IMG/VR virus record: IMGVR_UViG_3300014202_001569
Coordinates: 26,218 to 90,217 of that record
DNA: 64,000 nt
Strand: one strand, 5' to 3'
From: a virus
Shown: piece after piece, positions 1 to 64,000 of the stretch
Position numbering within the stretch: position 1 is the first letter of the stretch
Layout of the letters: every line of letters starts with the position of its first letter
Position numbers and translations under genes: made by a program
Notes under the pieces: model-generated
Told to the model about the DNA's origin: nothing
Databases searched by the model: none
Seen by the model: only the letters and a program-made list of their open reading frames with translations

Positions 1-1002
1 ACGATTTTGTGTTCTAAGGAAAGCTGGCAATTTCTTTCTAATATCCATGATGGAATCGCCAGGATACCCATACTCACTCTTCGTGTAATTCTTTACGTTA
101 ATAACGATGTTGTCAGAAGCGTTAGGCAATGCTCCAAATACTTTTGTATCAAAAGCTCCACTGATAATCTCGGAAGTTGACTTGTTCGGTACTCTAAACC
201 TAACGACGATTTCAGCGCTTGGCGGTGGCACACGTCCTGCCTTGTTGTCTCCAAATATCAATGACGCTTTGTAATACGCATCATATTCAACAATATACTC
301 TGGTCGAGCCTGAGATTCTGTAAAGTAATCCACCTCATCCCAAGCAATACCATTTACTGTAACCTTAATTGACCCTAGATAGACGTTTTCAAATGGTAAG
401 GTTAATATCATGTTGGATTTGCCAACACTGTTATGGGTGTATATTTTCGTCACTCCCTCTAGGCCAACAACAGACTCGGTAAACATGCTGCCCGCTGGTA
501 TTACTATGTCGGCCCCAAAGACAGGGCTGTTATTTGCGTCGGCTGCGTAGAGTTCATAAGCTATATCAAATCCCATACCATCCAGATTTATCAATATAGG
601 TGTCTTAAGTGTTAAATCGCTGTTATATACTGTGTTTGATCTTGCCAAAAACATAGCTTTTGCAGGAAGTGGTGGCATTGGCTTGTAACCCACCAACTTA
701 GCCAGTCGGAAAGCATTTTCTAATTCAGTTACAGTGTCAATGTAGAGTTCGTTAGCCAATTGGTCGATCTTGAAGGATAGCATGTCAGCCATACCCGCCC
801 AGCATTCAATTAACATAACCGCAAGCGAAGCTTCGCTTATGTCGTTAAATTCTTTGGCAAAATTAGACTTTAACAACTCTAAGGTTCTACTCCTTATTGA
901 GTAGAAATCCTGGTTCGTATAATTTAAACTATACACTGGTAAGTTATTAACAAATCTAGGTATAGCTAATGGTGTTACCTCAAAAGGGCATGTGTCTGCC
1001 AT
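1..1002 (-). CDS. Baseplate wedge protein, T4 gp6/baseplate-J-like (runs off left edge)
   Basis: Not in the ORF track because it is truncated. Manual translation from ATG 1002: MADTCPFEV...LNYTNQDFYSIRSR...MLSFKIDQLANELYIDT...AKLVGYKP...LIFGDNKAGRVPP. Follows the gp25-like gene. Confidence 0.8.
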   Translation of the reverse strand, partial: MADTCPFEVTPLAIPRFVNNLPVYSLNYTNQDFYSIRSRTLELLKSNFAKEFNDISEASLAVMLIECWAGMADMLSFKIDQLANELYIDTVTELENAFRLAKLVGYKPMPPLPAKAMFLARSNTVYNSDLTLKTPILINLDGMGFDIAYELYAADANNSPVFGADIVIPAGSMFTESVVGLEGVTKIYTHNSVGKSNMILTLPFENVYLGSIKVTVNGIAWDEVDYFTESQARPEYIVEYDAYYKASLIFGDNKAGRVPPPSAEIVVRFRVPNKSTSEIISGAFDTKVFGALPNASDNIVINVKNYTKSEYGYPGDSIMDIRKKLPAFLRTQNR

Positions 1003-1396
1003 TAATTCCTCCAAGGGACTTATAAACAATTAAACTTTCTATATTTCTTACATTTGCTGGATCAATAAACATTACATTGACTTTTAATATCAGTCTATTG
1101 TTTTCTTTATCCTGAACAAAATCAACCATAACATCATGAACTTGAACCCGTTTTTCCCACTTTTGAAGTGATGTAGCTACCTTCAATTTGGCTTCACTTT
1201 TAGCCATTTCTACAGGAACATTGAGCTTAACTTTGCTTAATCCTGTACCAAAGTTAGGTACGAAAATTCGTTCTCCAGGTTCAGTCAAAATGATCGCTGC
1301 CATATCCGCTTTGATCTGGTCGATATCATTCGCAGCGTTATGGAAATAACCTTGTGGGTGTTTAACAATAGGATAAGCTATTCCTCTATATCTCAT
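980..1396 (-). CDS. Baseplate wedge subunit, gp25-like
   Basis: IILTEPGERIFVPNFGTGL and WEKRVQV motifs of the GPW/gp25 family; located between gp5-like and gp6-like genes. Confidence 0.88.
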   Translation of the reverse strand: MRYRGIAYPIVKHPQGYFHNAANDIDQIKADMAAIILTEPGERIFVPNFGTGLSKVKLNVPVEMAKSEAKLKVATSLQKWEKRVQVHDVMVDFVQDKENNRLILKVNVMFIDPANVRNIESLIVYKSLGGINGRHMPF

Positions 1397-1406
1397 TTAT
1401 TCTCCG

Positions 1407-3680
1407 CTAATCGCTAGCTATTCCTTCGCATGGTTCTGGCTCATGAAGTGCCGAAGCAAATACATGTTCGCTTGCCTTAAGCCCCGTAACAGCAGAGACA
1501 TACTCAGGAATTTGCTGGAAGGCTACGACAACTGGATATACACAAGGTTGTCCCTGTCCAACAGGACTTTGTGGCTCGCAATCCTTCCCAGCTAGTAAGA
1601 ATATATAGTCGTCAGCCCAAAATACATGAGTGCCAGCACGGTTATAATACACATCTTTAACGCTTACTAACTTATGGCGAGAAATAAACTCCATCTTGTC
1701 AGAAGGATTGTCCTTTTCTTCACCAACCACCTCAACAAACTTGTCGTAAGAGTAAGTAATATAGTCGCCACCAGCACGCAAAAATATCTGTCCTGGTCCC
1801 TGCGGCCTTTCCTGCATGTGGAAAACGTGTGGACCACGAACCAAATTGTCCTTCTGTGGTGACATAATCTGGAAATACTGTTGATCGGTCTTCGTCTGAT
1901 CGTGGAAATCGCATAAGGTCACTGTTATGCCATAACCACTACGCAAACGGATGAATGCCTTCTTAGCATAGGCTCCAGTTTTGGAGCAACCGTTTCTGTC
2001 AGCACTGCATTGTTTATTAAGCTCGTCAACCATGTCAAAGGTATGATTGGCGGTGCTTTTCATGTGAATGCCGCGTAATGGCCCAGCTACACACCCTGGT
2101 AATGTTTCATCATTTAAGCAAATCGAGTTACCACTTGCCGTAACAATGTTAATACCATTTCTCTTGCCTCTCAAGTGTGGTTGACTTTCGTGGTCAACTA
2201 ATTCAATATAGTGCCCTGTTGCTGATCGCCAGTAAGTCCTACCACGGAAATTACCTGTGCAACCGTCATAATCAAAAGGCTTCAAAGTTCGTTCCCATTC
2301 TGGCTTTTCCCTTGGCTCCTCCACAGAGTCATCAAATACAATTGTAGCCCCCGAACGAGAACGAACTTGAATGCCCGACTGATTCAAACCACAGTCTTGA
2401 CAAAGATAAGGATAACAGTCATGTCTATGTTTTTGGTATTTGTTCTTGCCGTAGTTGTTAAACTTGAAACAAAAGTCTGTCAAACCATCTATAGTGCCAT
2501 TTAAACAATCTCTAGGTATTTCTGGCAGAATAATGTCAGGGAATGGCGTCTTCGGTGGACACCAATCCTCTCTACCCACCACCACTGGAATACTGGTTCC
2601 ACCCGCTCCCTGTCCTGTAACCCCGCCATCTGGAAATGAGTAACTTCCAGCCCCAACATATTCTTGGTCAACCGTTAAACTTGGTGTTTCAGGAATTGTG
2701 TTACAATTCTCTGGACCTTGTGGACAAGTATAGGGAAATGGTACGGGTATAAATGATATGGTGTTGTTGATCGGGTCAGCTAGTACCGTCATTGAAACAG
2801 CACAAACAGAGGGAACAACATCAACATAGGAAATAAAACACTGCGGATTTAGCCATTCGCCGCATGGATGGTATGGGTCATCTTTCATTAGAAATAATGC
2901 ACCCATACTGGATATTATTTCTAGTCTCTTCCATCTTCTATTGCACTTTGGATCACCGTCGTCCATGATGACGCGGTGCTTATCTGGTGTGGATATACTG
3001 TAGGAATGTGGCCATGTAGTCTTGTGAACAGAATCAGGATTAAATTCAACATCAGTCTGAGTGTCTATGTCATAACCCTGATAGTTGTCTGTATTATTGT
3101 GTGCGAACACCTGTGATTCGTCGTTCATGCCTACCATGTAGCCATTGCGGTGTCCTTCCCAAATCTTATAGTATTCTTGGATATGGTAGTTCCAATTGTC
3201 GTGCTGAATTGGTCCTTTGTCTCGATACCAAGTAGTGCCTATGTAAAACACCATGCTTGGGTCGCCATGCAAGAACGTTAAGCATAACATAGACCCAGGA
3301 GGTGGCACCCAATTCAATCCGCAATCATCAAAGCCGCCCATTGAGGAAATCGGCCACGCCCAATCCAATTCTTCTATTTTTGTTGCTACGCTTTCCCCTG
3401 GAACGTTGTTAGGGAGAGCTTTTTGACTATATCTTAATCCTGAATGTAATACTGGACTGAAATATTTGACTCTATTTTGTTTTAAAGGATCGCGGGTGTC
3501 TACGCAGAGCGCCATATGAACGCCGCGATAGGCGTTCCTTTGTGCCATGAAGTTGATTTTACGCTTGAATATCTTCTTGAAATTCTCCTGAAAGTTCATT
3601 TCGCGGAGTCTTTTTTCGTGTCTATCAAGCAGTTTGTATATGCTATCTAGGTGTTCTTTTAAACTACAAGGATTATCCAT
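1407..3680 (-). CDS. Baseplate central spike, gp5/VgrG-like (OB-fold N-terminus)
   Basis: CVDTRDPLKQNRVK...WAWP...VPPPGSMLCLTFLHGDPSMVFYIG OB-fold signature; repeated S.SGH.I...D beta-helix-like segments. Confidence 0.8.
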   Translation of the reverse strand: MDNPCSLKEHLDSIYKLLDRHEKRLREMNFQENFKKIFKRKINFMAQRNAYRGVHMALCVDTRDPLKQNRVKYFSPVLHSGLRYSQKALPNNVPGESVATKIEELDWAWPISSMGGFDDCGLNWVPPPGSMLCLTFLHGDPSMVFYIGTTWYRDKGPIQHDNWNYHIQEYYKIWEGHRNGYMVGMNDESQVFAHNNTDNYQGYDIDTQTDVEFNPDSVHKTTWPHSYSISTPDKHRVIMDDGDPKCNRRWKRLEIISSMGALFLMKDDPYHPCGEWLNPQCFISYVDVVPSVCAVSMTVLADPINNTISFIPVPFPYTCPQGPENCNTIPETPSLTVDQEYVGAGSYSFPDGGVTGQGAGGTSIPVVVGREDWCPPKTPFPDIILPEIPRDCLNGTIDGLTDFCFKFNNYGKNKYQKHRHDCYPYLCQDCGLNQSGIQVRSRSGATIVFDDSVEEPREKPEWERTLKPFDYDGCTGNFRGRTYWRSATGHYIELVDHESQPHLRGKRNGINIVTASGNSICLNDETLPGCVAGPLRGIHMKSTANHTFDMVDELNKQCSADRNGCSKTGAYAKKAFIRLRSGYGITVTLCDFHDQTKTDQQYFQIMSPQKDNLVRGPHVFHMQERPQGPGQIFLRAGGDYITYSYDKFVEVVGEEKDNPSDKMEFISRHKLVSVKDVYYNRAGTHVFWADDYIFLLAGKDCEPQSPVGQGQPCVYPVVVAFQQIPEYVSAVTGLKASEHVFASALHEPEPCEGIASD

Positions 3681-3689
3681 ATTCTCCTA

Positions 3690-5840
3690 TTAATCAGGCG
3701 GTAGAGGCTCGCCAGTATCGACATAGTTAGTTCCGCAAGGTGTGCCGCCGCCAACCCATACATTAGTCTCCTCTTGTGACCACGCAGCAGCAGCAGAACC
3801 AACTAAGTATTTGTTCAAACAGCCGAATTGACCGCCATATGGCATTGGCACTGCCTGATCCCACGCACCAAGTCTAACAACGGAGCCAGCGGGATTCACT
3901 TCAGCACCTGGAGCAAGTAACTTCAACTTTAAAGTAGTTATGTAGTTACCATCTTTTATCTGATGATCTACACCCATGATAAACCAACCCTTGCTCGTCA
4001 ATAACTCGTTACAAATACTCTTGAATGCTTCTTCTGGACTATCTGGATCATTTGCTGCCCAAACTGGACAATCAGTGTCGGAATTTCCGTGTACCAAAAA
4101 ATATGGATTTATAAACACTATACCCACACATCTTCCATAACCATCAATAGGAGTACACAGCCAACTAGAAGGATCACCCTGTACTCTTAAGTCGGCTTCA
4201 ATAGCTCCAATAACCAAGTTTGTCATAATATGGTGATAAGTAGCTTCTTGAGTCTGAACTTGTGGATTTCTGACCTTCATAACCGCGCCTGTTCTGGTGG
4301 GCACGGCTTGTCTAATTGGGCCTGGCGATGCCGCAATTGGACAGCCTGTTTTCACAGCACCTTCAATTTGGTTTACAATTGCCTGTCCAGATGGAACGTT
4401 ACCACCACCAGCCTTCTGTGCAGCCATTGAGTGCCATCTAAAAGCAGGAGCAAATTGCATCACTGGTGAACAATTGCCACCATTGACTACATACACAGCT
4501 TTCATTCTAGCGTTGATTTCAGAATCATTAAAATTACCCTGGCAATAAGGAATACCATTTGCCCACAATAAAAGTCTTCCATACTGTGGTTGGTCAGAAT
4601 TACAAGTAGAACAAGGTTCTTTAATCGCATCTAACTTAAATTTATAAGTAGGATCGTAATTCATAGTAATGCTAGTTCTTCCCAAGTTACTTGTTATCTT
4701 ACCTGTTAAATCTTTGGCAAATACACCATTCTTTAACCATTCGTGAATAATAGCTAACGGAGCCTTTTGATCTGCATACCATTTGTCATATGGTCCCCAA
4801 CCCTCACAATCTATATCATACTTTTCACAGTCCGCACCATTTCTACATGTTCGATCCTCTAACTGACCATCTCTTTGAACAAACTGCATGTCTACAACTG
4901 ATCCATCTGCCCTAATCGCCTTGAACTCAGGTCTAAATGGTGGGAAAGAAAACTTGCCAAGTAACTCAACAGCCTTGGTAAAATACATTTGCTTGCCATC
5001 TCTACCGAAAATCTTGTTAATCATTTGTTCCTGACCACGAACAAGTAAATCAACACCTTCTAGTTCATATACGAACTTGCCACTGTCAAAGTGAACGTTA
5101 ATCCAGTCAGTAATAAAATACATAACTGGACTGCATATAACAAAGGCACTGTTAAATCCTTCGCCTGGAACCGTAATTCTTAATGTCCCACCCTCACTTT
5201 GTTCTGTGGTTAATGGCATTGGTGGTTGACCACAAACATCTTCTTGTGCGCCACCAGTTACATACCAACCAAATTGGACTTTCATCCTGTATTTACCCTG
5301 AACTGGAACAGCATCGCCTTCAGGGTTAATACCCATTCTTTGAACCCACTGTTGGAACGTACTGCCCTTCTGATCTAGAATTGTAAATCGGCAACGATTA
5401 CCACGGTCTACCGATCCCCAACCGTATTGAAAAGCCTTAATCGTAGCCATACACTTCTCATCGTTAAATGGCTGCGATACATTGCCCATTGTCAATATGG
5501 TCTTCCATGTTTCTTCTGGATTTTCTACAGCACCTTCGTAATCTTGAAATGCAACTTTAACCCAAGCGGACTTAGTAGTTCCACCAAGAGCAGTCTTGTA
5601 CATTGGTTCAAAGTCATCATTAAGTTCTGGAAACATCATGTTACACCCAGGCGGGCCAATAACACAGTCTCCAGCATCACAGTAAACGAACTGATTTGCG
5701 TAATCGCTGAAATCTTGATCCCTAAAGCAACAATATGTTCTGGCATAATCAATGTCGCAGAAAACAGGAAATTCCCTATCAATAGGGTAATTACAATCAG
5801 GTGGTATTTGTACTGGTGGTAGTGGGTCGCCTTCAGCCAT
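3690..5840 (-). CDS. Putative baseplate hub (gp27/gpD-like)
   Basis: Position upstream of the gp5-like gene; C-terminal LRVQGDP...GWFIMGVDHQIKDGNYITTLKL resembles hub proteins. Confidence 0.6.
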   Translation of the reverse strand: MAEGDPLPPVQIPPDCNYPIDREFPVFCDIDYARTYCCFRDQDFSDYANQFVYCDAGDCVIGPPGCNMMFPELNDDFEPMYKTALGGTTKSAWVKVAFQDYEGAVENPEETWKTILTMGNVSQPFNDEKCMATIKAFQYGWGSVDRGNRCRFTILDQKGSTFQQWVQRMGINPEGDAVPVQGKYRMKVQFGWYVTGGAQEDVCGQPPMPLTTEQSEGGTLRITVPGEGFNSAFVICSPVMYFITDWINVHFDSGKFVYELEGVDLLVRGQEQMINKIFGRDGKQMYFTKAVELLGKFSFPPFRPEFKAIRADGSVVDMQFVQRDGQLEDRTCRNGADCEKYDIDCEGWGPYDKWYADQKAPLAIIHEWLKNGVFAKDLTGKITSNLGRTSITMNYDPTYKFKLDAIKEPCSTCNSDQPQYGRLLLWANGIPYCQGNFNDSEINARMKAVYVVNGGNCSPVMQFAPAFRWHSMAAQKAGGGNVPSGQAIVNQIEGAVKTGCPIAASPGPIRQAVPTRTGAVMKVRNPQVQTQEATYHHIMTNLVIGAIEADLRVQGDPSSWLCTPIDGYGRCVGIVFINPYFLVHGNSDTDCPVWAANDPDSPEEAFKSICNELLTSKGWFIMGVDHQIKDGNYITTLKLKLLAPGAEVNPAGSVVRLGAWDQAVPMPYGGQFGCLNKYLVGSAAAAWSQEETNVWVGGGTPCGTNYVDTGEPLPPD

Positions 5841-5848
5841 AGTTCTCC

Positions 5849-6172
5849 TTACTTCAATAAATTACTGCCAGGGATGATTATATTTCTTCCCGCTCTAAAT
5901 TCTAATATGTCCTGCATACGGTTCATTTCCATGATTTTCCACCAGAAATCAGGTGCGCCAAAAAACGCATTGGACACTAAATCTGGTCTGTATTCCATAT
6001 CCTTAGTTATCTCATAATGTTGATCTGAAGAACCAAAAGATAACTTCTTCTTTCTGTAAATGGGATACGCCAGCTTACCTTCATATTCAATTACAGGTAT
6101 AGTGGCATACCTGCTTGTCGGTGGCACATATCTTCGGCCTTCTGATTTGGTATAATGTATTGGTTTAGGCAT
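5849..6172 (-). CDS. Baseplate wedge gp53/LysM-like protein
   Basis: EYRPDLVSNAFFGAPDFWWKIMEMN motif; synteny. Confidence 0.7.
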   Translation of the reverse strand: MPKPIHYTKSEGRRYVPPTSRYATIPVIEYEGKLAYPIYRKKKLSFGSSDQHYEITKDMEYRPDLVSNAFFGAPDFWWKIMEMNRMQDILEFRAGRNIIIPGSNLLK

Positions 6173-6182
6173 GATAAATCCT

Positions 6183-6818
6183 TTAACTGAAATTAGGGTG
6201 TTTATTCGACCCGTTGTAATATTGACTACCTGGACTTAATCCATCAGTATCTCCAGGCTGGAATACATCAGCACCATTCAAAATACACTTATTAACTGGC
6301 AGTTTATTACATGGATAAACAACTTCCCAAGTGCAGCTTATGCTAAACTTGTAAGGGATGTATGTAACAGCATCCCATGCAACATCTGTAGGATAACGAA
6401 TACTGTAGTTTTTAAGTATCAAGCACAAGCCTTCAGTACCGTCCATCAATACACCACAAACAAATCTAACAACAGGCGGTGGTGTAAATGGGACTATACC
6501 AGTCTGAGGTCCAGGTAAAACAAGCTGTTGGATAATTCTGATTGCTTTTAAATTAGCTTCTATGTCTTCAAACTCGGTTATCATGAAGTGAAGTTCAGTA
6601 GAAATTGTTCTCGGATCAGAATAAGCATAGGTTAACATCGGGCTTGATCGGCCTGGAGCGGGGTCGTTGACGTAGGTTGCCCCTTTACTGTCAGAAATAT
6701 CTGGCAATATCTTTAATGTTATACAACCGCAGGGAGTTTGTATTTCACACTTCCCGCCGCCACTATTTGCATATTGTAGTGGGGCTAATGCACCACTACT
6801 TTTAGTTCCTCTCGGCAT
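6183..6818 (-). CDS. Putative tail tube initiator / baseplate-tube junction protein
   Basis: Lies between the tape measure and gp53-like genes; PPPVVRFVCG resembles contractile-injection-system tube-initiator proteins. Confidence 0.5.
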   Translation of the reverse strand: MPRGTKSSGALAPLQYANSGGGKCEIQTPCGCITLKILPDISDSKGATYVNDPAPGRSSPMLTYAYSDPRTISTELHFMITEFEDIEANLKAIRIIQQLVLPGPQTGIVPFTPPPVVRFVCGVLMDGTEGLCLILKNYSIRYPTDVAWDAVTYIPYKFSISCTWEVVYPCNKLPVNKCILNGADVFQPGDTDGLSPGSQYYNGSNKHPNFS

Positions 6819-6826
6819 TCAACTCC

Positions 6827-9800
6827 TTATGACAAATCTGTGTAATCAATTTCTAAACCTACGGTTCTGCCTATACGCGCACCAGGCCATTCCGTACTCA
6901 ATATTTCATCAAAAAAAGCTTCTGTAGGATAATCTACACCCTGGACACCCTGTATACAATTGCCGTTATTTCCTCGCTTCGCTAGTAGTCTTCCTATCCG
7001 ACCTAATAGCTTAACCATAGCCCTTGTGTTAGCAGCGGTAGTTCCAGTGTTTGCTTCAGTTCTTGCCATATCAACATCACTACCGCTTGATTCCGCCTGA
7101 CGCCTTCTCATCTCGTCTTCAGCACCTTTAGCTGAACCTGGAAGCATCGAACTTACCGCAACTTGGTTGCCGTCAGTCGCTGGTGTTATAAATGCTGGAC
7201 CCTTGACGGCGGTTATTTCCATCCTATTCGCCAACATATCTTCCAACAGTTTTTCTAGGTGGGTATCATGAGTGTAAATTGAGCCTGGATTTGATGCTTT
7301 TTTGGCCATCTCTTCAATTTCTTTATTAGCGGTTGGACTTATCGACTTGTCAATTTGTTCTTGAAGATTCTTTGCCATATTGTCTAGCACTGTTTTACCG
7401 CTGCCAGTTGCTTCTCCTGCTCGTTTCTTAACATCAGCTAACTGATCCTTGAGAACATCTCTTGCGCGTACCAAAAAGTCGAGTTGTTCCTTTGTAAGTT
7501 TTACTGTTTCTGGATTTTGTAAGACTTTAGCAATGTCCTGCGTATCTGGAGTATCAACCCCACGCTTTCTTGCCACTTCTCTTGCTCTCAAGAACTGCTC
7601 GTCTGTTAAACCTTCCTTTTTCGGATCAATCAAGCCAGCCGTAACCGCTTTCTTAGTTAAATCATTGTAATCCTGTTGTGCAAAAGCCGTCTTGAGATTT
7701 TTAGCCATTTCAACTGGTAGTTTAGAACCATAGACATTAAGCATTGACTGAACTATATCCATGTTTAAAGATTTGGCATTTTTCTTGATATAGTCCATCG
7801 CCGCCTCTGGACCTTTCTCCCATAATATGTCAGCCAATCCTTCATAATCTTTGCCAAGTTTCCCACGGTCTACACCTTGTTTTCTTTGATCGACCGTGCT
7901 AATTCCATATCTTTGTCTTACATACTTCTGGTCTGCACTTTCATTACCAAGCATACTAAGTGCTTTATGCCATGTGTTATCGTACACCCTCTGCGCATCG
8001 TGCTGGAATGGCTTCCACAATCTCTTTTGAGTTTCTTCAAGAGTCTCATTTAATTGATCGCGTCGTGCAGCCTTTTCAGCACGCTCTCTTTTCTCAGCGC
8101 CAGTCCACCATGTCATATCGTCTAACTCAGCTACTCTTTTGTGTAATGCATTCCTTTCTTCTATTTGTTTGTCTTGTATGCCTTTTTGCTCTCTTTGTTT
8201 CTTCATCATAATGTTCCAATAATCTTCCATCTGCTTATTGGCTAAATCACTTCCCTTCATCGTCTTCATCTTGTCAGCTTCTTGTGCTTTCGCCACCTTC
8301 AACTGTTCTTCTAAAGCCGTCTTTTCTTTGTCAATCTGTGTCTTTCTAGCACGGTCAGCCGTAACTTGCGCCACTTCCTCTGCATTACCACCGAATAAAC
8401 CAACCTTCTTGTCCTTGTTCTTTTCGATTCTTGTTACAACCGTAGCTTCTTCTCTAAGTAATGCCGCTCTCCTAGCTTCAAGAGCAGAAACATTGCCTTG
8501 TAGTGCCAAATCTTTATTGTCTGTTATGCTTTTGTCTGTTCTCTTTTGATCGAACTCAATGCCCTTCTGGATTGTCTTATTCAAGTTGTTCTTAGCATTG
8601 TCTAAATCCTTAAAAGCTAATGCTAGTGCAACGATACCCGCAACCAAAGCACCACCACCCAATGCCAATAGTAATCCTCCAAGACCACCAGACAATGCTG
8701 TGAGTCCTAGAAGCAAGGCTCCACCAACAGCTACCGCCGCACCAATCGCAACCAATGCTGCCAGGATCATGCCAAGCGCCTTACCAACCATTTCCCAATC
8801 CGTTTCATTGAAGAACTTAATTGCTTGTTCAAGGAACTTAGCTATTCCGCCAGCGTTTTCTTTAATGTAATTTCCAATAGCTTCAAGCAATGGCTTGGCA
8901 ATTGTTGCTATGCCGCTGACGAGTCCAGATATAAACTTCTGGAAGCCAGGAGTGTCTGCAATGGAAGCAACCTGAGCCATCGCTTTCTCAATATCCCCAG
9001 CCATGTTTGCAAGAAATTCACCAAGAAGTTCGACGCCTTTCTTTATGTCGCCTTCTTTGAAAGCCTTCCAGAATGGAGCTTCATTCAATTGCTTAATAGC
9101 CTCTGTCAAGAATGGCAATGCCTGGAATATGGCACTTTGCATTAACTGTTTGAAATGAGCCTCAATCAAATGTACATTTTGTTTAATGTCTTCGACTGGA
9201 TTAGATGCTTGCATACCCTGCTTAGCTATCAAACCTTGCACTCTGGTAAACTTCTCCACGATGGCAGTCATATCTTCAGGCTTCTTGCCAGCAAGAGCCT
9301 TCTGAATCTCCTCAGGTGTTGGTAATATGTTGACAATTTCTTCCTTGCCAAGTTTTTTGGCTTCTTCTCTCATCCTTTTTGCCTGGTCAGCTAAAACTTT
9401 TTCTATTGCCGCGCCACCATTAGCAACATCACCACCGATAGCCTTGAGATACTCTTGGAAGTTTTTGCTGCCTTGCGGACCAGCTAACTCCTTAATTGCT
9501 TCATCAAAGTCCTTACCACCATCCTTGATGCTGGCATTAAAAGCATCAAGTAAATCTGCACCTGTTTTTAGGAAGAGTTGTTGCTTCTGGAAAGCAGCTT
9601 GTTGAGCGCTCAATTGACCCTCTAACTGTTTTCTTAATTCTTGTGGCAACTTCTCCATGTTAAGCATTTCATCTATTGCCTTGCCTATGTCACCCTTCTC
9701 TGCTACTAACTTGTCAAATGTCTTTCTCCATTCGGCACCGCCCTTGTCCATTACGCCTTGTAAATCCTCAAGGCTCATTGTTGGACCTCTTGCCGCCTTG

Positions 9801-12322
9801 GAAAAGTCTGCAATTCTTTCACTAAAGCTCTTGGTTGTCTCTTTAATGTTGCCAAGAAGCACACCCATTTCATTCAAGCCTACACCAACAGTCTGTTCCA
9901 TGATGGCAGTATATCTGGCTCGCTGTGAAGGAGTTAATCTCTTAATGTTCTCTTCTAAAGACTTAGTAGGATCGGCCTTAATCAACTTCCTTGTCCAATT
10001 CTCAAGATTTTGACCAAATGCCTTAAAGTCTTCGTCAGTATCCATTAACGTACCTTCTAATACCTTACGGGCTAAATCTGGACGACCACCCGAACCAATG
10101 GCTCCTAATGCCTGTTCCTTTGGCCCACCACCCCCACGAAGTATACCCTTAGAGAGAAAGTCTAATGTTCTTCCAGTTGCAGCTTCTGTGCCTGTCTTTC
10201 TACCTCTTGCACTCAATTCAAGAATGTTCTTGGCGGCTGTTGTGCTTAAATTGCCAGCCATTCTCAAGTTTTCCATGAACTGATGAGATGATTTAGCAAT
10301 TTGCACTAATTCATCGCCAAAGATGCCTGTGCTTCTACCAATTTGGGTAAGATTTCTCTGCATACCACGAAGGTCGATTGTAGACATACCCAACCTCTGG
10401 TGCCAATCCGCAAACAATTCAGAGGTACTTTCCGCACTTGCGCCAATCAAATACGCAGTCTGTAAACCAGTCTTTGTAACTTTGTTTAAAGTCTTAGTGT
10501 CTTGAATACCGCGTTTGAAATTTCTAAGAGTGGTTTTCTGTATGACGTTGAAGCGCTGGCCAGTTTCTCCTACATCACTCATGTAAGTTCCAAGCTTCTC
10601 CAAGGTTCTTGCAGAGCTATCCATGTTTTTGTTGGACTCTGCAACTCGCTTGGCTATGTCTGACCATTCTTCGCCAGTGCCTGGAGGTGGCGCACCGCCC
10701 ATTTTAATGCCAGGTATAGATGTGGTTGCACCAGTTGAAATATACATAGCCTTTGTTGCTTCATCCATGTATTCAACCTGCTCAATCAATGGCGTAAGTA
10801 CGAAGTTTATCAAACCTTCCGCCAAACCACCTAATGCCGCACCAACGAATTTGATGACTGGCCCAAGAGCCGTTAAACCTGGAATTGTAGACTTTTCTAC
10901 TAGCTCGCCCAATGCCCAAAATGGCCCTTCAATTACCTTGCCGCCAACCTTTGCAACGCCCTGAGCGACACCAGCCAACATAGATTCAACAGGTTTGTCA
11001 CCAAATACCATCCTACTTGCCGCTGAAGCTCCAGAGATTGCTTTGGTTCTCGCACCCTGTCCTGCTCTGGCAAACTTTTCTTTACGTTGCTGCTGTAGAT
11101 ACTCACGCATCAAAGCTTCCTGACTTTCCCCGCCTTTACCTCTACCCAACAAACCTTTAATGCCAGCCCCTATTGATCCTAATAAGCTAGCTTGCGATTT
11201 TGCTCCTTTGCCGTCTTCTTTGGACTTGGCTTTTTTGTCTCCTTTAAATAGCTTCTCTACAAAACCACCTGACTTCTTTTCGGCAGCAACACCCTTTTCA
11301 GTAACGCCCATTAACTCATGAATACATTTACAAATACATTGACATAACTGTAAATCATCCTTGCCCATTTCATTGACAAGAGTTTCAGCCATAGCCTCCG
11401 CTTCACTTGTTGCCCCGCCTTCTACATCTGCTTGGCCTCGCGGTCTGGTTTTACCAAGGCCAAATAGGTCTTTAACTGTACCTGCTGTGGCTTTTCCTAA
11501 AGTGCCAACAGAACGTGCCAAGAAGCCTGCCCCCTTCGCTACTTTCGCCGTTTGTTGTCCAATCCAGCTATCTGAAACTTTCTTTGCAACACTGTTCCAT
11601 AAACCAGATACCTTGTTGGTAACTCCACTCCATAGACCAGAAACCTTGTCCGTAGCACTCTTCCACCACCCTGAAACCTTATCAGTAACGCCAGACCATA
11701 AATTTGAAACTGTGGTGCTGATTTTTTGCCACACTTCAGTTAATATGTTCCTAGAATCTTCGGCAGCCTTCTCGCCTGATTTCTCAAACCACTTAAAAGG
11801 GTTCAATTTCGCTATTCTGTTTCTGAATGCTTCGCTGAATGACCTCTGGAAGTCTTTGCCTATCATTCCAAAGGCGGTACTAAATCTTCTTTGGCTTCGT
11901 TCTAGAACCTTGCCAAAGGTCATAGTTTTGTCAGTAACATTTTCAAATGCTGGGGCCATATCTTCAATAGCGTCTTCAATGGCCTTTTCTATGCCATTTC
12001 CGACTGCTGGATTCATACTCTTAGCAACAGCTTCCCCAAAAGCCTTTGCCTCTCTGTTTACGTCGCGGCTAGACCTCTTGCCAGCCATGTCTTCACAACA
12101 ATCAGCAACCTTTTTGATAAGTTTATTAAGAGCCTTTAATTCCCTGTCGAGTTGATCGCCAACAATGCGTTGTAAATTGTCGTTTAGCTTCTTCAATTGC
12201 TCAGTATTTTCGTCTTCTCTTTGCGCACCTTTCTTGTCTTTGGCAACATCACCAACTAAGGCTGCGCGCAACTCTTCAATACTAGCTTTAACTTCACGAT
12301 CAAATACATCGACTGCTGCCAT
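6827..12322 (-). CDS. Tail tape measure protein
   Basis: 1831 aa, helical and A/K/G-rich; 11-aa W-periodic repeats (LWSGVTDKVSG); hydrophobic Gly/Ala segment; directly upstream of the baseplate genes. Confidence 0.85.
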   Translation of the reverse strand: MAAVDVFDREVKASIEELRAALVGDVAKDKKGAQREDENTEQLKKLNDNLQRIVGDQLDRELKALNKLIKKVADCCEDMAGKRSSRDVNREAKAFGEAVAKSMNPAVGNGIEKAIEDAIEDMAPAFENVTDKTMTFGKVLERSQRRFSTAFGMIGKDFQRSFSEAFRNRIAKLNPFKWFEKSGEKAAEDSRNILTEVWQKISTTVSNLWSGVTDKVSGWWKSATDKVSGLWSGVTNKVSGLWNSVAKKVSDSWIGQQTAKVAKGAGFLARSVGTLGKATAGTVKDLFGLGKTRPRGQADVEGGATSEAEAMAETLVNEMGKDDLQLCQCICKCIHELMGVTEKGVAAEKKSGGFVEKLFKGDKKAKSKEDGKGAKSQASLLGSIGAGIKGLLGRGKGGESQEALMREYLQQQRKEKFARAGQGARTKAISGASAASRMVFGDKPVESMLAGVAQGVAKVGGKVIEGPFWALGELVEKSTIPGLTALGPVIKFVGAALGGLAEGLINFVLTPLIEQVEYMDEATKAMYISTGATTSIPGIKMGGAPPPGTGEEWSDIAKRVAESNKNMDSSARTLEKLGTYMSDVGETGQRFNVIQKTTLRNFKRGIQDTKTLNKVTKTGLQTAYLIGASAESTSELFADWHQRLGMSTIDLRGMQRNLTQIGRSTGIFGDELVQIAKSSHQFMENLRMAGNLSTTAAKNILELSARGRKTGTEAATGRTLDFLSKGILRGGGGPKEQALGAIGSGGRPDLARKVLEGTLMDTDEDFKAFGQNLENWTRKLIKADPTKSLEENIKRLTPSQRARYTAIMEQTVGVGLNEMGVLLGNIKETTKSFSERIADFSKAARGPTMSLEDLQGVMDKGGAEWRKTFDKLVAEKGDIGKAIDEMLNMEKLPQELRKQLEGQLSAQQAAFQKQQLFLKTGADLLDAFNASIKDGGKDFDEAIKELAGPQGSKNFQEYLKAIGGDVANGGAAIEKVLADQAKRMREEAKKLGKEEIVNILPTPEEIQKALAGKKPEDMTAIVEKFTRVQGLIAKQGMQASNPVEDIKQNVHLIEAHFKQLMQSAIFQALPFLTEAIKQLNEAPFWKAFKEGDIKKGVELLGEFLANMAGDIEKAMAQVASIADTPGFQKFISGLVSGIATIAKPLLEAIGNYIKENAGGIAKFLEQAIKFFNETDWEMVGKALGMILAALVAIGAAVAVGGALLLGLTALSGGLGGLLLALGGGALVAGIVALALAFKDLDNAKNNLNKTIQKGIEFDQKRTDKSITDNKDLALQGNVSALEARRAALLREEATVVTRIEKNKDKKVGLFGGNAEEVAQVTADRARKTQIDKEKTALEEQLKVAKAQEADKMKTMKGSDLANKQMEDYWNIMMKKQREQKGIQDKQIEERNALHKRVAELDDMTWWTGAEKRERAEKAARRDQLNETLEETQKRLWKPFQHDAQRVYDNTWHKALSMLGNESADQKYVRQRYGISTVDQRKQGVDRGKLGKDYEGLADILWEKGPEAAMDYIKKNAKSLNMDIVQSMLNVYGSKLPVEMAKNLKTAFAQQDYNDLTKKAVTAGLIDPKKEGLTDEQFLRAREVARKRGVDTPDTQDIAKVLQNPETVKLTKEQLDFLVRARDVLKDQLADVKKRAGEATGSGKTVLDNMAKNLQEQIDKSISPTANKEIEEMAKKASNPGSIYTHDTHLEKLLEDMLANRMEITAVKGPAFITPATDGNQVAVSSMLPGSAKGAEDEMRRRQAESSGSDVDMARTEANTGTTAANTRAMVKLLGRIGRLLAKRGNNGNCIQGVQGVDYPTEAFFDEILSTEWPGARIGRTVGLEIDYTDLS

Positions 12323-12390
12323 AATGCTATTTATCTTTCTGTAGTAACTATTAAACGACTAAAATGGATTCAAGAAATGAATTACCGTAT

Positions 12391-12927
12391 CTATGCAAGT
12401 GGAGTCTGAATTTCCCCAGGTTGTGCAACTGGTTGATTTATTTGGTATTTTATTAACTCTTCTATTTGCATTCGTATTTGGTCTAACTCATTAGGGTCTA
12501 AAGTTCTAGATAGTTCCGCAACACCCTTTAAGAAAGCACTGTCCATCATTCTTAATTGACTGATTCCATTTCTCTTATAAGTTCTGAACGCTCCTGGGTT
12601 GTTTGGCCCTCCAACTATATAAGGATCACCCTTTATCATAGAATAACTGAATGGTTTATCCAAAAATCTTTCTAACATGTTCTTAACATAAGGCACCGTT
12701 AGATAGTTTAGATTAACTCCCCTGATCGCATCACTAAATATATCTGATACTATAACCAATGGGTAAGGGTCATGTATCATCTTGCCAACCCTCTGCCCAA
12801 TATAATGAAAGTTGATGACGCTGCCTTTGTGAACTATCTTAGGTGTAGCTACCGCTGGGGTCGGATAACTAATAGCCTTGAACAGACTTCCTAGTTTTTG
12901 TAAATCTTTTGGATTAATAGGCGGCAT
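12391..12927 (-). CDS. DNA end-protector protein, T4 gp2-like
   Basis: HDPYPLVIV...IRGVNLNYL resembles the gp2 D.FPL...G.NLHYL motif. Confidence 0.55.
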   Translation of the reverse strand: MPPINPKDLQKLGSLFKAISYPTPAVATPKIVHKGSVINFHYIGQRVGKMIHDPYPLVIVSDIFSDAIRGVNLNYLTVPYVKNMLERFLDKPFSYSMIKGDPYIVGGPNNPGAFRTYKRNGISQLRMMDSAFLKGVAELSRTLDPNELDQIRMQIEELIKYQINQPVAQPGEIQTPLA

Positions 12928-12961
12928 GGTTTATTTAGCCTTATTAACCATAACTATTTAT

Positions 12962-13168
12962 ATGATTCAGTTAAACCCGCCATTGCCGCTGGAAACTCCA
13001 AAAGGTAAGGGTTATGCTCACTTTCTAATAGACTATAGCCAGGAACATAACCTATTATGGGTAGTTTTTATTGACGAAACAGGAGAATGCTGGACATTTC
13101 AAAATCCAGAAATAAGATTACAAACCAATTTCACTATGGGACGAACAGTTAAGCCTTCATGTAAGTAA
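12962..13168 (+). CDS. Hypothetical phage protein
   Basis: ORF track 12878..13168; ATG 12962 (MIQLNPPLPLETPKG) is the more plausible start. Confidence 0.6.
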   Translation: MIQLNPPLPLETPKGKGYAHFLIDYSQEHNLLWVVFIDETGECWTFQNPEIRLQTNFTMGRTVKPSCK

Positions 13169-13637
13169 GATTGCTGTAATCCATACCATAATCAGAACTA
13201 CGGACAACAACCTTGCCCCAAGGATCACGGTCAAACTCTTTATCACGCAAGTCCTTCTCCGCAATTGCACTTCGGTTAAAGAATTTCTTTACTTCAGTAG
13301 TAACAGCCGAAATGATCTTCTTGCCAGCCTCCTCAGGCTTATAGTCACTTATCAAATCCTCGAACATGGTTTCTATGTCCATTGGGTATGCGCGTCCGAA
13401 AGGTTCGGTACTCGCTTCCTTCTGCACCCTGAAACTAATTTGATCCCCAACCTTATAAATTCTAATGCCTTCGAAGAAGGTATTCTTGCTTGGATTATAG
13501 ACGAAAAGGAACGGATCATCGTCATCCAGATGGTTTTTGACGGTCATGCCGTTAGACAAAAGTATCTGCTCAATGATCTTGAGTTGCTTTTTAGTCTCTC
13601 TTTCCTTCTTGTCTATAAATTCAATGAACTTTATCAT
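13149..13637 (-). CDS. Hypothetical protein, possible internal head protein
   Basis: 162-aa ORF; N-terminus MIKFIEFIDKKE; CTAAATA just upstream. Confidence 0.6.
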   Translation of the reverse strand: MIKFIEFIDKKERETKKQLKIIEQILLSNGMTVKNHLDDDDPFLFVYNPSKNTFFEGIRIYKVGDQISFRVQKEASTEPFGRAYPMDIETMFEDLISDYKPEEAGKKIISAVTTEVKKFFNRSAIAEKDLRDKEFDRDPWGKVVVRSSDYGMDYSNLTYMKA

Positions 13638-13690
13638 GCTATTACTATTTAGGATATTGACACGTTTTTCTAATTAGATTATATTTTGCT

Positions 13691-14512
13691 ATGAGACAAG
13701 AGTGGAATGTTAATAACCAGAAAGTAATTTGTAACGATTGCCTTCCTGAAATGAGAGCCATGCCAGAGAAGTCTGTGGATGTTGTCGTCACCAGCCCGCC
13801 ATACAACCTTGACATTAAATACAACACCTACGACGACAAACTGAAGTTCGAGGAATACTGGACCTGGCTGTTCGTCATCGCCAAAAACATATTGCGCGTC
13901 CTGAAAGACGATGGCTCATTCTTCCTGAACATTGGTAGTAACTGCAAATATCCTTGTTTCGGCATGGATGTTTGCCAGATAGTAAGAAATTCTGGATTCG
14001 TATTGCAGAATAATATCGTTTGGGTAAAATCATTAACCATTGGTGACACTAATTATGGTCACTTTAAACCCATCAAGGGTGAGAGATTCCTGAACAATCA
14101 GTGTGAATCTATCTTTCATTTCACCAGAAAAGGTGACGTGAAATTAAAAAGACTGGATATTGGCGTGCCATATTCCGATAAGTTTAATGTCAAGCGGTGG
14201 AAAGGCAAAAAGGCCGACGTGCGATGCGGAGGGAACGTCTGGTTCCTGCCTTACAAAACATATTCACCGTATTCAGACAGAAATTGGGAAGTAAGAAAAC
14301 ACCCAGCAGGGTTTCCAATTTCTCTGCCAGAGAAGTGTATCAAACTTCATGGCATAAAAGAAAACATGCTAGTTCTTGATCCCTTTGTGGGGGCTGGAAC
14401 GACCTTAATGGCTTGTCAACAACTTGGTGTTGCTGGTATTGGCATGGATTTAGATTTGGATTATTGCCTAATAACTTGTAATAATTTGGGGCATAATGAT
14501 GTTCAAAAGTAA
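13691..14512 (+). CDS. Beta-class amino (N4-C/N6-A) DNA methyltransferase
   Basis: Catalytic TSPPY precedes the SAM-binding DPFVGAGTT; HPAGFP motif. Confidence 0.92.
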   Translation: MRQEWNVNNQKVICNDCLPEMRAMPEKSVDVVVTSPPYNLDIKYNTYDDKLKFEEYWTWLFVIAKNILRVLKDDGSFFLNIGSNCKYPCFGMDVCQIVRNSGFVLQNNIVWVKSLTIGDTNYGHFKPIKGERFLNNQCESIFHFTRKGDVKLKRLDIGVPYSDKFNVKRWKGKKADVRCGGNVWFLPYKTYSPYSDRNWEVRKHPAGFPISLPEKCIKLHGIKENMLVLDPFVGAGTTLMACQQLGVAGIGMDLDLDYCLITCNNLGHNDVQK

Positions 14513-15134
14513 ATATGATAAGCGTGGTGCTGGCAAAGAAGGAAGCTTTGCCGATAGCATCTATAACCGCGTGCTACAAGAAAGCAACGTAAGCTTTCGA
14601 GACGCTACGGTGAAAGAGGATTGTGCGGGTAAAGACAAGATTCGTGCAAACGGAGAAGCCGACGATGTGAAAGGTCGGAAGAGTGCGGGAACCCATCGAG
14701 TTTGGTTGGAAGTCTGTGCTGCCAATAACGGGTCTATTGGCAGTGGGTGGACTTATCATGACGTTTTCATCGCACAAATGATGATCTATGTCGATGAGAA
14801 TAAGAACATAACGGATATCATCTTCGGTCGCTATTATGCTCCCGATGCCGTTAAAGAAATCTTAGAAAAACTTGATTTGACCAAGGAAACGAGAATCAAC
14901 AATGAGCTTAACAAGCTCTATTCGAGATGGTCGTTTGACCCCTACGATAAAATGCAGAAGCATCGTGGGTCAACAGTCTGTGTGACCTACTCAGACCTCG
15001 AATCTATAAGTTCATTCGAGCGCATCCAAGTGCCACGCAAGTATTGGCCAGAAATCATGAAGTTCTACAATGATCTGGCCCTTGACCAAGCCAAGGGCAG
15101 AAGTGTTGAAGTGCCATACAACGGCATCGTATAA
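14496..15134 (+). CDS. Putative PD-(D/E)xK restriction endonuclease partner of the MTase
   Basis: Overlaps the MTase stop; D-x-K-like EADDVKGRK...WLEV; assignment by context. Confidence 0.4.
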   Translation: MMFKSKYDKRGAGKEGSFADSIYNRVLQESNVSFRDATVKEDCAGKDKIRANGEADDVKGRKSAGTHRVWLEVCAANNGSIGSGWTYHDVFIAQMMIYVDENKNITDIIFGRYYAPDAVKEILEKLDLTKETRINNELNKLYSRWSFDPYDKMQKHRGSTVCVTYSDLESISSFERIQVPRKYWPEIMKFYNDLALDQAKGRSVEVPYNGIV

Positions 15135-15138
15135 ACTA

Positions 15139-15168
15139 AAAAGGCCAGGAGTAAAATCCTGGCCTTTT
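15139..15168. terminator. Bidirectional intrinsic terminator
   Basis: aaaaggccagga-gtaaaa-tcctggcctttt, a perfect 12-bp inverted repeat between convergent genes. Confidence 0.85.
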
Positions 15169-15171
15169 CTT

Positions 15172-16512
15172 TTACCCACACTGTCTCATTAGTATCTCTG
15201 GTGCATTTGGCACACAACGCTGCAACGTCTTCAAATCACTCGGATTACCAGTGTATGGCGTCTCCCTAATTACTATGCCAGGGAAACTAGATGCTGCTTC
15301 CTTGATAATCTGTGCCGTCGCCGTCAAAAACAACTGACCCTGACGCTTCGCTATGAACTCATGCTCCTTCTTGTATGGCTTGCCGTCTTCATCCAACTCA
15401 CCACTGTCCTTCATATACATGATCTTTACATCAACGAAACTAATAATTTCACCATCTTCATCAATCATTGCCTCAGAACCATCGTCCTGCTTCAACTTAA
15501 CCATCAATGTCCCATCCGTGAAAGCTGCCTTCAAAGATGTAGCAATATCCCAACCAATGGTGTAAACTGTGCCGTCAGTTCCAGTTACGTTGATAATGAA
15601 TGCTCTAGTCTTGAATGTTTCTGCAATAGAATCTACTACGATACGCTTGCGGAGAGCATCTTTTTCTTCAGGACTACCTTCTTCCAATCTTTGGATTTCT
15701 GGTGCTTTTAGGTATCGCTGTGGGTCATCTGTTCTCAATGTCCAGTTACCGATATAAACATCACCAAATCTAGCATTGAATCTGGTAGACATACGAATGG
15801 AGAAATCCTGTTCGTTGTAGATCAGGTCTTCGGTTGAACCACCGCTACCGACTTGAACGGAGCCAGTCAAAGCGGCAATAAACTTACGGTGTAGATCAGC
15901 TTTCATGCTGTATAAACCAGTTAGCTTAATGTAGACGTTGTTCAAAAGTGGCTGGGTCTGTAGCACATCTACAATGTGATTTGCTACGGATGTGCCTGGA
16001 TTGTTATGGTCCAAATCGTCCTTAATCATTTTCTTGATTTCTTTGGACGCTTTTTCAATGTTTGAATGTTCTCTAAGGAAGACTACCTGGAGGTTATCTT
16101 CTACGAACTTCCTTTGGTAAGCGTCAAGGTGTCTGTCGCGCACATCCATGATAAGACTTTTCATTTCTTGAACGTCGCCTTTGATGGCTGAGTTCATAAA
16201 TTCTTTCTTCCACTGCTCGAAGTCTAGGTGCTTCTTTTCTTCGGGCATGTCTGGATATTGTGGATCGGCGGAAAAGTCTTGTTCGCCTGGTTGTGTATCC
16301 ATTTGGTCGGGTGGCATATTAGCTACGTTTGGATCACCGCCTGGAGAAGCAGCAGGAGAATTTGGACCCGCTGGCGACGAAGGATCACCCATAGAAGAAC
16401 CTACAGACGGATCACCTGGACCCGTACCCGTGCCGTAAGCTTCCTTCTTAATCTCCGCTTTCTTTGAAGCTGCTTGTTCCAGCCAATCCTCAAGATTTAT
16501 TCTGTCCGTCAT
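15172..16512 (-). CDS. Hypothetical virion-associated protein
   Basis: 446 aa; Pro/Gly/Ser-rich N-terminal linker; LEDWLEQ N-terminus. Confidence 0.6.
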   Translation of the reverse strand: MTDRINLEDWLEQAASKKAEIKKEAYGTGTGPGDPSVGSSMGDPSSPAGPNSPAASPGGDPNVANMPPDQMDTQPGEQDFSADPQYPDMPEEKKHLDFEQWKKEFMNSAIKGDVQEMKSLIMDVRDRHLDAYQRKFVEDNLQVVFLREHSNIEKASKEIKKMIKDDLDHNNPGTSVANHIVDVLQTQPLLNNVYIKLTGLYSMKADLHRKFIAALTGSVQVGSGGSTEDLIYNEQDFSIRMSTRFNARFGDVYIGNWTLRTDDPQRYLKAPEIQRLEEGSPEEKDALRKRIVVDSIAETFKTRAFIINVTGTDGTVYTIGWDIATSLKAAFTDGTLMVKLKQDDGSEAMIDEDGEIISFVDVKIMYMKDSGELDEDGKPYKKEHEFIAKRQGQLFLTATAQIIKEAASSFPGIVIRETPYTGNPSDLKTLQRCVPNAPEILMRQCG

Positions 16513-16948
16513 TTGCTTCCTTTTGTTTTTGTATCTTCTGAATCTGCTTGATTAATTCCCTTTTACTAGAGCTATCACCTAAGTTTATAGTGTTATTTTG
16601 GTGTGCTGCCAAGTATCTAGGGAAGGTATCACGTTCTTTGAGCTTAACTCTAGTAGCTAAGTCAAGAACTTTAGTCATTTTTTCAGAGATGCCAGCCTTA
16701 ATTTCAAACATTTTGGTCATGGCTTCTTTACTAGCGCTGGTCGAGTCACCTTCGTTAATAACCATCTCTATTAAACTTTGTTTAACATCGTCTACTTCTT
16801 GCCGCTCTTGGCGAAGATTGTTCATAACTTCGTTGCACCAACCTAACCAGACTTCATCAGGGATTAAAGCTTTCTCCTCTTCTTGGGGCGCTGGGACATT
16901 TACGTTAAGTTGGGGAAGTAATTGCTCAAACTCTTTGTTTTCATCCAT
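16490..16948 (-). CDS. Hypothetical helical protein
   Basis: 152-aa ORF overlapping the next gene. Confidence 0.6.
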   Translation of the reverse strand: MDENKEFEQLLPQLNVNVPAPQEEEKALIPDEVWLGWCNEVMNNLRQERQEVDDVKQSLIEMVINEGDSTSASKEAMTKMFEIKAGISEKMTKVLDLATRVKLKERDTFPRYLAAHQNNTINLGDSSSKRELIKQIQKIQKQKEANDGQNKS

Positions 16949-17030
16949 AATAATTATTTATGGTAAAGGTATGTATTTTACTAGAGTCAATCTTATTAAA
17001 GCTATATAGTTTAATACCAAAAAGGAATGT

Positions 17031-17420
17031 ATGGAAGAAAAATTCTATAAGGAAGTGAACGATTCTCTTAAGTTAGTTTTTGATATTACGTCTCGTATTG
17101 ACGAACGCATGAAAGTTTTGATCGAAAATAACAACGATTCGAAAGAGAAAATCGAGAAGCTATACGATCAACATATCGTAATGCTCAATCGTATAGTCAT
17201 CGTAGAAAACAAAAACAATGGACAACTACTCAATGATCTTAAAGCTGAAGTTAATATAATAGAGAGTAGGGTTGAGCATTTGTCCGAGCGACTAATCCAT
17301 GTTGAAAAGGAACTGACGCAGACCACCCACAAGTGGACGACGGTTGTTGATTTTATATTCAAGGTAGGAGTAGTCGTAATTGGCAGTATAATTTTGTGGA
17401 AATTGGGCATTAAACCGTAA
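17031..17420 (+). CDS. Coiled-coil protein with C-terminal transmembrane helix (holin-like candidate)
   Basis: Heptad-rich body followed by VVDFIFKVGVVVIGSIILWKLG. Confidence 0.5.
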   Translation: MEEKFYKEVNDSLKLVFDITSRIDERMKVLIENNNDSKEKIEKLYDQHIVMLNRIVIVENKNNGQLLNDLKAEVNIIESRVEHLSERLIHVEKELTQTTHKWTTVVDFIFKVGVVVIGSIILWKLGIKP

Positions 17421-17444
17421 ATATAATAATAGGTGAAAAAGGGT

Positions 17445-19022
17445 ATGAGAAAAACATTTTTAGAATATGTTGGATTAAAAGAAAACACTGAAGCTAAAAA
17501 AGCTTCTTCTGAAGTCAAATTGGCTGACGATACGGACTTTAAGCCATTTGTTATTGATGGTGAAAACCATCCTGGGTTGAGAGTCATTGTCAAAGCTTTC
17601 TTGGACAGTGATAAAGTTTCGTTGCCTGGTCCTGATGGCTACCCACAAAAGTTAACCACCATCGACCCAGCCAAAGGTGAGACTTCGCCACGTCTAAAGA
17701 AAAAGGGTCTATATCTTGTCGGTGGAGCCGTTCGTGACCACCTTCTAGGCAAAACCCCTAAAGACTATGATCTAGCAACAGACGCTGGACCTGACGAAAT
17801 CCGTCTAATCCTTAGAAGCGGTGGTTTTACAGAAGTCAGACCACAAGATGCCAAAGATAAAAAGTATGAGAGATATCCAGAAGCAGGCCAAAAGAACAAG
17901 GTCTTCTCCGCTAAAGGCTGGGACCGTGGCGGCAAGGAATACGTTTTTAACGCCAGAGTTAATGGCGAAGAATTTGAAATAGCTACCTTCAGAAAAGATT
18001 CCAAGGGCGGTGATGGCAAGACTCCAGACAGCATGGAGTTCGGTGGACTTGATGACGACGCTGGAAGAAGAGATTTCACAGTTAATTCCATGTATATTCC
18101 ACTTACTTCTGCTGACGGAGCCAACGCCAAACTAATCGACCCGCACGGTGGCGCTCACCACTTACGTCGTGGTGAAGTTGAGTTTGTAGGTAATCCAAAG
18201 GATAGACTTGGTGAAGACCAGTCCCGCGTCTTGCGATATATCCGCCAAATTGCAACCCACGGCAAGAATACCAAAGTAGGCGATAACGTAAAGTCCGCTA
18301 TCAAGGACATTAAGGATTTGCCATCGGTTAGCCGTGAAAAGATTAAGGAGGAGTTCCTTAAGGGTCTACAACACCCCGACGTTGATCCAGTTCACTACGT
18401 CAAGATGTATAAGGAACTAGGATTGTTAGACACCGTATTCCCTGACATGCAGTTCAAGCTAGATGGTCCAGACGATTTCTCCGACAAGAAAGAGAAACGA
18501 TTGGCTATCGCTTGGTTGCTAAGAAATAACCCAACAGAAAGAGTAGAAAAGATGCTCCGTCAGGGCACTTGGAGTGATGAAGAAATCAGAGACACTGTTA
18601 TGCTTATTAAGCTTTCAAAATGGCTGAGTGAGCATGGCAAGAACCCAAGAGTCTTCTTGGATAAGTTCTTCGACATGAAGAAGGACTTCCATAAGACAGG
18701 CATGGTCCCAAGCCTAATGAAGCAGTGGTGTAGTATGAATAAACATCCAGAAGATGTTACACATCACTTCCTAAACCATGAACTTGATACCAAGGGTTAT
18801 GTTGATGATGAAAGTGGTAGGAAAGCCATTAATCCAGAAATTGCCAAACTGTTTGGCGGTCGTACCCCACAAGGTTCAGAATTTGCAGATGCCATCAAGT
18901 GGCTAGAAACTGATAAGTTCCGCAAGAGATTATCAACAAAAGCCGAAGACTACAAAGATGATGAAGAAGATCATGATGATGACGACAAAGATCACGAAGA
19001 TCATGAGGGTCATGAGGAGTAA
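17445..19022 (+). CDS. cca: Class II tRNA nucleotidyltransferase (CCA-adding/polyA polymerase family)
   Basis: VGGAVRD...KDYDLAT, EIATFRKD, RRDFTVN and EDQSRVLR motifs; acidic His-rich tail. ATG 17445 (MRKTFLEYV) chosen over the track start 17433. Confidence 0.9.
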   Translation: MRKTFLEYVGLKENTEAKKASSEVKLADDTDFKPFVIDGENHPGLRVIVKAFLDSDKVSLPGPDGYPQKLTTIDPAKGETSPRLKKKGLYLVGGAVRDHLLGKTPKDYDLATDAGPDEIRLILRSGGFTEVRPQDAKDKKYERYPEAGQKNKVFSAKGWDRGGKEYVFNARVNGEEFEIATFRKDSKGGDGKTPDSMEFGGLDDDAGRRDFTVNSMYIPLTSADGANAKLIDPHGGAHHLRRGEVEFVGNPKDRLGEDQSRVLRYIRQIATHGKNTKVGDNVKSAIKDIKDLPSVSREKIKEEFLKGLQHPDVDPVHYVKMYKELGLLDTVFPDMQFKLDGPDDFSDKKEKRLAIAWLLRNNPTERVEKMLRQGTWSDEEIRDTVMLIKLSKWLSEHGKNPRVFLDKFFDMKKDFHKTGMVPSLMKQWCSMNKHPEDVTHHFLNHELDTKGYVDDESGRKAINPEIAKLFGGRTPQGSEFADAIKWLETDKFRKRLSTKAEDYKDDEEDHDDDDKDHEDHEGHEE

Positions 19023-19207
19023 TGATGTGCTGTAAACATGAGGTTTATAAATTCATAGCATGGTTGGCTTTTACTTTTTCCCTAGTGAATAGCATTGCTA
19101 TGGGTGTTCGCGTCTTTTGGTGGGGCGGCTACAGCGACTGGTGGATGAACTATTTTGTGTGGTTCGCAGTCGCTTCTGGATTTTATATTTGGCATAAGCT
19201 AAAATGA
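19022..19207 (+). CDS. Small membrane protein
   Basis: Two hydrophobic segments; TAATG overlap with the upstream gene. Confidence 0.55.
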   Translation: MMCCKHEVYKFIAWLAFTFSLVNSIAMGVRVFWWGGYSDWWMNYFVWFAVASGFYIWHKLK

Positions 19208-19866
19208 TACTAGAGTTTAGAAAGTTTATGGAATCCGTACCGCCTGGTTTCAAAAGAATCGTAATTTTCGATTTTGATGATACGCTGGTATTTACTCCTA
19301 CGCCAGAAGAAGGCGCACCTAAATACCAGCAAGCAACTGGTCAGCCCTGGTATATTAAAGACCCGCAAACTGCCCAGGCCCACGGCTATCCGTCTAGCTA
19401 TAGACGGGAAGGCTGGTGGGGGAATCCTAAAACAATAGAATCCCCAATCTTCGACCCACATCCAGATAAGCTTAATCAAGACGTAGCCAGAGCTTTTCAA
19501 AGCTTTAAAGATGATCCACATACTTATACTGTGGTAATGACTGGCAGAATTGCTAAAATGGAGAACAGGATTAAGGAAATCCTAGCCCATTATAACATTC
19601 ATGCAGATGAATATTACTTCAAAGACCAGAAAAACCTCACCCAAGATAAGAACTATCCCCGCAAAGGTGACACTTTTGACTATAAAGCCTTCGTTATTAT
19701 TAACCGCTTGGTTAATCAAGAGACGCAATCGGTAGAAATCTTTGATGATAGAGCCGAACATATCCCTAAATTCGTTGAACTTGGTAGAAATTTAAAGGAA
19801 AAGTGGCCGAATATGCAAACTGTGATAATTCATGATGTACGCCAGAATAAAAACTACAGTTTATAA
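19204..19866 (+). CDS. HAD-superfamily phosphatase (RNA-repair 'Swiss Army Knife'-like)
   Basis: IFDFDDTL (motif I), VMTGR (II), FDDR (IV). Confidence 0.8.
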   Translation: MILEFRKFMESVPPGFKRIVIFDFDDTLVFTPTPEEGAPKYQQATGQPWYIKDPQTAQAHGYPSSYRREGWWGNPKTIESPIFDPHPDKLNQDVARAFQSFKDDPHTYTVVMTGRIAKMENRIKEILAHYNIHADEYYFKDQKNLTQDKNYPRKGDTFDYKAFVIINRLVNQETQSVEIFDDRAEHIPKFVELGRNLKEKWPNMQTVIIHDVRQNKNYSL

Positions 19867-19897
19867 GTGTAGATAGAGCTACAATCTTGTTTTCGGG

Positions 19898-20212
19898 GTG
19901 ACTATGGCTTATGATTACTTCCGAGAAGTAGCTAGTTTCTTTAAGAACTCAAATCTAGTTGATGAACCTATTTCCGTTAGGCGTATGAAGATACGAAATG
20001 GTCTTGATGGGTTGTGCGAAAAAAGGAATGATAAATTTGTTATTAAGGTTAGTTCAAATCTAGGTGAGAACTACTCCATTGATGTGCTGATACACGAAGT
20101 TGCTCATGCGGTAGCTTGGGATAAAGACACAGATATTCACGGACCAAATTGGGGTAGAGCCTACAGCAAAGTTTACCGATTATTCCTTGAAAAGTTTGTG
20201 AGCGACGAGTAG
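19898..20212 (+). CDS. SprT-like HExxH metalloprotein
   Basis: LIHEVAHAVAW...HGPNW. Confidence 0.7.
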   Translation: MTMAYDYFREVASFFKNSNLVDEPISVRRMKIRNGLDGLCEKRNDKFVIKVSSNLGENYSIDVLIHEVAHAVAWDKDTDIHGPNWGRAYSKVYRLFLEKFVSDE

Positions 20213-20282
20213 GATAAAATATTACCGAATAAATGGTAGCAATTTCTTTCGCTCAAAGTAAATAAACATCAAGGAGTAGGAG

Positions 20283-20912
20283 ATGGTGCCAGCACTGTTT
20301 ATAGGGGATAAGGTTGTTACTGGCTTGCATCATGGCGATGCATTTTCAAAGTTGACCGAACAAGAGAAAAGCAATGACGAACTCCTAAGTGGCTTCCTTG
20401 ATAATGACCACCATAAGTTCGTCACCGATACCGAAACAATCTATCTCAAAGATATCATCATCCTAAGACATGCTCAAAGTGATCTGCGGGCAGAAGATGG
20501 TCCAATTACCCCAAGTGGCCGTGCCCAAGCATTCCGTGCGGCAGCATTCTTAAAGGAACTTCACTTGGCTGGCTATGCTGGCTATTGTAGTCCCTATCGC
20601 AGATGCCAGCAAACTTCCGCTATCATTAAAGAAATATGTTCAATCCCTTTTGAGACAGAACCTCACCTTTGTAAGCAATCGCCATATGAGAATTATCAAG
20701 ACTTCACCACCAGGATTACAAATACGCTAGATTTCCTCCCGCCTAAATCAGTCCTAATCACACATACCGATTTCATCCAAAATATTCTGTACCTTACTAA
20801 CCTTATAAAAGAACAATTGAAATTCGTTGTGAATTGTAGTATAACCTATATTCACCAGAATAGACTTATATGGCTAGCGAAGGAAATCAATGCTCAAGAA
20901 AATAGAAGTTGA
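20283..20912 (+). CDS. Histidine phosphatase-family protein
   Basis: IIILRHAQS, CSPYRRCQQT, LITH. Confidence 0.8.
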   Translation: MVPALFIGDKVVTGLHHGDAFSKLTEQEKSNDELLSGFLDNDHHKFVTDTETIYLKDIIILRHAQSDLRAEDGPITPSGRAQAFRAAAFLKELHLAGYAGYCSPYRRCQQTSAIIKEICSIPFETEPHLCKQSPYENYQDFTTRITNTLDFLPPKSVLITHTDFIQNILYLTNLIKEQLKFVVNCSITYIHQNRLIWLAKEINAQENRS

Positions 20913-21501
20913 CCCCCGTATCAAAGTTAAGAACGTAGCCGACCTAATTGAACAACCAGTCGTTATAAGACTCAAGAAGTTCAATGAAGAAAGCACTGAT
21001 AAATTCTCTGAAGAACTAAATAAAGCCCATGAGACAGGCCAGCCTATCATCCCTATAGTTGTAGACTCATATGGCGGGCAAGTTTATTCCGTATTGGGCA
21101 TGATTTCAGAAATTCAAAATGCACTTTTACCAGTAGCCACTATTGTTGAATCCAAAGCAATGTCTGCTGGCGCAATTCTCTTTGGGCTAGGAAACGATGG
21201 CTTGCGATATATGGCACCACATGCTACATTAATGCTTCATGAGGTTTCAAGCTTTCAATTTGGAAAAATAGAAGACCTGAAGGCAGATGTGGATGAAACC
21301 GACCGTCTCAATAGCTACATTTTCGAAATTCTGTCTAAGAATTGTGGGCTGTCTAAGAACTATTTCCTAGACATAATTCATGAAAAAGGTCATGCTGACT
21401 GGTATCTCACAGCTAAAGAGGCCAAAAAACATAACCTGTGTAACCATATTGGTGTGCCTTCCTTTAATGTGAAAGTATCTGTAGATTATAAATTTAATTA
21501 A
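20890..21501 (+). CDS. clpP: ClpP-like protease subunit
   Basis: DSYGGQV, AMSAGA (catalytic Ser), LMLHEVS (His), DWYLTAKEA (Asp). Confidence 0.88.
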   Translation: MLKKIEVDPRIKVKNVADLIEQPVVIRLKKFNEESTDKFSEELNKAHETGQPIIPIVVDSYGGQVYSVLGMISEIQNALLPVATIVESKAMSAGAILFGLGNDGLRYMAPHATLMLHEVSSFQFGKIEDLKADVDETDRLNSYIFEILSKNCGLSKNYFLDIIHEKGHADWYLTAKEAKKHNLCNHIGVPSFNVKVSVDYKFN

Positions 21502-21510
21502 GGAGCGACA

Positions 21511-21741
21511 ATGGAACTCGAATTTTGCACTACCGAAGAACTTGTTGATGAATTAACTAAACGTACTACATTTGCAGGCATTGTAATTCGTTCCGAAAGC
21601 GAAGCTAGAGGAAATGAAATCGCCGTTCATCAAAATTGGGATATTACTTATTCAAGTGGCTTCTCCAATAGACAAGTAGCCGAACTTCTGGAAGACGCCG
21701 TTGGGCACTTTCATCAGTTGGCAGAAGCTGAAGATGAATAA
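21511..21741 (+). CDS. Hypothetical protein
   Basis: AAGGAG SD and ORF. Confidence 0.65.
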   Translation: MELEFCTTEELVDELTKRTTFAGIVIRSESEARGNEIAVHQNWDITYSSGFSNRQVAELLEDAVGHFHQLAEAEDE

Positions 21742-21804
21742 GTTGCTTTCATTGCTGAGTTTTGATAGGATGGGGATGCCTGTCCTCTCGAAACGGAGAA
21801 AACA

Positions 21805-22044
21805 ATGCCAAAATACTATGTGGACGCAGGTGAATTTCGCAAAGTAATTGACGAAGTTGACCCGAAAACCGCCGCCATAGAAGCATTTAGAACTTTAGAA
21901 GAGAATCCAGTTCCTAGCCTGAGCAGCGTCACCGTCGTAAGCGAAGAAGGCTTCGACACCAATAGTGAAAATGATTGGTGCTTCTCTACTATGGATATAC
22001 TTGAACAAAGCGACCAATTGGGTCAATATAAACCCGATTACTAA
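21805..22044 (+). CDS. Hypothetical acidic protein
   Basis: GGAG SD and ORF. Confidence 0.65.
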   Translation: MPKYYVDAGEFRKVIDEVDPKTAAIEAFRTLEENPVPSLSSVTVVSEEGFDTNSENDWCFSTMDILEQSDQLGQYKPDY

Positions 22045-22076
22045 CCATAGATAGCCTTTTACCCTTGGAGTAGCCT

Positions 22077-22646
22077 ATGCCTATTTTTAGCGGGTTCGAA
22101 GGTGAGGAATTTCAATTTAATGGGATTCCCAATAAGATTTTCAATCTGTTAACAGATGAAAATATACAAGTAAATGCACTCTTCAACTCGCACAAAAGGA
22201 TCGACCTGATCGGCATAAGAATAGGCAACTCCAAAATTAAATGGTCAGCACAAGATGGAAAAGCAGAAGTCAATGGAGAGAAACTTTATCATCGTGCTTA
22301 TGTCACTGTTGATAATCAAGCTTATCATACTTATGTCGAAATGAAACCCCACCTGGCCTCACCAGAAACAAACTCCCTGTTCATCAACGCAGGACAATAT
22401 CATTTTAATATCGTCAGAAATAAGAATTGCAGCGTCGTTCTACCCTACTTTTTTAAATTTGACGCAGTTATATATAATAGAAATGCTCGCCCACATGGTA
22501 TAGTAGGTCAAACAGCCGATTACAATGGTGCCCCAAGAATTGACTCTGGAGAACAAGGCGAAGGCATCATCGACGGCAACCCACTAGATTATATGGTAAG
22601 CGATCTATGGAATAAGGATTTTAGATATAACAAATTTAAGGAATGA
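22077..22646 (+). CDS. Hypothetical protein with VWD/root-cap-like domain
   Basis: FQFNG...FNLLTD...VNALF...PHGIVGQT pattern. Confidence 0.4.
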   Translation: MPIFSGFEGEEFQFNGIPNKIFNLLTDENIQVNALFNSHKRIDLIGIRIGNSKIKWSAQDGKAEVNGEKLYHRAYVTVDNQAYHTYVEMKPHLASPETNSLFINAGQYHFNIVRNKNCSVVLPYFFKFDAVIYNRNARPHGIVGQTADYNGAPRIDSGEQGEGIIDGNPLDYMVSDLWNKDFRYNKFKE

Positions 22647-22647
22647 A

Positions 22648-22824
22648 ATGGACGTTTTTTATGTAAAACCTAAAGACTTCGCCGCCTGCTCTTTTGATAA
22701 TATAGACGAAGCCTTAGAAGAAGTAAGAATGCACTTGGCAGATGGAGTCAAAGAAGTTAAAGTCATAGTTAAAGAAATGACCCAAGAAGAATATGAATCC
22801 TTGCCCGCGTTTGAAGGATACTAA
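22648..22824 (+). CDS. Hypothetical protein (58 aa, not in track)
   Basis: Manual translation MDVFYVKPKDF...PAFEGY*. Confidence 0.55.
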   Translation: MDVFYVKPKDFAACSFDNIDEALEEVRMHLADGVKEVKVIVKEMTQEEYESLPAFEGY

Positions 22825-22839
22825 TATAAGGAATACACA

Positions 22840-23064
22840 ATGGATAATACCATCCCAATAGACCGTGATATGGCCCACGTTATCTTAGCCGCTTTCAACG
22901 TTGCCTCCTTGGAAGGTATGAGCAGCCTTAATTCAAAAGACCGCCCAATCAAAGGAAAACCCGAAGGCCAAGACTACGCCGATGCCGAACTTAGAGTCCT
23001 AAGAGTCCTTACCGTACTCTATCCAGATATCGCACATCAATACTTCGATATAAAAAAACAATGA
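22840..23064 (+). CDS. Hypothetical protein
   Basis: AAGGA SD; operon-like packing. Confidence 0.6.
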   Translation: MDNTIPIDRDMAHVILAAFNVASLEGMSSLNSKDRPIKGKPEGQDYADAELRVLRVLTVLYPDIAHQYFDIKKQ

Positions 23065-23077
23065 ATAGGAATGTAAT

Positions 23078-23269
23078 ATGAGAAATATTTGGGATACATT
23101 GATGGAAGACCCGTACACAGCCATCGCAACCTTAATCTGCGCAACCATCCTCGGTTGCGTGCTAGTCTTCGGTGGCGTAAGCTGCGTTAAAGCCGAATAT
23201 GAATACAAAATTAAAAGACAAGAATTACAAAATCAAGGCAGTAAAGAGTTTTTCAATAAAGAAAGATAA
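23078..23269 (+). CDS. Small membrane protein
   Basis: One hydrophobic helix. Confidence 0.6.
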   Translation: MRNIWDTLMEDPYTAIATLICATILGCVLVFGGVSCVKAEYEYKIKRQELQNQGSKEFFNKER

Positions 23270-24081
23270 TGGAATCATACTGGACCCCTAAACTAACCCT
23301 CGAAGAAGCCTGGAATTACTCTGAAAACGGCATCGCCATCTTCGGCAACCCCGCCATGCGTGATGTTATATGGGAGAAAGGTTCCCCTCATCCTAAATGG
23401 TGGATCAATAAAGGCTACAGGGATACCAAACCTGAAAGATTTGTTAACCGCATAGGCTGGTATCCAGATAAACCCACAAAGGAGTATGACGAAATGGCAG
23501 ACAGGGAACGAGAACTCTTTGAAACCAACCGCCCTAAAATGAACACTTGGTATACCCAAGGCAAAAATGGCGGCTGGATAGAAGTAATCCCCAAACCCAT
23601 TAACCACTCCAAATGGATACTAGACGAAACCCGTAATGTCTATCGCTATGAGAAAAATGGCAATTGGGCCGAAGTTTCCGCCGCCCTAGATACTACCGAA
23701 GGCTTCTGGCCCACCAAACTCTGCATCAAAGGCGAAATCAAAGAGTTTATAGACCACGGCTGGTATGACCGCGAAGGCTCAATGGATTATTGCGAATGGC
23801 AAGTAGATCATCCAGACGGAATGAAAATGGGCTGGTGGGGTTCGACTTGGAGATTGTTGGTCTTTGCCTTGTTGGTTTTTACCTGTTTCTCCTGGCCTTT
23901 GTATTCCTTCATAGGCTACTGTATCTTTACCTATACTGTAATGGGCTATCTCCTACTCAGCGGAGAACTAAGCTCCGTAGGCTCAGTACGGAAACAAATC
24001 ATTAGCGGCTTCTTCCTCTGGCTTCTCTCGCCCATCGTGTTTATCTTCCTTCTTATATTCTCTTGCTTTGCAATCCTATGA
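23269..24081 (+). CDS. Hypothetical Trp-rich protein with C-terminal TM helices
   Basis: ORF track; overlapping starts and stops. Confidence 0.6.
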   Translation: MESYWTPKLTLEEAWNYSENGIAIFGNPAMRDVIWEKGSPHPKWWINKGYRDTKPERFVNRIGWYPDKPTKEYDEMADRERELFETNRPKMNTWYTQGKNGGWIEVIPKPINHSKWILDETRNVYRYEKNGNWAEVSAALDTTEGFWPTKLCIKGEIKEFIDHGWYDREGSMDYCEWQVDHPDGMKMGWWGSTWRLLVFALLVFTCFSWPLYSFIGYCIFTYTVMGYLLLSGELSSVGSVRKQIISGFFLWLLSPIVFIFLLIFSCFAIL

Positions 24082-24482
24082 CAAACAAAGAACACTACAG
24101 CGACTATAAGTGGATCAAAGTCAAACGACATACCGATGACCCCACCAAATCGTGGGAAGATCGCTATAAAGTCCTAGACGAACACCACCTAAAAGAAACT
24201 ACCTTCCTGATTGATGAAGTCAGAAAACTAGCCGATAAACTAGACACAACCGAAAAACAAGAAACCGAACTTAAAAAGAAAGAAATGAGAGCAGATCGCT
24301 TCCGATCATTCCTAATCTTCTGGTTCGGCTTCTCTTCCATCCCTATTATTATCCTAGACTTCTTTGTTGATAAACAAACTCAACTTTCATATCATCCTTG
24401 GATATTGATTAGTACGTTGTTATTTGGCTTAGGTTGTTCGTCGTTATTAACATACTGGAGAAAAAATGCCAGCCCCAAATGA
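24063..24482 (+). CDS. Hypothetical membrane protein
   Basis: Two C-terminal TM segments; true start probably ATG 24078. Confidence 0.55.
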   Translation: MLCNPMTNKEHYSDYKWIKVKRHTDDPTKSWEDRYKVLDEHHLKETTFLIDEVRKLADKLDTTEKQETELKKKEMRADRFRSFLIFWFGFSSIPIIILDFFVDKQTQLSYHPWILISTLLFGLGCSSLLTYWRKNASPK

Positions 24483-24687
24483 CTTTCAAGAATGGTGGGA
24501 TAATTATAAACACAAGATTCCTGGTCCTAAAAGGAACTCAGTAAAACATTGGGCGCTCCTCGGTTGGAACGCCCATGTTGATTATCTTGAACAACTTGAT
24601 TTGCAAAGTAAAGAACACGATAAAAAGATGATGGAAGAATACCAAAAAGCAGGTTGCCCTGCTGGTTGGTGGGGCGACCCCGATTAG
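24466..24687 (+). CDS. Hypothetical protein
   Basis: ORF track. Confidence 0.55.
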   Translation: MPAPNDFQEWWDNYKHKIPGPKRNSVKHWALLGWNAHVDYLEQLDLQSKEHDKKMMEEYQKAGCPAGWWGDPD

Positions 24688-25109
24688 ATAATTACATTAA
24701 ATGGATTCGATGTAACACTCATAGTCTCTGGTGGTATCACTACGTTTCCGTGAACCGCATTAGGGTCTAAGAAACTCTTAGGAAATACGTCACCAGATAC
24801 TGGTGGATTGTAAAAATATCCAGCCTGGAATGACCCAAATGGTGAAAAATTAGCACAACCATTCTTCTGCATTACCGCAGTAGCCACTAACGTATAACCA
24901 TCACCCGATGTAGCAAGCTCCAAATCATCAAATACCGCTACACCATTAACAGCCGCTACCGTCAATGTCCCTGTCAGTACGCCAATGCCAGGATTCGTGC
25001 CAATCGCAATCGTTACAAGATCAGTGCTTGTTGGATTCTCTAAATCCACAACAACACAGTCTATCGTCTCTGCCGCTACTGTTTCACTTATTACTGTTGA
25101 AAACTTCAT
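24684..25109 (-). CDS. Ig-like domain protein (possible virion decoration)
   Basis: GTLTVAAVNGVAVFDDLELATSGDGYTLVAT resembles bacterial Ig-like repeats. Confidence 0.55.
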   Translation of the reverse strand: MKFSTVISETVAAETIDCVVVDLENPTSTDLVTIAIGTNPGIGVLTGTLTVAAVNGVAVFDDLELATSGDGYTLVATAVMQKNGCANFSPFGSFQAGYFYNPPVSGDVFPKSFLDPNAVHGNVVIPPETMSVTSNPFNVII

Positions 25110-25142
25110 AATCTTTCCTTCCTTAAAAAGATACTGTATATA

Positions 25143-25355
25143 TTACTTCGGTGGCATTTTAGAATCTTTCCCGTGCTTCTTACCCTTCTTGTTATGCTTC
25201 ACAATCGCATCCTTCTCCCAAGGTGCCGCCGTACTACGACTGTTAATCTCCGCATCAGTTATGTCTGGTCCTAAATCCTGTGCAGCCGCACGTCGCTTCC
25301 TAGTAAATGCACTAGATTCCTTAATCTTCATCCAATTTAAAAATGTTTTAACCAT
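25143..25355 (-). CDS. Small basic protein, possible internal head protein
   Basis: MVKTFLNWMKIKES N-terminus; Lys-rich C-terminus. Confidence 0.6.
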   Translation of the reverse strand: MVKTFLNWMKIKESSAFTRKRRAAAQDLGPDITDAEINSRSTAAPWEKDAIVKHNKKGKKHGKDSKMPPK

Positions 25356-25365
25356 ACCTTATATA

Positions 25366-26115
25366 TTAACTCCTTCCTATTTCCCTAGCCTTCGCATCAC
25401 CACCATAATGTATATTGTGCAAAAATGTCTGAATCGCTGAATCTACTAACTCTGGACCACTCACCCTATTCAATGCATCCAAAGATAATACCATCTTCTC
25501 TATATTAACCAACCACTCATTCTCCTGTGACTGATATGCAGGATTCATCGTGTCTATTACATTCTTCGCCGCAGACTTAATCCCAGCTATCAACGAAACA
25601 GGTAACGCAAATACATTACCTAATGTCGTTGGCTGCTTGCCTACCGTTACACCCGTCCCCGTAATCTTTTGCGGCTGCTGTGAATGGAAATGATTCTCTA
25701 AATCACTCAACGCCTTATTCAATACCGCAGTCTTTTTCTGACGTGCCTGCGGTACTTGCTCCCTGGCAACATAGTTTAATAACCACGCACTGCTGTCATT
25801 AAATGCCTTGCCAGCTAATGCCTTGGTTTGCTGTGGCGTGTCCGAAATATAAGGATTGCCACGCGACATCGAACGATACTTACTAGCAGTCTGACCCAAT
25901 CCACCCACAATCGCTGGACCAGCACCCGCAGCCGCACCAGGAACATGACCAAAATACTTAAGCAAATCCCCACCCTCTCCACCTAATGCCTTCCCAGCTA
26001 TCCCGCCAAGATTACCACCCACCCCTACATTGCGAAAAGGATTGTAACTAGCCTCGTCACGCCTATCTACATATTCCCTGAAAGTTCTCATGGTTTTATC
26101 TATTGTTCCCAACAA
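25366..26115 (-). CDS. Gly/Ala-rich protein, possible internal head protein
   Basis: Probable start at internal MRTFREYVDRRDE. Confidence 0.6.
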   Translation of the reverse strand: MLGTIDKTMRTFREYVDRRDEASYNPFRNVGVGGNLGGIAGKALGGEGGDLLKYFGHVPGAAAGAGPAIVGGLGQTASKYRSMSRGNPYISDTPQQTKALAGKAFNDSSAWLLNYVAREQVPQARQKKTAVLNKALSDLENHFHSQQPQKITGTGVTVGKQPTTLGNVFALPVSLIAGIKSAAKNVIDTMNPAYQSQENEWLVNIEKMVLSLDALNRVSGPELVDSAIQTFLHNIHYGGDAKAREIGRS

Positions 26116-26245
26116 TAAAATCGTATTTTATTAATTTAACCATACTCCTTTATCTCATGGAAACTAGACTCATTATTGTAGCCGTAACCGCCGCCGCTGG
26201 CTACGCATTCGGATACATTCTCGGTTCTATCCTCAGGAGAAACAA

Positions 26246-26626
26246 ATGAATATCATTATCCAATTCCCTAACCATCACCACATAGGTCAAATTACGTTAA
26301 ATAGCGAATCTTTTGAGAACGGCTTAATAACTACCTTCCCAAGCATCAATGAATGGGATGACAATAAAACCCAAAGCCTTTTTGGTATCTTCGTAGACTT
26401 CTTTAAATTCGGTGCCGATTACTTTGAGAAAGGTAAAGTTAACGGCGAAGACGTGGCCGCTAAAATCAAACATCAACTCGGTGAGATTTGGCTAGATGAT
26501 CGCTGGCACTTCTCTGGCGTCTGGCCACACTCCGTTAACTTCGGTGAAATGTGCTACTCCTCAGACCCGACCGTTGACCTGGAAGTTACCTGGCGTTTCC
26601 AGAAATTTGAACTACTAAATCCATAA
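26246..26626 (+). CDS. Tail tube gp19-like paralogue
   Basis: WHFSGVWPHSVNFGEMCYSS...LEVTWRF resembles the T4 gp19 C-terminal motif. Confidence 0.5.
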   Translation: MNIIIQFPNHHHIGQITLNSESFENGLITTFPSINEWDDNKTQSLFGIFVDFFKFGADYFEKGKVNGEDVAAKIKHQLGEIWLDDRWHFSGVWPHSVNFGEMCYSSDPTVDLEVTWRFQKFELLNP

Positions 26627-27046
26627 GTCCCTCACTATTTCTTCTGGTATCCCATGCGTATCCCATAAATAATGAACCGTCTCATCACTCCGACCACGCT
26701 CCTTCGTAACCTTCTCTACCACCTTCGTTGACCTCTTTAATAACCTGAAATACATAATCTCTTCATCCTTGATGCTCCCCGCTACATCCGTCCTGACTAA
26801 CCATTGCTGATTGTTAATAAAACACGTCAACACGGGCGATAAAGTCATACTTAAACCATCAGCATAAAATAACCTGGCAGCATAGTGATCCTTGCCGCCA
26901 CACGGACATTCATACCAGACCAGATGCCTGCCCATGAATACTTCACGCTTTACTTCCTGAACGTCCCGACAATCCAATACCGCCTGGAAATGCTCAAACC
27001 AAACCTTATAAAGATCGCTAATTACCACGTCACCGTTAACCTCCAA
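26615..27046 (-). CDS. Hypothetical protein
   Basis: ORF track; overlapping chain of minus-strand genes. Confidence 0.5.
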   Translation of the reverse strand: MEVNGDVVISDLYKVWFEHFQAVLDCRDVQEVKREVFMGRHLVWYECPCGGKDHYAARLFYADGLSMTLSPVLTCFINNQQWLVRTDVAGSIKDEEIMYFRLLKRSTKVVEKVTKERGRSDETVHYLWDTHGIPEEIVRDLWI

Positions 27047-27435
27047 CGACCTTCACTCCATTCCCGCCCCGTTACATAATCCACATTACACGCTTCCATA
27101 TAATTGTCGCAACGTATCATCACCGAATCTATACTAAACTTATAATCTTTGTTGTGTTTCAATTGAGTAATGGCACTTTCCCATACAGGGTTAACGGTAT
27201 GGCCATCACCATATTCCAACTCAACCGACCGCTTCGCATCCTTGATTGCCCCAAGAATACACTCTTCAACATACTTAACCTTTTCCCTAATCTCTTTAGC
27301 AAATTGCTTTTCTTGCTCTTGTTGTTTCTTAACCTGTTCTTCCCGCTCTTGACAGGCTTTAATGGCACCTAAACGCTGTTTCTCCAACTTATTCTCTTGG
27401 AGCATTCTTTCTAACTCGTCTTTGGTGGGTAACAT
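27022..27435 (-). CDS. Hypothetical protein
   Basis: ORF track; GGAG SD. Confidence 0.6.
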   Translation of the reverse strand: MLPTKDELERMLQENKLEKQRLGAIKACQEREEQVKKQQEQEKQFAKEIREKVKYVEECILGAIKDAKRSVELEYGDGHTVNPVWESAITQLKHNKDYKFSIDSVMIRCDNYMEACNVDYVTGREWSEGRWRLTVTW

Positions 27436-27800
27436 GATTCATACTCCAATGTTTCATAATGAAGTCTAAGCTCTATTATATCTTCATTATAAGAAGGTAT
27501 AACATCCACACTTACACCATTATAATTAAATCGGTCAGTGTTCTGCCTCTCATAATGACCCCCTAATAAGGGGGTTAACTCATGCTGGCAATTTGGACAC
27601 TTAGGCGGAACCTTAATATAATGCTGAATACTTGCCTTCCCTTTCGGGAAGGGCGGTACTGCAAAAAAATTCTTTATATCGCATTCCAGATCAAATAACA
27701 TAACGTGAATCTCGTTCTCCTCCGTGGGAGATATCGTTATATGTGCCTGCCTTGGCTCTATCTTAAAATCACCAAACTCAGCCGCAAACGTGTATTGCAT
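27411..27800 (-). CDS. Hypothetical protein with CxxC
   Basis: CPNC motif; GAGG SD. Confidence 0.55.
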   Translation of the reverse strand: MQYTFAAEFGDFKIEPRQAHITISPTEENEIHVMLFDLECDIKNFFAVPPFPKGKASIQHYIKVPPKCPNCQHELTPLLGGHYERQNTDRFNYNGVSVDVIPSYNEDIIELRLHYETLEYESCYPPKTS

Positions 27801-28437
27801 TCCATATCCTCTTAATAGTTCTTAAATCGTGACCATAATCATTCATTCTCCATGTAGTCTTTGGCAAACCGTTTATATGATCCAAAAACCGCTCCTCCAT
27901 CGCCAAAAACTCCTCTGGTATATTATAAGAACGATGTGGCAACTCCAACGCATCAGACCACAAAAAATTGAAAAGTAATTCCTCTGGCCTGTCAGCCCTG
28001 TAATAAAACAAATTAGGCCCAATCGACATGCTGGGATACTTCTTTATAGCATACGGCGGCTCGTTTAACTGTTTCGCATGACATAATTCTACCAATTTGA
28101 TCTTCTTAAACTTTTTGAAACTGGTTCCTTTATAGCGGAGGTCCATATGAGTTGATCTACCGAGTATAGAGCCAGGATGACCACTTACCCCCACAAATTC
28201 CGCCGTATGTATAATCCCACTCCGCTCATCATCATTCCGATTTACCTTACGATCCGATTTAGCGTCAGTTGGATATAAAGTTTCCTGTACCCGCCACCAT
28301 GCATCAATCTTCCCATAATAATTCTCCTCGAACGTTGACTCCCGCTCAAAAACATATTGTGGATACGCTAACGGCAATGCAATAATGTCAGCCCGCTCTG
28401 TCGTAAATCCGTAAGCTAATGATTCAATGTCATACAT
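27778..28437 (-). CDS. Hypothetical protein
   Basis: 219-aa ORF. Confidence 0.6.
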   Translation of the reverse strand: MYDIESLAYGFTTERADIIALPLAYPQYVFERESTFEENYYGKIDAWWRVQETLYPTDAKSDRKVNRNDDERSGIIHTAEFVGVSGHPGSILGRSTHMDLRYKGTSFKKFKKIKLVELCHAKQLNEPPYAIKKYPSMSIGPNLFYYRADRPEELLFNFLWSDALELPHRSYNIPEEFLAMEERFLDHINGLPKTTWRMNDYGHDLRTIKRIWNAIHVCG

Positions 28438-28539
28438 GCAATCACTTCGGGGTTGTTAACAAAGTTTATCACCAATTCCCATCATAATCCATCCCAGCGT
28501 AAATTGGTATAAAAAATCTTATAGGTGGTGGAATTTTTG

Positions 28540-28623
28540 GGCGGCGGGAATTTTGGGAATTGGAAAAATTAGTTTTCTTAGATTTGTGCGGGGGAATCAA
28601 AAATCCTGGCGGCGGGAATTTTG
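28540..28623. repeat. 16-bp direct repeat GGCGGCGGGAATTTTG (two copies)
   Basis: Copies at about 28540-28555 and 28608-28623; a degenerate copy at about 28524. Confidence 0.8.
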
Positions 28624-28734
28624 AAATTGACTCTTTAATAAACTCACTGGTATGGCGTCCAGGTAGGGTATCCCTATGTTACTTTTTTAAGGAGAAAATG
28701 AAATTAATTAATCATATTTTAACTCTGCAAGCCA

Positions 28735-28776
28735 ATCATATTAGTATCATTGGGGCATCAATGATACTAATATGAT
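28735..28776. repeat. Perfect 18-bp inverted repeat
   Basis: atcatattagtatcattg-gggcat-caatgatactaatatgat. Confidence 0.9.
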
Positions 28777-28784
28777 ACTGAGCA

Positions 28785-28910
28785 TTAGCACGTCTGCATA
28801 CGCTTGGCCCATCGTATGCTGCGACGATAGGCATAGCTATCGAGTCGTGCTGTCGTGCTGAACCGACGCTTCCGCTTGCTACCATCGACAGTCGCTTGCG
28901 GCTTCTTCAT
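28785..28910 (-). CDS. Cassette mini-ORF (41 aa, basic)
   Basis: Motif, then GGAG, then ATG; MKKPQATVDGSKRKRRF...TC*. Confidence 0.6.
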   Translation of the reverse strand: MKKPQATVDGSKRKRRFSTTARLDSYAYRRSIRWAKRMQTC

Positions 28911-28993
28911 CGCGGGTTCTCCGTTAGGTGTTTGGGCACCTTATAAGGTACAATCGCAATTGTATCATAATGGGGTTGGGCGAACCCCGCTTG

Positions 28994-29164
28994 TTACTTC
29001 CCGAAACAGCAAACGACGGCGAGAGCGATACTGCGTTTGGTCGCTTCGATTTCCCTTACGCGATCCGTATGCCAGGTAGTACCTTCCTTCCATGCTGGCA
29101 TCTTGGCCACTTCCGCTTCGAGCGCTTCGAGATAGTCGTACTTGGCTCGCAGGTTCTTGTCCAT
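28994..29164 (-). CDS. Cassette mini-ORF (56 aa)
   Basis: MDKNLRAKYDYLEALE...FGK*, followed by a hairpin. Confidence 0.65.
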   Translation of the reverse strand: MDKNLRAKYDYLEALEAEVAKMPAWKEGTTWHTDRVREIEATKRSIALAVVCCFGK

Positions 29165-29251
29165 CGTTCGACTCCGTTAGGTGTTTGGGCACCTTACTAG
29201 GTACAATCGCAATTACGATATGTTAAGAGAGTGGGCGAACTCTCTTTAGTT

Positions 29252-29374
29252 TCAGCCATCGCTGAAGCTATCGAGCAGCTTCCGCCGCTGTTTCGGCGTG
29301 GTGAAGATCATGACCATCGTGGCGCAGATGATGAACGCGGGGACGCAAGCCAGGCGGATCAGTGTTTCCTTCAT
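29252..29374 (-). CDS. Cassette mini-ORF (40 aa, one TM)
   Basis: MKETLIRLACVPAFIICATMVMIF...DG*. Confidence 0.6.
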   Translation of the reverse strand: MKETLIRLACVPAFIICATMVMIFTTPKQRRKLLDSFSDG

Positions 29375-29467
29375 CGTCGTTCTCCGTTAGGTTGATTGGG
29401 CACCTTATAAGGTACAATCGCAATTACGATATGAATGGCAGGGTTTGCATTCCCCTGCCCCTCCCCT

Positions 29468-29887
29468 TTAGGGGAGGATTGGCTTATCGTAGTCCCATTG
29501 CTCTTGCCAGCCCTCGCAGACCCGTATGTTATGGGCTTTGATGCCCCTATCTTCCCAATGCGCTGCCTCCACTTCAGCGCCCTTCTGCGTTAGGTGATAG
29601 CTGGAAACATGGTAGTCGGGCGGCGAATCCCAATAGGCGTTGCCCTCGTCATCGTAGTCAAGGCCGTCATCCCAAACGTAGACAATCCAGCACCACTGCG
29701 GTTCAAAGTTATCCCAAGGGTAGCCTTGATAGCGGGCCTTGCGTTCGGCTTCGCGTTCGGCAAGCAGCTCGGCCTGCGCGTCGAGGTCAAGGTAGTTCCA
29801 GTGACGCACGTTCAACCCATGTAGCACGTCGGTCATGTGGTCAAGGTGGCAAGCGGGGGCCATCGGCTCGCGGCGGATAGTGACCAT
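29468..29887 (-). CDS. Cassette ORF, acidic and Trp-rich
   Basis: Motif 29927 and GGAG SD. Confidence 0.7.
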   Translation of the reverse strand: MVTIRREPMAPACHLDHMTDVLHGLNVRHWNYLDLDAQAELLAEREAERKARYQGYPWDNFEPQWCWIVYVWDDGLDYDDEGNAYWDSPPDYHVSSYHLTQKGAEVEAAHWEDRGIKAHNIRVCEGWQEQWDYDKPILP

Positions 29888-29972
29888 TCGACTTCTCCAG
29901 TTGGGGGTTGATTGGGCACCTTATATGGTACAATCGCAATTGTATCATAATGGAGTGGGCGAACTCCAAGCG

Positions 29973-30203
29973 TTACGCTGCTTCCATCGCGGCGACGGTT
30001 CGCGGGAACTCTTGCCGCATCATGTCAGGGCGGGAGAGAAGCAACTTGCCCGCATCCGAACCCATGAACAGGTAGAAGAAGAGACGCTGCTGGTCCGCGT
30101 GACTGAGGCGATACTTGCGGTTGTAGGCGGCGACCTGGAAGCGGAAGTAGATGACAGCGATTGCCAGGGCGACGGCGGCGAGCGCGGCTTCGAGATACTT
30201 CAT
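29973..30203 (-). CDS. Cassette ORF, N-terminal TM, ends -EAA
   Basis: Motif 30240 and SD. Confidence 0.7.
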   Translation of the reverse strand: MKYLEAALAAVALAIAVIYFRFQVAAYNRKYRLSHADQQRLFFYLFMGSDAGKLLLSRPDMMRQEFPRTVAAMEAA

Positions 30204-30291
30204 CGCGTTTCTCCGTTGGGGTGTTTGGGCACCTAACTTGGTACAATTGCAATTAGAGGAGGATTGGGGAGTGGGCGAACTCCCCGTGAGG

Positions 30292-30480
30292 TTAGCTGTC
30301 GCTGTTGAACATACTGCCGATGACAGCGATCAGTGCGGTCAGGACGTGGCCTGCGCAATCCATGAGGTTGAAGGCAATCCAGAAGTTCCAGAAGCCTCCC
30401 TCGCTGGCGTGGTGAAACCAAGCCACCACTAGCACAGCCAGGACCAGGACCAGGGCGATAACCACTAAGACTTCCACCAT
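30292..30480 (-). CDS. Cassette ORF, membrane protein
   Basis: Motif 30517 and GGAGG SD. Confidence 0.7.
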   Translation of the reverse strand: MVEVLVVIALVLVLAVLVVAWFHHASEGGFWNFWIAFNLMDCAGHVLTALIAVIGSMFNSDS

Positions 30481-30568
30481 GACTTCCTCCGAGTTAGGTG
30501 TTTGGGCACCTTACTTGGTACAATCGCAATTAGAGGATGAATGGGGAGTGGGCGAACTCCCCTTCCCT

Positions 30569-30772
30569 TTACCTTGGCACTATGCTAAGCCAAGCCTTGC
30601 GGTTGCTCTCCAGTGCCTCCAGGTTCAATTGCACGGCACGGTCGAGGTCTGCGGTCAGCCCGCCCCGCCCATCGGGGTAAAGGGTACGGCCCTCATGGAC
30701 GATGGCGTATTCGATGCAATCCAGGCGGGTTTCGGCGGCGGTTGCGACTTCGGGCACGATGGCGGTCAGCAT
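30569..30772 (-). CDS. Cassette ORF
   Basis: Start corrected to MLTAIVPE after SD. Confidence 0.65.
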   Translation of the reverse strand: MLTAIVPEVATAAETRLDCIEYAIVHEGRTLYPDGRGGLTADLDRAVQLNLEALESNRKAWLSIVPR

Positions 30773-30847
30773 GGTTCTCTCCGTTGGGGTGTTTGGGCAC
30801 CTTACTTGGTACAATCGCAATTAGAGGATGAATGGGCGAACCGCCCT

Positions 30848-31021
30848 TTACGGGCGGCGGTGGTTCTTGTAGCGGTCGGAACGCGGCTGGCGGGCGGTGG
30901 GCTTGTCATCATAGTAGTTCGGCAGGTTCGCCATGTTACGGGCAGGGCGGGCCATGCCGTCAACGCTGGCGCGGCGTTCTGCGGTGGTCTTGGGACGCTT
31001 CAAACCGAACTGGCTGGCCAT
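30848..31021 (-). CDS. Cassette ORF, basic
   Basis: Start corrected to MASQFGLK. Confidence 0.6.
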   Translation of the reverse strand: MASQFGLKRPKTTAERRASVDGMARPARNMANLPNYYDDKPTARQPRSDRYKNHRRP

Positions 31022-31101
31022 GTTTGGACTCCGTTGGATTGGGCACCTAATATGGTACAATTGCAATTGGGGTATCATTAGGGCATCCTTGCCCTTGCCC
31101 T

Positions 31102-31290
31102 TTACTCCCCCTTCCATTGCCGCTGCTTGCGGGCTTGCTTGACCTTGCGGCGATTGCCACGCTTGTCAGCCATCGCAGCTTGTGCGATTTGGACGCCAAT
31201 CGGGAACAGGTTGCCAGGCTGCACAGTGGCGATGGTGATGGTGAAGCCATCGCGGGACAGACGCTTGCGGGGTTCGGTGGTATTATGCAT
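31102..31290 (-). CDS. Cassette ORF, basic
   Basis: Motif 31311 and GGAGG. Confidence 0.65.
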   Translation of the reverse strand: MHNTTEPRKRLSRDGFTITIATVQPGNLFPIGVQIAQAAMADKRGNRRKVKQARKQRQWKGE

Positions 31291-31358
31291 GTGTTCCTCC
31301 TACCTTAACTGGTACAATTGCAATTAAGGTATGTATGGGCATCCTTGCCCATTTCCCC

Positions 31359-31616
31359 TTAGTCGGTCGTGCGGCAATAGCACCTGTAAGCCTTGCCGTC
31401 GTTGGCGTAGACGATGAGGTTGAAGCTATTGCCGCTCCCATCTTCCCGTTGGATGCTGGACAGCGTGACAGGGATGCCATTGATGGAAATGACGGCGTTG
31501 CGGTTGCTCATTGCGTTGAACAGGGTGAACTTCGTCATGGGCGTTGCACAGCGGGTGAGGCGCTGTTCCATCGTGAGAGCCAGGGTAGCCGAACGGCGAA
31601 CGGTTGAAGTGAGCAT
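31359..31616 (-). CDS. Cassette ORF
   Basis: Start corrected to MLTSTVRR. Confidence 0.6.
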   Translation of the reverse strand: MLTSTVRRSATLALTMEQRLTRCATPMTKFTLFNAMSNRNAVISINGIPVTLSSIQREDGSGNSFNLIVYANDGKAYRCYCRTTD

Positions 31617-31704
31617 CTGCGTTTCTCCGTTTGGGGTGTTTGGGCACCTAATATGGTACAATTGCAATTAGAGAAAGCGGGGTTGGCTTTCCCCCGCTCT
31701 TGCT

Positions 31705-31872
31705 TTACTCCTTCTCGAACAGGATGATACACGGCTTGCCATCGGGATCAGTGCTGACGATAGCATCGTCCACGCTGACGATGGGGCCATCCTTGCGACC
31801 CAGGTAGACACCCATGCCATCGGTCGCGGTTGCCAGCAACTGCCGCAGAGCTTCGACCTTGAGCGTATCCAT
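31705..31872 (-). CDS. Cassette ORF
   Basis: Start corrected to MDTLKVEAL. Confidence 0.65.
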   Translation of the reverse strand: MDTLKVEALRQLLATATDGMGVYLGRKDGPIVSVDDAIVSTDPDGKPCIILFEKE

Positions 31873-31934
31873 TGTTCTCTCCGTTGGGGTGTTTGGGCAC
31901 TTTAAGGGGTACAATCGCAATTAGGGGATGATAC

Positions 31935-31958
31935 AAAAAAGGCAGGGTTTCCCCTGCC
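31935..31958 (-). terminator. Family-A cassette terminator (GGCAGGG-GAAA-CCCTGCC-U6), representative copy
   Basis: + strand aaaaaaggcagggtttcccctgcc; near-identical copies at about 33485, 34088, 34696, 36032 and 37357. Confidence 0.85.
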
Positions 31959-31964
31959 TTTCCT

Positions 31965-32243
31965 TTAGACTACCTTTTCGCACAGTTCATTCAGCTTGCA
32001 GGCGAGGTCGGGGGAGAAGCAATCCCACCGATGTTCGCATTCCTCGGCAATGGCCATGATCTGCCAGGCCACGTCTTCGGGGATATGGAACGTAATGTCC
32101 TCATCGGCGTCCCAATCCAGTTCATTGTCGGGCGGTTCGCAATGCACCCACAGCAGCTTGTAAAGGTCATGCCCGTGGGCATAGCGGTCGCCAACCCAAT
32201 CCAGAGCCTTACGTTCGCCAGCGGTCAGAGTCAGGTGATACAT
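31965..32243 (-). CDS. Cassette ORF, acidic
   Basis: Start corrected to MYHLTLTAG. Confidence 0.7.
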   Translation of the reverse strand: MYHLTLTAGERKALDWVGDRYAHGHDLYKLLWVHCEPPDNELDWDADEDITFHIPEDVAWQIMAIAEECEHRWDCFSPDLACKLNELCEKVV

Positions 32244-32286
32244 GGCTTTCTCCGTTGTTTGGGCACCTAATATGGTACAATTGGAA

Positions 32287-32487
32287 TTAGGCGGCTCCCT
32301 TCTTTTGCCATTCCCATGACCATTCACCAGAGCGCTGTTCAGTGCCGCTGCCCCTTGCCCAATTGCGTATGGTATACATGACGAAGCTGGGGACTTGCGT
32401 GACGTTCTGCATGTAGATTGCTCCCGCCCTTGGGACTGGAACATTGGCGAACTTGACACCGCGACGATAGATGCTGATTTGTTCCAT
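32287..32487 (-). CDS. Cassette ORF ending -GAA
   Basis: Start MEQISIYRR; its stop codon is the TAA of the next motif. Confidence 0.7.
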   Translation of the reverse strand: MEQISIYRRGVKFANVPVPRAGAIYMQNVTQVPSFVMYTIRNWARGSGTEQRSGEWSWEWQKKGAA

Positions 32488-32592
32488 GTTCGACTCCGTT
32501 GGGGTTGTTTGGGCACCTAATATGGTACAATTGCAATTTAGGGGATGATAGGAAAAAAGCGGGGGTGGCATTCCCCCCGCTCCCCCTAACGA

Positions 32593-32829
32593 TTACGCTG
32601 CGGTCTTGCGCCACGGCACGCTACGGCTGCCACGGGTGAAGCCAGTGGATTTGGCATCGGCAAGCCACGTTCGGCCTTCCTCGATGGCGTCATGTGTGCT
32701 GGGGAAGATGCCAGCGCTCTCCCAGCCTACATTGGCCACGCCACCGTCGCGGACATAGGCCACGTTGAAGTCGAATAGCTTGCGTTCGGGGTCGATGAAC
32801 AGCAACAGTTCTGCACGAAGGTCAGGCAT
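32593..32829 (-). CDS. Cassette ORF ending -KTAA
   Basis: Start MPDLRAEL. Confidence 0.7.
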   Translation of the reverse strand: MPDLRAELLLFIDPERKLFDFNVAYVRDGGVANVGWESAGIFPSTHDAIEEGRTWLADAKSTGFTRGSRSVPWRKTAA

Positions 32830-32910
32830 GATACACTCCGTTGGGGATGTGGGCACCTATATTGGTACAATTGCAATTGGAGATGATTAGGGCGTCCTTG
32901 CCCTGCCCCA

Positions 32911-33111
32911 TTAGGCTACCATGTCGCTGAGTTGTTCGCTCTGCCCCTTATTGGCGTTGAAGGGGTAGAGGTAGAAGCCGTGATTGATGGTGTTGCCCAT
33001 CCACCACGTCTGCCCCATGTGCGTTACCAGCATCATATAGCCATTCTTGGCCTTGCGGTAACAGAGGGGGCCGAAGCTGCGGGCGCGTTGCCGACTGATG
33101 TAGACTCGCAT
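32911..33111 (-). CDS. Cassette ORF ending -VA
   Basis: Start MRVYISRQ. Confidence 0.65.
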   Translation of the reverse strand: MRVYISRQRARSFGPLCYRKAKNGYMMLVTHMGQTWWMGNTINHGFYLYPFNANKGQSEQLSDMVA

Positions 33112-33190
33112 GATACTTCTCCAGGGGTTGCGTTGCACCTAATATGGTACAATTGCAATAAGGGAGAAAGGGAGTGGGCGACTCCCTGCC

Positions 33191-33412
33191 TTACGCGGCG
33201 AGCTTGGCGTTGTCCTCGAAGACGGGAAGGGCGAACACCGTGAAGCCCTTCGTGCTACCGTCGATGCTGGTGAGCTTGTCATGGGTTGTCCAGACTTCCT
33301 CGCCACCGATGGCGAGCTTGATGTTGCCGCTGTCCGTTTCGGCAATGCACTTGCCGATCTTGCCGTTGAACAGAAACCGCTTGTTCACAAAGTAGGTCGT
33401 GACTTCCATCAT
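33191..33412 (-). CDS. Cassette ORF ending -KLAA
   Basis: Start MMEVTTYF. Confidence 0.7.
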   Translation of the reverse strand: MMEVTTYFVNKRFLFNGKIGKCIAETDSGNIKLAIGGEEVWTTHDKLTSIDGSTKGFTVFALPVFEDNAKLAA

Positions 33413-33518
33413 CTGCGTTTCTCCGTTTGGGGTGTTTGGGCACTTAACTTGGTACAATTGCAATTAGGGGATGATACAAACGAAAAAAGGCAGGGTTTGC
33501 TGTCCCCTGCCTTACCCC

Positions 33519-33797
33519 TTATTCCTTTTCGGTCAGTTGCGCCTTATGCTTGGCGATGAAGGCGCGAATGTCGGCCTGCATATCCAGCACCTGCTCCCAT
33601 TCGTCGCGGTAGAGCGTGACGGGGAATCGCCGCAAGCCGTCAAGCTGCACGGCACCCTTGGGAGATACCTTGAGGGTGAGCTTCTTCTTCGTCGCGGCCT
33701 TGACCTGTTCCGCCGAATTGTCCTCGATCAGCTTCGCGGCCTGCGCCTCGGTGAGCTTGCCATCCTTGACCTGCTGCATGATTTCGAGTACGTTCAT
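33519..33797 (-). CDS. Cassette ORF (FPVTLY..EW-type hypothetical protein)
   Basis: Motif 33837 and SD. Confidence 0.75.
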   Translation of the reverse strand: MNVLEIMQQVKDGKLTEAQAAKLIEDNSAEQVKAATKKKLTLKVSPKGAVQLDGLRRFPVTLYRDEWEQVLDMQADIRAFIAKHKAQLTEKE

Positions 33798-34116
33798 CTG
33801 CGTTTCTCCGTTTGGGGTTGATTGGGCACCTTATCTGGTACAATTGCAATTAGGGGATGATACGAAAAAAGGGAAGAGAGGCGAACCTCTCTTCCCAATG
33901 GTGAGTTAGCGTCGTCGCCTTGACTGCCATTTTGTGTCGGGCTTAGACCGCCAGTTTACGTCGGGCTTAGACGGGCCACACTTCGCAGGCTCCCCAGCTA
34001 CGGGACGTTTGTAGTGCGGGGTAACGTCCCATCCGACCCCTTCACTACTAATCTTGGTACAATTGCAATTAGGCCATGATGCAAACAAAAAAAGGCAGGG
34101 TTTCCCTGCCTTAGCC

Positions 34117-34347
34117 TTACGCGGCCAGCGCCTTCAAGTCCAGCGTACAGGTGGGGCGCTTGGCGAAGCGGTCGGGAAACCGCCTGAACTCCCGCAAAGC
34201 CTGCACCTCATCCCACCTTCCAGGGATGGTACGCTCCGCGATCACCTCCTTGCCCATGCGGACGTAGATCGTGGTCAGCGTCTTTTTGACGCTGCCGTTG
34301 CGCTGGGTGAAGGTGGACACGCCGACGTTCAGCTTGCCGATCAACAT
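34117..34347 (-). CDS. Cassette ORF ending -ALAA
   Basis: Motif 34384 and SD. Confidence 0.7.
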   Translation of the reverse strand: MLIGKLNVGVSTFTQRNGSVKKTLTTIYVRMGKEVIAERTIPGRWDEVQALREFRRFPDRFAKRPTCTLDLKALAA

Positions 34348-34433
34348 GCGTCAGACTCCGTGGGGTTGTTGGGCACCTAATATGGTACAATTGCAATTTG
34401 AATCATATTGGGAGTGGGCGAACTCCCAATTGT

Positions 34434-34628
34434 TTAGTTCTGGCGATACTTGGCGATAGCTTCCGCCAGCGATGCCTCCATCGTCTTGCCAGCCTGCACG
34501 CCAGCCATCGTGTCATTCCGCAGCTTGCCGAGGTCCATGATGTTGAACTGAATGCAATTGCCCTGCGTGCGGAACGCATCATCGAAAGCCTTCTCCAGCG
34601 CCTTCTCAGCCTTGCTCATTCGTGCCAT
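34434..34628 (-). CDS. Cassette ORF
   Basis: Start MARMSKAE. Confidence 0.7.
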   Translation of the reverse strand: MARMSKAEKALEKAFDDAFRTQGNCIQFNIMDLGKLRNDTMAGVQAGKTMEASLAEAIAKYRQN

Positions 34629-34729
34629 TGTCTTTCTCCGTGTTGGGGTGTTTGGGCACTTAACTTGGTACAATTGCAATTAGGGGATGATAGAAAAAAA
34701 GGCAGGGTTGCTGTCCCCTGCCTCACCCC

Positions 34730-34972
34730 TTAGACCTTTGCCAGCAGCTTCGCCCACTTCTCATGCTGTTTCCAGTGGGCGCAGACGTGTTGTTTCTCCC
34801 GCAAAGCGGTGCGGATACGCTCACGAATCTCATGCGTCTTGTAAGCGTAGGTGCAAGTCGCCCACAAGTCCTCGGAGAAGGCAAGCAAGGTCAAAGCCTG
34901 CTCATACTCCTCATTGTTGACCAGAGCCAGGATAGCGTCTTTCTGGCGGATCAGAGCGTTGTCAAGTTCCAT
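34730..34972 (-). CDS. Cassette ORF
   Basis: Start MELDNAL. Confidence 0.7.
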   Translation of the reverse strand: MELDNALIRQKDAILALVNNEEYEQALTLLAFSEDLWATCTYAYKTHEIRERIRTALREKQHVCAHWKQHEKWAKLLAKV

Positions 34973-35061
34973 GTTCGACTCCGTTAGTTGGGCACCTAAC
35001 TTGGTACAATCGCAATTAGAGGATGAATGGGGCAAGGTTTGCTTTCCCTTGCCCTTCCCCT

Positions 35062-35415
35062 TTACTTTAGGTAGACAATACCATGTGCGGTCAGGCACTT
35101 GCCGAAGTCATCGGAGAACACGCTGCCCCGTGCGTGCTTTGCGGGGGCTTTGAAGCCAGCCGCCTTATGAATGTCGCCCGCCTTGAGAGCGCCAAGCGTT
35201 TTGGTGAAGCCGTCTTGCAGGCAGATGAAGCAATAGACGCTAGTTGGTTCCCGCTTGCCGTTGCGTTCCTCCAGCACCACGACACGCGCCCACTTGTCAC
35301 TGATGAAGTCAGCGCGATGGGTGGGAGGTGCGGAGTAAGTGTAGCCCATCTGCTTCCAGTGTTCCGCCGTCACTTCGTCGGCCCGCGTCACAAAGGCGTC
35401 GATGCGATCTTTCAT
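35062..35415 (-). CDS. Cassette ORF, conserved phage hypothetical protein
   Basis: Start MKDRIDAF; SVYCFI...GDIHKAAGFKAPAKHARGSVF. Confidence 0.75.
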   Translation of the reverse strand: MKDRIDAFVTRADEVTAEHWKQMGYTYSAPPTHRADFISDKWARVVVLEERNGKREPTSVYCFICLQDGFTKTLGALKAGDIHKAAGFKAPAKHARGSVFSDDFGKCLTAHGIVYLK

Positions 35416-35461
35416 GATTCTCTCCGTTGGGGTTTGGGCACCTAACTTGGTACAATTGGAA

Positions 35462-35638
35462 TTAGGCCACTTGGTATTCGTGTTCCCCAATAACAATCAT
35501 ACCACCGAAGAATTGCCACGTTGGGCTTGACGCCAGTGCCGCTGTATGCTCTTTCTCCAGAGCAGGCATATCGGCCTTGATTTGTTCCGCCGTCAAGTCC
35601 TCACGGGTGTCACGATGATACGCTGCGATGATCTTCAT
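35462..35638 (-). CDS. Cassette ORF ending -VA
   Basis: Start MKIIAAYH; stop codon fused to the motif. Confidence 0.65.
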   Translation of the reverse strand: MKIIAAYHRDTREDLTAEQIKADMPALEKEHTAALASSPTWQFFGGMIVIGEHEYQVA

Positions 35639-35715
35639 GGTCAACTCCAGGGTTTGGGCACCTTACATGGTACAATCGCAATTAGGGTATAAAGGGAGTG
35701 GGCGACTCCCTGCCC

Positions 35716-35967
35716 CTAATCCCCTTCGTAGTCTGGCCCATAGTGATTCTCGAAGTCCTCCATTTCCTGGCGTTCGAGGATAACGTCGTGCGCCAATTCC
35801 GCATCCCAACTATCCTCGAAGTTGTCCTCATCGTCATCATCGTCATCATCGAAGATGGAAGGGCCGTCGCCATCGGAACAGCAAGGGCAAGGCGGGTCGC
35901 AAACGTCGCAGCGATTGTTGCCGTTGCAATCCTGGTCCAGTTCGTTACCGCAACCACAGTAAGGCAT
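35716..35967 (-). CDS. Cassette ORF, Cys-rich N-terminus and hyper-acidic C-terminus
   Basis: CGC..C....C..C.PPCPCC followed by a DDDDDDDEDNFED tract. Confidence 0.7.
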   Translation of the reverse strand: MPYCGCGNELDQDCNGNNRCDVCDPPCPCCSDGDGPSIFDDDDDDDEDNFEDSWDAELAHDVILERQEMEDFENHYGPDYEGD

Positions 35968-36063
35968 GGCGTTCTCCAGTTTGGGGTTCGTTGCACCTAA
36001 TATGGTACAATTGCAATTAGGGGATGATAAGAAAAAAGGCAGGGTTTCCCCTGCCCTTCCCCT

Positions 36064-36324
36064 TTACGCGGCGGCTTTGGCGGCTTGTTTCGGTGTCTTC
36101 TTGGCATGGGATGCCAGGATGCCTCGCACCTCGACGGATTCGAGTAGGATGTGCCGCAACACGTTGTCGATGTTGCCGCGACGGACTAACTCCGAACCAA
36201 TCGAAGACGCCAGAAGCGCTTTCAGCTTCTCCAGTGCCTCGCATTCCGTTTCGTGGCGACGCGCTTCATCGCGGTTGGTGAATTGCTTGCCGTCAGCGGT
36301 CTGAAACAGAGAAACAACCTTCAT
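36064..36324 (-). CDS. Cassette ORF ending -KAAA
   Basis: FQTADGKQFTNRDEARRHE N-terminus. Confidence 0.75.
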   Translation of the reverse strand: MKVVSLFQTADGKQFTNRDEARRHETECEALEKLKALLASSIGSELVRRGNIDNVLRHILLESVEVRGILASHAKKTPKQAAKAAA

Positions 36325-36375
36325 GGCAAAACTCCAGGGGTTTAGTGTTACACACCTTTACTGGTACAATTGGAA

Positions 36376-36576
36376 TTAGACACCAGCTGCCAGTGACGCC
36401 ACATACTGGAAGCGATAGACAAACCATTTGTCGCGGCTGTCTTCGGGCCGCACGCGGATTACCTTGCGGTCATGGACGTAACTCGCGTGCAGAGCGGCAG
36501 AGCGGGAGCAACTGGCCTGATAGATACCCTTGTAGCACCAGTGCCGACCGTACTTGATTTCCACTTCAAACCGCAT
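36376..36576 (-). CDS. Cassette ORF
   Basis: Motif 36610; stop codon fused to the next motif. Confidence 0.7.
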   Translation of the reverse strand: MRFEVEIKYGRHWCYKGIYQASCSRSAALHASYVHDRKVIRVRPEDSRDKWFVYRFQYVASLAAGV

Positions 36577-36656
36577 GGTAGACTCCGTTAGGTGTTGGGC
36601 ACCTATTATGGTACAATTGCAATTAGGGTATTATTAGGGCATCCTTGCCCTGCCCC

Positions 36657-36920
36657 TTAGACCATTGCCTTGCCACGCTTGCCGTCGATGCAATCCTTTG
36701 CGGTGCGATACCATTCCGTGCCATCGGACCATGCACGCCATTTCTTGCCGTAGTTGTTCGGGTCGGGATGCCCTGACAGCATGAAGAAGCCAGGAACGCT
36801 CCAGAGGTAGACGGTATCGCCATTGGCCAATGCTGCTTCCAGGTCGGGAGCAAGGGCCGCATAGGGGCGCTTACCGCCAGGGGAAAGGTAGTCACGCAGC
36901 TTGAAGTCTACTTTCGCCAT
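36657..36920 (-). CDS. Cassette ORF
   Basis: Start MAKVDFKL. Confidence 0.7.
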   Translation of the reverse strand: MAKVDFKLRDYLSPGGKRPYAALAPDLEAALANGDTVYLWSVPGFFMLSGHPDPNNYGKKWRAWSDGTEWYRTAKDCIDGKRGKAMV

Positions 36921-37002
36921 GATTGACTCCAGTTTGGGTATCGTTGCACCTATTATGGTACAATCGCAATTAGGGTATAATGGAGTGGGCGACTCCATTG
37001 CC

Positions 37003-37299
37003 CTACGCTGCCTTTTGCTTGGCAAGAAGCCATTCGTAGGCTTGTGCCCAGGCATATTCGCGGTCGAAGCGGCCCCAACCGAAATCCCCGCAAGGATGTG
37101 CCTCAAAGTAATGCGGGCTTTTGTCGAGAGTAAACTTGATGCTGCATTCCGCCATGCCGTCGTTGAAGATGTGTTCTTGCCACTGATAGCCCGCTGCCAG
37201 GAACGCTTTCTGAATCTTTTCGATCATGACTGACTCCTTTGGGGTTGCGTTGCACCTAACATGGTAGCCCTTTGCGTCACACATCAGAAGCCATCGCAT
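37003..37299 (-). CDS. Fused cassette ORF ending -KAA (internal second start at 37227)
   Basis: MRWLLMCDAKG is in frame with MIEKIQKAF across a half-motif. Confidence 0.6.
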   Translation of the reverse strand: MRWLLMCDAKGYHVRCNATPKESVMIEKIQKAFLAAGYQWQEHIFNDGMAECSIKFTLDKSPHYFEAHPCGDFGWGRFDREYAWAQAYEWLLAKQKAA

Positions 37300-37387
37300 T
37301 GCTATTCTCCTTTGCGTTGCACCTATTATGGTACAATTGCAATTAGGGGATGATAGGAAAAAAGGCAGGGTTTCCCCTGCCTTCCCG

Positions 37388-37630
37388 TTAGGCGGCGATT
37401 TTCTCGGTAACGTCGAAGAGAAGCCATTCCTTGGCATTGGCTGGCGTGATGTAGAAGAAATCCCACAGACCATGCTTGACTGGCAACTGCCATTCCGTGG
37501 GACGAGTTTTCCACGTTTTCAGCTTGCCATTGACACGGCAGCGCTTGGCCGAACCATCCGAATTGCGGGCGGTCTTGTGGTAGATCGTCTTGCCCTTGTA
37601 GAAACCAGCGGCCAATTCCTTCGTAATCAT
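37388..37630 (-). CDS. Cassette ORF ending -KIAA
   Basis: Start MITKELAA; RVNGKLKTWKTRP motif. Confidence 0.75.
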   Translation of the reverse strand: MITKELAAGFYKGKTIYHKTARNSDGSAKRCRVNGKLKTWKTRPTEWQLPVKHGLWDFFYITPANAKEWLLFDVTEKIAA

Positions 37631-37751
37631 TCCATTCTCCAGTGGGGTTGTTGGGCACCTATTATGGTACAATTGCAATTGAGACGGGAGTGGCGTAGGT
37701 TTGCCTACCTTACGCTGACAGCACCACGCTGCCAGGCCACTCCCGCCTCGT

Positions 37752-37931
37752 TTACGCTACATACAACCCTGTTTCACCCTTGACCACGGTGACGCAATCC
37801 GCTTCCGTTTCGAGCAGGGACGCTTCATTGCTACTCACGATATAGCTGCGCCACTTGCCACCTTGCCCTTCGTTGTAGGGCTTCCACTTGTCCCACATCT
37901 CCTGCAACAGTTCATCGCGTTCGTCAGGCAT
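37752..37931 (-). CDS. Cassette ORF ending -VA
   Basis: Start MPDERDEL. Confidence 0.65.
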   Translation of the reverse strand: MPDERDELLQEMWDKWKPYNEGQGGKWRSYIVSSNEASLLETEADCVTVVKGETGLYVA

Positions 37932-38029
37932 TTCATTCTCTCCATTTGGGGTTTGGGCACCTAATATGGTACAATTGCAATTAGGGGATGATACGAAAAA
38001 AAGCGGGGTTGGCTGTCCCCCGCTCTCCC

Positions 38030-38209
38030 CTAGATATTGTTGCCCCTGCTCCCGCACCACTCATTCTGCGGCCCGTCATCATCGTCAATCATGGGGCAGG
38101 CAGCACTCCAGCGGGAGTATTCTTCCATTGCCTCATTGTATTCATCGTAGCAAACCTCATCACAGAACTCGCGTTCGCCGCAGGGCTTCTGGCAGAATCG
38201 ACAGGCCAT
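38030..38209 (-). CDS. Cassette ORF, Zn-binding and acidic
   Basis: MACRFCQKPC..EFCDEVC. Confidence 0.65.
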   Translation of the reverse strand: MACRFCQKPCGEREFCDEVCYDEYNEAMEEYSRWSAACPMIDDDDGPQNEWCGSRGNNI

Positions 38210-38259
38210 TGTTCTCTCCAGGTTAGGACTTCGTTGCACCTATATTGGTACAATTGGAA

Positions 38260-38538
38260 TTACAAGTCCTTTTTCCGTGGCACGTCGTTGATGGTGTAAG
38301 TGAACTTGATGCGCTTCCGCTCACAGTAACGCCAGAGTGCCTCCTGCTTGTTGCGGTTGGGCAGCTTGCCGTTCTTTTCAAGCCAATTGGCTGCGGAGTC
38401 CATCCAGGCGCTATCATACCCATAGGCATAGTCCACCTTATGGGCTAGTTCATCGTCAATCATGATGACGACGGAATGATAGGTCTGCCCTTTGCGCTTG
38501 TTGAACCAGCGGCAGCCGTGCAATTCGAGCGTTTTCAT
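38260..38538 (-). CDS. Hypothetical protein
   Basis: Start MKTLELHG; YAYGYDSAW motif. Confidence 0.7.
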   Translation of the reverse strand: MKTLELHGCRWFNKRKGQTYHSVVIMIDDELAHKVDYAYGYDSAWMDSAANWLEKNGKLPNRNKQEALWRYCERKRIKFTYTINDVPRKKDL

Positions 38539-38539
38539 G

Positions 38540-38734
38540 TTAGTTTCCTTTGCAATGCGGGCAAGCGATAGCACCGACGCCAGGGACAGCGGTTTTGCCA
38601 CGGTAAGAATTGGCACGCACCCGCGTTTCATTCTTGCAGGCACCGCACTTATAGACGAACACGGTTCGCCAAGGCGGTTGGAAATCGCGGACACGTTCGG
38701 AGCGTACTGGCGTTGACAGGTTCAGAGTGTTCAT
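38540..38734 (-). CDS. Zn-ribbon mini-protein
   Basis: CGAC...CPHC. Confidence 0.7.
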   Translation of the reverse strand: MNTLNLSTPVRSERVRDFQPPWRTVFVYKCGACKNETRVRANSYRGKTAVPGVGAIACPHCKGN

Positions 38735-38796
38735 TTGGTTTCTCCTTACCTATACTGGTACAATTGCAATTAGAGGACAATTGGGCGATTGCCTCC

Positions 38797-39057
38797 TTAC
38801 AGTAGAACCACCACGTTCATTCCGTCCAGTCGCCGCTCAACCCACTCTAGCACTTCGGCCCGATACAATTCGGTGACTTCGTGTTCTGCAAGCAACACCT
38901 CGCAATAGGCGTTGATGCTGTCATCGTGTTCCTTGATACGTTCGTCCTGCCCATCGGCGTCGAAATGGGCATCATACTTCAAGACGGCATCAGCGGCATT
39001 GTGGCCAGCGATGACACCTTGGACGCCATCACAGTTCTTGACGTGGAACACTGGCAT
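38797..39057 (-). CDS. Cassette ORF, acidic
   Basis: Start MPVFHVKN (or MTMPV at 39063). Confidence 0.65.
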   Translation of the reverse strand: MPVFHVKNCDGVQGVIAGHNAADAVLKYDAHFDADGQDERIKEHDDSINAYCEVLLAEHEVTELYRAEVLEWVERRLDGMNVVVLL

Positions 39058-39197
39058 TGTCATTCTCCGTTTGATTGGGCACCTAATATGGTACAATTGC
39101 AATTAGGTTTGGCCAAAAGAAAAACCCCACGGGATTGTTCCCGTGGGGTTTCGATCAGCCTTCCCCTCCTATATCGGTGTAGAGGTCATCCAGCCAC

Positions 39198-39374
39198 TTA
39201 TCCTGCTTTTCGTCGCTCGGCACCGTCGTCTTCGTTTGCGGGTCGCTCATTGGCGTTTCGTTCCTCGAATTGTCGGATTTGTTCTTTCTCGGCACGGGTC
39301 CAATCCTTTTCGCCACGGTGAACGGGTCGAATCTTGCCACCACTCTTGTCATACTGATTACGGTTCCAGCCCAT
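39198..39374 (-). CDS. Cassette ORF, charged
   Basis: Start MGWNRNQY. Confidence 0.55.
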   Translation of the reverse strand: MGWNRNQYDKSGGKIRPVHRGEKDWTRAEKEQIRQFEERNANERPANEDDGAERRKAG

Positions 39375-39423
39375 GATACTCTCCGTTGATTGATCGCCAC
39401 TCTCTGTTTGGTACAATTGGAAT

Positions 39424-39516
39424 TTACAGTGCCTTGATACAGAACCGAATCAGGCCGTAGGCAAAACTGCCCATCACCACGATGTAGAGCAGGACCAGAC
39501 CAAGTTGATTTTCCAT
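39424..39516 (-). CDS. 30-aa single-TM peptide
   Basis: MENQLGLVLLYIVVMGSFAYGLIRFCIKAL*; stop codon abuts the motif. Confidence 0.55.
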   Translation of the reverse strand: MENQLGLVLLYIVVMGSFAYGLIRFCIKAL

Positions 39517-39662
39517 TCTGCACCTTTTGGGTTTGAGTTCGTTGCACCTTATCTGGTACAATTGCAATTAGAGGATGATACGAAAAAAGGCAAGGGGTGA
39601 TGTCCCCTTGCCTCAAATTTTAGTTAATTGCCCTTTACGGGGGCGGTCTTGCGGCTTTATTG

Positions 39663-39947
39663 CTACGAATTGAGGTCGGCAATGGTGTAGAGCCATTCAG
39701 ACTTAGGAAGGCTGAGCGTCTTGGATTGAGCAATGCCAAGCTCGGTTGGCAAAATACTCCAGTAGTTCCCAGCGCTTCCTGTTTGGCGTATGAGGCCAGC
39801 ATCGGACAAGTGCAACAAAGTAAGCAAGCACTTACGAAAACAAACACGCCAACCAGAAACATGATCGCGGTGATTACATTCCTCCCATGTATGCACAAGG
39901 TCAAGTAGGATGCGACTCGCCAGACGGTTCTGAGCCAAGTTGAGCAT
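39663..39947 (-). CDS. Hypothetical protein (frame uncertain)
   Basis: Start MLNLAQNR downstream of motif 39990; an alternative overlapping frame exists. Confidence 0.4.
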   Translation of the reverse strand: MLNLAQNRLASRILLDLVHTWEECNHRDHVSGWRVCFRKCLLTLLHLSDAGLIRQTGSAGNYWSILPTELGIAQSKTLSLPKSEWLYTIADLNS

Positions 39948-39948
39948 G

Positions 39949-40188
39949 TTAGCCCTTTTTGCGTTTCTTCTTCTTGCCACACTCATCTTGGTACAATTGC
40001 AATTCCTGCTCGCTCACCTCGTCGTCCGTCCATTCAGGCACCACCACGGGCGGCACGGGCTTCAAACTGGCGGAACAGTGGACGCCATTAGGCCGCAAAC
40101 CCCCGCCCTGATGATCGACAAAGCTCTTGTCTGGAGTGTAAGACACCAAACTCCTACACTCCAGACAGTAGGCCACGCTATAGACCAT
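39949..40188 (-). CDS. Zn-finger-like ORF with the motif inside its 3' end
   Basis: CLEC...HC; ELQLYQ is the translated motif. Confidence 0.6.
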   Translation of the reverse strand: MVYSVAYCLECRSLVSYTPDKSFVDHQGGGLRPNGVHCSASLKPVPPVVVPEWTDDEVSEQELQLYQDECGKKKKRKKG

Positions 40189-40423
40189 CCTTCAACTCCT
40201 CTTTGAAGTCATCCCAATAGTCGTCGGGCAAGTCATTCTCTTCGGGCGGATACAACTGAGCCATGATGAAAGCCGTGTACGCCGCCGTTCCAGGCTGAGG
40301 CCCATTCGGACCAAAATCCGTCTTGATGCCCTGGCAACACACGCAGTCCTTATGACAGGACACAGCACGATCTTCACACGTCTCATGATCGTTATGATCG
40401 GGATGTTCGCATTTCATGTTCAT
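40178..40423 (-). CDS. Leaderless Cys/His-rich acidic ORF
   Basis: ATG exactly 9 nt after GTACC. Confidence 0.7.
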   Translation of the reverse strand: MNMKCEHPDHNDHETCEDRAVSCHKDCVCCQGIKTDFGPNGPQPGTAAYTAFIMAQLYPPEENDLPDDYWDDFKEELKDGL

Positions 40424-40446
40424 GCCCTTTTTGGTACAATTGGAAT

Positions 40447-40647
40447 TTAGGCCGCTTTCCCGATGACAACCTTTGCCATACCCATCAACGTGCGGGCAAT
40501 GGCATCCTGTCTGTCAATCGCCTGCACCTTGTAGAGCGTAATCAAGGTAGGCGACAACGCATCCTGCACTAACTTGCGGAACACTCGCACCTTGTAGCCC
40601 TGGCTTGGATAGCACGGATGATACACTTCGACGTAGAACTCTTTCAT
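40447..40647 (-). CDS. Cassette ORF ending -GKAA
   Basis: Motif 40670 and AAGGAG. Confidence 0.7.
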   Translation of the reverse strand: MKEFYVEVYHPCYPSQGYKVRVFRKLVQDALSPTLITLYKVQAIDRQDAIARTLMGMAKVVIGKAA

Positions 40648-40682
40648 GTTTGTTCTCCTTACCTAAACTGGTACAATTGGAA

Positions 40683-40871
40683 TTAGAAGGGGATTTCTTC
40701 TTCCACTTTGTTCCACGTTGCCCGATAGGTAGCGACTCTGGCGACTTCATCGCTCCGAACCCATTCGCCCTTGAGTTGCGGGGGCTTGCAGCACAGTATC
40801 AACCGATGAAAGTTCCCTTCCTTCTGATGCGCCACCACGTCATCCCCGAACTCATCAATCGTTTCGTGCAT
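40683..40871 (-). CDS. Cassette ORF
   Basis: Start MHETIDEF. Confidence 0.65.
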   Translation of the reverse strand: MHETIDEFGDDVVAHQKEGNFHRLILCCKPPQLKGEWVRSDEVARVATYRATWNKVEEEIPF

Positions 40872-40951
40872 GTTTGTTTTCTCCTTACCCAAACTGGTAC
40901 AATCGCAATTAGCCCTAAACGAAAAAGGGCGGGATTGCTCCCGCCCCACCC

Positions 40952-42061
40952 CTACTTCTTATTGAATAAACCCTTCAAGATGGAATCTTCCGCCTTCAAC
41001 CATACCTCCTTGAGCGGAACCTTATGCTTGCGGGCATTGAACAACACGCCAGTAAACACCGTCTCACCCTCAATCAAGATGGCAAAATCCTTCTGGTTCT
41101 CTTCATCCTTGACGCAGTGCCACAACGATTCCAATTCATTGTAAGCACCATCTACCTTGCCCTTGTAATGCTTGAAACAATCCGTAATTTCAGGATACGT
41201 CGCAAGCAATTCGTCGCCTTCACCCTCCAAGATGAACGGCAACAGAGTCGAAGGATTGTAAAGCGCGTCACCATTCGCACCCTTCATCTTATGCAGCGAT
41301 AGATAACGCTTGTTCTTGATCTTCCAACGACGGTTCGCGTCATCCTTCACAACGCAACCTTCCCACGTCGCTTCTGGCTGCGAATTGACGTAATCCGTTA
41401 CGTCGTCAGCACTTCGGAGCGAATACTGGCCAACCGTCTTGAACAGTGGGACATTTTGCGGGCCAACTTCTTCTTCGCCACAGAATGCGGAAAGCTGGTA
41501 GACGCACGGCTGAGCATACTCCCGAACCACCTTGTTCCAAAGGGAGCAAAACTCGCAAGCGTAACTCAACGAAGGATCAAGGTACAATTGTAATTCTTGC
41601 AAGTCCTTGATGCCCAGCGCCTGTAAGATACCTTCCTTCCAGGTGAAGGAAGCTGGCATCTTATGGTAGTTCGCCTGCCATTCGGTGTTGAACATGCCCA
41701 TGTTCGCGTAGGAACCACGGGTATTCACACGCCATTCGCCATCGAAGTGATAGAACAGCAGCAAGCTGCCGTCTACCTTCTCCAGCGCAACAGACTTATC
41801 CCAATTGAACAGCGGCATTTCGTCCGCTACTTCACCCCAATTGAAAAATCGGGGGAAGGCACGCGCCACCAGCGAATGGTCCTCAGTGTTGAGAACTAAG
41901 CCACGGCATTCGCGGACAATGGGATCAGTCTTCGGAGAGTCGATTTGGCTATAGTTCAGGATAGCCAGGGGAAGCGTATCATGGCGATTGACGGAGATAT
42001 GTAGTTCCGTTTCCAGGTCCGTCAGAGTCTTGCCAGAACGCAGATAGTCGATAGTCTTCAT
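40952..42061 (-). CDS. rnl1: RNA ligase, T4 Rnl1 family
   Basis: RECRGLVL, RAFPRFFNWGE, EKVDGS (adenylation Lys), EGCVV, KIKNKRY. Confidence 0.9.
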   Translation of the reverse strand: MKTIDYLRSGKTLTDLETELHISVNRHDTLPLAILNYSQIDSPKTDPIVRECRGLVLNTEDHSLVARAFPRFFNWGEVADEMPLFNWDKSVALEKVDGSLLLFYHFDGEWRVNTRGSYANMGMFNTEWQANYHKMPASFTWKEGILQALGIKDLQELQLYLDPSLSYACEFCSLWNKVVREYAQPCVYQLSAFCGEEEVGPQNVPLFKTVGQYSLRSADDVTDYVNSQPEATWEGCVVKDDANRRWKIKNKRYLSLHKMKGANGDALYNPSTLLPFILEGEGDELLATYPEITDCFKHYKGKVDGAYNELESLWHCVKDEENQKDFAILIEGETVFTGVLFNARKHKVPLKEVWLKAEDSILKGLFNKK

Positions 42062-42120
42062 TTTCTTTCTCCTCTAATCTAATTGGTACAATCGCAATTA
42101 GAGGAGAAAGGGACGGCCCC

Positions 42121-42510
42121 TTATTGGGGGCCATCTTCCTGCTTTCTCCTCTTTTTGGGTGTTGCCAGTGGCATCATGGGAGGCATTCCGCCTTGCTGTT
42201 GCTTGGCACCGTCCTGCTGCGCCTTGACGAACTCTTCCGTAACACGCATCAGGTTCAGGTATCGACAGTCCAGGGTCAGAACAGGTTCACTCGGATCAGA
42301 CAAAAGTTTGCCCACAAAGTAGGGCAGGCAAATTGCCTGAATGTGCAAGCTCTGGCCCATGATCGGCGCACCGTCTTCCGTCTTTTTCAGGTTGTAGACG
42401 CAGACGTACTGGCCAACCTCAAGATCGTCTTCCGCCAGCATCACCCCCACGCGCTTGCGAGGCGTTTCTTCCATCGCGTCGTCATAGTCTTCTTGTTCTT
42501 GTCCAATCAT
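42121..42510 (-). CDS. Hypothetical protein
   Basis: Motif 42547 and GGAG SD. Confidence 0.65.
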   Translation of the reverse strand: MIGQEQEDYDDAMEETPRKRVGVMLAEDDLEVGQYVCVYNLKKTEDGAPIMGQSLHIQAICLPYFVGKLLSDPSEPVLTLDCRYLNLMRVTEEFVKAQQDGAKQQQGGMPPMMPLATPKKRRKQEDGPQ

Positions 42511-42559
42511 CGCTTTCTCCAGTTAAGGTTAGTTACACCCTAGATTGGTACAATTGCAA

Positions 42560-42805
42560 TTAAATCGCCATCCGTTCTGACAACCAGTTAGGAATGGAGT
42601 CCGCTGAACCGTTGTATACATACTGCCCATTACTAGACCACTTGAAAAAGTGAAAGTTGTCGTTCTGGACATTATAAACGGCAATGCGGTCTAAGTCAAC
42701 CACGTTAAAGTAGCGGACGCCATAGAACTTACAAATCCCTTCGACCGTTCTTAAAGCGTCCACCAGCTTGATTACTTCTCCCAAGGGGCTTTCGACGCTA
42801 GACAC
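42560..42805 (-). CDS. Hypothetical protein
   Basis: ORF track; stop codon fused to the motif. Confidence 0.55.
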   Translation of the reverse strand: MSSVESPLGEVIKLVDALRTVEGICKFYGVRYFNVVDLDRIAVYNVQNDNFHFFKWSSNGQYVYNGSADSIPNWLSERMAI

Positions 42806-43212
42806 CGCTCAACCGTTAAAGGTTCACAGCGGTTTCGCATCGCCTCCACCTTGTCCTGCGGCACCCCATGCACGTTCTGAAACGAACCGTGACAAGGGAA
42901 GAAGAACACTGGCACCCCAAGCTCTTGCGCCATCTCGACATACGGCTTGGCTTCCCATGCCTGCGTATTCGTATTGTCGATAATGACCGTCTGACCGAAC
43001 TCCAAGGCTTGCCGTGCCATCTTCTGATTGATAGCGTGATACACGCCAACCTTCGACGGGTCGAATTTATAAACGCCGTCCACCTCAAATTGCTTATCGG
43101 TGGAACAGACCTTCACATCATGACCCAGCGCCACCAGCATAGCCCGAATCGTCTCAGCTACGGTGGACTTGCCCGAACCACTCGGACCCTGCATGATTGC
43201 GAGAATGTTCAT
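42772..43212 (-). CDS. AAA_33/N4BP2-like polynucleotide kinase
   Basis: MQGPSGSGKST P-loop, VIIDNTN, NVHGVP. Confidence 0.85.
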   Translation of the reverse strand: MNILAIMQGPSGSGKSTVAETIRAMLVALGHDVKVCSTDKQFEVDGVYKFDPSKVGVYHAINQKMARQALEFGQTVIIDNTNTQAWEAKPYVEMAQELGVPVFFFPCHGSFQNVHGVPQDKVEAMRNRCEPLTVERCLASKAPWEK

Positions 43213-43428
43213 GTTTGCTCCTTTTGATTGCCCATTATATCTGGTACAATCGCAATTAGCAAGAGAGGGGAAAAGGGCGGGTTTGCTGTCCCCGCCCGCA
43301 TCATCAAAGCTGTCTAATTAAGTGTCGGCACTTGATTTCGGGCGCTAGAGGCCAACCCCCTAGCGCCCAGCTATCAGCCGCAGAATAGGTATGTTCCTTG
43401 CATTTAATATCATTTAAGGTTTCCTTTG

Positions 43429-43632
43429 TTACGCCGCTGCTCGACGTTGCCCGATGTGATCGTTCAGGGCAGAAATGGAGCAGCTATGCCAGAACTTCTC
43501 AATCAATAGCGGACGCCAGCCCTTCCCATACCAGATTTGCGCAATCGCCAGCGCCGTCTCACGCTCTTTCGCCGTAAACTCCTGATAGAGTTCACCTTCC
43601 ACTGGATGCGTACCCTTCAAGCCATACAGCAT
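43429..43632 (-). CDS. Hypothetical protein ending -RAAA
   Basis: Start corrected to MLYGLKG after GGAGG; the longer track start overlaps the tRNA. Confidence 0.65.
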   Translation of the reverse strand: MLYGLKGTHPVEGELYQEFTAKERETALAIAQIWYGKGWRPLLIEKFWHSCSISALNDHIGQRRAAA

Positions 43633-43661
43633 TGCAAGCCTCCGAATAGAGAAAAGGTCAG

Positions 43662-43736
43662 TACCGCTAGGGGGATTTGAACCCCGCATTTTCTGGTTGA
43701 AAGCCAGGTGTCCTATCCAGATTAGACGATAGCGGC
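43662..43736 (-). tRNA. trnE: tRNA-Glu(UUC), CCA not encoded
   Basis: GCCGCTA acceptor; CTGG-CTTTCAA-CCAG anticodon arm; GGGG-TTCAAAT-CCCC T-arm; 3' A then CTG. Confidence 0.92.
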
Positions 43737-43743
43737 ATAACAG

Positions 43744-43830
43744 TGAGCCGAGTAGGAGTTGAACCTACAATGCGCTAGCTAGGCGCGCCTGGGTTACAGC
43801 CAGGTGGACTTGCCAATGTCCAATCGACTC
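43744..43830 (-). tRNA. trnY: tRNA-Tyr(GUA), long variable arm, CCA not encoded
   Basis: GAGTCGA/TCGGCTC acceptor; CCTGG-CTGTAAC-CCAGG; GTAGG-TTCAACT-CCTAC. Confidence 0.92.
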
Positions 43831-43863
43831 ATTTGGGCGACACCTAGTTTGGTACAATTGCAA

Positions 43864-44082
43864 TTACGCTTCCTTGTAGTAATCGTCTTGCGGCTGCCGC
43901 ATATCGAAGGGAAAGTATTCCCGTCCCGCCAGCGGCATATCCTCACTGTTAATCGGGTCGCCGTCTTCCGTTTCCCACTCAACGCCACCATGATCGTGAA
44001 TCTTGAACTCTTGCTTGATACATTCCCCCGCGTCATTGAACGTCTGTTCCACAACGCCAGGGGAAAACTTCTTGAACAGCAT
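43864..44082 (-). CDS. Acidic hypothetical protein
   Basis: Stop codon fused to the motif. Confidence 0.65.
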   Translation of the reverse strand: MLFKKFSPGVVEQTFNDAGECIKQEFKIHDHGGVEWETEDGDPINSEDMPLAGREYFPFDMRQPQDDYYKEA

Positions 44083-44092
44083 GTTAGCTCCT

Positions 44093-44263
44093 TTATTTGC
44101 GAAGACGCTCTTTATGGTACAATTGCAATTTCTCTTCCATCTTCGCCACCAATTCCGCTGGTGCCTTCACCCATTTCAGCCAGTTGATTGTGTTCTGCCC
44201 ATCATTGAACCAATCGAAGCGTTCGATCAGTTCAGGATGGGTCAGAACAGCACGCACAATCAT
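44093..44263 (-). CDS. 56-aa ORF containing the motif (KLQLYH)
   Basis: Manual translation MIVRAVLTHPEL...KERLRK*. Confidence 0.55.
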   Translation of the reverse strand: MIVRAVLTHPELIERFDWFNDGQNTINWLKWVKAPAELVAKMEEKLQLYHKERLRK

Positions 44264-44264
44264 G

Positions 44265-44522
44265 TTACGCCGCCTTCTTTGTCTGCTGCTCCATCACAGT
44301 TAGCTCCAGATAGATCGGGAGCAGGTAGACGTTCGTGGGCTTGCCCTTCTGCCCTTCCACCTTGCGGGGCTTGCCCATCTGACAGTGGCCCAGCTTCACC
44401 AGCGTTTTCAGGAAACCCTGCGCATCCATGTAGTCCAAACCGTTCGCATCAGCCAGTTCCTTGATGCTCACCTCATGCACGCAGTCATAAGGCTCATTCA
44501 CTTTCAGCTTCTTCGGAATCAT
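44265..44522 (-). CDS. Winged-helix-like protein ending -KKAA
   Basis: VSIKELADANGLDYMDAQGFLKTLVKLG...GKPTNVY. Confidence 0.6.
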   Translation of the reverse strand: MIPKKLKVNEPYDCVHEVSIKELADANGLDYMDAQGFLKTLVKLGHCQMGKPRKVEGQKGKPTNVYLLPIYLELTVMEQQTKKAA

Positions 44523-44630
44523 CGTTTCCCCTTGTTTGAAGTTCGTTGCACCTTAACTGGTACAATCGCAATTAGAGGATGAAAAAACAAAGAAAGGGGA
44601 AGGGATTTTACTCCCCTCCCCCCTTAGACG

Positions 44631-45005
44631 TTACGCGGCGGGCCGACCACGCTTGAACGTGATGCCCTCGGCTTCCGCAACCTGTCGGCACAAGGTCAGT
44701 GACACCTTGAGCTTGCGTTCCTTGCGGAGAAACTCGCGGCCCTTCGTGTAACCGAACCGCTTCAGCGCCGCTGCCACGATTCGACGGTCAGTGCCGTTGT
44801 AGACGCGGGGCCGACCTGGACCACGTTCACCCTTTGCCTTCACCTTGACGGGCTTGACCTGCTTGCGGGGGCCACGTTCCACCCCCTTATCGACACGCGG
44901 CATACGGTAGACATAAAAGCCCTCCGTAGTCAGCTTGCCACGGCACTGCGGGCCGACTTCATCCCGCACAACCCGCCCACCAAAGTTCAGTTCGTTCGCA
45001 GCCAT
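44631..45005 (-). CDS. Basic putative DNA-binding protein ending -PAA
   Basis: RGPGRPR and KRGRP AT-hook-like motifs. Confidence 0.6.
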   Translation of the reverse strand: MAANELNFGGRVVRDEVGPQCRGKLTTEGFYVYRMPRVDKGVERGPRKQVKPVKVKAKGERGPGRPRVYNGTDRRIVAAALKRFGYTKGREFLRKERKLKVSLTLCRQVAEAEGITFKRGRPAA

Positions 45006-45071
45006 GAGAAACCTCCAGAGAAAAGAGAAAGTTTGTTACTCGCACTTAGTTTGGTACAATTGCAATTGGAA

Positions 45072-45548
45072 TTAGAACCTTACCTTGTTCCAAGTCCAGA
45101 CGAACGGATACGCAACCGCCGTCTTGATTCGTTGCCACGCAGCCGCCTTCATCTCAGCGATGATTTCGGCCACCATCCCCCGCACCACTTCCTTGTTCAC
45201 CAGCGCCGCACAATGTTCCTTCACTTGCGCCAGCACCGCTTCCTTGATGTCATCATACTTGCTCTCAATGCAAGTCTCGATTTCATCCTTTGCCTTCACC
45301 TCGATTTCATCCCACCAGTCGTAATCCCGCACCGCATCATGGATTGCGTCGGAGAAGTCGTGGTCATTCATCGCCTTCTCAACCGCATCGTCCACGTCGA
45401 TTTCGTCGCGGATAGCACTCTTCACCTCGTCGGAGAAGTCGTGATTCTCCAGAGCCGACTCCACCTCATCCTTGAAGTCACGCTCACCAAGATACGCCTC
45501 GATGCCTTCATTGATGATCGTTTCCAACTGCTCGCCAAGTCCGCTCAT
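45072..45548 (-). CDS. Acidic helical-repeat protein
   Basis: HDFSD repeated; very D/E-rich. Confidence 0.7.
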   Translation of the reverse strand: MSGLGEQLETIINEGIEAYLGERDFKDEVESALENHDFSDEVKSAIRDEIDVDDAVEKAMNDHDFSDAIHDAVRDYDWWDEIEVKAKDEIETCIESKYDDIKEAVLAQVKEHCAALVNKEVVRGMVAEIIAEMKAAAWQRIKTAVAYPFVWTWNKVRF

Positions 45549-45600
45549 GTGTTCCCCTTGCGTTTGAGTTCGTCACACAATCATTCTGGTACAATTGCAA

Positions 45601-45801
45601 TTAGGTGGGATTCCCGTTTTCATCCACGTCGTTCCCGTCAGCATCTTCGATACTGAACACGTCGAATGTATCTTCGACGTACTTCACTTCGTCATCTTCG
45701 GGAATGTTCATGTTCGCAATCAGGTCCGCAAGGTCTTCGGGCTTACAACGTATCGTTGTCTTGAGCCGCACTTCGACCTCGACCGTGTATTCTTTCTCCA
45801 T
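45601..45801 (-). CDS. Acidic mini-protein
   Basis: Stop codon fused to the motif. Confidence 0.7.
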   Translation of the reverse strand: MEKEYTVEVEVRLKTTIRCKPEDLADLIANMNIPEDDEVKYVEDTFDVFSIEDADGNDVDENGNPT

Positions 45802-45914
45802 TTGCTCCCTTTCATTTTGAAACTCGTTGCACCCTTACTGGTACAATCGCAATTAGGCACTGTACAAAAAAATAGGGCAGCCACCATTGGCTGCCCTACA
45901 CACAAGGGATTGAT

Positions 45915-46649
45915 TTACGCGGCTGCCTTGTCCGTCCCGAACAGCAAGTCCTTTGCGTAACCATACAGACGGTTCAAGACGCCTAGCGGACTATCACTCA
46001 CCCCTACCTTGAGGTGCGATAGGAAGTGAACGGGACGCAACACCTTGATACAAGCCAAGATGCCTTCCTTCGAGGGAACATACATCGCCAACCGCTCGAA
46101 GAATCCATCCTTAATCTCATACTTTTCCACTGGTGCCAGCATCAAGCGCCGTTCGTCATCGCTGAAATTGTCCATCAGCAACTTCATCAAGCGGCCCGCA
46201 AGCTCTTGCTCAATCGGCGCACCCTGGATAAGCTCAGAAAACGGACGAATCGTGGTCTTATCTTCACACGCAACCTCATTCGTCACCAGCTTATCCGCCA
46301 TATCCGCCGTCAAACCCGCCTTGACCAGCGCCGATACCAACTTCTCTTTCGCCCCGCCCTGGCATTCAGGATCAGCCTGCGGATAGAACTTGGCCTGCAC
46401 TTGGAACAAGCCCTCAATATCCGCCTTGCCGTCCCGCGTCACAATGAGACGGGGATTCGTCGGCTTGCAACGTAGCTTGGACAAACTCTCAGCGAATGAG
46501 TCAATCAGACTCTCTTTCAGGATACCCTCTTCCGCCTTCATACGGGCCTCAGCCTTTTCGTAGATTTGCTTCGCATAAGCAAACCGCTCAAAGGACGGCA
46601 GCAACGCGGCGGATACAGGAACCTGCGGACGATCTTGCTTCTTAGCCAT
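45915..46649 (-). CDS. Hypothetical protein ending -KAAA
   Basis: Start corrected to MAKKQDR; the longer track start overlaps the tmRNA-like RNA. Confidence 0.75.
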   Translation of the reverse strand: MAKKQDRPQVPVSAALLPSFERFAYAKQIYEKAEARMKAEEGILKESLIDSFAESLSKLRCKPTNPRLIVTRDGKADIEGLFQVQAKFYPQADPECQGGAKEKLVSALVKAGLTADMADKLVTNEVACEDKTTIRPFSELIQGAPIEQELAGRLMKLLMDNFSDDERRLMLAPVEKYEIKDGFFERLAMYVPSKEGILACIKVLRPVHFLSHLKVGVSDSPLGVLNRLYGYAKDLLFGTDKAAA

Positions 46650-46711
46650 CGGTCGTTCTCCCCTTTTGGTGAAAGTGTCGGAACACCTAGTTTGGTACAA
46701 TTGCAATTCAG

Positions 46712-46847
46712 TGGACCAGTCGGGAATTGAACCCGATTCCAGTCGATTTGCTGACAAACTACGCTACTTGTGTTGAGGCATCTTTTCGCGTCTGACCTAC
46801 CACGGTCAAGCCTGTCACTTGGATCGCTGTCGAAACCTGTCTGGCCC
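46712..46847 (-). ncRNA. ssrA: Minimal tmRNA-like RNA (136 nt)
   Basis: GGGCCAG/CTGGTCC-A acceptor with G3.U pair; ACAGGTTTCGAC D-loop; P2 helices AGCGAT/ATCG(A)CT and TGACAGGCT/AGTTTGTCA; GGAA connector; TCGGG-TTCAATT-CCCGA T-arm. Confidence 0.8.
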
Positions 46848-46861
46848 GATTGTGTAAGTTA

Positions 46862-46994
46862 GCCCCTAGCGGTTATCGTCGCCGCACCTACCTGCAAAGC
46901 CTAGCGTACCATTGGCCACTGGCACGTCCTACATGGCATGTATACCCACCATTAAGAGTCGGCTCCAGGTCGCACTACATTATGCGATAGGGGC
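46862..46994 (-). ncRNA. Unknown structured RNA (133 nt), tRNA-like closing stem
   Basis: GCCCCTA/TAGGGGC terminal stem; internal stems TCGCA/TGCGA, CCTG-GAGCC/GGCTT-TG-CAGG, TACAT/ATGTA, CGTGCCA/TGGTACG and GCGG/CCGC; 5' end 9 nt after GTACC. Confidence 0.65.
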
Positions 46995-47070
46995 AACTTA
47001 ACTGGTACAATCGCAATTACATCATGCCCTAAAAAAGGGGAAGGGCTTTCGCCCCTCCCCCTCGGCCCCC

Positions 47071-48087
47071 TTAGACCGCAAGCCCGCTGGCCATTTCCAC
47101 CGCTGCGGACAGCGCCAGCTTGTTCATGGTGTTGTTCTGGCCAAACCAGAGCGAATTGAGTCGGTTGTCCTCATTCCGCCCGTTGACGTAGCTGAGATAC
47201 TCAGTCACGCCATTGTAGGCACTCCAGTACGTTCCCCGAACGCTAGGCAGGTTGTTCCCCTTGCCCGCTTCACAAAGCTCAATCACCTCTTCCAGAATGT
47301 TCTTCTGGCGTTCGGAAACCACTTCCTTCAACTCCTTGGAACGCTCCCCCGCCGTCCAGATGGCGCTATCCTCCGCGTCCACCTTGAACACCCGCTTGAC
47401 ATACTTGCGGAGGTCATTCTGGTTAATGCTCTTATTAACCAGCAAGCGATACTGCTCAGCAGTCGCCTCGAACTCCGCATTCATCAAGTTCATAACGTCC
47501 CGAAGATTTTCGAGATTCGTATGAATGTTCTTGCTATGCTTCAAGCGAATCAGCTTGGAAGCATCAGCGGAATGCGCCATCGAAAGCGTATTCCAGCAGA
47601 CCACGCGAATCGGCGTGAACCCGCAACGAACCGCCAAGCTACCGTCGTGGCTATGGCTGAGAAGAATGTACTTCTCAACCACATCCCCCGCCGCAATCTC
47701 CATCGGATCACGGTTCAGCTTAGCCAGCGCCCAAATGCGGCTGCCTTCAAACAGCGCCCCACCAGTATGCAGGGCCGCTTCCTTCTGGTCCAACCACGGT
47801 TGAAACCAGCCGAACGCCTCTTGATTCTGGAGAATCGTGTAGCGCTCACCCACCATGTTCGCCAACACCTTGCCATCAGTGGAACGAACCACTTCCCACG
47901 CATCAGCAGGCACCCACGCATCATTCACCTTGCGGGCCAACTGACGCTTCTCCGCGTCCCAATTCAGGCCAGCTTTCTCGATGAACAACTTGTGGTCATA
48001 CATCGCCGCCTCTTCCGTGACCGCCGTACCCAAACCATGCCACGGCGTTGCACCCACGAAAGCCATCGACTCAACTGCTGCAACCAT
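47071..48087 (-). CDS. DUF932 (TIGR03299-like) phage/plasmid protein
   Basis: VESMAF...PWHGLG, GALFEGSRIW, LLSHSHDGS, FTPIRVVCWNTL, GTYWSAYNGVTEY. Confidence 0.85.
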   Translation of the reverse strand: MVAAVESMAFVGATPWHGLGTAVTEEAAMYDHKLFIEKAGLNWDAEKRQLARKVNDAWVPADAWEVVRSTDGKVLANMVGERYTILQNQEAFGWFQPWLDQKEAALHTGGALFEGSRIWALAKLNRDPMEIAAGDVVEKYILLSHSHDGSLAVRCGFTPIRVVCWNTLSMAHSADASKLIRLKHSKNIHTNLENLRDVMNLMNAEFEATAEQYRLLVNKSINQNDLRKYVKRVFKVDAEDSAIWTAGERSKELKEVVSERQKNILEEVIELCEAGKGNNLPSVRGTYWSAYNGVTEYLSYVNGRNEDNRLNSLWFGQNNTMNKLALSAAVEMASGLAV

Positions 48088-48210
48088 GTTTCTCTCCCTT
48101 AAAGTAAAGTTTTCGGTTCCCTTGTGCCTTAACTGGTACAATTGCAATTTGGCCAAATCCAACTTCCCTTATCTTACCCCAAAAAACACCAATGTAAAAA
48201 GGAAGTCAGA

Positions 48211-48600
48211 TTACGCCGCCGCCTTCAAATTGTCTGGTGTACATGTTTCCAGGTCCACCACCGCAGCCAACGGATTGTCCACCCTCGGCTTTAACCACGC
48301 CAAGAACTGTTCCCTTGTATAGCTTCCTTCCTTCACCATCTTGCAATCCTCAACCTTGATCGGCGTCTTGTCCCACCACGGACGCTCTGGCTTCTTACGT
48401 TCCTTTACCGAATAAATGTTGCCAGCCTTCCTTTTGACCAAAGTAACGCGGAAATAATCCGTGAAAACGAAAGCCCCATAAATGTGCATCTTCCGCACAT
48501 CTATCGCCATCGTCTTCGGATTACCCGTCTTCGTAAATTCCCCCGTCTCTATGAAATAACGCTGGCATTCCGCCATCCACCGACTATTGTGCTGCTTCAT
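48211..48600 (-). CDS. Hypothetical protein ending -KAAA
   Basis: Start corrected to MKQHNSRW. Confidence 0.7.
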   Translation of the reverse strand: MKQHNSRWMAECQRYFIETGEFTKTGNPKTMAIDVRKMHIYGAFVFTDYFRVTLVKRKAGNIYSVKERKKPERPWWDKTPIKVEDCKMVKEGSYTREQFLAWLKPRVDNPLAAVVDLETCTPDNLKAAA

Positions 48601-48759
48601 CTTCCTTCCCCCTTGTGACCGTTGTTTTGCCCAAATCGAACTGGTACAATCGCAATTTGCAGCCTCCTCTCTATTAAAGAGAACATTCCCCACCCTACAT
48701 CCTAACTGTAACCATAGCAAGAGCTTAGATAGGGACATAGAAGTAGCCATTGTCCATGT

Positions 48760-49750
48760 ATCCTTCTCCTTTGTGCCAGGCGGAATTTATTATGTACTAG
48801 AGCCATAAGGGGTTACGTCTATGGTACAAATAAACCAAGACCTCCCTGAGATGAACTGAGTTCAACGGGAGCGTTCATAACGGTGAACGCCAGCGTTTGT
48901 CCGATTATTGGCAAGTTTTATGTGCTAGAGCCGCAATGACTTAGGGACAATCTTTTTTTAGGGTGATACGGGGAAGACAAGAATACGTCCTCTGCGCCCC
49001 TCACGGGCGAGTGCAGGTACACATGTGCATTATTCCCCGTGCGTAAGGTACGGGCGTCACAGACGGTTAGGGGAAATAATAATTTGGTTGTCAGAAAGGA
49101 GAGATGAGCAGCGTATCTGTTGAATGTGGCCCTGTGCAAAAACAAAAAATCCACTTTACTTTTGCGGTTTGCCTGGTAAAGTAATTGTAGTGCAGGTCAG
49201 TGATTGGGCGACACTGACCTGCACAACGGTATAGTCTGGCTACAACCCAGGCTATACCAATACAGGTAGCTAGGCTACCGATATGCAACGTCGCATACCC
49301 ATAGCTTGCCCTAATTAAAAGATGCCAGGTCTGCCGACGAAGCATATTCTTAGCTACAAGTCCTTTTGGTTTGGGTTCAAACAAGCGAGCATAGTTTTGC
49401 TCGCTTGTTTGTTTTAATGGTACAATCGCAATTCTCCCCCGTATGTGCATATGAGAGCATATACGCACATCACACATCCACATCACAGATTATAAACGCT
49501 TATACCCACCCGCACCACATATCCATCCCTTAATTACCCTGAAATTAAATTGGAATCTTTTCCTGTGACGTAAGTGCTTATAATGTAACGATTTATAACA
49601 TTTGGAAACTCTTCCACAATGCCTGTGAAATTAACTCACAATAAAACGGGTTAGACCCCATATTCCCCCTCCCTGCCCCAAGATTTAAGCCAAGCGACCT
49701 AACACGTTTCATCACAACGACTTGCGCCATACATTACTTCGACCTTCAAT
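48760..49750. other. About 1-kb non-coding island with many hairpins
   Basis: No credible ORF; inverted repeats at 49190-49224, 49228-49258 and 49379-49410; direct repeat TTATGTRCTAGAGCC at about 48790 and 48918. Confidence 0.55.
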
Positions 49751-49874
49751 TTGACGATAATTTGGTGTTCCTCACTTGTGTTAGGGCAAGTTAATAGCAC
49801 AAGCCCTACAGAGCGTCTACAATGCCCCAGGACGAGTCCGAGCATTAAGGGTGGGTTTGTGGTGGTAATATCCA

Positions 49875-50928
49875 TTAAGTCTTGCCAGGGAGCGGATATG
49901 CACGTCCATAGATACTTATTTGGGCATCGGGGATAGTATCATGGTGATTCAGGAACTTATAGGCGACTTGTCCGTTGCTCATTTTGCATACAGATTCTTC
50001 GGTATCCTTGTTGGGGTCGAAGGGGGTGATGAATTTTTGACCAAACTGCAAGGATTGGAGAGTACAGTATTTCATAGTATATCCTTTTTAAGCTGGTTTA
50101 GTTCGGATTGGATGATACGTTGGGCATCGCCGCCTTGGTACAATGGTAGAATTATTTCTAATTCGATGATTCTGGCGAGTTTGATGATATGGGCATCGAC
50201 TTGCCAGACGGCTTTATCGCCGTATTTTTTGGTAAAGGCATTGGCTAGTTCAGTGGGTTTCATGGTGTTCGCTCAGTGGCGGGCAACAGCGGGATTCAAG
50301 GACGTAGTAATTGAGTCCAGATTGCAGGACGACAAATGAGTTATTAGCTTCTTTGACGAAGGTATAAATCATTTTTTCGCCTTTCTTCATGATCCAATTA
50401 ACTTGATTGCCGAACGTGACCATAGAGACGTGGCAATCGTCTGTTAATATGAATTGTTTTGGCATATTAGTTACAGCTAAACAGTGGTGACGCTTTGCCT
50501 TCCTTTAGGACATTATCATTAGGGTCGAGTAGGCGGAATCGACCTACGGAGTAGAGTTTGAGTTGTTTCTGGTAAACATCTTCGGCGTAGTCCTTATTAG
50601 GATTGGAGCAGACGGTTTTCCATTCGCCTGCGGCGAGTCCAGCGCGTTGCACTTTGAAATCCATGATAATCTCCTTTTGTTCTATTTAGAGCGTGACGAC
50701 TTCAATTCGGTTCAGGTCGGGATGATTATTTGGGCGAATCCAGGGATCAATACTGCCAGTATAGTGACGGGCGACTACCTTTTTACCATTTGCTTTAACA
50801 AACTGGTAGGTAGGGGAACCGTAGTGGTCTGGCATGGATTGTATCCGATACTTCTGGCCGTTGTCTAGTCCTTTGGTCATAATCCAGCCGTGGACAAGGA
50901 TAACGGAGCCGACTTTGAGTTTGTTCAT
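49875..50928 (-). CDS. Five small tandem hypothetical ORFs (50686-50928, 50467-50664, 50250-50465, 50072-50263, 49875-50075)
   Basis: ORF track; overlapping or abutting; the first is leaderless, 9 nt after the motif. Confidence 0.6.
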
Positions 50929-51079
50929 ACTTCACTTGGTACAATTGCAATTGTTGGATAGATACAGTTGTGTCTCAATTCAACTTCTGGTTATATCGCC
51001 GCCACAACCGTCTTAACAACAATCGTATATTTGATTACAAGTATTACTTGGAGCGAATCAGGTTATATTGGCGTGGGCG

Positions 51080-51346
51080 TTAGAAGCGTTCTTTTATAGC
51101 TTCTATGAGTGTATCGGGTTGATTAGTTTTGATATAAATATCCATTATACCATTACCAGCGTATCCTTTTATTTTAATTCCGCCGTTTGCGGTCATTTGG
51201 AATCTTATAAAGCCAGGTTTATAGGCATGACGGGCGGTTTCGGTACGATTAAGGATAACACGTTGGACGTATGGAAGGGATTCGAGCCAGCGTATAGCTG
51301 GTTTGAGTTCTTTCATAACGGTTTGGTGTGATCCTTTTTTATTCAT
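51080..51346 (-). CDS. Hypothetical basic protein
   Basis: ATGA overlap with the upstream gene. Confidence 0.6.
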   Translation of the reverse strand: MNKKGSHQTVMKELKPAIRWLESLPYVQRVILNRTETARHAYKPGFIRFQMTANGGIKIKGYAGNGIMDIYIKTNQPDTLIEAIKERF

Positions 51347-51903
51347 CTTGTTAATTTAGCGCCAGGGTGTCCATTCATTCCCTTAATCAATTTATTAACT
51401 TCTTGACATTCTTTATCCTTCTTATATGGATATTTAGTCCAGCATTGGGCGATAAGGTGGGCGGCATCATCGGGATTTTCTTCATCGGCGTGGGCCTGAG
51501 CTTCGTTAATAAGCTGTTGGGCGGCTTCGGTACGGATATAGTCAAGGACGTGGTGGAAGTTACTGGCATCGGCGTGGGCACGTCTGCCGTTATCCCAGGA
51601 CGGATTACAATACTTTTCCAGGTAGTTATTGACCATACGGTGATCGACAACGGCGGAAGTGGGGTGATAGAAGCAGATTAGGTGGCCGTTTAATTTGGCC
51701 CAAAAGAAGGTAACGACGACGGGGCAATCTGCTATTTGGCCGATGGTGGAGCAGGTTCCCATACAATCTTGTTCCCAGCGAATTGTATTTAATTCGGTGG
51801 GGTGTAGTGCTTGGGTGGAGTAGCGTTCCCATAGGGATTGACGGGCGTAGTCATCGGCTTCGACAACAAATTCGGTATCTTTGAAGCGTGGGTCAACTTT
51901 CAT
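51343..51903 (-). CDS. Hypothetical protein
   Basis: GGAGG SD; 186 aa. Confidence 0.65.
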   Translation of the reverse strand: MKVDPRFKDTEFVVEADDYARQSLWERYSTQALHPTELNTIRWEQDCMGTCSTIGQIADCPVVVTFFWAKLNGHLICFYHPTSAVVDHRMVNNYLEKYCNPSWDNGRRAHADASNFHHVLDYIRTEAAQQLINEAQAHADEENPDDAAHLIAQCWTKYPYKKDKECQEVNKLIKGMNGHPGAKLTR

Positions 51904-52116
51904 GCTGCCTCCAATAGTTGTAGGACGCGCCAGCCGCCTTTATAGCAGGCTTTGACTAATTCGGCAATAGGGGCGTTTATGGGTGTATGCCAGCGGTCAC
52001 TAACCCAGCTGGTTCGGAGTAGGTAGCGCCAGACAGGGCGATGATACGATAATTCTCATCATGGGTGAGATTATTACCGCCAGTGATTTGTGGGTGGGCG
52101 GTTTTACCGTCGATAA

Positions 52117-52563
52117 CTAGGAACATTTATTCTCCAGTGGGCAATCGCCGTAATGAAATAAATCCCAAACTTCTCTGACGCCATCTTCCCAATCGGACTG
52201 ACGACCATCGGATTTAACGATAAAATCGTCACCGAAGTAATGTTTCAGGATAGTGAGGCAGCCTGTAACTAGGGTATCGTAAGGTTTTCTTGCTGTTTTA
52301 CAGAAGGTGAACAGTTTGCCATCTGTTTCTTGTCTAAAGCTAGGTTGAAAGAGTTGTTCGACGCTAAAGGTTTCGTGGCCATCTTCTTCGATACCATTGA
52401 ATCGGATGGTATTTTCTGAGAAGACGGGTGGTTCGTCTATATCGTATTCAAACTGGACGGGGATATTCAGGCTTTTGGCGAGCAGGGAGCAATCCTTGCT
52501 GGCTTTCTTGAATTTATCGGCGTCGAGTTTTTCGGGGCGATACCAATAGTGAGTGTAGCCCAT
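52117..52563 (-). CDS. Conserved phage hypothetical protein (MGYTHYW type)
   Basis: MGYTHYW...GHETF...FCKTARKPYD...SDG. Confidence 0.75.
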   Translation of the reverse strand: MGYTHYWYRPEKLDADKFKKASKDCSLLAKSLNIPVQFEYDIDEPPVFSENTIRFNGIEEDGHETFSVEQLFQPSFRQETDGKLFTFCKTARKPYDTLVTGCLTILKHYFGDDFIVKSDGRQSDWEDGVREVWDLFHYGDCPLENKCS

Positions 52564-52565
52564 TA

Positions 52566-54694
52566 TTAACTTTCCTTTTCGATGTTAATAAGCTCTTGGA
52601 GAGCATTAGTGGGGAAGGGAATATCGAATGATTCGACTAATTCGTTGCAGCAATCGAGGTCGATTGGGGCTTTTTCGTTGGCTAAAGAGAACAGGAGCAT
52701 GGCGAGTTCGCCTAATTGCTGGGCATCCATTGGGACATTGTTAATAGCGAAGGTATTATCTTCGCGGTTACAATAGATGTTGATTTTAGTTTCTTCTTCG
52801 ACGTTATTGGGGTTAATAGCGGTGAAGAAGATGACTTCATTATCCATGATTGCACCTTTTGGGTTTTGGGCACTTAGCTTGGTACAATTGCAATTAGCGG
52901 GCCTAGCCATTCGCCGTCGATTTCATCTAGTTTACGTTTATCATAAAGACCTTCGTGGCACCAGCGGGCATAGAAGACGCGGTTTTCTGGTTTGATATTA
53001 GTGATAGACTCATAGCGTGAGACATTGGGGTTCGATTGTCTTTCTTTTTCGATGGATTGATCGTGGTCGGTGAAGACGTAGTAGATGGATTCTGCTTTGT
53101 ATTTATTTTTTCGCCACCAGTAGTAGCCTGATTGGGTGGGTTTGGTAGTGGTCCAGTCCATTATTATCCTTTCACGGCTTCGCCAAGGAAGACATAGGTA
53201 TATGTGTGGCCTACCATAGAGCCAGTGTGTTCATAGCGGACGAATTTAACACGGATAGAGCAGGATGAGCGGTCCCAGCCTTTGATCGTGGAGTGACCGT
53301 TTTCGGTCATGCCGAGTAAGTGGGCAGCCATAGTATAGGCTTCATCGCAGGCGCGGTCGAAGTTAGCTTCTTTGCGGGTGATGAAGATTTGTTCGCTTTT
53401 AAGGATTTTCATTGATTTGCTCTAATTCGTATTTGATTTGCTTGGCCAGGTCTGTTTCGAGTTTGGAGTACCAAGTGTTAAAAGCGCCTTCTTTATTATC
53501 TTCTTTGGAGACGAATTTAACGAAGTCTTTAGCCAGGATGCGTAGAGCTTCTTTACGGGACATATTCATCCTTAAAATTAGTGGGGCAAGATTCATTTGG
53601 GCAGAGTGAGCCTTGATCTTCGCGTTTGACATAGCCGCAATCGGGGCATTCATCCTCGAATACGACGGCGCATTTATCACCGAAGATATTATCCTCGAAG
53701 AAGGTTTTAATTTCTTTGCGGACGGTATTACGGTCGGCGTCACGCCAGATAATAGCGTCTTCGATGGTTCCAGGGAGTTCGATGCTGGCGTGTCCATCGG
53801 GGATACCTACTGAGCTATCACCACGGACGGTAAGGTAGATTTTCATTAGAATGGGATTGTTGGGTCTATTGTGGGTGGTTTAGGGTTATCGAGGTAGTCG
53901 ATTTTGGTACGCATATTATCAATTGCGTCTTCGGTATCGGTTCCTGTAGCGAACAGTTCTTTGCCGTCTTTACGGAAGGTAATTTCGGTCCAGTATTCTT
54001 CGCCGCCGTAGTTAGGGGCGTGTTTACGTTCGGTATGGAACCATTTCCAGCCTTTATATTCATTGCGGGCGGCTTGTTGGGCGGGGATGGCGAGGTTTTT
54101 CATGATACCCATTAGACGCGCTCCTTGAGAATCTTGATAATTTCTTCGAGAATGTATTGTGCCTTATAGGGCATACCTTCATCGGGAGCGTTGTTTGCGG
54201 CGAGGTTAATCGCCTTGAGGGTATCTTGGGCGATGCGGTCAGCTTCGGAGTTCAGGTGTTTGTATTTGGTATTCATGCTTAGTTTGGTACAATTGCAATT
54301 AGTCGTCTTCATGGCAGAAGACATGCCCGCAGGTGCATTCTTCGCCTTCGGTGGCATCAGCGGGGATTGTTTCCTTACAATCAGGGCATTCGCCGTTTTC
54401 GTAACAGTCTTGCACTTTACGGGCGGGCAATTCGCTTTCCAGGGCTTCTTTCCATTCGGGGGAATTTTGGTCGGCAATCCAGTTAATAATGGCTTCAATA
54501 GCGCCAGGGTTATCTGAGAGAAACTCAATCAAGTCGCCGTGGCAGCCATCTTGGGCGAATTGACCACGGTGCATGGCATCTTGATAGCCCATCGTATTGA
54601 CGAGGCGGCAGAGGTTTTCGACTCCTGTAGAGCCTTCCATACAGTGCATTTTCTTTTCGTCGCGGTATTCTTCGATCAAATTGAGCATATCCAT
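52566..54694 (-). CDS. Tandem small hypothetical ORFs (52566-52847, 52874-53161, 53164-53412, 53399-53569, 53553-53846, 53846-54112, 54112-54276, 54299-54694)
   Basis: Tight operon-like packing; starts corrected to the first ATG after the motif or an SD. Confidence 0.6.
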
Positions 54695-54707
54695 CGTTAT
54701 TCCTTTT

Positions 54708-55028
54708 TTAGTCGTGGGAGCCGACGCAGGTTTTGCCATGTTCGGGGCATTGGAAGCTAATAAAGCATACGCAATTGCACAATTCAGCTTTCTCGCAGCA
54801 AGCGTAGCGTTTCTTGTCTGCGGCCTTGATACATTCGCTGGAGCAGTTCTTTTGTTCTGCTTGATCCAGGGCGCGGGCGAAGGTATCGTCGTCTAGTGGT
54901 TTGCCGCAGGTACGACAATTAGCATAGCGTGCGATCCAATCGGCGCTTAGGGGATATTCTTCTGTCTTCCAGCCAGGATAGACCCAGCGGGCGACACCAG
55001 CGTTGCGGTCGATAGTGATGGTTTTCAT
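54708..55028 (-). CDS. Cys-rich Zn-finger-like ORF
   Basis: Start MKTITID 10 nt after the motif; CRTC, CSSEC, CPEH. Confidence 0.65.
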   Translation of the reverse strand: MKTITIDRNAGVARWVYPGWKTEEYPLSADWIARYANCRTCGKPLDDDTFARALDQAEQKNCSSECIKAADKKRYACCEKAELCNCVCFISFQCPEHGKTCVGSHD

Positions 55029-55308
55029 ACTTACCTCTGGTACAATTGCAATTTCACTTTGCAAATTGGACAAGAAACAAACCTGTGCGGACGATCTTCC
55101 AGCCATGAGCCTTATACCATTCGGCTCGTTTCAGGCCAGCCAGCGTGCTAGTGTCAACGGTTTTATATTTCACTTGGCGCACTCCGCAAGCCATGCTTGC
55201 ATAACGGCTTGAGCCATTGCATTGCCTTCGCAGGAATGCAAGACTTTATAGTGGCCATTACCAAGATGGCGGGAAATATACTTGCCATGAACGACGCAAT
55301 TGGACGGA

Positions 55309-55686
55309 TCATTTCCGAGTAACTGAATCCAGGTCTTCACTTGTGTTCTCCTGTTGGTATGCTTTGATTGGTACAATTGGAATTTTCTGGCATACCTTAA
55401 TCAAGGCATCGCGGAGTTGTTCAGCGATGATACGGGGGAGCATCATACTGCTACCGTGCCTGAAATGAATCCAAACGTCATTAGATTCGCTGGCGTAGCA
55501 TGGTTCGACCATGATAAGCGGGCCAGTTTGGTAATCATTTTCAGGTGGTGGCAGGGATTTAGGGTCGTGGAGTGGGCCTTGATGTTGTCTATGATCCTCA
55601 AATTCTTGCCCATCATATCGCTTGCCTGGGAAGCATTTATGATCGTAGATATAGGTTTCAAAACCAGTTGGGTTGCTTGATGGCAT
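55309..55686 (-). CDS. Hypothetical protein
   Basis: TAATG-coupled to an upstream ORF at 55686-55850. Confidence 0.55.
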   Translation of the reverse strand: MPSSNPTGFETYIYDHKCFPGKRYDGQEFEDHRQHQGPLHDPKSLPPPENDYQTGPLIMVEPCYASESNDVWIHFRHGSSMMLPRIIAEQLRDALIKVCQKIPIVPIKAYQQENTSEDLDSVTRK

Positions 55687-55850
55687 TATTTATCTCGATT
55701 CTGGAGCATTTTGATAAAGATAGTACGGTCTTCGGGTGGTAGAGACAGGGCGAAGAGGACTGCATCGCTCAGCGTGTTATTATGGATCAATAGTTCGACC
55801 ACATCTTTGCGGTTGCCATTGGTCCAATTCTCAAGCATTTCGTCCATCAT

Positions 55851-56519
55851 TTACTCCAGATAGGGGCAGAAATCGCCTTGGGTACAGCCAGGGACGGGGA
55901 TTAGGGTATTGCTACCTTTAACGTCACAGCCTTCCAATGCGGCGAGGGCTTTGAACCAGTTAGATTTAGGTGTATTGGCGAGTAGGACTAACAGGTGGAA
56001 GCCGCCGCGAGTTTTAAGGATTTTGAACGCATTATCGGGCAATAGTTCCTTTATTTTAGGCAAATGGAGAATGGGTTCGATGTTATCGTAGTCAAAATCA
56101 ACGAAGACTTTACGGTTAGTGGCGTGGTGAACGGCGGTGCGGGCGATGGAAAGCGGGTTGAAATCAGCTTTTCCATCGGCAAAGCACTTGGCGAGTTCGA
56201 CCAGTAGTTCTTTGTTTGCCTTAACTATATTACGGGGATTTAGCGCAATGTAAAGGGCGAGGGCTTCTTGGGGAACGTCAATTCCGTCTCTTTTGTAGCC
56301 ACCGAAAGAGCATTCCAGTCTAAGGATATGTTCTTTTAGGGTATCTTTGCTGCTGGTGAAGCGGGCGAGTTGGTTGTCTTTGAGGTTCGGGACACTGGAG
56401 CAGTATTTGTGTCTAGCGAACAGGGCGAGATAATAGACTTCATCAGCTTCCAGGTCGGGAAGGAAGCTAATGAAGTCATCTAGTTTAGTTTCATCGAGCA
56501 GGACTTTGTAGTGGGTCAT
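55851..56519 (-). CDS. Putative AEP/primase-fold protein
   Basis: Leaderless start MTHYKVLL; VFVDFD (DxD) and KTRGGFH motifs. Confidence 0.4.
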   Translation of the reverse strand: MTHYKVLLDETKLDDFISFLPDLEADEVYYLALFARHKYCSSVPNLKDNQLARFTSSKDTLKEHILRLECSFGGYKRDGIDVPQEALALYIALNPRNIVKANKELLVELAKCFADGKADFNPLSIARTAVHHATNRKVFVDFDYDNIEPILHLPKIKELLPDNAFKILKTRGGFHLLVLLANTPKSNWFKALAALEGCDVKGSNTLIPVPGCTQGDFCPYLE

Positions 56520-56730
56520 GCTTACCTTGGTACAATTGCAATTCTTTTTGCTTCTTGATCCAGTTGCGGTGCCGCTTGCGTCGTTTCTTTTTGGTTTTGG
56601 TTTCAAACGAACTATGGATTTTATGTTCTTTATCAATCCATCCTCGTTGTCTTTTCCATGCTTTGAGCATGTTTTTGAAAGCGTCAGGTTCCTCCTTTCG
56701 CTCTACTCTGAGCCGAACTATATTTGCCAT
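56491..56730 (-). CDS. rpsU: Ribosomal protein bS21-like
   Basis: VRLRVERKEE..AFKNMLKAWKRQ.GWI.KE.K....FETKTKKKRRKR parallels bS21 (V...E..E.ALRRFKR...G...E......YEKPS.KR.RK). Confidence 0.5.
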   Translation of the reverse strand: MANIVRLRVERKEEPDAFKNMLKAWKRQRGWIDKEHKIHSSFETKTKKKRRKRHRNWIKKQKELQLYQGKHDPLQSPAR

Positions 56731-56770
56731 TTATAATGAGGGGTACGTTTTGCCCTCATTATCATTATAG

Positions 56771-58976
56771 TTACTCTTGCGCAATTCCTTCCAGAGCGGC
56801 GACCAATCGGGCCTTGGTAGCTGGATCATTACGCAATTCCTTGAAGGTATTTTCAAGGGAGAATGATTTGACAAGTTCATTGACGAGTCGCTTGCGGAGC
56901 GCCGACTTCAATTCATTCTTAAACTCAGGTTCCTGAATGACTTCATGGACGGTTTCTTGGAGAAGGGACGACAGCCCTTGCATCTTGCTTACTGCATCCT
57001 TAATAACGCCATCAAAGGGGCTATTATAGCCGAACAGATTACGTTTTAGATAATCTTTCAGCCCTTCGTTGACGGCGCTGATAACAGCGGTGTGGGTCAG
57101 GTCCACGACTTCGGTTTCAATACTCATATTTGATCCATTCTACGGCTGCTTGGTTGTTAGCTGGGAAGAACGAGATAGCGTATGCTTGGGCTTCGTAGAA
57201 ATTAGCGAATGATTTAACGAAGGCCGTTTCGGGCAACAAAGGTATTTTATAATCTTTGGCGTAGACGGCATTAACGGTAACATAATAGGGAGTTGGGCCA
57301 TCGAGTATGGTTACTCTTCCTATTTCGATTGGGCCAAGGCGTGCGACATAATACATACTCTATTTAGTCGCTAGTTTAATTTCGGTGATGGACAGGACGG
57401 CATTTTTGTTAATACGGATGGTAGTGGTGCCCGTCAGGTCAATCAGGGTAACGCAATCGGGTTCAACGGCGACGATTTTATGGGTGCCAGCGCCGTCGAA
57501 AACCGTGATCTTATAGCCTGCCGTAACTTCTTTCACAGACACATCTTGGCCCTTTTTGAGTGGGGCGAAGAAATCAGCGAAGGAGGTGGAAGCCAGGGCA
57601 AGAATCAGGATAAGGGAAGCAATCTTAGCCATAGACCAGTTCTCCGAAAAGGGCGCATTGGAGTAGAACGTCAGCGGTTTCGGCGTCGTCATTTTCATCC
57701 ACGATGTTCTGGAAGTGTTGTGGGTACTTTTTGGCCATAACATCGAAGCCAATGAACAGTTTTTCGCGGGTTAAAGTATGTTTTGTATTTTCGCTATCCA
57801 CGATACCCATAGCGCCATCCTTGATGGTAGGCAGGATATAGGCGGGGTGCCAAGTTGAGCCAATGGAATCGGGCACTGAGCGCTTGCCGCCTTCCTTGAA
57901 ATCATCCAGGGTGGTGTCAGGGGGACAAATGTACTTGTCCAGTTTCATCCAGTAATTGCTGCCGCCTTCAAAGGCACTGACCAGCAGATTGCGGGTGGTT
58001 TCCAGGGTGACATTATGCTGAATGGTGACGGTTTTGAAGGTTGTTTCAGGCATTATATTTCCCCGTAGTGGTGAGACGCATTACCAAAGGTTTTATCTTG
58101 GGCTAAATCATCGAACAGGGTGGGCGGTGTTCGGATATTAAGTTCAGCCAAGACAGTCTTGACTTGCTCCAGGGTCATTGCGGGATTAGGAAGATTAAGG
58201 TTGCTGAAAACATAATTATCGTTTTCAGCATATAAATCCTTTTCATCTTCCACGACGAGGAAATACTGTTGTAGTGGGCGGTCCCATCCCGTCATGATGT
58301 GGAGGTTATCTTGCTTAAACCGACGCTGGGACATTCTTGTTCTCCAGATAGGCGTTAATACCCTTGTAGGTATAAGGGATATTAAGGCGTTTGCAGGTGG
58401 CTTTGATTGCGCGGCCATCCTTGTTATAGGTGCCAGCGCGGAACGCTTGGATCATTTTGGCGGCGACGGTTGGGACATTTTCAACAGGCCAGACGTACTC
58501 TTCGGGGTACTTGAGGACAGCCTTTTCAAGTTCCTCGGTGTAGGTCTGAGCGAAGGTATCGAAGTTAGTCATTTGGTTCTCCATGCTATGATTGGTACAA
58601 TTGCAATTAGGGGGCTAGGCAGCTAGAGAACATTATGCCCCTCTAGCTACTCAGCTAAGCACCGCTTACCCCCTAATTATTCTGCTCCCCAGCCCGCGAG
58701 CAAGGTATTAACCTCGCCATTTCGCTTGAAATAAACCGCAACGACGGTTTCCCATTTCTCAGCCTGATCCAAGCAGAACTCTTCGGCTTCCTTGAACGAT
58801 TCAAACTCTTTATGGAGTTGGTAATCGACAGAGCGAACCGTCTGGAAATCACCGCTATAGCCTTCCTGATGGCCATTTTCGGAACGGTCATTGTCTTGGC
58901 GTTGGCGGAAAGCCTTATCAATATCGGTACGGGTGGCTTTACCCTTAATAACGTGATTGATATTAGTTGCGCCCAT
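56771..58976 (-). CDS. Tandem hypothetical ORFs (56771-57127, 57117-57356, 57360-57632 with signal peptide, 57625-58053, 58053-58334, 58315-58584, 58677-58976)
   Basis: ORF track and overlap pattern; 57360-57632 starts MAKIASLILILALASTSFA. Confidence 0.6.
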
Positions 58977-58978
58977 TA

Positions 58979-59287
58979 TTAACCTCCTAGAATTTCGTAG
59001 GCTGCTTGGACTTTAAGGAACATTTTCGCCGCATCTGCATCGCCAGGGTTACGGTCGGGGTGATATTTCATTGCCATTTTGCGGTAGGCAGTTTTAATAT
59101 CAGCCATCGTAGCGGTATTGTTAATACCTAGAATGTCATAGGGGCTAGAGCCGCCGACGACTTCCTTTGCCTTGTTAATACCCATACGGGTATTGAAGTT
59201 AGAAACCCATTCTTCGGGTGAGCCGTGGCCTTGGCTAGTATCATAGCGTTTCTTATAAACGCCCATGAAATCTTTCTTTTCCTTCAT
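58979..59287 (-). CDS. J-domain (DnaJ) protein
   Basis: SPYDILGI...IKTAYRKMAMKYHPDRN...F..V..AYEIL. Confidence 0.9.
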   Translation of the reverse strand: MKEKKDFMGVYKKRYDTSQGHGSPEEWVSNFNTRMGINKAKEVVGGSSPYDILGINNTATMADIKTAYRKMAMKYHPDRNPGDADAAKMFLKVQAAYEILGG

Positions 59288-59547
59288 CGTGCCTCCAACT
59301 TAACTTCATGGGGACGTTCGTAGCAAGGAAGACGCAGGACTTCGAGGTGTTTACAGTGGCGATAGCGACGATAGCCAGGGCAAGAGCAAGCGAAGTGTCG
59401 CTTATTCTTATTCTGAGCCACGATATAAACGCGGTCAGACGTTTGGGACCGAATCTCAAAGCGATTGGTCCATTGAGCGTTATCGGGAAGCACAGAATCG
59501 ACACGAAGGACAGGGACATTGGTACGAACAGCGGGAACAGTGTTCAT
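59284..59547 (-). CDS. SWIM-type Zn-finger protein
   Basis: YIV...CSCPGY....CKHL. Confidence 0.8.
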   Translation of the reverse strand: MNTVPAVRTNVPVLRVDSVLPDNAQWTNRFEIRSQTSDRVYIVAQNKNKRHFACSCPGYRRYRHCKHLEVLRLPCYERPHEVKLEAR

Positions 59548-59559
59548 TGTTACTCCTGT

Positions 59560-62287
59560 TTAGTGATCGTTGCCCCTAGTTTGGTACAATTGCAATTCGT
59601 CTTGTCTTGCCTTTATTTCCTTTTGGAGTGCTTCCAATTTAGCTGTATTCAAGCCTAAATGGGGAGCGAGTTTTAGTTCGCGGGCCAGACATTCATCGTC
59701 CATCTGGATCAATTGCATTTTGTATAGCAATATACCTGATGTGGGGATTAGAGTCTTTTTTGCTGGTCGCATGGTAGCCGCCTGAAAACGAATTTATTAT
59801 TCAATAGGGTGTAGATGATAAGGGTATTACCATTTTCCACCTTAAGTCTTGGCTTCATTACAAGGTCATTAAAGCCAATGCCGTCTGAATAGAAGACAAG
59901 GTTGGCGCGTTGGCCGAGCAAGTCTTCAAATTCATTGTCGCTGACTGCGGTTAATTCATACATTAGGCTACGCGGCGAATAACCGCCTCCGTCCAGTTGT
60001 CGGTATAGGAATTACGACAATCTTGATAAGATTGGTGTTTAACGATTTCGATGATACCTTTGTCTCGCAGGGCGATCATGGCATTGAACTCACGATTGCC
60101 GTAGCTACCGTTTTTACGGTGGGTACGATAGCCGTGGAGGACAACGGTGATTTTATGCGGGTTGGCGTCGATGCGGCTTAACAGGGCTTGTTCTGTTTTG
60201 TTCATACCTTGACTGGTACAATTGCAATTACAGAGCTTCTGCTTTAGCCTTAACTTGAGGTGTTAATTCGCGGGATACTAGCACCCATTCGCCCGAATTG
60301 AGCATATTATCTAATGGGTTCCATCCTTCTTCAAACTGGACGTGATTTTGTTTCTTATTAACGGACTTCACCTTACAGAAATAGCCGTGTTTATATCCCT
60401 TATTCTTGGGTAATACCCATACATCGCCAGGGAAAACCTCTCCGATGGTGAGCGGTGCGGTTCTGACCTTACGTTGTTCAGCCTTGAGTTTGGCTTTAAG
60501 AGTTTTGAACTCTTTGTTTAGTTCAGCCAGTTTTTGCTCAAGAGCTTCCATGATTTAACCCCAATTGATATAGTGCATTGCGCCTTCTGGCAACTTGGAA
60601 CGGGTGATGCCTTTGATCTTCAAAACATCCTCTGACCGATCATCGGGAATTTCTCTCCAATCGCCAGTTTTATGAAAGCTGAAATATCCTTCTGGCATGT
60701 AGCCAAGAGTACGTTTCAGCTTTTCCCTTGATCGGTGAGAGGTGGTTTTAATTATCATTAGATTCGCCCTTTAAGTTCAGGATACAATTCAGCCAGAGTT
60801 GGCGTGCGGCCCAATTCGGCAATCAGTGCCCGTTTTTCGGCATTCAGCTTTGCGGACATTTGACGGACATGGGTTGCCGATGCTTCGCCGTCACAACAGA
60901 GATTTTCGGGACTTAGCCCATTCTCAACGGAGCGTAGTTCATTGAGAATTTCCGCTTCGGTGCGCTTGGCTGCGGGTTTCTTACCCAGGTAGAGTTTCAC
61001 ACTTGCCGCTGCGAATTTATATCGCTTCTTATCGCTGAGCGATTCGGCAATGACGGGGTAGCGGGTAGAGCGTGGCTTGAGGCCAACGATACGATAGGTG
61101 CGAATGCCATCCCGAAATTCCTTGCCCAAATCATCGGGAGCAAGGCCATAGCGATGTGCCATGTATTTGAACTCATTAGCGGCGCGAGTCAATGCTTCGC
61201 CACTTTCGGCCAATTCAGCCAATTCAACCTTGAGCGTCAAGGTGGTGGAATCGAATTTACCACTGCCGATAGTAACCTTAATGTCATGTTCCTCCTCGAA
61301 CGCTTCGAGGTGGGTTTTCAGTGCTTCGGACAGGGTGCGAGCGGTGGTCTTATCCATGATATTCTCCTATTGGTTGTGCCTAGTTTGGTACAATTGCAAT
61401 TTCAGACCAGCCCGCCATTTCACAGCGGTAGAGTTTATTGTTTAGTTCCAATACATCGCCTACGGAGGTAGAGCGGCCTTGCTTGACGCATTGAACGTCT
61501 TCATTGAGCCACCATTCATTACTAATATGGTTGGTTAGCTCAAAGGCCACGTCTAGGTCATCCGTATCGACGTGAGCAACTAGCTCATAATCGGTAGGGA
61601 ATGCTAGTTGACTAAAGCCGAATGTAGGCTTAATAGCGTGCCAGACTTTAATCACTTTACTTTCTCCAATTTGACATTGGTGCCGCCCTTGGCCTTAGCT
61701 TCTTGAGCCAGGGCCAGAGCGTCCTTTTTATACCTAATCTGGCGTGGGAAATGGTCAGCCTTGAAATCCCAGCCCTTATTGCCGCCACGATAGGGAGCGG
61801 TCGCATGAACAAGATACATTTATTCTCCTTTAAGTGCCAACGAGGGTGCCGTCTTTGCGTCTGATTGTCCAAGCATTTTTGCCATCATCGGAGCGTGGCC
61901 ACTTACGAGCGTAAGCAAAACTCTCCAATGTATTCAATTCCATTTGCAGAGCAAATGAAATCATATTTTCACCTCTGGCACGGAAGTAGGCTAAGAGACA
62001 ATAATGGACTTTAAGAGCCTTGAATAACTCTTCATCGGTCCAAGCAATCTTAGTTCCCAGGTCTTTCGCCACTTCACGAAAATCGTTCGGTGTCATTAAA
62101 ACTCCACGACTGGAAGATGTTTGACGCTATGAGTTTCTTCAACGTAGGCATTTTCCGCATTCCAAGTATGGTCTTGGCTGCTGCGGTTAAATGACCGTAC
62201 AATTTCTAATGCCTTTTCAAAAGGCATTCCCTTGGACCGTCGTGATTCTTTGTAGTTCTTATGAACCACTACGCTGTAATTCATCAT
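59560..62287 (-). CDS. Tandem hypothetical ORFs (59560-59772, 59748-59963, 59963-60205, 60228-60551, 60555-60758, 60758-61357, 61380-61655, 61830-62096, 62096-62287)
   Basis: ORF track; abutting genes; two leaderless starts. Confidence 0.6.
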
Positions 62288-62309
62288 GCCCTCTTTGGTA
62301 CAATTGCAA

Positions 62310-62723
62310 TTAGAGCATACGACGCACTTCGCATTCCATGCTTTCATTATGGCTAAGATTGCGTGCTAGTTCATCTGCCGCCTCCCTAGTCAAATCCTTC
62401 TTAACTGGCACTGCATCCATGTGGGCTTCAACAACATCTTTAGCGTCTTTTAGGCCAGCACCAGTAACGGCACGATAAGCCTTAATAGCCTTAATCTTCT
62501 GGTTGGCGCTCCAGAACATGACGACTTGCCACTTATTATCGTTCAGGATAGTAAGTTTCTCAATAGGTACGTCAACGTGGAAGTTACCATCAAGATCGGC
62601 CACGATGGTCATTACGAAGCCATTCTTTTCATAAATGGCACGAATCTTACCAGTGGTTTCGCCTTCGCCGCCGACGTGAAAGGCATTGGTTTTGATGGTG
62701 GTATCGAGCAGATTAGTAATCAT
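62310..62723 (-). CDS. Protein with ribosomal bL12 C-terminal-domain-like region
   Basis: QKIKAIKAYRAVTGAGLKDAKDVVE...VKKDLTREAADEL. Confidence 0.75.
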   Translation of the reverse strand: MITNLLDTTIKTNAFHVGGEGETTGKIRAIYEKNGFVMTIVADLDGNFHVDVPIEKLTILNDNKWQVVMFWSANQKIKAIKAYRAVTGAGLKDAKDVVEAHMDAVPVKKDLTREAADELARNLSHNESMECEVRRML

Positions 62724-62725
62724 AA

Positions 62726-62902
62726 TTACCTCTTATTGGTATACACTTTGAGGATAGTATATTCGCAATCGCCCATCAGGTCAGCGGGGGTTTTGTCGAT
62801 ATAAGCGATACATTCGCCTTCGGTATCGGCACGGTGGACTTCATTCAGGCTTTCGCCCCTGATTTCGGCCACGATATACCTAGTCTTCATTGTGCCCTTC
62901 AT
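62726..62902 (-). CDS. Hypothetical protein (58 aa, not in track)
   Basis: Manual translation MKGTMKTRYIVAE...TNKR*. Confidence 0.5.
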   Translation of the reverse strand: MKGTMKTRYIVAEIRGESLNEVHRADTEGECIAYIDKTPADLMGDCEYTILKVYTNKR

Positions 62903-62955
62903 TTAGTTCTCCTATTGAAGAAAGGGCGGGTTGGCATTCCCCGCCCTGCGAGTGT

Positions 62956-63645
62956 TTACGCATCCTTCATGGTTGGCATGAGCCACAGCTTTTTAGAGCC
63001 GAATACAGCATTAGAAATAAGGCTGAATCGCCCCAAGAGAGCAAGCGTAGCTGGAGTATCATTTGCAAGACACTTATGCAGTTCTTCCCGCTTACGTTCA
63101 TCGCTGACATTAGCCAGCCGTTCCGCAAGCACTTCATTTTCAAGACACTGCACAATATCTTCGTGCAAATTGAAACCCTTAACAATCTTGAAGCGAATCG
63201 CCCTAAGAAGTCTGAGCGAATCTTCAAAGAAGCGGTCATACGCTTTGCCGACGCAACGAATGAGTCGGTTATCAAGATCAATTCGACCGTTGAACGGGTC
63301 GATATATTCGCCAGAGATTTCGTCCACGGCGATAGCATTCATGGTGAAGTCACGACGCGACAGGTCATCGTGTAGAGTGCCTACACTAACGCTATCGGGT
63401 CGGCGTCCATCCGAATACTGGCCATCCTTACGGCAGAGAACGAAGTCTGCTGGCAGCTTGCCCTTGATATGGGCACGAACGGTCCAGAATTGGGGAGATT
63501 CAAGGTAGATTTCGCCTTGATTCTTAACCCATTCGACCATAGCTTCGTAGGACGGCGCTTCCACGGCGAAGTCTAGGTCTTTGGAACGGACGCCCAGGAG
63601 TTCATCCCGAACAAATCCGCCCACTCGGTAAATTTTGATGTTCAT
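62956..63645 (-). CDS. cca: Second, short class II tRNA nucleotidyltransferase
   Basis: Start MNIKIYRVGGFVRD; KDLDFAV, YSDGRRPDSV loop, RRDFTMN, EDSLRLLRAIRF, ERKREE. Confidence 0.9.
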   Translation of the reverse strand: MNIKIYRVGGFVRDELLGVRSKDLDFAVEAPSYEAMVEWVKNQGEIYLESPQFWTVRAHIKGKLPADFVLCRKDGQYSDGRRPDSVSVGTLHDDLSRRDFTMNAIAVDEISGEYIDPFNGRIDLDNRLIRCVGKAYDRFFEDSLRLLRAIRFKIVKGFNLHEDIVQCLENEVLAERLANVSDERKREELHKCLANDTPATLALLGRFSLISNAVFGSKKLWLMPTMKDA

Positions 63646-63738
63646 TGTGTCCTCCTTGCTCAACTTGGTACAATTGCAATTCAGTCCCAAAAACAGGTAC
63701 GCTTGCATTTGCCGCAAGTGAAGAAGGGATAGTTCGGG

Positions 63739-64000
63739 TCATTCTGCGACTTGCCATTCTCATATAAACACGCCCCGCAATCGCAAAATGCGTTATGTTC
63801 GTGCATTTCCTTGCATTCGGTGCAAAGTTTCTTGCGTGCGCCTGATTCTACAAATTCCTTGGCATGTTCATAATCAATAAAGCCTTGCTCAATGATTTTA
63901 ATATCATCAATCAGGCCAGTATTGACGCGACAGTGCCAGAGGTTGAATGTAGTCAGACTATTATCCCGCTCAATGGTGCCTAAGATAATATCGCCCCGCT
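63739..64000 (-). CDS. Partial ORF with Cys/His cluster (runs off right edge)
   Basis: ...LCTECKEMHEHNAFCDCGACLYEWQVAE*. Confidence 0.5.

Follow-up and report, generated by a model that had tools for sequence, protein, structure and literature searches.

A 16-nt block that recurs along an array of small genes in a 64,000-nt stretch of phage DNA (the window) is, with a probability of roughly 85%, a promoter, and the factor that reads it is likely to be encoded by the phage itself. Strict co-orientation with the downstream genes, enrichment, a fixed 8-nt distance to leaderless start codons and hairpins upstream argue for promoter behaviour, and because copies also precede non-coding genes (a tRNA pair, a tmRNA and a cluster of 15 tRNAs) the signal appears to act on transcription and not on translation. 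Furthermore, flank variants around a constant TGTAC core in related phages, one relative that lacks the motif and the absence of a corresponding bacterial repeat point to a phage-encoded reader that co-evolves with its sites.

Sequence, copy number and placement of the block

Scanning the window for TAATTSCRATTGTACCW with up to two mismatches gave 66 matches between 28946 and 63682, all 66 on the minus strand, versus a mean of 0.07 and a maximum of one in shuffled sequence. No copy was found in positions 1-28900, the structural region with the tape-measure and baseplate genes. The initial annotation had described about 65 copies, always in the same orientation and absent from the structural region, and the scan bears it out. 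The size that it gave for the regulon holds within the window but is too small for the phage, as the 340,934-bp virus record contains 83 copies of the 15-nt core (up to one mismatch). The stretch from 274.6 to 336 kb accounts for 81 of these, all on the minus strand, so that the array extends about 27 kb past the window end, and two outliers stand at 90.6 kb (plus strand) and 109.7 kb (minus strand). Copies follow one another every 336 nt or so where the array is dense and lie further apart toward 63 kb. In the sequence logo 16 positions (AATTGCAATTGTACCA) are nearly invariant, also in the 50 copies without the common leader, and a weaker a-a-n-t-a-g-G-T follows on the 3' side; the compact element placed at -25 to -9 by the initial annotation is really about 16 nt long plus a weak initiation region. 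The features concerned are the following (window positions):

28946..63682, minus strand: array of 66 copies of the promoter-like block (c/t)AATTSCRATTGTACCA, from scan and logo
28946..41000, minus strand: dense one-gene cassettes made of a GC-rich hairpin, the motif, a shared leader (aGGTGCCCAAAC...GGAG) and a small ORF
40952..42100, minus strand: T4 Rnl1-type RNA ligase gene (369 aa; PF09511, E 1.6e-11) with a motif copy ahead (42084-42100)
43661..43866, minus strand: non-coding transcription unit, with a motif copy (43850-43866) and, 19 nt later, tRNA-Tyr and tRNA-Glu
46709..47019, minus strand: unit with a motif copy at 47003-47019 that is followed by a putative structured RNA without annotation and by a tmRNA
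46709-46847, minus strand: the tmRNA, which is very short (Rfam model tmRNA; score 48.1 bits, gathering score 47)
46862-46994, minus strand: the putative structured RNA, noted from sequence in the initial annotation
47071..48162, minus strand: DUF932 protein gene (363 aa by the longest frame) with a motif copy at its 5' end (48134-48150)
50928..50953, minus strand: leaderless example, with ACCA, 8 nt and the ATG of an 80-aa ORF
62956..63682, minus strand: CCA-adding/poly(A) polymerase-family gene (PF01743, E 4e-25) with a motif copy ahead (63666-63682)
6827..12340, minus strand: tape-measure gene, without the motif but with TAAATA upstream and its ATG 5 nt after TAAATA

All 65 classified sites in the window lead to a gene or tRNA start, in line with the earlier observation that the motif precedes small genes and the tRNA pair. 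A ribosome-binding site and a start codon follow in 51 of the 65, a very short leader with a ribosome-binding site in five and the tRNA pair in one, while the remaining eight are of a leaderless type with ATG 8-10 nt after ACCA; across the whole record, 11 leaderless sites have their ATG exactly 8 nt after ACCA. The isolated copy at 109.7 kb stands 35 nt ahead of the cluster of 15 tRNAs and 165 kb away from the array, and another copy (46693-46709) abuts the 3' end of the tmRNA. The true start of the DUF932 gene is probably further downstream than that of its longest frame, because the motif copy sits at the 5' end of this frame. The TAAATA ahead of the tape-measure gene belongs to a separate promoter-like class, TA[AT]ATA, that is found ahead of structural genes.

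On the upstream side, the 50 nt preceding the 81 minus-strand copies have a mean folding energy of -13.6 kcal/mol, compared to -7.9 at control positions, and the mean reaches -15.8 kcal/mol in the dense part (53 sites, record 274-296 kb). Some of the cassette hairpins in 28946..41000 carry a T-run, and the G+C content of this region is 0.51-0.57 versus 0.41 in the structural region.

According to the model that we propose, the block would span about -24 to -9 and be followed by a short A/T-rich stretch. Transcription, the start and timing of which we infer, would begin at the conserved G/A 7-9 nt after ACCA. The product would be either an mRNA whose AUG lies at its 5' end or 2-3 nt inside it, or one with a shared leader of about 30 nt that contains a GGAG ribosome-binding site. 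Since many copies follow a hairpin terminator, each small gene would form its own unit in the order terminator, promoter, leader, gene, and the shared junctions could permit cassette shuffling. Such a regulon would drive small ORFs, tRNAs, the mini-tmRNA and RNA-repair enzymes, as well as a sigma-like gene in relatives (sig333, see below), and this behaviour agrees with the dedicated regulon suggested by the initial annotation.

Known promoter classes and lineage variants

Sigma-70 promoters consist of two hexamers (-35 TTGACA and -10 TATAAT) separated by 16-18 bp, the start lying 5-8 nt after TAnnnT, and sigma-54 promoters have GG at -24 and GC at -12 with 10 nt between them. The motif had been said to lack both signatures, and our data agree: sigma-70-type matches in the array were at chance level (14 found, 13.8 expected), the logo is a single block with no conserved -35, no TAnnnT-type -10 was found at a usable distance before the leaderless ATGs, and inspection revealed no GG 12 nt upstream of any GC/GT in the block. 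The sigma-28 (FliA) pattern TAAA-N15-GCCGATAA is absent from the logo as well, and the T4-type late promoter, the short -10-like element TATAAATA made of A/T only, is not matched by a motif that is 16 nt long and contains G/C; its part is played here by the separate TA[AT]ATA class. The form of the block looks more like that of a T7-like promoter, with 16 contiguous nt, then an A/T-rich spacer and a predicted start site. In addition, the motif is not an abundant host repeat or REP, because the 16-mer gave single near-chance matches in 596 Gb of prokaryote genomes and is enriched in none of 185,579 species' genomes. The genomes of the TGTAC-type phages compared below also carry ordinary TTGACA/TATAAT-type sites, which indicates that their hosts use canonical promoters.

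The DNA comes from an uncultured huge (~600 kb) T4-related phage with a T4 gp20-type portal. No near-identical DNA was found among GenBank phages, no paper that we found names LR756511 or the motif, and a motif scan of IMG/VR returned chance matches and one contig overlapping an already-known region only. Three related phages, this one included, share the TGTAC core with equal spacing and lineage-specific flanks. The complete 595-kb relative LR756511.1 has the variant AAGCTGTAC, with about 130 copies of AGCTGTAC and none of the window's motif, and a 390-kb IMG/VR record (G002) has 107 copies of GCTTAGTTGTACCA; with 83 copies here and about 107 and 130 in these two relatives, the regulon is unusually large. 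The leaderless TAC+11 spacing is identical in the two relatives, and the upstream half of the block, which this phage and G002 keep long and invariant, is short and degenerate in LR756511.1. A complete 533-kb relative (G003) has no TGTAC-type motif; about 30 sites of the form TTTACAACC-N11-tGGTAnnAT in its genome are ordinary sigma-70-type promoters, and its abundant k-mers were rejected as a promoter, being a coding 33-nt tandem repeat. Sediment relatives have the AGCTGTAC type at the post-tmRNA junction, where this phage has its own. LR756511.1 also carries its own variant about 300 nt ahead of the tRNA cluster orthologous to that at 109.7 kb; positional homology of this outlier was rejected because only the downstream cluster is orthologous and the spacing differs. 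In these comparisons our record is a fragment without the equivalent of about 105-325 kb of LR756511.1, and G002 is one without the equivalent of its 310-513 kb, a region held by a companion contig.

The clade occurs at moss and sediment sites. One metatranscriptome and three DNA runs share 5-12% of words with this DNA and yield contigs of 90-95% relatives only. These contigs end at the borders of repeats whether they come from RNA or from DNA, and thus carry no start-site information. A high-information signal that switches between close relatives suggests that reader and promoter evolve together, and a phage-encoded reader outside the window would have followed the changing flanks while the TGTAC core was kept. 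The initial annotation had likewise placed the reader outside the window, and the candidates lie elsewhere in the genome or in the part missing from the record.

Candidate readers and alternative explanations

A phage-encoded single- or multi-subunit RNA polymerase had been suggested as a reader, but no classical one was detected: PF00940, PF00623 and PF00562 had no match above cut-off in this record, nor did PF00940 and PF00562 in the complete LR756511.1, and the DFDGD motif is absent from all five genomes examined. Large unannotated proteins (1199, 1055, 803 and 1496 aa), considered as hidden polymerases, gave no Pfam, PHROG or PDB-sequence signal. The clade has four to five sigma-like genes per genome, including gp55-type late sigmas (phrog_234) and a protein of about 276 aa. 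One of them, the 333-aa sig333, has the local motif variant upstream in both LR756511.1 and G002, which fits a sigma cascade. Another, the 165-aa sig165, is FliA/WhiG-like with regions 2 and 4 only, and is present in LR756511.1 and G002 but absent from G003. This presence/absence argument is weak because about 195 reading frames share the pattern, and such profiling was set aside as uninformative. A conserved TATATA element, of a class that also precedes structural genes, lies upstream of sig165, and no TGTAC sites were found in the neighbourhoods of three further homologues. A second gp55-like protein (131 aa; 43% identity between this phage and LR756511.1) was also considered as the reader; the argument from its absence in G002 was withdrawn, G002 being fragmentary, and the TAAATA and TATATA elements are the more fitting targets for the two gp55-like proteins.

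The lack of a detectable PF00940 or multisubunit polymerase, the four to five sigma-like genes and the evidence on sig333 and sig165 favour a sigma route, in which a phage sigma, one of several that form a cascade, would redirect host core RNA polymerase. We give this reading, with sig165 as the best candidate, somewhat less than an even chance. Against this reading, a 16-17-nt duplex-type block that ends in GTACC and has no normally spaced -35 looks more T7-type, and a sigma with regions 2 and 4 does not normally read such a contiguous block without a -35.

The T7-like appearance leads to a different candidate, encoded elsewhere in the record:

Record 60718-61902, minus strand: gene for a 394-aa protein with a winged helix and PolA/T7-RNAP-type palm and fingers

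The motif could be a T7-style promoter for this protein as a new minimal single-subunit RNA polymerase, made early by host polymerase and then transcribing the regulon, a reading that we consider doubtful. The architecture would fit (long near-invariant block, A/T-rich spacer, purine start, lineage switches of 2-3 bp). A 38-member alignment of the family shows an invariant GR-V-H motif, R285 and K289 in motif B, D225...Q230-P231 without a steric-gate Glu in motif A, and HDS in motif C, as in T7 RNAP, and the LR756511.1 orthologue matches PF00940 weakly (E 0.03, 36 residues). Its AlphaFold model (pLDDT 90) aligns in VIA-align with yeast mitochondrial RNAP (Z 12.9, 337 residues), T7 RNAP (Z 12.3) and N4 RNAPII (Z 9.2), and the N-terminal domain with LexA-type and MarR-type winged helices (Z 5-6.6). 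Additionally, a host-type extended -10 (TGGTAAAAT, 6 nt, ATG) stands ahead of the gene, which this phage, LR756511.1 and the G002 companion contig all carry and the motif-free G003 lacks. However, family-A DNA polymerases score equally well or better (Z 13.7-12.7), the Foldseek top 50 are all DNA polymerases, and the protein has the motif B of DNA polymerases, a Phe occupying the position of Tyr639 in T7 RNAP. The gene adjoins a PF00476 DNA polymerase gene, which suggests a role in replication or repair; homologues occur in about 190 other viral contigs, and in one of these phages, the 642-kb LR756502.1, the dominant k-mer is TTAATATATAA and not a long block of the TGTAC type. The winged-helix domain is also no more divergent between lineages than the catalytic part, and we know of no autonomous promoter-specific polymerase as small as 394 aa. 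It is unlikely that this family, found only in uncultured huge phages, represents a new minimal promoter-specific polymerase for the TGTAC block; if it does, the 394-aa enzymes and their lineage-specific promoters would be a set of naturally orthogonal transcription systems.

It is improbable that the block acts mainly like a MotA site or an operator, bound by a phage-encoded activator or repressor beside a weak core promoter used by host holoenzyme or another sigma. In the commonest form its upstream half, AATTGCAATT, makes a perfect 10-bp palindrome, such as a dimeric protein might bind, and may be separable from the TGTAC part, being degenerate in LR756511.1 alone of the three phages; but the dyad is broken in the common variants AATTGCGATT and AATTCCAATT, the leaderless ATGs have no -10 to go with such a site and no candidate activator was found. 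More improbable is that the host itself reads the motif, whether through one of its alternative sigmas or, if the host is an unusual one, through its primary sigma; no phage factor would then be needed, and the regulon would be immediate-early in the true sense. The small-gene arrays beside tRNAs in T4-like phages are typically the earliest class and use host polymerase, and the equivalent promoters of G003 are sigma-70-type, but three related phages with three different flanks, the canonical sites in the same genomes and the missing enrichment in the species' genomes are hard to reconcile with a host factor. Finally, we regard it as very improbable that the element is no promoter but a site of recombination, cassette shuffling or RNA processing, or a repeat of another kind that happens to lie between genes. 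In contigs of the 90-95% relatives some cassettes are missing or stand in another order, and the breaks fall on cassette borders (these are metagenome contigs, in which repeats can misjoin), as in the PeSL proposal (PMC4122927). Shuffling leaves unexplained the strict orientation, the constant 8 nt between ACCA and the leaderless ATGs, the copies that precede tRNA operons at a distance from the array, and a geometry conserved while the sequence shifts between lineages.

Comparison with known systems

Promoter-early stem-loop (PeSL) cassettes have been described in T4-type phages (Arbiol et al. 2010, PMC2839356; Comeau et al. 2014, PMC4122927). The present array, from a phage that its gp20-type portal places in the T4 lineage, resembles them in composite terminator/promoter joints that separate small variable ORFs, with a strong hairpin directly upstream of the motif and units of about 336 nt. 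Its repeated joints may likewise act as exchange points, the cassette order differing in the relatives' contigs. PeSLs carry host sigma-70 early promoters, whereas the motif here is not one, but a 16-nt block that varies by lineage, with 83 to about 130 copies per genome and many leaderless units. The statement of the initial annotation that it did not recognise such a regulon was too strong, since the layout is that of PeSLs and phage-specific promoter classes are well known, read by phage sigmas or T7-like enzymes; the unusual points here are the consensus sequence, the number of copies and the leaderless design.

These data provide a concrete, testable transcription map for a clade of 500-600-kb uncultured phages, in which leaderless mRNAs are widespread, sigma-like genes number up to five and promoters appear to fall into at least three classes (host-type, TGTAC-type and TA[AT]ATA-type). 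The identity of the reader would reveal either a new compact sigma-promoter recognition or a new minimal RNA polymerase, would in either case offer short orthogonal promoter/factor pairs for engineering, and would explain how tRNAs, mini-tmRNA and RNA-repair genes are expressed in these phages.

Promoters of the T7 group have a block of about 17-23 bp whose specificity is switched by few base pairs between related phages. The motif shares with T7, T3 and SP6 promoters the contiguous near-invariant block, the A/T-rich stretch before a purine start (predicted here) and the few-bp specificity switch. It differs in that no PF00940 polymerase was detected, in a copy number five to eight times higher, and in a block that ends about 8 nt before the predicted start, whereas the T7-group block runs through +1. 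Phage sigma cascades are known from SPO1 (gp28, then gp33/34) and from T4, where gp55 serves the late promoters. The clade is similar in having several phage sigma-like proteins per genome, gp55-type included, a separate TA[AT]ATA class and, in relatives, one sigma gene (sig333) inside the regulon of another class, but the motif itself is unlike SPO1 middle promoters, which have two blocks, and unlike T4 late promoters, which are short and consist of A/T only. N4 RNAPII is a small T7-like middle-gene enzyme of two subunits that needs accessory proteins and has no long duplex promoter. As a phage enzyme of about 400 aa in the T7/PolA superfamily it resembles the 394-aa protein, from which it differs in that the latter carries a winged-helix domain.

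Motif copies and the cassettes they head

The repetition of the motif, its single orientation and its absence from the structural genes, all proposed in the initial annotation, were borne out: the window holds 66 matches against 0.07 expected, all 66 on the minus strand and none within window 1-28.9 kb. The array is also not sigma-70-like, as had been claimed, since sigma-70-type matches occur there at chance level. The whole record carries 83 copies, 81 of them in a minus-strand series at 274.6-336 kb and 2 as outliers. In AATTGCAATTGTACCA sixteen positions are nearly invariant, including in the 50 copies that lack the common leader, and a weaker a-a-n-t-a-g-G-T follows the block on its 3' side.

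What lies downstream of the motif (65 window copies fitting a stricter pattern)
51/65: ribosome-binding site and start codon 20-45 nt downstream, mostly via a shared leader (aGGTGCCCAAAC...GGAG)
5/65: ribosome-binding site within a very short leader
8/65: ATG 8-10 nt past ACCA
1/65: tRNA-Tyr/tRNA-Glu pair next downstream

In the whole record, 11 sites have the ATG at exactly ACCA + 8 nt. Because the ATG position is fixed, a G-T is conserved at ACCA+7/+8 and the relatives share this geometry, we infer that transcription would start 7-9 nt past ACCA, with the block at about -24 to -9. The single RNA run covers only contigs of relatives, whose ends fall at repeat borders, as in DNA runs too. GC-rich hairpins, some with T-runs, are over-represented upstream of the motif (mean folding energy -13.6 vs -7.9 kcal/mol at control positions; 37% of motif sites vs 7% of controls at or below -15 kcal/mol). 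The dense part of the array has about 336 nt per unit and raised G+C; along the window, G+C is about 0.41 over the structural region (1-28000), climbs to 0.51-0.57 in the cassette array (28000-48000) and drops to about 0.46 past 48 kb.

The larger regulon genes include a T4 Rnl1-type RNA ligase, a DUF932 protein and a CCA-adding/poly(A) polymerase-family enzyme. One motif copy stands ahead of an unannotated RNA followed by an Rfam-supported mini-tmRNA. With ~139 nt spread over model positions 1-374, this tmRNA is missing the bulk of its mRNA-like and pseudoknot portion. Most informative is the outlier at record 109.7 kb, which lies on the same strand as a 15-tRNA cluster, 35 nt ahead of its first gene; in LR756511.1, a related phage genome, that phage's own motif variant lies about 300 nt upstream of the orthologous cluster.

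RNA genes associated with the motif
Window 46709-46847, (-): tmRNA, ~139 nt, between two motif copies (Rfam 48.1 bits, gathering score 47)
Record 103113-109686 (L008:1113-7686), (-), outside the window: cluster of 15 tRNA genes, Leu/Ser/Tyr only
L042:14397-17520, in LR756511.1: cluster of 11 tRNA genes, Leu/Ser/Tyr only

The position of the motif ahead of tRNA and tmRNA genes therefore points to a signal for transcription, not translation. Leu, Ser and Tyr tRNAs, the sole content of both clusters, form the class with long variable arms.

Source phage and motif variants in its relatives

The window corresponds to bases 245,656-309,655 of a 340,934-bp IMG/VR virus record. The record encodes a tape-measure protein, a DnaE-type alpha subunit of DNA polymerase III and an intein-bearing T4 gp20-type portal, which place the source phage among the huge myoviruses of the broader T4 portal lineage.

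L014:4797-7364, (-), outside the window: T4-type portal, intein PF14890 at residues ~115-330

The nearest public genome is uncultured phage LR756511.1 (595,163 bp; portal identity 81%, gp55-like sigma identity 83%). By sequence comparison the record is a fragment of a larger phage genome: one of its proteins is found, identical, on a 623,153-bp contig, and gene-by-gene comparison showed that the equivalent of ~105-325 kb of LR756511.1 is absent. This missing part matches phage genes of the 595-kb relative and not host DNA, so the 'provirus, 68% complete' label given by IMG/VR is probably an artefact of trimming. The related genome G002, labelled '98% complete', is likewise a fragment, with a 187-kb companion contig in the same sample.

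Motif variants by genome
This record (341 kb, fragment): AATTGCAATTGTACCA, 83 copies
LR756511.1 (595 kb, complete): (TTATA)AAGCTGTAC(T/A)AA, about 130 copies; window's own type, 0 copies
G002 (390 kb, fragment): ATAGCTTAGTTGTACCA, 107 copies, 101 on one strand
G003 (533 kb, complete): TTTACAACC-N11-tGGTAnnAT, about 30 sites; ordinary promoter form with -35 and extended -10

When the three variants are aligned on TGTAC, the chief differences are the dinucleotide just ahead of the core (AT, GT, GC) and the length of upstream sequence that is conserved. In LR756511.1 leaderless ATGs again lie at TAC+11, and the genome has a shared leader of its own; G002 shows the same spacing. Sediment relatives carry the AGCTGTAC type at the junction after the tmRNA, where the window phage has its own. 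The TGTAC-type motif was not found in complete G003, which has in its place sites with TTTACAACC, a -35 like that of T4 early promoters. One G003 gene contains a ~4-kb stretch (294.6-298.6 kb) of coding tandem repeats with a 33-nt unit.

In 596 Gb of prokaryote genomes the 16-mer gave only scattered single matches at about the chance rate. Lineage variants of the same geometry, together with this lack of prokaryote enrichment, therefore argue for a promoter whose phage-encoded reader changes with the phage. We put the probability that the motif is a real promoter at about 0.85, and its reader is probably phage-encoded and outside the window. Recognition by a host factor is accordingly improbable, and an activator site beside a weak promoter is unlikely; with the motif preceding tRNA and tmRNA genes, a role other than promoter is very improbable. 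The cassette layout is that of the PeSL elements of T4-type phages (PMC2839356, PMC4122927), but unlike those elements the cassettes carry a different, lineage-specific promoter. Of note beyond that layout are the scale, the leaderless design, several sigma-like genes and candidate readers of two kinds.

Candidate readers of the motif

No PF00940 (T7-like RNAP) or PF00562 (multisubunit RNAP) match above cut-off was found in the record or complete LR756511.1, no PF00623 match in the record, and no DFDGD signature in five genomes. The record encodes two gp55-like proteins (178 and 131 aa). LR756511.1 has both, plus three further sigma-like ones: sig165 (165 aa, regions 2 and 4, closest to FliA/WhiG), sig333 (333 aa) and a split homologue of a ~276-aa sigma-like protein. 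In LR756511.1 and G002 alike, the local motif variant lies 40-55 nt upstream of sig333, which is thus a regulon member and probably not the initiator. Since sig165 sits in a conserved PhoH/dUTPase module that lacks TGTAC sites and lies at the upstream end of the long one-direction region carrying the motif, and was not found in complete G003, it is the best sigma candidate. A phage sigma acting with host core polymerase is the leading, if tentative, proposal for the reader. Against sig165, a TATATA element is conserved upstream of it, its presence/absence pattern is common to ~195 reading frames, and a sigma of this kind would not normally read an unbroken 16-nt block that has no -35 element. 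A conserved ~190-aa protein always encoded directly after the FliA-like sigma gene (L051:1102-1704, (-), and orthologues) could be a partner or anti-sigma.

The other candidate is a polymerase-like protein of 394 aa.

Record 60718-61902 (L005:9718-10902), (-), outside the window: gene for the 394-aa protein

No Pfam domain is recognised in its family, which numbers at least 120 members from metagenomes, and the PF00940 match of the LR756511.1 counterpart is marginal. The GR-V-H motif is invariant, motif A lacks the steric-gate Glu, motif B is retained and motif C is HDS, like T7 RNAP. The AlphaFold model (pLDDT 90) has an N-terminal winged helix and a compact PolA-type palm and fingers. In structural Z, mitochondrial and T7 RNAPs (12.9 and 12.3) tie with family-A DNA polymerases (13.7-12.7), with N4 RNAPII at 9.2; Foldseek ranked DNA polymerases top. 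As a reader of the motif this protein is less probable than a phage sigma. A host-type extended -10 upstream of its gene and its presence in all three motif-bearing lineages (in G002, on the companion contig) and absence from G003 speak for it, but motif B is of DNA-polymerase type, the gene adjoins a PF00476 DNA polymerase gene, distant homologues occur in ~190 other viral contigs, and a 642-kb phage with one such homologue has TTAATATATAA as dominant repeat and no long block. Nearly all GenBank phage records with a relative of this protein belong to uncultured huge phages of 595-735 kb; besides these there is one weak match over part of the sequence.

Other promoter-like classes

Lastly, many non-array genes carry a TATATA(A/G) or TAAATA element, resembling T4 late promoters, either with the ATG 4-5 nt downstream of it or, in genes that have a ribosome-binding site, at a distance of 15-40 nt; tape-measure, large structural and replication genes are among them.

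Window 12323-12340 and 25355-25380, with many more sites in the record: TA[AT]ATA class, ATG 4-5 nt after

This spacing implies putative leaderless late mRNAs. As canonical TTGACA/TATAAT-type sites are present in the same genomes too, the TGTAC class is one of at least three promoter-like classes. Several genes led by TA[AT]ATA start MKTF..W, N-termini that had earlier been flagged as capsid-targeting-like.

Follow-up and report, generated by a model that had tools for sequence, protein, structure and literature searches.

A one-strand array of putative expression cassettes in a huge uncultured phage, with joints that may double as recombination substrates

Closest described systems

PeSL (promoter-early stem-loop) cassettes are described in the T4-type phages RB49/phi1, PST/T4, and nt-1/KVP40 (Arbiol et al. 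2010, PMC2839356; Comeau et al. 2014, PMC4122927). The array reported here shares with them ~100-bp composite intergenic modules that contain a promoter (here a predicted one), a stem-loop, and a Shine-Dalgarno site. Both systems cluster in hyperplastic regions upstream of small ORFans, and in both the modules flank indels and replacements between relatives. The putative promoter of the array, unlike that of the PeSLs, is a lineage-specific single block of ~25 bp that is not sigma70-like. All units of the array point in the same direction, the joints between them are made up of two independently assorting modules, and the density is 39 in 12 kb and ~81-97 per genome, versus ~52 in phi1. Because the phage is not T4-type (DnaE-like polymerase, genome >340 kb), the array is an analogue of the PeSLs and not a member of that family. 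Excised mini-circles detectable by PCR are one criterion for PeSLs; for the array, such circles are predicted.

The T7 group (T7, T3, SP6, and K11) possesses phage-specific promoter sets that are read by single-subunit RNA polymerases. As in these phages, the array motif is one conserved block ending at the predicted start site, with a purine at +1, and has a consensus per lineage, with all copies in a genome changed together. Unlike in the T7 group, no T7-like polymerase gene (PF00940) is found in the records searched, the copies are 5-10 times more numerous, and the putative promoters are paired with candidate terminators in one-gene units.

Phage sigma-factor cascades are exemplified by SPO1 gp28 and gp33/34 and by T4 gp55. 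Here, three sigma70-family proteins are encoded in LR756511.1, a relative, and the phage itself encodes a 178-aa protein with sigma region 2 only. The motif differs from those of the cascades in being one block and not a -35/-10 pair.

In halovirus HF2, intergenic repeats are reported to carry promoters (PMC8707807). Both genomes thus have repeated intergenic sequences with a promoter role, which is predicted in the present case. The HF2 promoters are archaeal, AT-rich, and TATA-type, occur in few copies, and form no cassette array. A literature search found no such arrays for huge or jumbo phages.

The array and its joints

The window, i.e., the whole 64,000-nt stretch of DNA that was analysed, belongs to a huge, uncultured phage. 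The closest record, LR756511.1, is from a 595-kb uncultured phage and shows 65% amino-acid identity; megablast against the GenBank phage collection returned no close DNA relatives. Relatives were found using an RNA ligase gene as the anchor. Below, G000 is the record of this phage and G001 is a 159-kb relative, the nearest long one; both are partial records.

Across the window, 68 matches to GGTACAATYGCAAT (at most 2 mismatches) are observed versus 1.04 expected, and one strand holds 66 of them. Read on the minus strand, which carries the genes, the motif is ATT[G/C]C[A/G]ATTGTACC. A preliminary description had placed an array of 39 copies in ~12 kb. That count is exact, but the stretch at 28947-40909 covers only the distal third of a larger array, the end that is dense and GC-rich. 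The array continues past the window to genome position 336,040, and the whole is ~62 kb of ~81 units (~81 motif copies in the genome record) on one strand of a 341-kb fragment.

28785..64000, minus strand: part of the one-strand cassette array inside the window, with 66 motif copies, the last up to 63680
28947..40909, minus strand: 39 cassettes of the dense distal stretch, one per ~307 bp, with ORFs of 30-139 aa
40952..42061, minus strand: T4 Rnl1-like RNA ligase gene, the anchor, bordering the dense stretch on its upstream side

The distal stretch reaches a GC of 0.57 with a GC3 of 0.49-0.88, in a genome of 42% GC, and is the most variable end of the array. Its ORFs are called ORFans as judged only by homology to relatives; the Pfam scan of the array covered the genes upstream of 42100 and the RNA ligase anchor. 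The array genes are probably of the early or middle class.

Each unit is composed of a stop codon, hairpin, 10-nt spacer, motif, 9 nt (A..TWAGGT), leader, GGAG, and ATG. The spacers are TCATCCCCTA, TCATCCTCTA, TTATACCCTA, and variants of these. The full set of hairpin, spacer, motif, leader, and GGAG is present in 30 of the 39 joints. Family 1 hairpins (GGCAGGGG..CCCTGCC plus a T-run) number ~13 in these joints, family 2 hairpins (GGAGT-TCGCCC-ACTCC) ~11, and family 3 hairpins (GGGCA-AGGA-TGCCC) 4. A further nine joints have no hairpin, and seven of these bear the promoter variant ATTCCAATTGTACC. The order from stop codon to leader and the three hairpin families are as the preliminary description had given them, and so is the leader end GGAGAAACGCAG-ATG shared at 31616, 33412, and 33797, where the ORFs served are unrelated.

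36029..36055, minus strand: family 1 hairpin, GGCAGGGG-AAA-CCCTGCC and then a U-run, with a GC stem
30543..30562, minus strand: family 2 hairpin, GGGGAGT-TCGCCC-ACTCCCC, without a U-run
36637..36650, minus strand: family 3 hairpin, GGGCA-AGGA-TGCCC, without a U-run
36363..36378, minus strand: hairpin-less joint with variant ATTCCAATTGTACC, its 5' edge overlapped by the upstream stop codon
31614..31668, minus strand: putative promoter and GCCCAAACACCCCAAACGGAGAAACGCAG-ATG leader, with the same leader end as at ORFs 33412 and 33797
33851..34069, minus strand: putative promoter/terminator unit without an ORF, sharing 86% identity over its first 95 nt with a unit of relative L057

The family 1 hairpin looks like an intrinsic terminator, and a hairpin with a U-run of the canonical terminator type is located just upstream of the motif in about one third of joints. 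Families 2 and 3 may not be terminators because they lack the U-run. Across lineages, the family 2 loop is conserved and its stem changes are compensatory; in G001, one hairpin variant has ~20 copies. The unit at 33851..34069 is a candidate small RNA, since it has no ORF and its first 95 nt are kept in L057. Rfam matches are limited to two tRNAs and one tmRNA, all outside the stretch.

The motif as a candidate promoter

The best reading of the motif is a promoter specific to the phage, made of a single block that covers -24 to -1. It is strand-specific and is found ahead of nearly every gene, far above chance. Over 81 copies, positions -24 to -9 show no or almost no variation, and the information content is >30 bits over -24 to -1. 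Transcription is predicted to start 10 nt after GTACC, and a purine is observed at +1 in 77 of 86 G000 copies. Leaderless genes begin exactly 10 nt past the core in six lineages, placing the ATG at +1 in 13 genes of G000, in 16 of G001, and also in L057, L059, L062, and L063.

36004..36017, minus strand: example of the putative promoter core, ATTGCAATTGTACC
35968..36003, minus strand: example of the initiation region, with 9 nt ATATTAGGT, the predicted +1 G, a GCAACG-type leader, and GGAG; the ATG is at 35967

Relatives have the same architecture throughout, each with its own core sequence in the same place. In one ortholog pair (46649 and G001 74642), the private leader is retained and the core alone differs. 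The G000 motif occurs in LR756511.1, which has a motif of its own, at control level only, and an exact search of IMG/VR gave single chance hits only. A scan for sigma70-like sites found 7 versus 9.3 expected and none at the joints. This result, and a one-block motif whose sequence varies among related phages, agree with the earlier suggestion that the promoter is unlike sigma70. Both promoter and terminator activity are predicted for the joints.

The factor that would read the motif was sought by gene content. RNA polymerase genes (PF00940, PF00562) are found in neither the partial records G000 and G001 nor the 595-kb LR756511.1, and for PF00940 the control genomes likewise hold no such gene. 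Of the LR756511.1 sigma factors, one follows a sigma70-like promoter upstream of the array, and another follows an array motif. The factor at the head of the LR756511.1 array (regions 2 and 4) has no detectable homologue in the partial records G000 or G001, and the last 5 kb of the G000 record hold no sigma factor at the head of its array. Large proteins of 1831, 1341, 1191, 1055, and 803 aa have no Pfam, PHROG, or PDB sequence match. For the 1191-aa protein, a single homologue with 50% identity was found, with no usable atlas match. A D.DGD motif in this protein was dropped because ~1 such match is expected by chance.

Cassette turnover, rival readings, and significance

The arrays of relatives are neither collinear nor invariant, so the outcome that the preliminary description had named as refuting its shuffling proposal did not occur. 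Of 38 distal cassettes, only 15 have a homologue in any part of G001, versus 27 of 39 farther up the array (Fisher p=0.012). Among relatives, translocated cassettes occur, as does a single tandem duplication. The closer pair, G001 and G002, differs by five whole-cassette events in 16 cassettes, all with ends inside joints. Direct repeats of joint sequence flank these events: 18 bp (hairpin), 29 bp (spacer and core), and 64 bp (core and leader).

35062..35415, minus strand: 117-aa cassette with three different array positions, in G000, G001 (83505), and L057 (12109)
31607..31883, minus strand: whole cassette, ORF 31872-31705 and its joint, skipped in a contig of a ~90-95% alike strain (run X3)
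37225..37345, minus strand: complete joint, 11-codon stub, and 3' half of another joint (..TACC ATGTTAGGT GCAACG..)

In G000, the cassette at 31607..31883 has a copy of the GCCCAAACACCCCAA leader on either side. Strain contigs, which are assemblies of public runs and can be broken or misjoined by assemblers at repeats of at least 31 bp, also have joint types swapped between unchanged ORFs. Independent assemblies with one mismatch per 18-20 kb (L119 versus G000, L056 versus G001) display no rearrangement, so turnover is not fast at the near-identical scale. The feature at 37225..37345 is the scar of a deletion made without joint homology; non-homologous deletion therefore acts too. Indel position alone is weak evidence, since joints flank every gene and viable indels must end intergenically. 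It is the flanking direct repeats that carry the recombination argument.

The joints evolve in concert. Exact identity between joint pairs reaches 50 bp in G000 and 84 bp in G001; paralogy is ruled out as the cause because the cassette ORFs are not paralogous. Joints at most two units apart share longer matches than distant joints in three genomes (p=4e-4, 2e-4, and 2e-3), a signal that is clear by longest common substring and weak by Hamming distance on fixed segments. Leader families are private to lineages and spread across unrelated genes: G000 has 26 copies of the GCCCA leader, versus none in G001 or L057, and the [AG]TAAC and GT[AG]GC leaders number 32 in G001 and 4 in G000. Combinatorial mixing of hairpins and leaders, as proposed beforehand, holds for the leader, which assorts independently of hairpin type (p=0.56). 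It does not hold for the hairpin, which is tied to the 5' promoter subtype (Cramer's V 0.75, p=2e-4).

The favored reading, with a probability of about 0.7, is a one-strand array of self-contained expression cassettes whose joints double as homologous recombination substrates. A cassette would be composed of a phage-specific promoter, a C/A-rich GGAG leader or none, a small ORF, and a hairpin (U-run optional) with its spacer. The joints would be suitable substrates because 25-84 bp are directly repeated every ~300 bp. Exchange between them could delete, duplicate, move, or import whole cassettes and transfer copies of joint modules between cassettes, with the exchange point anywhere along the joint (hairpin, spacer and core, or core and leader). 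The footprints point to such recombination, probably with circular by-products. Phage genes for RecA/UvsX-like, SbcC-like, and branch-migration proteins are present. The PeSL-like shuffling first proposed gains support from the non-collinear relatives, the repeat-flanked whole-cassette events, and the joint identity between unrelated ORFs.

An unlikely alternative is that the joints are expression architecture only, shaped by uniform selection on their parts, with illegitimate recombination filtered to intergenic sites. Selection by itself predicts intergenic breakpoints, the core and GGAG site are obviously functional, and both the unrearranged near-identical assemblies and the one clear non-homologous scar fit this account. 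It does not predict that 50-84 bp of exact identity should span positions without plausible constraint (the post-stop bases and the leader 3' end), that joint similarity should fall with distance, that lineage-private leader families should sit on unrelated genes, or that direct joint repeats should bound the indels. Far less probable is an RNA processing signal, in which a long transcript is cut 10 nt after the motif and hairpins protect the 3' ends. Hairpin families 2 and 3, lacking U-runs, suit such protection, cleavage could also give leaderless 5'-AUG ends, and no polymerase or factor for the motif was found. However, the hairpin and U-run terminators just upstream of the motif would end a long transcript. 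Promoters typically have a recognition sequence of this kind, 16 nt long, invariant, and unstructured, with a purine at +1, and the way the cores differ by lineage resembles the divergence of phage promoter specificities.

Very little probability is likewise given to the joint as a small mobile element (MITE- or REP-like) or the array as integron-like with a dedicated recombinase. Integron arrays are also one-way rows of small, unrelated, strain-variable genes with hairpin-bearing repeats between them, and the hairpin variant present ~20 times in G001 could suggest a mobile element. Here, in contrast, each unit has its own putative promoter, and the hairpins have short, perfectly paired stems, unlike attC with its imperfect, bipartite structure. 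Terminal inverted repeats and target duplications are not seen. The integron model was rejected because no tyrosine recombinase (PF00589) is found in G000 or G001, both partial records. Indel ends vary along the joint and therefore fit homology-driven, not site-specific, exchange.

To our knowledge, the only phages for which PeSL-type mobile regulatory cassettes are described are T4-like ones with host-type promoters. Under the recombination-substrate reading, the same logic would operate at a much larger scale in environmental huge phages, with a non-host promoter that differs per lineage. The motif is a clean, testable candidate promoter for this phage group, and would be a natural case of ~100 promoters shifting specificity together. 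As a compact set of putative 25-bp promoters that come with their own terminators and leaders, the joints may provide orthogonal expression parts. Small early genes are the usual home of anti-defence and host-takeover functions, and joint exchange would be a concrete mechanism for their fast turnover in very large phage genomes.

A broader and more doubtful proposal is that the huge-phage clade including LR756511.1 runs its small genes from 80-130 copies of a private promoter read by a phage-encoded specificity factor. This barcode would shift together and double as a recombination address. If so, expression compatibility and recombination compatibility would be coupled, and each lineage would have a semi-private, fast-shuffling pool of GC-rich, host-codon-like early genes.

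Phage record and array composition

The window lies at positions 245,656-309,655 of a 340,934-bp IMG/VR virus record (G000; GC content 42%). The source habitats are moss and sediment. G000 encodes a portal protein, a large terminase, and a DnaE-like polymerase. Among named relatives, the 595-kb "uncultured phage" LR756511.1 is closest (65% amino-acid identity). The 1191-aa protein P0001 (G000 93,538-97,113), with no assigned function, has an identical copy on a 623-kb contig. The record is therefore a fragment of a huge phage, whose full genome is probably ~620 kb.

The array is made up of minus-strand ORFs of 30-139 aa, separated by joints of hairpin, spacer, motif (predicted promoter core), and leader. 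A unit reads, on that strand: stop codon, hairpin, 10-nt spacer, ATT[G/C]C[A/G]ATTGTACC, 9 nt (A..TWAGGT), leader, GGAG, ATG, ORF. Leaders are of the GCCCAA.. or GCAACG.. type, a short AAGGAG, or missing. Motif positions -24 to -9 show little or no variation. The window holds 66 same-strand copies against ~1 expected, and the 39 copies in about 12 kb claimed in the preliminary description were counted again at 28947-40909. Genome-wide, ~81 copies occur at 274.6-336 kb of G000 and only three outside. Isolated copies far from the array are seen at G000 90,606 (+), 109,735 (-), and 243,854 (+).

In base composition the array stands out from the remaining genome (0.40-0.43) as a GC-rich island of up to 0.57, with GC3 reaching 0.88. 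GC content climbs toward the distal end and falls abruptly at ~28.8 kb (window 28001-48000 vs. 1-28000). A like gradient is found in the 159-kb relative G001 (0.59 to 0.40) and in LR756511.1 (0.51 vs. 0.42). This richness may reflect host-like codon use by early genes before phage tRNAs are made, and the island may explain the IMG/VR "provirus" label on the record.

An RNA repair/translation set of genes is also carried in the array.

RNA repair/translation features of the array (window coordinates)
40952-42061, T4 Rnl1-like RNA ligase
42772-43212, AAA_33 kinase-like protein
43662-43830 and 46709-46847, two tRNAs and a small tmRNA
62956-63645, short CCA-adding enzyme

The unit at 33851-34069 has no ORF and is bounded by a predicted promoter and a predicted terminator. 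Over its first 95 nt it matches unit 14197-14291 of the related contig L057 at 86% identity, and it is better conserved there than the adjacent coding genes. It may encode a small RNA, and Rfam gave no match to it. A conserved non-coding stretch of ~350 nt also lies within the array of G001 (92,927-93,278), of its closer relative G002, and of contig L179 (reverse complement 3434-3760); the stretch includes a single motif copy, which points the other way.

The motif as a probable promoter and its possible reader

The motif is strictly strand-specific and stands ahead of nearly every gene. In leaderless genes (13 in G000, 16 in G001) the ATG begins exactly 10 nt past the core, a spacing also seen in contigs L057, L059, L062, and L063, and of 86 G000 copies, 77 have a purine at that distance. 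These features point to a promoter, an activity read here from sequence. It had been described as unlike sigma70, and this stands: a scan gave 7 sigma70-like sites, no excess over the 9.3 expected.

A GC-rich hairpin with a U-run lies immediately upstream of the motif in about one-third of joints, so placed that each unit would terminate and then re-initiate. Hairpin families 2 (TCGCCC loop) and 3 (GGGCA-AGGA-TGCCC) are without U-runs. Family 2 occurs at window 30543-30562 and in ~10 other joints, as well as in G001, G002, L062, and L063. Its (T)CGCCC loop is constant, and its stems differ from lineage to lineage through compensatory changes (GGGAGT/ACTCCC, GGGAG/CTCCC, CAGGGT/ACCCTG, GGGAA/TTCCC), a pattern suggestive of a site read by a sequence-specific protein or RNA rather than of a plain terminator.

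Relatives were located in IMG/VR and metagenomes using the RNA ligase gene (40952-42061) as the anchor. The layout is common to all, and each has its own core sequence.

Core sequences of the relatives
G001 (ligase 82% identical), ATTGRGGTTGTACT, 97 forward and 3 reverse
L057, CTCCAGTTGTACC
L059, TTCCAGCTGTACT
L062 and L063, CTTAGCTGTACC
LR756511.1, TAAAGCTGTACT, 55 copies in the first 20 kb, GC there 0.51
More distant contigs, GACACC-type blocks

The orthologues at 46649 and G001 74642 have an identical private leader and differ in the core alone; therefore, ~80-100 promoters per genome shifted together. A degenerate promoter resembling those of L057 and G000 (..GTTTGTACC TTT..) lies at G001 81,060-81,090, ahead of the first member of a tandem duplicate, and might be a trace of cassette import from another lineage.

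T7-like and multisubunit polymerase domains were not found in G000, G001, or LR756511.1. G000 encodes two sigma70-family paralogues with region 2 only (135.8-136.3 kb and ~66.1 kb). LR756511.1 encodes three sigma70-family proteins (genes at 299.7-300.2 kb, 153.1 kb, and 464.5 kb), which makes a cascade of sigma factors acting with the host core enzyme a reasonable lead to the motif reader, nothing more.

Sigma70-family proteins of LR756511.1
165 aa, with regions 2 and 4; gene 6.5 kb upstream of the first motif, preceded by a sigma70-like promoter
333 aa, behind an array motif
186 aa, region 2 only, orthologue at 136 kb in G000

Joint similarity within genomes

Array ORFs show no paralogy. Joint pairs are exactly identical over up to 50 bp in G000 and 84 bp in G001, and the shared identity spans stop codon, hairpin, spacer, core, and leader. 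Exact matches are longer between joints at most two units apart than between joints at greater distance (G000 p=0.0004, G001 p=0.0002, LR756511.1 p=0.002), a dependence on distance that is not expected under pure functional constraint. Leader families are lineage-private: GCCCA.. leaders number 26 in G000, none in G001 and L057, and one in L063, and two G001 families total 32 copies in G001 and four in G000. Orthologues of G000 and G001 often differ in leader or hairpin type, even where both neighbors are conserved.

Hairpins and leaders had been described as combinatorially mixed. In G000, leader type is indeed independent of hairpin type (p=0.56), yet a strong association ties hairpin type to the 5' promoter subtype (V=0.75, p=0.0002), and to that extent mixing is not free. 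Joints with no hairpin pair with ATTCCA, family 1 (GGCAGGG-type with U-run) with ATTGCA, and family 2 mostly with ATTGCG. The joint thus acts like a pair of modules that meet at the invariant core. Among the gene products of G000 are a RecA/UvsX-like protein, an SbcC-like nuclease, and a branch-migration helicase; no tyrosine recombinase was found there.

Cassette turnover and relation to PeSL

Among distal cassettes (ORF plus joint), 15 of 38 have a homologue anywhere in G001, compared with 27 of 39 in the more upstream part (p=0.012). Some cassettes absent from G001 occur in the more distant L057 or L063. In L057 the 35415 cassette precedes a 38734-like gene; in G001 it follows that gene, and in G000 it lies 3 kb downstream. 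The copies of the G001 tandem duplicate are alike up to the core.

The sharpest test of joint recombination is G002 (orthologues 63-93% identical to those of G001). Five unit-step events separate the two among 16 cassettes.

Events between G001 and G002
Replacement between direct repeats of 29 bp (spacer plus core)
Insertion, flanked by an 18-bp family 2 hairpin
Translocation
Extra cassette between direct repeats of 64 bp (one mismatch; core and leader through ATG)
Further difference at the array end

Collinear, invariant arrays would have spoken against shuffling; the related genomes are not collinear, and these events are flanked by joint repeats of 18-64 bp. Crossover points vary along the joint. 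Judged by their flanks, the events are apparent footprints of homologous exchange between direct repeats, by which cassettes would be gained, replaced, or relocated.

In contigs from public runs, assemblies that can break or misjoin at repeats, strains ~90-95% alike skip cassette 31607-31883, swap joint types between unchanged ORFs, and lose homology at 39107, the upstream promoter edge. No rearrangement was found in two near-identical independent assemblies (L119 against G000, L056 against G001). Window 37225-37345 holds a full joint, an 11-codon stub, and the 3' half of another joint, in-frame with the next ORF. This is the scar of a deletion without joint homology and shows that non-homologous deletion acts as well.

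The closest known system is the promoter early stem-loop (PeSL) cassettes, and in the literature searched, PeSL-like arrays are described for T4-like phages only. Analogy to PeSL shuffling, on another promoter and a larger scale, had been proposed, and four features are indeed shared: the composite module, its location upstream of ORFans within a hyperplastic region, indels flanked by modules, and the suggested mechanism. Promoter class, phage group, and scale differ; therefore, the array is a PeSL analogue and a new variant, outside the PeSL family proper.

Follow-up and report, generated by a model that had tools for sequence, protein, structure and literature searches.

Terminal Ala-Ala on about a quarter of the small array genes of an uncultured huge phage, a putative encoded degron

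Roughly one in four small genes of a cassette array end in Ala-Ala, both in an uncultured huge phage and in phages related to it. Comparison of orthologues indicates that the terminal Ala-Ala itself is kept by selection, and we favour, with moderate confidence, the view that it represents an encoded ssrA-type C-terminal degron (ClpX 'C-motif 1') on this subset of array proteins. The array lies in the window, a 64,000-nucleotide stretch of a 341-kb phage record. An identical protein is carried by a 623-kb contig, and the 341-kb record is thus incomplete.

Ala-Ala ends in the gene array

The array occupies positions 28785..48655 of the window on the minus strand and is built of ~55 one-gene cassettes. 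Each cassette follows the same plan: a promoter (AATTGCAATTGTACC) and a GGAG-containing leader precede a small ORF with an ATG start, which a hairpin closes; in many genes this hairpin begins 0-10 nt past the stop codon. The promoter consensus is TT[GC][GC][AG]ATTGTACC, and the majority of copies read AATTGCAATTGTACC. Thirteen of the 14 genes with an Ala-Ala end (AA genes) have a promoter copy of their own 35-60 nt upstream, followed by a Shine-Dalgarno (SD) sequence and ATG. The remaining AA gene (43429..43632), which relatives also have, opens with GGAGG-ATG right behind tRNA-Glu. Judged purely by gene layout, the array genes are presumably expressed early. The AA genes, followed by four array genes with related ends, are:

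29973..30203, minus strand: 76-aa ORF, ...MEAA, hydrophobic N-terminus
32287..32487, minus strand: 66-aa ORF, ...KGAA, stop codon within the next promoter
32593..32829, minus strand: 78-aa ORF, ...KTAA
33191..33412, minus strand: 73-aa ORF, ...KLAA
34117..34347, minus strand: 76-aa ORF, ...ALAA; the homologue in L019 ends ...KLAA
36064..36324, minus strand: 86-aa ORF, ...KAAA; the orthologue in G001 ends ...KVAA
37003..37299, minus strand: 98-aa ORF, ...QKAA
37388..37630, minus strand: 80-aa ORF, ...KIAA; TE[KQ]xAA end in 9/9 close homologues
40447..40647, minus strand: 66-aa ORF (w40447), ...GKAA; tail not kept in relatives (KKAS, QLQFA)
43429..43632, minus strand: 67-aa ORF behind tRNA-Tyr and tRNA-Glu, ...RAAA; orthologues RQAA, RKVA
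44265..44522, minus strand: 85-aa ORF, ...KKAA; orthologues KVAA, RAAA, with tails otherwise unalignable
44631..45005, minus strand: 124-aa ORF, two RGRP/GRPR AT-hook-like motifs, ...RGRPAA; same ending in three relatives
45915..46649, minus strand: 244-aa ORF (w45915), ...GTDKAAA; 6-7-residue add-on past the last helix, modelled as disordered
48211..48600, minus strand: 129-aa ORF (w48211), ...LKAAA; AA end in 25/25 database homologues
47071..48087, minus strand: 338-aa DUF932 protein, ...GLAV; orthologues GMAV, QMAA
32911..33111, minus strand: 66-aa ORF, ...DMVA; kept in G001
35462..35638, minus strand: 58-aa ORF, ...YQVA; not kept (YQVC, YQVTE)
37752..37931, minus strand: 59-aa ORF, ...LYVA; orthologues LYLA, LYVQ

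None of the 14 AA-ended proteins matched an informative family in Pfam or PHROGs. In all 14 genes GCN-GCN directly precedes the stop codon, giving a free C-terminal Ala-Ala. An earlier note on this DNA had listed these 14 C-termini, and each was recovered at its stop codon on the minus strand, as was the -LAV end at 47071; it had counted four -VA ends, of which three were found (32911, 35462 and 37752). It had also reported that no gene at 1-28.4 kb of the window ends in AA, which holds among the gene calls.

Among 53 curated cassette genes (28.8-48.6 kb of the window, minus strand), 14 end in AA, against an expectation of below 0.5 (binomial p = 2e-17 with the Ala frequency of 9.3%, p = 3e-18 with the internal AA dipeptide rate of 0.75%). 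The earlier note had let its proposal hang on a correction for GC and Ala content, and the enrichment survives it. In the rest of the 341-kb record there is one doubtful AA end among ~487 gene calls (Fisher p = 2e-14), and other early-strand genes at 48.7-91 kb have none (0/88).

The array is GC-rich (51-57% vs 41-47% elsewhere), its Ala share is 9.3% vs 6.4% in the rest of the genome, and its terminator-promoter joints fall into a few repeat families. These features would favour a functionless by-product, arising from composition, from mis-called ORFs or from joints that carry the last codons along in cassette recombination. However, out-of-frame (shadow) ORFs of the same DNA end in AA only once in 161 (Fisher p = 9e-9), the internal dipeptide rate is low, and every joint type occurs among the AA genes. 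AA also persists in the orthologues of three phages and in as many as 25 database homologues, while the residues next to it change. These controls already contradict a by-product, which we regard as very improbable.

Conservation and sequence of the tails

The related phages G001, L019 and LR756511.1 use diverged promoter sequences. AA ends are found in 11/47 array genes of G001 (p = 2e-13), 7/35 of L019 (p = 9e-9) and ~6/40 of LR756511.1. A search of IMG/VR with the exact promoter motif gave just 12 single scattered matches and no close relative. AA is retained in 12/16 orthologue comparisons. In the w48211 family the 25 AA ends stand behind a hypervariable tail of 2-6 residues; this tail differs in length, and the entropy is zero at -1 and -2 and 2.3-2.7 bits at -3 to -7. 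Among w45915 homologues, the closer ones (69-98% identity to the query) have x-x-x-A-A as an add-on; sequences at <=63% identity and several intermediate ones stop at the core. The tail is lost in some orthologues (of w40447, and of w45915 in L019), and the tag is therefore dispensable in places.

All-against-all BLASTP among the array proteins gave no matches, which rules out shared ancestry of the AA proteins. The 3' flanks of the AA genes include several hairpin types, an abutting promoter or an overlapping next gene, and the tails use GCC, GCA or GCG and then GCG or GCC. Orthologues exchange synonymous Ala codons and stop codons while AA is retained. Hitchhiking with a DNA motif or a joint was rejected, since flanks and codons differ among the AA genes. 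Thus, with neither paralogy nor a common flank, and with Ala and stop codons varying among orthologues, the signal lies at the protein level. The final Ala codon is GCG in 11/14 AA genes against 34% internal usage (p = 8e-4), and a minor nucleotide or termination-context effect may be behind this bias.

The residue before Ala-Ala is variable. The 14 tails as a set do not have the hydrophobic Leu of ssrA at -3: Leu stands there in 2/14, and the residues at this position are A, K, L, T, G, I, P or E. For E. coli ClpX, the -3 residue matters less than the AA. Lys or Arg is present at -3 or -4 in 12/14 AA genes vs 15/39 others (p = 0.004), an enrichment absent from ssrA tags.

One could also envisage a reader of Ala-Ala that is not an AAA+ protease, with the tail acting as a docking or localisation signal for a factor of phage or host, or affecting termination or ribosome release on very short mRNAs. 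The Lys/Arg preference, the favoured GCG as last codon and the hairpins close behind many stops would fit such a role. On the other hand, AA is kept in front of hairpins, promoters and overlapping genes alike, and across TAA/TAG/TGA switches and Ala codon changes, while adjoining genes with the same hairpin types lack AA ends. In addition, neither the 341-kb record nor LR756511.1 contains a PDZ (PDZ_2) or S41 (Tsp-like) gene. We consider a reader other than an AAA+ protease unlikely.

Proteolysis genes and a proposed model

The earlier note had rested on C-terminal Ala-Ala being the established ClpX determinant of ssrA tags, and this agrees with the literature, where Ala-Ala-COO- is the key element (Fei et al. 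2020, PMC7652416). ClpXP also has natural substrates with AA ends, and a ClpX degron needs an unstructured tail that juts ~5 or more residues from the fold; accordingly, GFP-yalaa is degraded and GFP-laa is not (PMC7652416). Our AlphaFold2 models cover two AA proteins. In w45915 the last helix spans residues 221-237 and is followed by a coil (238-244) with pLDDT <50 for 240-244; the modelled tail thus runs past the last helix and provides the protrusion that such a degron needs. The w48211 model has just moderate disorder (pLDDT 66), with a weak helix at 123-128.

Two further features of the window had been invoked in support of a degron:

20890..21501, plus strand: ClpP-family serine protease, 203 aa, Ser-His-Asp aligned
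46709..46847, minus strand: mini-tmRNA, Rfam RF00023 (48.1 bits vs a gathering score of 47)

For the first, described before as a phage ClpP, the family and the triad stand: it scores 70 bits against Pfam PF00574 (ClpP; cut-off 20.2), and in an alignment to PDB entries that begins at residue 54, its Ser, His and Asp line up with the triad of solved ClpP structures. It is a distant member, though, and its best PHROG matches are head-maturation proteases. It lies beside RNA-repair genes rather than head genes. In 3/3 phages with enough sequence (including G001 and LR756511.1), a ClpP-like gene whose triad is intact lies near the array.

The proposed tie between the mini-tmRNA and the tails fell away: no tag reading frame is common to the window phage, G001 and L019. 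A frame opening with GCC reads ASTQVA-stop in the window phage, Ala-stop in G001, and has no near stop in L019. We therefore dropped this link, and a tmRNA-added tag is likewise excluded by the tails lying in the genes themselves. SmpB was not found in G001 or LR756511.1. Altogether, AA enrichment and selection on AA partly support the degron idea, while ClpP and the mini-tmRNA lend it less than had been claimed.

LR756511.1, a complete and syntenic relative, has a ClpX of its own, which matches E. coli ClpX at E = 5e-131. Its GYVG, ITRDVSGEGV and GGRKHP motifs are the same as in E. coli, its IGF loop is intact, and all of the ssrA-reading residues (E. coli Y153, V154, T199, V202, R228 and H230) are present. 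The C-terminus of this ClpX is itself AA. The incomplete 341-kb record contains no ClpX, AAA_2, ClpX zinc finger or SspB, and tblastn with the LR756511.1 ClpX was negative. The one generic AAA protein, of 332 aa, is without Clp features.

We then propose a model in which a built-in degron is the best reading, because Ala-Ala-COO- is key to ClpX and the orthologues point to selection on AA. The AA-tailed proteins are probably short-lived by design. An unfoldase of the ClpX type, either the host's or, in this clade, the phage's own, would bind the short exposed tail with Ala-Ala-COO- in its axial pore, and the protein would then be passed to ClpP. These host-takeover proteins would thereby be confined to a brief window after infection.

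It is also conceivable, if rather doubtful, that the clade has a proteolytic timer of its own, in which an AA-tagged phage ClpX and the ClpP-like protease or host ClpP clear a defined set of AA-tagged immediate-early proteins. With these gone, host takeover would be made to give way to replication, and the ClpX would finally remove itself. If so, the tails would be a phage-controlled temporal programme at the protein level, not passive host quality control.

Alternatively, abundant AA-ended early proteins could saturate a limited ClpXP pool (proteolytic queueing), so that other substrates (phage proteins, ssrA-tagged products, host regulators) are stabilised or host quality control is disabled. 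The tails would look the same as those of a degron, a strong-looking promoter and SD were counted for each of the 14 genes, and LAA-tagged proteins compete for ClpXP in synthetic circuits (PMC12013620; 10.1101/136812). But 14 unrelated folded proteins with conserved bodies are more than a decoy would call for, and a ClpX encoded by phages of the clade would enlarge the capacity instead of using it up. The probability of titration appears low. Titration and simple turnover could operate side by side, and the present data fit both.

Phage temporal control is usually credited to transcription, and a conserved encoded degron would add protein lifetime as a second layer, with ClpX supplied by the phage in relatives. 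Our literature search found no paper on systematic AA tails of phage early proteins. Where a C-terminus varies except for a conserved AA tail, this could serve as a sequence flag for transient host-takeover or anti-defence ORFans in huge phages. For synthetic biology, such tails would offer natural minimal degrons of graded sequence.

Comparison with known systems

The closest known elements are the tmRNA (ssrA) tag and the natural ClpX degrons that resemble it ('C-motif 1'; Flynn et al. 2001, 2003, as cited in PMC7652416 and PMC12723719). Like them, the array proteins close with Ala-Ala at a free C-terminus, on a short exposed stretch (here modelled, for w45915), and -VA or -AV variants occur alongside. 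Unlike the ssrA tag, the putative array degron is gene-encoded and not added by trans-translation, has mostly Lys/Arg plus any residue before AA in place of Tyr-Ala-Leu, and is without an SspB-binding head.

Hard-wired ssrA-like tags on phage proteins are also known from the mycobacteriophages BPs, Brujita and Charlie, in which integration-dependent immunity involves Int and a viral Rep with such C-terminal tags, their level being tied to host ClpXP-type proteolysis (Broussard et al. 2013, as described in PMC9635641). The tags there concern two lysis-lysogeny regulators of small temperate phages, whereas here AA ends are found on about a quarter of ~55 unrelated small genes in a huge-phage clade, and a relative also has a ClpP-like gene and a phage ClpX. 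Alanine tails are added by RqcH in the ribosome-associated quality control of bacteria (Lytvynenko et al. 2019, cited in PMC7652416), where C-terminal alanines act as a ClpXP degron independent of the remaining ssrA sequence. RqcH tails follow stalling on aberrant products, whereas the array alanines are templated on normal genes.

Cassette array and its C-terminal ends

The window corresponds to bases 245,656-309,655 of one 340,934-bp record from an uncultured huge phage. This record is incomplete, because a 121-aa database protein (P0126) that matches the 48211 ORF exactly over its residues 9-129 is found on a 623,153-bp contig; the phage is therefore probably ~620 kb, and the record roughly half of its genome. 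A 52-kb contig assigned to a Nitrospira MAG encodes another homologue of this ORF, P0147; this points either to misbinning or, weakly, to the host.

On the minus strand, at about 28.8-48.7 kb of the window, lie ~55 one-gene cassettes. Each runs from a promoter-like block (AATTGCAATTGTACC on the coding strand, with minor variants) through a conserved leader with GGAG to an ATG 35-60 nt downstream of the block; the small ORF is in most cases followed by a GC-rich hairpin, which may carry a T run. The record has 82 copies of the block, 80 of them on the array strand over 62 kb. Solely from gene layout, we infer that the array is expressed early. The GC content of the dense array is 51-57% vs 41-47% elsewhere.

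This array (window 28400-49000) lies 10-15 GC points above the rest of the phage genome, an excess only partly explained by hairpins and leaders, and the first 22 kb of the related phage LR756511.1 are likewise GC-rich (50% vs 42%). Promoter copies further downstream (window 48700-64000 and beyond, genome to 336 kb) often have an ATG 9-10 nt after GTACC and no SD, and thus look leaderless. Another copy, at 34068, drives ~170 nt (window 33880-34068, minus) closing in a hairpin and T run; this unit contains no convincing ORF, only a 21-codon frame, and its product may be a small RNA or micro-peptide.

The array ORFs were curated by promoter, SD and ATG positions (n=53) and are named here by stop coordinate (wNNNNN). 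All 14 C-terminal Ala-Ala (AA) ends listed in the earlier note proved correct, so that 14/53 curated ORFs end in AA. Against the Ala content of the array proteins (9.3%) and their internal AA dipeptide frequency (0.75%), the excess has binomial p = 2e-17 and 3e-18, respectively. In a codon-model call of the rest of the genome, one of ~487 ORFs, a doubtful one, ends in AA (Fisher p = 2e-14). The enrichment over genome-wide C-termini thus stays after correction for Ala usage. The excess also holds against all other six-frame ORFs of at least 40 aa from the array stretch (8.0% Ala), where the count is 1/161 (Fisher p = 9e-9). The codon-model call bears out the earlier note in finding no AA end in window 1-28.4 kb; the single -LAV end it listed is present, and its four -VA ends come down to three. 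None of 88 other same-strand genes at 48.7-91 kb ends in AA despite the same promoter, and the tails are limited to GC-rich cassettes with leader and SD.

It is fairly probable that the AA tail acts as a built-in degron of the ClpX type, limiting how long a subset of early proteins persists. The putative steps would be binding of the AA-tailed subset by ClpX, followed by degradation.

Common ancestry of the 14 genes was rejected, as all-against-all BLASTP of the 53 proteins gave no pair at E < 0.01. A shared DNA motif was also rejected as the source of the ends, since the post-stop sequence varies: a stop may be followed by a hairpin (three or four types occur), unrelated sequence, an overlapping next gene, or a next promoter whose TAA is the stop, and neighbours with the same joint types lack an AA end. 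Base composition or cassette recombination can be all but dismissed as an artefactual source of the pattern.

The first Ala codon is GCC, GCA or GCG and the second GCG or GCC, with a minor bias of the last codon to GCG (11/14 vs 34% internal usage, p = 8e-4). Lys or Arg is also preferred at positions -3 and -4 (12/14 AA proteins vs 15/39 others, p = 0.004). Because of this GCG bias and Lys/Arg preference, the AA end could instead be read by a non-protease or act on termination, which we consider unlikely.

Conservation of the tails

Three related phages carry comparable arrays:

G001, IMG/VR contig 3300037137_001027, 159.5 kb, promoter AATTGNGGTTGTACTAA
L019, FKKE01015098.1, promoter AACTSCRGTTGTACCTT
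LR756511.1, published record, complete, 595 kb, promoter about AGCTGTACTAA

Their gene order is common and their promoter sequences have diverged, with only TGTAC shared among AATTGCAATTGTACC (window 28947-63681), AATTGNGGTTGTACTAA, AACTSCRGTTGTACCTT and AGCTGTACTAA; divergence with the layout kept is as expected for co-evolution with each phage's own polymerase or factor. AA ends are found in 11/47 promoter-proximal ORFs of G001 (p = 2e-13), in 7/35 of L019 (p = 9e-9), and in about 6 of ~40 array genes of LR756511.1 vs 11 of ~950 elsewhere. For nine of the 14 window AA genes an orthologue is present in G001 or L019, and AA is retained in 12/16 comparisons at 41-83% protein identity, with frequent synonymous Ala-codon and stop-codon swaps in the tails. 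The DUF932 protein ends LAV, MAV or MAA across the three phages. Tails are also lost or altered: w43429 changes to KVA, w45915 to GAAK in L019, and w40447 to KKAS or QLQFA. The w40447 family is duplicated in tandem in G001 (L014:16452-16952, ~90% DNA identity), both copies ending ...KQLQFA, not AA.

The AA-ended 124-aa protein at 44631-45005 (minus) has two AT-hook-like RGRP motifs (PGRPRV and KRGRPAA) and probably binds DNA. G001 and L019 match it exactly over the last eight residues, and LR756511.1 retains GRPAA.

Deeper sampling of the w48211 family gave AA in 25/25 homologues (48-100% identity), with C-terminal entropy of zero at -1 and -2, 2.3-2.7 bits at -3 to -7, and variable tail length past a conserved ETCPPDN. 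The nine close homologues of w37388 all share the ending TE[KQ]xAA; 29/88 members of the wider family end in x-Ala (AA 14, VA 8; also IA, LA, MA, TA and WA). In the w45915 family, 16/36 full-length homologues end in AA, all at 69-98% identity to the query and with a 4-7-residue add-on past the conserved ...LLFG; homologues at 63% identity or less end at the core (...MICG), and several of intermediate identity have other short tails. Only the terminal dipeptide stays constant, the pattern left by selection that acts directly on the C-terminus.

ClpXP degrades GFP-yalaa but spares GFP-laa, showing that the degron must protrude (Fei et al. 2020, PMC7652416). In the AlphaFold2 model of w45915 (33-row alignment, mean pLDDT 79), the last helix spans 221-237 and is followed by coil at 238-244, with pLDDT < 50 at 240-244. 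The w48211 model (mean pLDDT 87) has a weak helix over its last nine residues, where pLDDT averages 66. The add-on tails fit the protrusion requirement.

Candidate readers of the tails

The Ala-Ala-COO- end is the ssrA degron element most important to ClpXP, whose substrates include other cellular proteins with an Ala-Ala end (PMC7652416). Candidate components are:

20890-21501, ClpP-family protein, 203 aa, 70 bits
LR756511.1 193145-194503 (L028:846-2204), minus, ClpX, 452 aa, E = 5e-131 to E. coli ClpX

The phage ClpP named in the earlier note stands as a ClpP-family match whose Ser, His and Asp align with the triad of solved ClpPs, but among PHROGs it matches head-maturation proteases best. 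The gene neighbours a CCA-adding enzyme and a PNK-like gene and is kept in G001 and LR756511.1, a few kb from the array. A search of the 341-kb record for ClpX, AAA_2, the ClpX zinc finger and SspB found none, and PDZ_2 and S41 were absent from this record and LR756511.1.

The LR756511.1 ClpX has the zinc-finger cysteines, GYVG (pore-1), ITRDVSGEGV (pore-2, with T199 and V202), GGRKHP (RKH loop) and the IGF loop, and thus every ssrA-end-reading residue called critical in PMC7652416. By analogy, the window phage may carry ClpX in the missing part of its genome; if it has none of its own, host ClpX would be the reader. The LR756511.1 ClpX itself ends ...SEAA. Among the matches listed, 8/80 IMG/VR ClpX loci have an AA end, and six of these eight are among the seven closest (contigs 90-459 kb). 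The LR756511.1 ClpX could be self-limiting. E. coli ClpX has no AA end.

The tails might instead titrate ClpXP. We consider this improbable; it uses the same tails as turnover, and both may operate together.

A mini-tmRNA was named alongside the tails in the earlier note:

46709-46847, mini-tmRNA (tmRNA-like RNA; Rfam, just over the gathering threshold)
G001 L014:8880-9026 and L019:2660-2836, homologues

A GCC past an A-rich stretch is common to all three. The frame from it reads ASTQVA-stop in the window and Ala-stop in G001, which would yield an Ala-Ala product, and has no stop nearby in L019. Since the alignment of the three contains no conserved tag frame, a link to the tails is dropped and the RNA is not used here as degron support. 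RNA-repair genes also lie in and near the array (window 40952-43830 and 17433-19866):

17433-19022, CCA-adding enzyme
19204-19866, PNK-like ORF
40952-42061, Rnl1-like RNA ligase
42772-43212, AAA_33 kinase
43661-43830, tRNA-Tyr and tRNA-Glu

Comparison with known degrons

Our literature search turned up no paper that describes AA tails recurring systematically over a run of early phage genes. Natural ssrA-like degrons themselves are already known, as are the two-protein cases described for temperate mycobacteriophages in PMC9635641. Whereas two proteins are tagged in those phages, the window phage carries AA tails across a gene block.

Follow-up and report, generated by a model that had tools for sequence, protein, structure and literature searches.

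The early genes of the virus sequenced here are each preceded by a copy of the same conserved motif. At one locus on the minus strand of the window (the whole stretch of 64,000 nucleotides analyzed, bases 245656-309655 of a 340,934-bp IMG/VR virus record with an estimated completeness of 68%), this arrangement takes an irregular form: a complete motif is followed by an open reading frame (ORF) of 11 codons, which continues directly into the downstream half of a second motif and from there, in frame, into a gene whose product begins MIEK. The locus raises the question of how half a motif came to be joined to another reading frame, and of what this implies for the expression of the MIEK gene. 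An earlier note had interpreted it as two cassettes fused at the GTAC core of the motif by deletion or recombination, with a chimeric N-terminal extension as the outcome. The evidence assembled here makes it probable that one illegitimate deletion fused the two cassettes, leaving an ordinary deletion scar.

Cassette array and candidate early promoter

The source of the record is a giant uncultured phage, and the locus lies in its early-gene block of about 80 small unrelated genes. From approximately 28.9 kb onward every gene of the window is on the minus strand, and the 16-nt core of the motif (TAATTGCAATTGTACC) is found in 66 minus-strand copies with at most three mismatches in the window, where shuffled sequences predict fewer than one. 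Applied to the whole 340,934-bp record, the same threshold yields 82 copies, 81 of them between record positions 274,600 and 336,100 and a sole outlier at 109,737. Copies stand 30-40 nt, or exactly 9 nt, 5′ of a start codon, and usually about 10 nt after a hairpin that often carries a T run. This composite joint (hairpin, spacer of about 10 nt, motif and leader) lies between small ORFs at the 66 window sites. Each early gene carries its own copy of the motif together with a conserved leader, and most end in a hairpin. Since the roughly 80 ORFs located behind motifs display no detectable mutual similarity, the array is not made of duplicated genes.

Two weight matrices were built for the motif, one genome-wide from the 82 copies and one from the array only. 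Information is concentrated at motif positions 2-17 (AATTGCAATTGTACCA; 1.0-2.1 bits each), and a weaker AGG follows about 6 nt downstream of these informative positions. In three giant phages (the array at 28947-63682 on the minus strand of the window; G001, loci L062-L064; G002, loci L065-L067) an ATG falls exactly 9 nt past GTACC at 12/81, 20/70 and 11/44 sites, respectively, with only 0-4 sites at the adjacent offsets in these three large genomes. The ATGs in this spike open cassette ORFs and lack a ribosome-binding site (RBS). Leaderless mRNAs start with their own AUG, and the spacing of these RBS-less ATGs argues that the motif is a promoter with transcription beginning at about the tenth base after GTACC. 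On the sequence pattern, an early promoter is the best reading of the motif, and many early mRNAs of these phages would be leaderless. The common orientation of the sites and their location behind terminators also back the promoter reading.

The motif is not a sigma-70-type promoter. A consensus scan of positions 36600-37750 returned no sigma-70-like −35/−10 pair, and the conserved block consists of 16 contiguous bases that end about 10 nt before the predicted start. The 68%-complete record yielded neither a T7-like nor a multisubunit RNA polymerase, and its one match to sigma-70 region 2, at 136030, is far from the array.

Relatives were found in G001 (373 kb), G002 (390 kb) and a 7.7-kb metagenome contig (L059), and the 595-kb phage LR756511.1 also has cassette genes in common with the studied phage. 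The same array architecture is present in all four, with variant motifs (CTTAGCTGTACC, CTTAGTTGTACC, CAGCTGTACT and AAGCTGTACT). Only TGTAC(C/T) is conserved across the clade; the bases upstream of it are lineage-specific. The 6-10 bases 5′ of TGTAC(C/T) read TTGCAAT-, CTTAGC-, CTTAGT-, -CAGC- or -AAGC- depending on lineage, a pattern of variation that looks as if these bases were co-evolving with a specificity factor.

Three further minus-strand sites in the window are worth recording. At 33967-34071 a full motif leads into G+C-rich, self-complementary sequence instead of a convincing ORF (21 codons), and may represent a small RNA cassette. In the motif at 45053-45074 the 6-nt word CAATTG is reiterated (TAATTCCAATTGCAATTGTACC), a small slip in the palindromic part of the promoter. 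Within a 369-aa ORF (40952-42061), a word resembling the 5′ half of the motif (GAATTACAATTGTACC, 41581-41596) stands without a 3′ half and may be an internal promoter or a chance occurrence.

Anatomy of the fused locus

Read along the minus strand, the locus begins with the TAA stop codon of an upstream 80-aa gene (37390-37388) and the intrinsic terminator of that gene (37358..37381), which combines a 7-bp stem (GGCAGGG/CCCTGCC), a GAAA loop and a run of six T. A spacer (TATCATCCCC) separates this terminator from a complete motif, designated P1 (37316..37345), in which the core TAATTGCAATTGTACC is joined to the downstream half ATAATAGGTGCAAC in an exact match to the consensus; the pattern described above would place its transcription start near 37320. 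An RBS (CAAAGGAG, 37307..37314, repeat family D2) is positioned 7 nt 5′ of an ATG at 37299, which opens the 11-codon stub ORF MRWLLMCDAKG (37267..37299), a sequence without a second copy in the genome. The stub ends at the junction GGGC|TACC (37266..37267), which coincides with a codon boundary. Beyond it lies an orphan 3′ half of the MIEK promoter (TACCATGTTAGGTGCAACGCAA, 37245..37266) that lacks the 12 most conserved bases; the last four bases of the motif and the family-typical leader that belong with this half occupy 37266-37228. The MIEK gene (37003..37227; 74 aa, stop codon at 37005-37003) retains its own RBS (CAAAGGAG, 37234..37241), located 6 nt 5′ of its ATG. Past its stop codon, a hairpin with a 7-bp stem and no T run (36980..36998) marks the beginning of the next joint, with its motif at 36972. 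The stretch 37299-37003 is open in a single frame and would encode 98 aa from the ATG of the stub. The succession of a complete joint, the stub and a half joint leading in frame into MIEK, as initially described, is thus read directly from the sequence.

The position of the break can be established by comparison with the canonical motif. The 12 bases 5′ of TACC match TAATTGCAATTG at only 2/12 positions and the match is full from position 13 onward, so the break falls between motif positions 12 and 13. The earlier assignment of the breakpoint to G|TACC is correct only in the coordinates of the canonical motif: the base that precedes TACC is a C and no GTAC is left. The 12 lost nucleotides, at 1.0-2.1 bits per position, held most of the information in the motif and include the TG of the clade-wide core TGTACC.

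The orphan half is not a chance resemblance. Under the genome-wide matrix its score is 21.3 bits, whereas random orphans in the 341 kb reach 12-14 bits at best; under the array-only matrix it obtains 20.6 bits, which exceeds the 19.0-bit median of complete sites. The word TAGGTGCAAC has six exact occurrences, and this copy is the only one from which the upstream half is missing. No other orphan half rises above noise among the approximately 200 sites contained in the 341-kb record and in the 60-kb arrays of G001 and G002, and the scar is therefore a lone event among these sites.

That singularity bears on the proposal that the GTAC core is a hot spot, which it does not support, and on the wider idea of site-specific cutting and joining at the invariant G|TAC of the promoter core, with cassettes moving in the manner of an integron. 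In integrons an integrase cuts at sites that are imperfect inverted repeats, and the cassettes usually have one promoter in common. The studied array resembles integrons in being composed of single small genes with a repeated site between them and a content that varies among relatives, and heavy cassette shuffling among those relatives, a break placed exactly at the boundary before TACC and a possible second, decayed half copy 27 nt upstream are all in keeping with such cutting. If it did occur, this clade would be moving its cassettes by site-specific recombination at the promoter and not by homologous exchange. Nevertheless, the repeat here is a promoter and shows no evidence of site-specific cutting, the ~200 sites of three phages (the studied genome G000, G001 and G002) contain one such event, and the left endpoint lies in unique sequence with no similarity to the motif beyond the 2/12 matches. 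We regard site-specific joining as very improbable.

Assembly artifacts are a natural concern at a locus of this kind, given that about 80 near-identical joints of up to ~70 nt are a known hazard for short-read assemblers; the 77-nt P1 joint, for instance, is identical to the joint at 36019 at 69/77 positions. A chimera produced at the repeated motif during metagenome assembly would, however, be expected to look different, because the collapse of a repeat joins sequences within their shared part, so that the motif comes out whole. Sequence to the left of the junction is single-copy in the genome and so offers an assembler no alternative path, and an identical 74-aa product is encoded on three contigs, one of them 623 kb in length, although this is a match at the protein level. 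There is very little probability that the junction is such an artifact.

Ancestral state and origin of the fusion

Orthologues of the MIEK gene in three relatives (L059, L060 and L061) provide the intact cassette with which the studied locus can be compared. In all three the gene is preceded by a complete motif of the lineage type, and the distance from TAC(C/T) to the ATG is 31-36 nt, compared with 35 nt in the studied phage. Judging from these orthologous loci, the half motif corresponds by position to the promoter that belonged to the MIEK gene itself and is what remains of it, as first suggested.

The protein sequences are equally clear on which form came first. Close homologues of MIEK comprise 22 sequences in three 90%-identity clusters, with lengths of 73-79 aa, or of 101-103 aa when a Cys-rich C-terminal tail is present; the nearest relative (P0005, 84% identity) is encoded on a 4,285-bp contig. 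All 19 homologues that were aligned begin within 4 residues of the MIEK start, and the 98-aa form is absent from a collection of 15 billion proteins. Such uniform starts argue that the N-terminal fusion is derived and not ancestral. The chimeric extension that had been proposed is therefore a derived feature at the level of the reading frame; as a protein, to judge from the sequence, it is only possible, because the MIEK gene keeps an RBS and ATG of its own.

A selected arrangement, in which the dual start or an upstream ORF regulates MIEK or yields a functional longer isoform, would also account for the open frame and for the good RBS found at both starts. Distant members of the family often have 10-100 extra N-terminal residues, suggesting that the fold tolerates additions. 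Against selection, 13 of the 24 extra residues are promoter and leader translated in frame, and other copies translate similarly; none of the close homologues has the extension, and the long leader (93 nt) shows no unusual degree of structure (z = +1.2) and no match to an Rfam family. We therefore hold it highly doubtful that the arrangement was selected. The family itself comprises 147 clusters of ~70-aa proteins at E ≤ 0.001 among 1.84 billion representatives, and neither MIEK nor its longer relatives match any Pfam or PHROG family. The structural model of MIEK (pLDDT 96.9) has an alpha-beta-beta-beta-alpha layout, and a fold search returned dsRBD-like topology and T7 Gp1.2 at Z ~7, a level that the tool flags as common. 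As modeled, the protein is weakly similar to the T7 Gp1.2 dGTPase inhibitor, with a dsRBD-like layout, and many distant family members bear additional N-terminal sequence.

The other side of the junction is represented by the stub alone. No intact cassette beginning MRWLLMCD, as the fusion of two cassettes would lead one to expect, was recovered: a degenerate back-translated pattern had 0 matches in IMG/VR, and blastn-short and tblastn searches of the whole genome and all fetched loci returned only the stub itself. For this reason the lost gene is hypothetical, and the stub is presumed to be its 5′ end. The stub nonetheless has the hallmarks of one: it follows the P1 joint, with its 69/77 identity to another joint, and has an array-type leader of the shorter type and a well-spaced RBS and ATG, features that together give it the look of a true cassette 5′ end.

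One candidate for its identity was considered and dropped. The genes located 5′ of MIEK in relatives (MAQR.. in L059, MRYADRFC.. in L060 and MIALEH.. in L061; MAQR.. also in L058) have no homologues in the studied genome, which made it attractive to see in the stub a remnant of one of them. Comparison of the stub with the N-termini of these genes, however, gave similarity at chance level (ranks 25 and 98 of 113), a comparison in which 11 residues afford little power.

Taken together, these observations outline the event that we consider probable. A single illegitimate deletion would have had its left endpoint 11 codons into a small gene and its right endpoint between positions 12 and 13 of the MIEK promoter motif. 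Lost with it would be the body of that gene, the terminator and spacer that followed, and the upstream 12 bases of the MIEK motif. The MIEK gene, left without a promoter of its own, would now be transcribed from the P1 of its vanished neighbor, with a leader of ~93 nt that contains two good RBSs and in-frame ATGs. The ancestral 74-aa protein could still be made from the second start, and the 98-aa form would be possible from the first. That the event was a deletion rather than an insertion, that the half motif is inactive and that either form is translated are in turn deductions; as regards the second, a half motif deprived of the core TG and of all lineage-specific bases should not fire. The original suggestion of a deletion or recombination at the motif holds in outline for the deletion, and not for recombination, as only one endpoint is located in a motif. 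Homologous exchange between two motifs or joints was rejected, since such an exchange regenerates a whole motif and cannot yield a half motif beside unique sequence, and here one endpoint is in unique sequence.

The alternative to a loss is a gain. A patch of 68 nt, consisting of a 3′ half, a leader, an RBS, an ATG and 30 bases, could have been inserted between the G and the TACC of an intact MIEK promoter through misaligned exchange or template switching among promoter copies, in which case the stub would never have been coding and no gene would have been lost. Formally, the locus is laid out as an insertion would be (5′ half, 3′ half, patch, 3′ half). The orphan half and the corresponding part of P1 are 91% identical (20/22) and share the rarer variant GCAACGC; when the leader is included, the nearest full copy of the orphan half is at 33161 (27/34). 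The stub may also contain a third, decayed copy of the 3′ half (37267..37293), where it matches the P1 half and leader at 16/27 positions, although this identification is uncertain: with a background of 2e-4 per position, the match has p of approximately 0.01 for the interval and was noticed post hoc. It could be a decayed older half copy hinting at repeated events at this spot, or a coincidence. The shared variant and the possible third half would fit local reiteration and constitute the evidence against a clean deletion.

Beyond the 22-nt half and the RBS, however, the patch is unrelated to the sequence that follows the half motif. Its leader is of a different, shorter type and has a well-spaced ATG of its own, as if it belonged to a separate cassette, and Tandem Repeats Finder detected no array; a simple tandem duplication was discarded on the same result. 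Insertion would moreover require a donor fragment with exactly these ends, where deletion requires one event. An inserted patch is thus unlikely, if not negligibly so, as the source of the junction.

A deletion of this kind agrees with the way in which the arrays of these phages appear to evolve. Cassette genes shared with LR756511.1, G001 and G002 are found in scrambled order, and the MIEK gene has different neighbors on both sides in all four genomes compared, which suggests that single cassettes are routinely gained and lost in this clade. The MAQR gene lies 5′ of the MIEK orthologue in L059 (3608-3905) and, in LR756511.1 (L058, 4978-5320), 5′ of the orthologue of the gene at 36920 in the window; these placements hint that MAQR-MIEK-MKVDF was the older order and that different lineages may since have lost different cassettes from it. 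Searches for the wider distribution of the locus yielded little. Single-protein scans of IMG/VR with MIEK and both its neighbors returned nothing, no closer relatives were obtained by tblastn against GenBank phages or in GTDB genome contigs, and the exact 16-mer had single chance matches only in IMG/VR.

Cassette loss in comparison with known phage systems

The closest parallels to the array are the PeSL cassettes of T4-type phages, in which joints made of a terminator and an early promoter flank single small orphan genes of the hyperplastic region (Arbiol et al. 2010, PMC2839356; Comeau et al. 2014, PMC4122927). Related phages differ in which PeSL cassettes they carry and in what order, and the cassettes are transcriptionally insulated, so that their loss or gain is tolerated (PMC2839356, PMC4122927). 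The studied array shares with them its composite joints, its small genes and a variable content and order of cassettes. It differs in three respects: PeSL promoters are sigma-70-like, with a −35/−10 pair that the motif described here does not have; copy density is far greater in this phage, with 66 copies in 35 kb; and PeSL cassettes recombine by homologous exchange between two joints, from which a whole joint emerges, whereas the scar has only one endpoint within a joint.

Spontaneous deletions of small non-essential genes have been described in the hyperplastic region of T4 (Mosig et al. 1998, as summarised in PMC2839356). To judge from that summary, the T4 deletions are similar to the one proposed here in that small early genes are removed, the remainder is fused, a neighboring promoter takes over and the phage is viable. 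They differ from the present case, where one end is in a stub ending in GGGC and the other in a promoter core, in a single event from which no rule can be drawn.

Dozens of copies of a phage-specific promoter motif also drive short early transcripts in the giant phages phiKZ and AR9, which use their own multisubunit RNA polymerases (PMC8244752, PMC5312081). The use of one promoter motif in dozens of copies is common to these phages and to the studied one, but no multisubunit or T7-like polymerase was detected in the 68%-complete record; phiKZ showed no leaderless transcripts (PMC8244752), whereas many are predicted in this clade.

On its own, the scar is a minor feature, yet it offers a clean natural example of an array that would have lost a gene without silencing the next one, because a neighboring promoter takes over. 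The locus amounts to a natural mutant, in which transcript mapping would show whether the motif can initiate without its 12 upstream bases. It would likewise serve to test whether a second in-frame start gives rise to a longer protein. The surrounding system is the more deserving subject, with its non-sigma-70 promoter built on the clade-wide core TGTACC, upstream bases that are lineage-specific, many predicted leaderless mRNAs and scrambled cassettes in phages of 340-600 kb.

The composition of the record has peculiarities of its own. CAGCTG is nearly absent from the whole record (5 occurrences against 42 expected), and GTAC and GATC are both under-represented, with 400 GTAC outside the array against 675 expected. 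These depletions may reflect avoidance of restriction. Despite the rarity of CAGCTG in the studied record, the related contig L059 carries this word within its own promoter motif.
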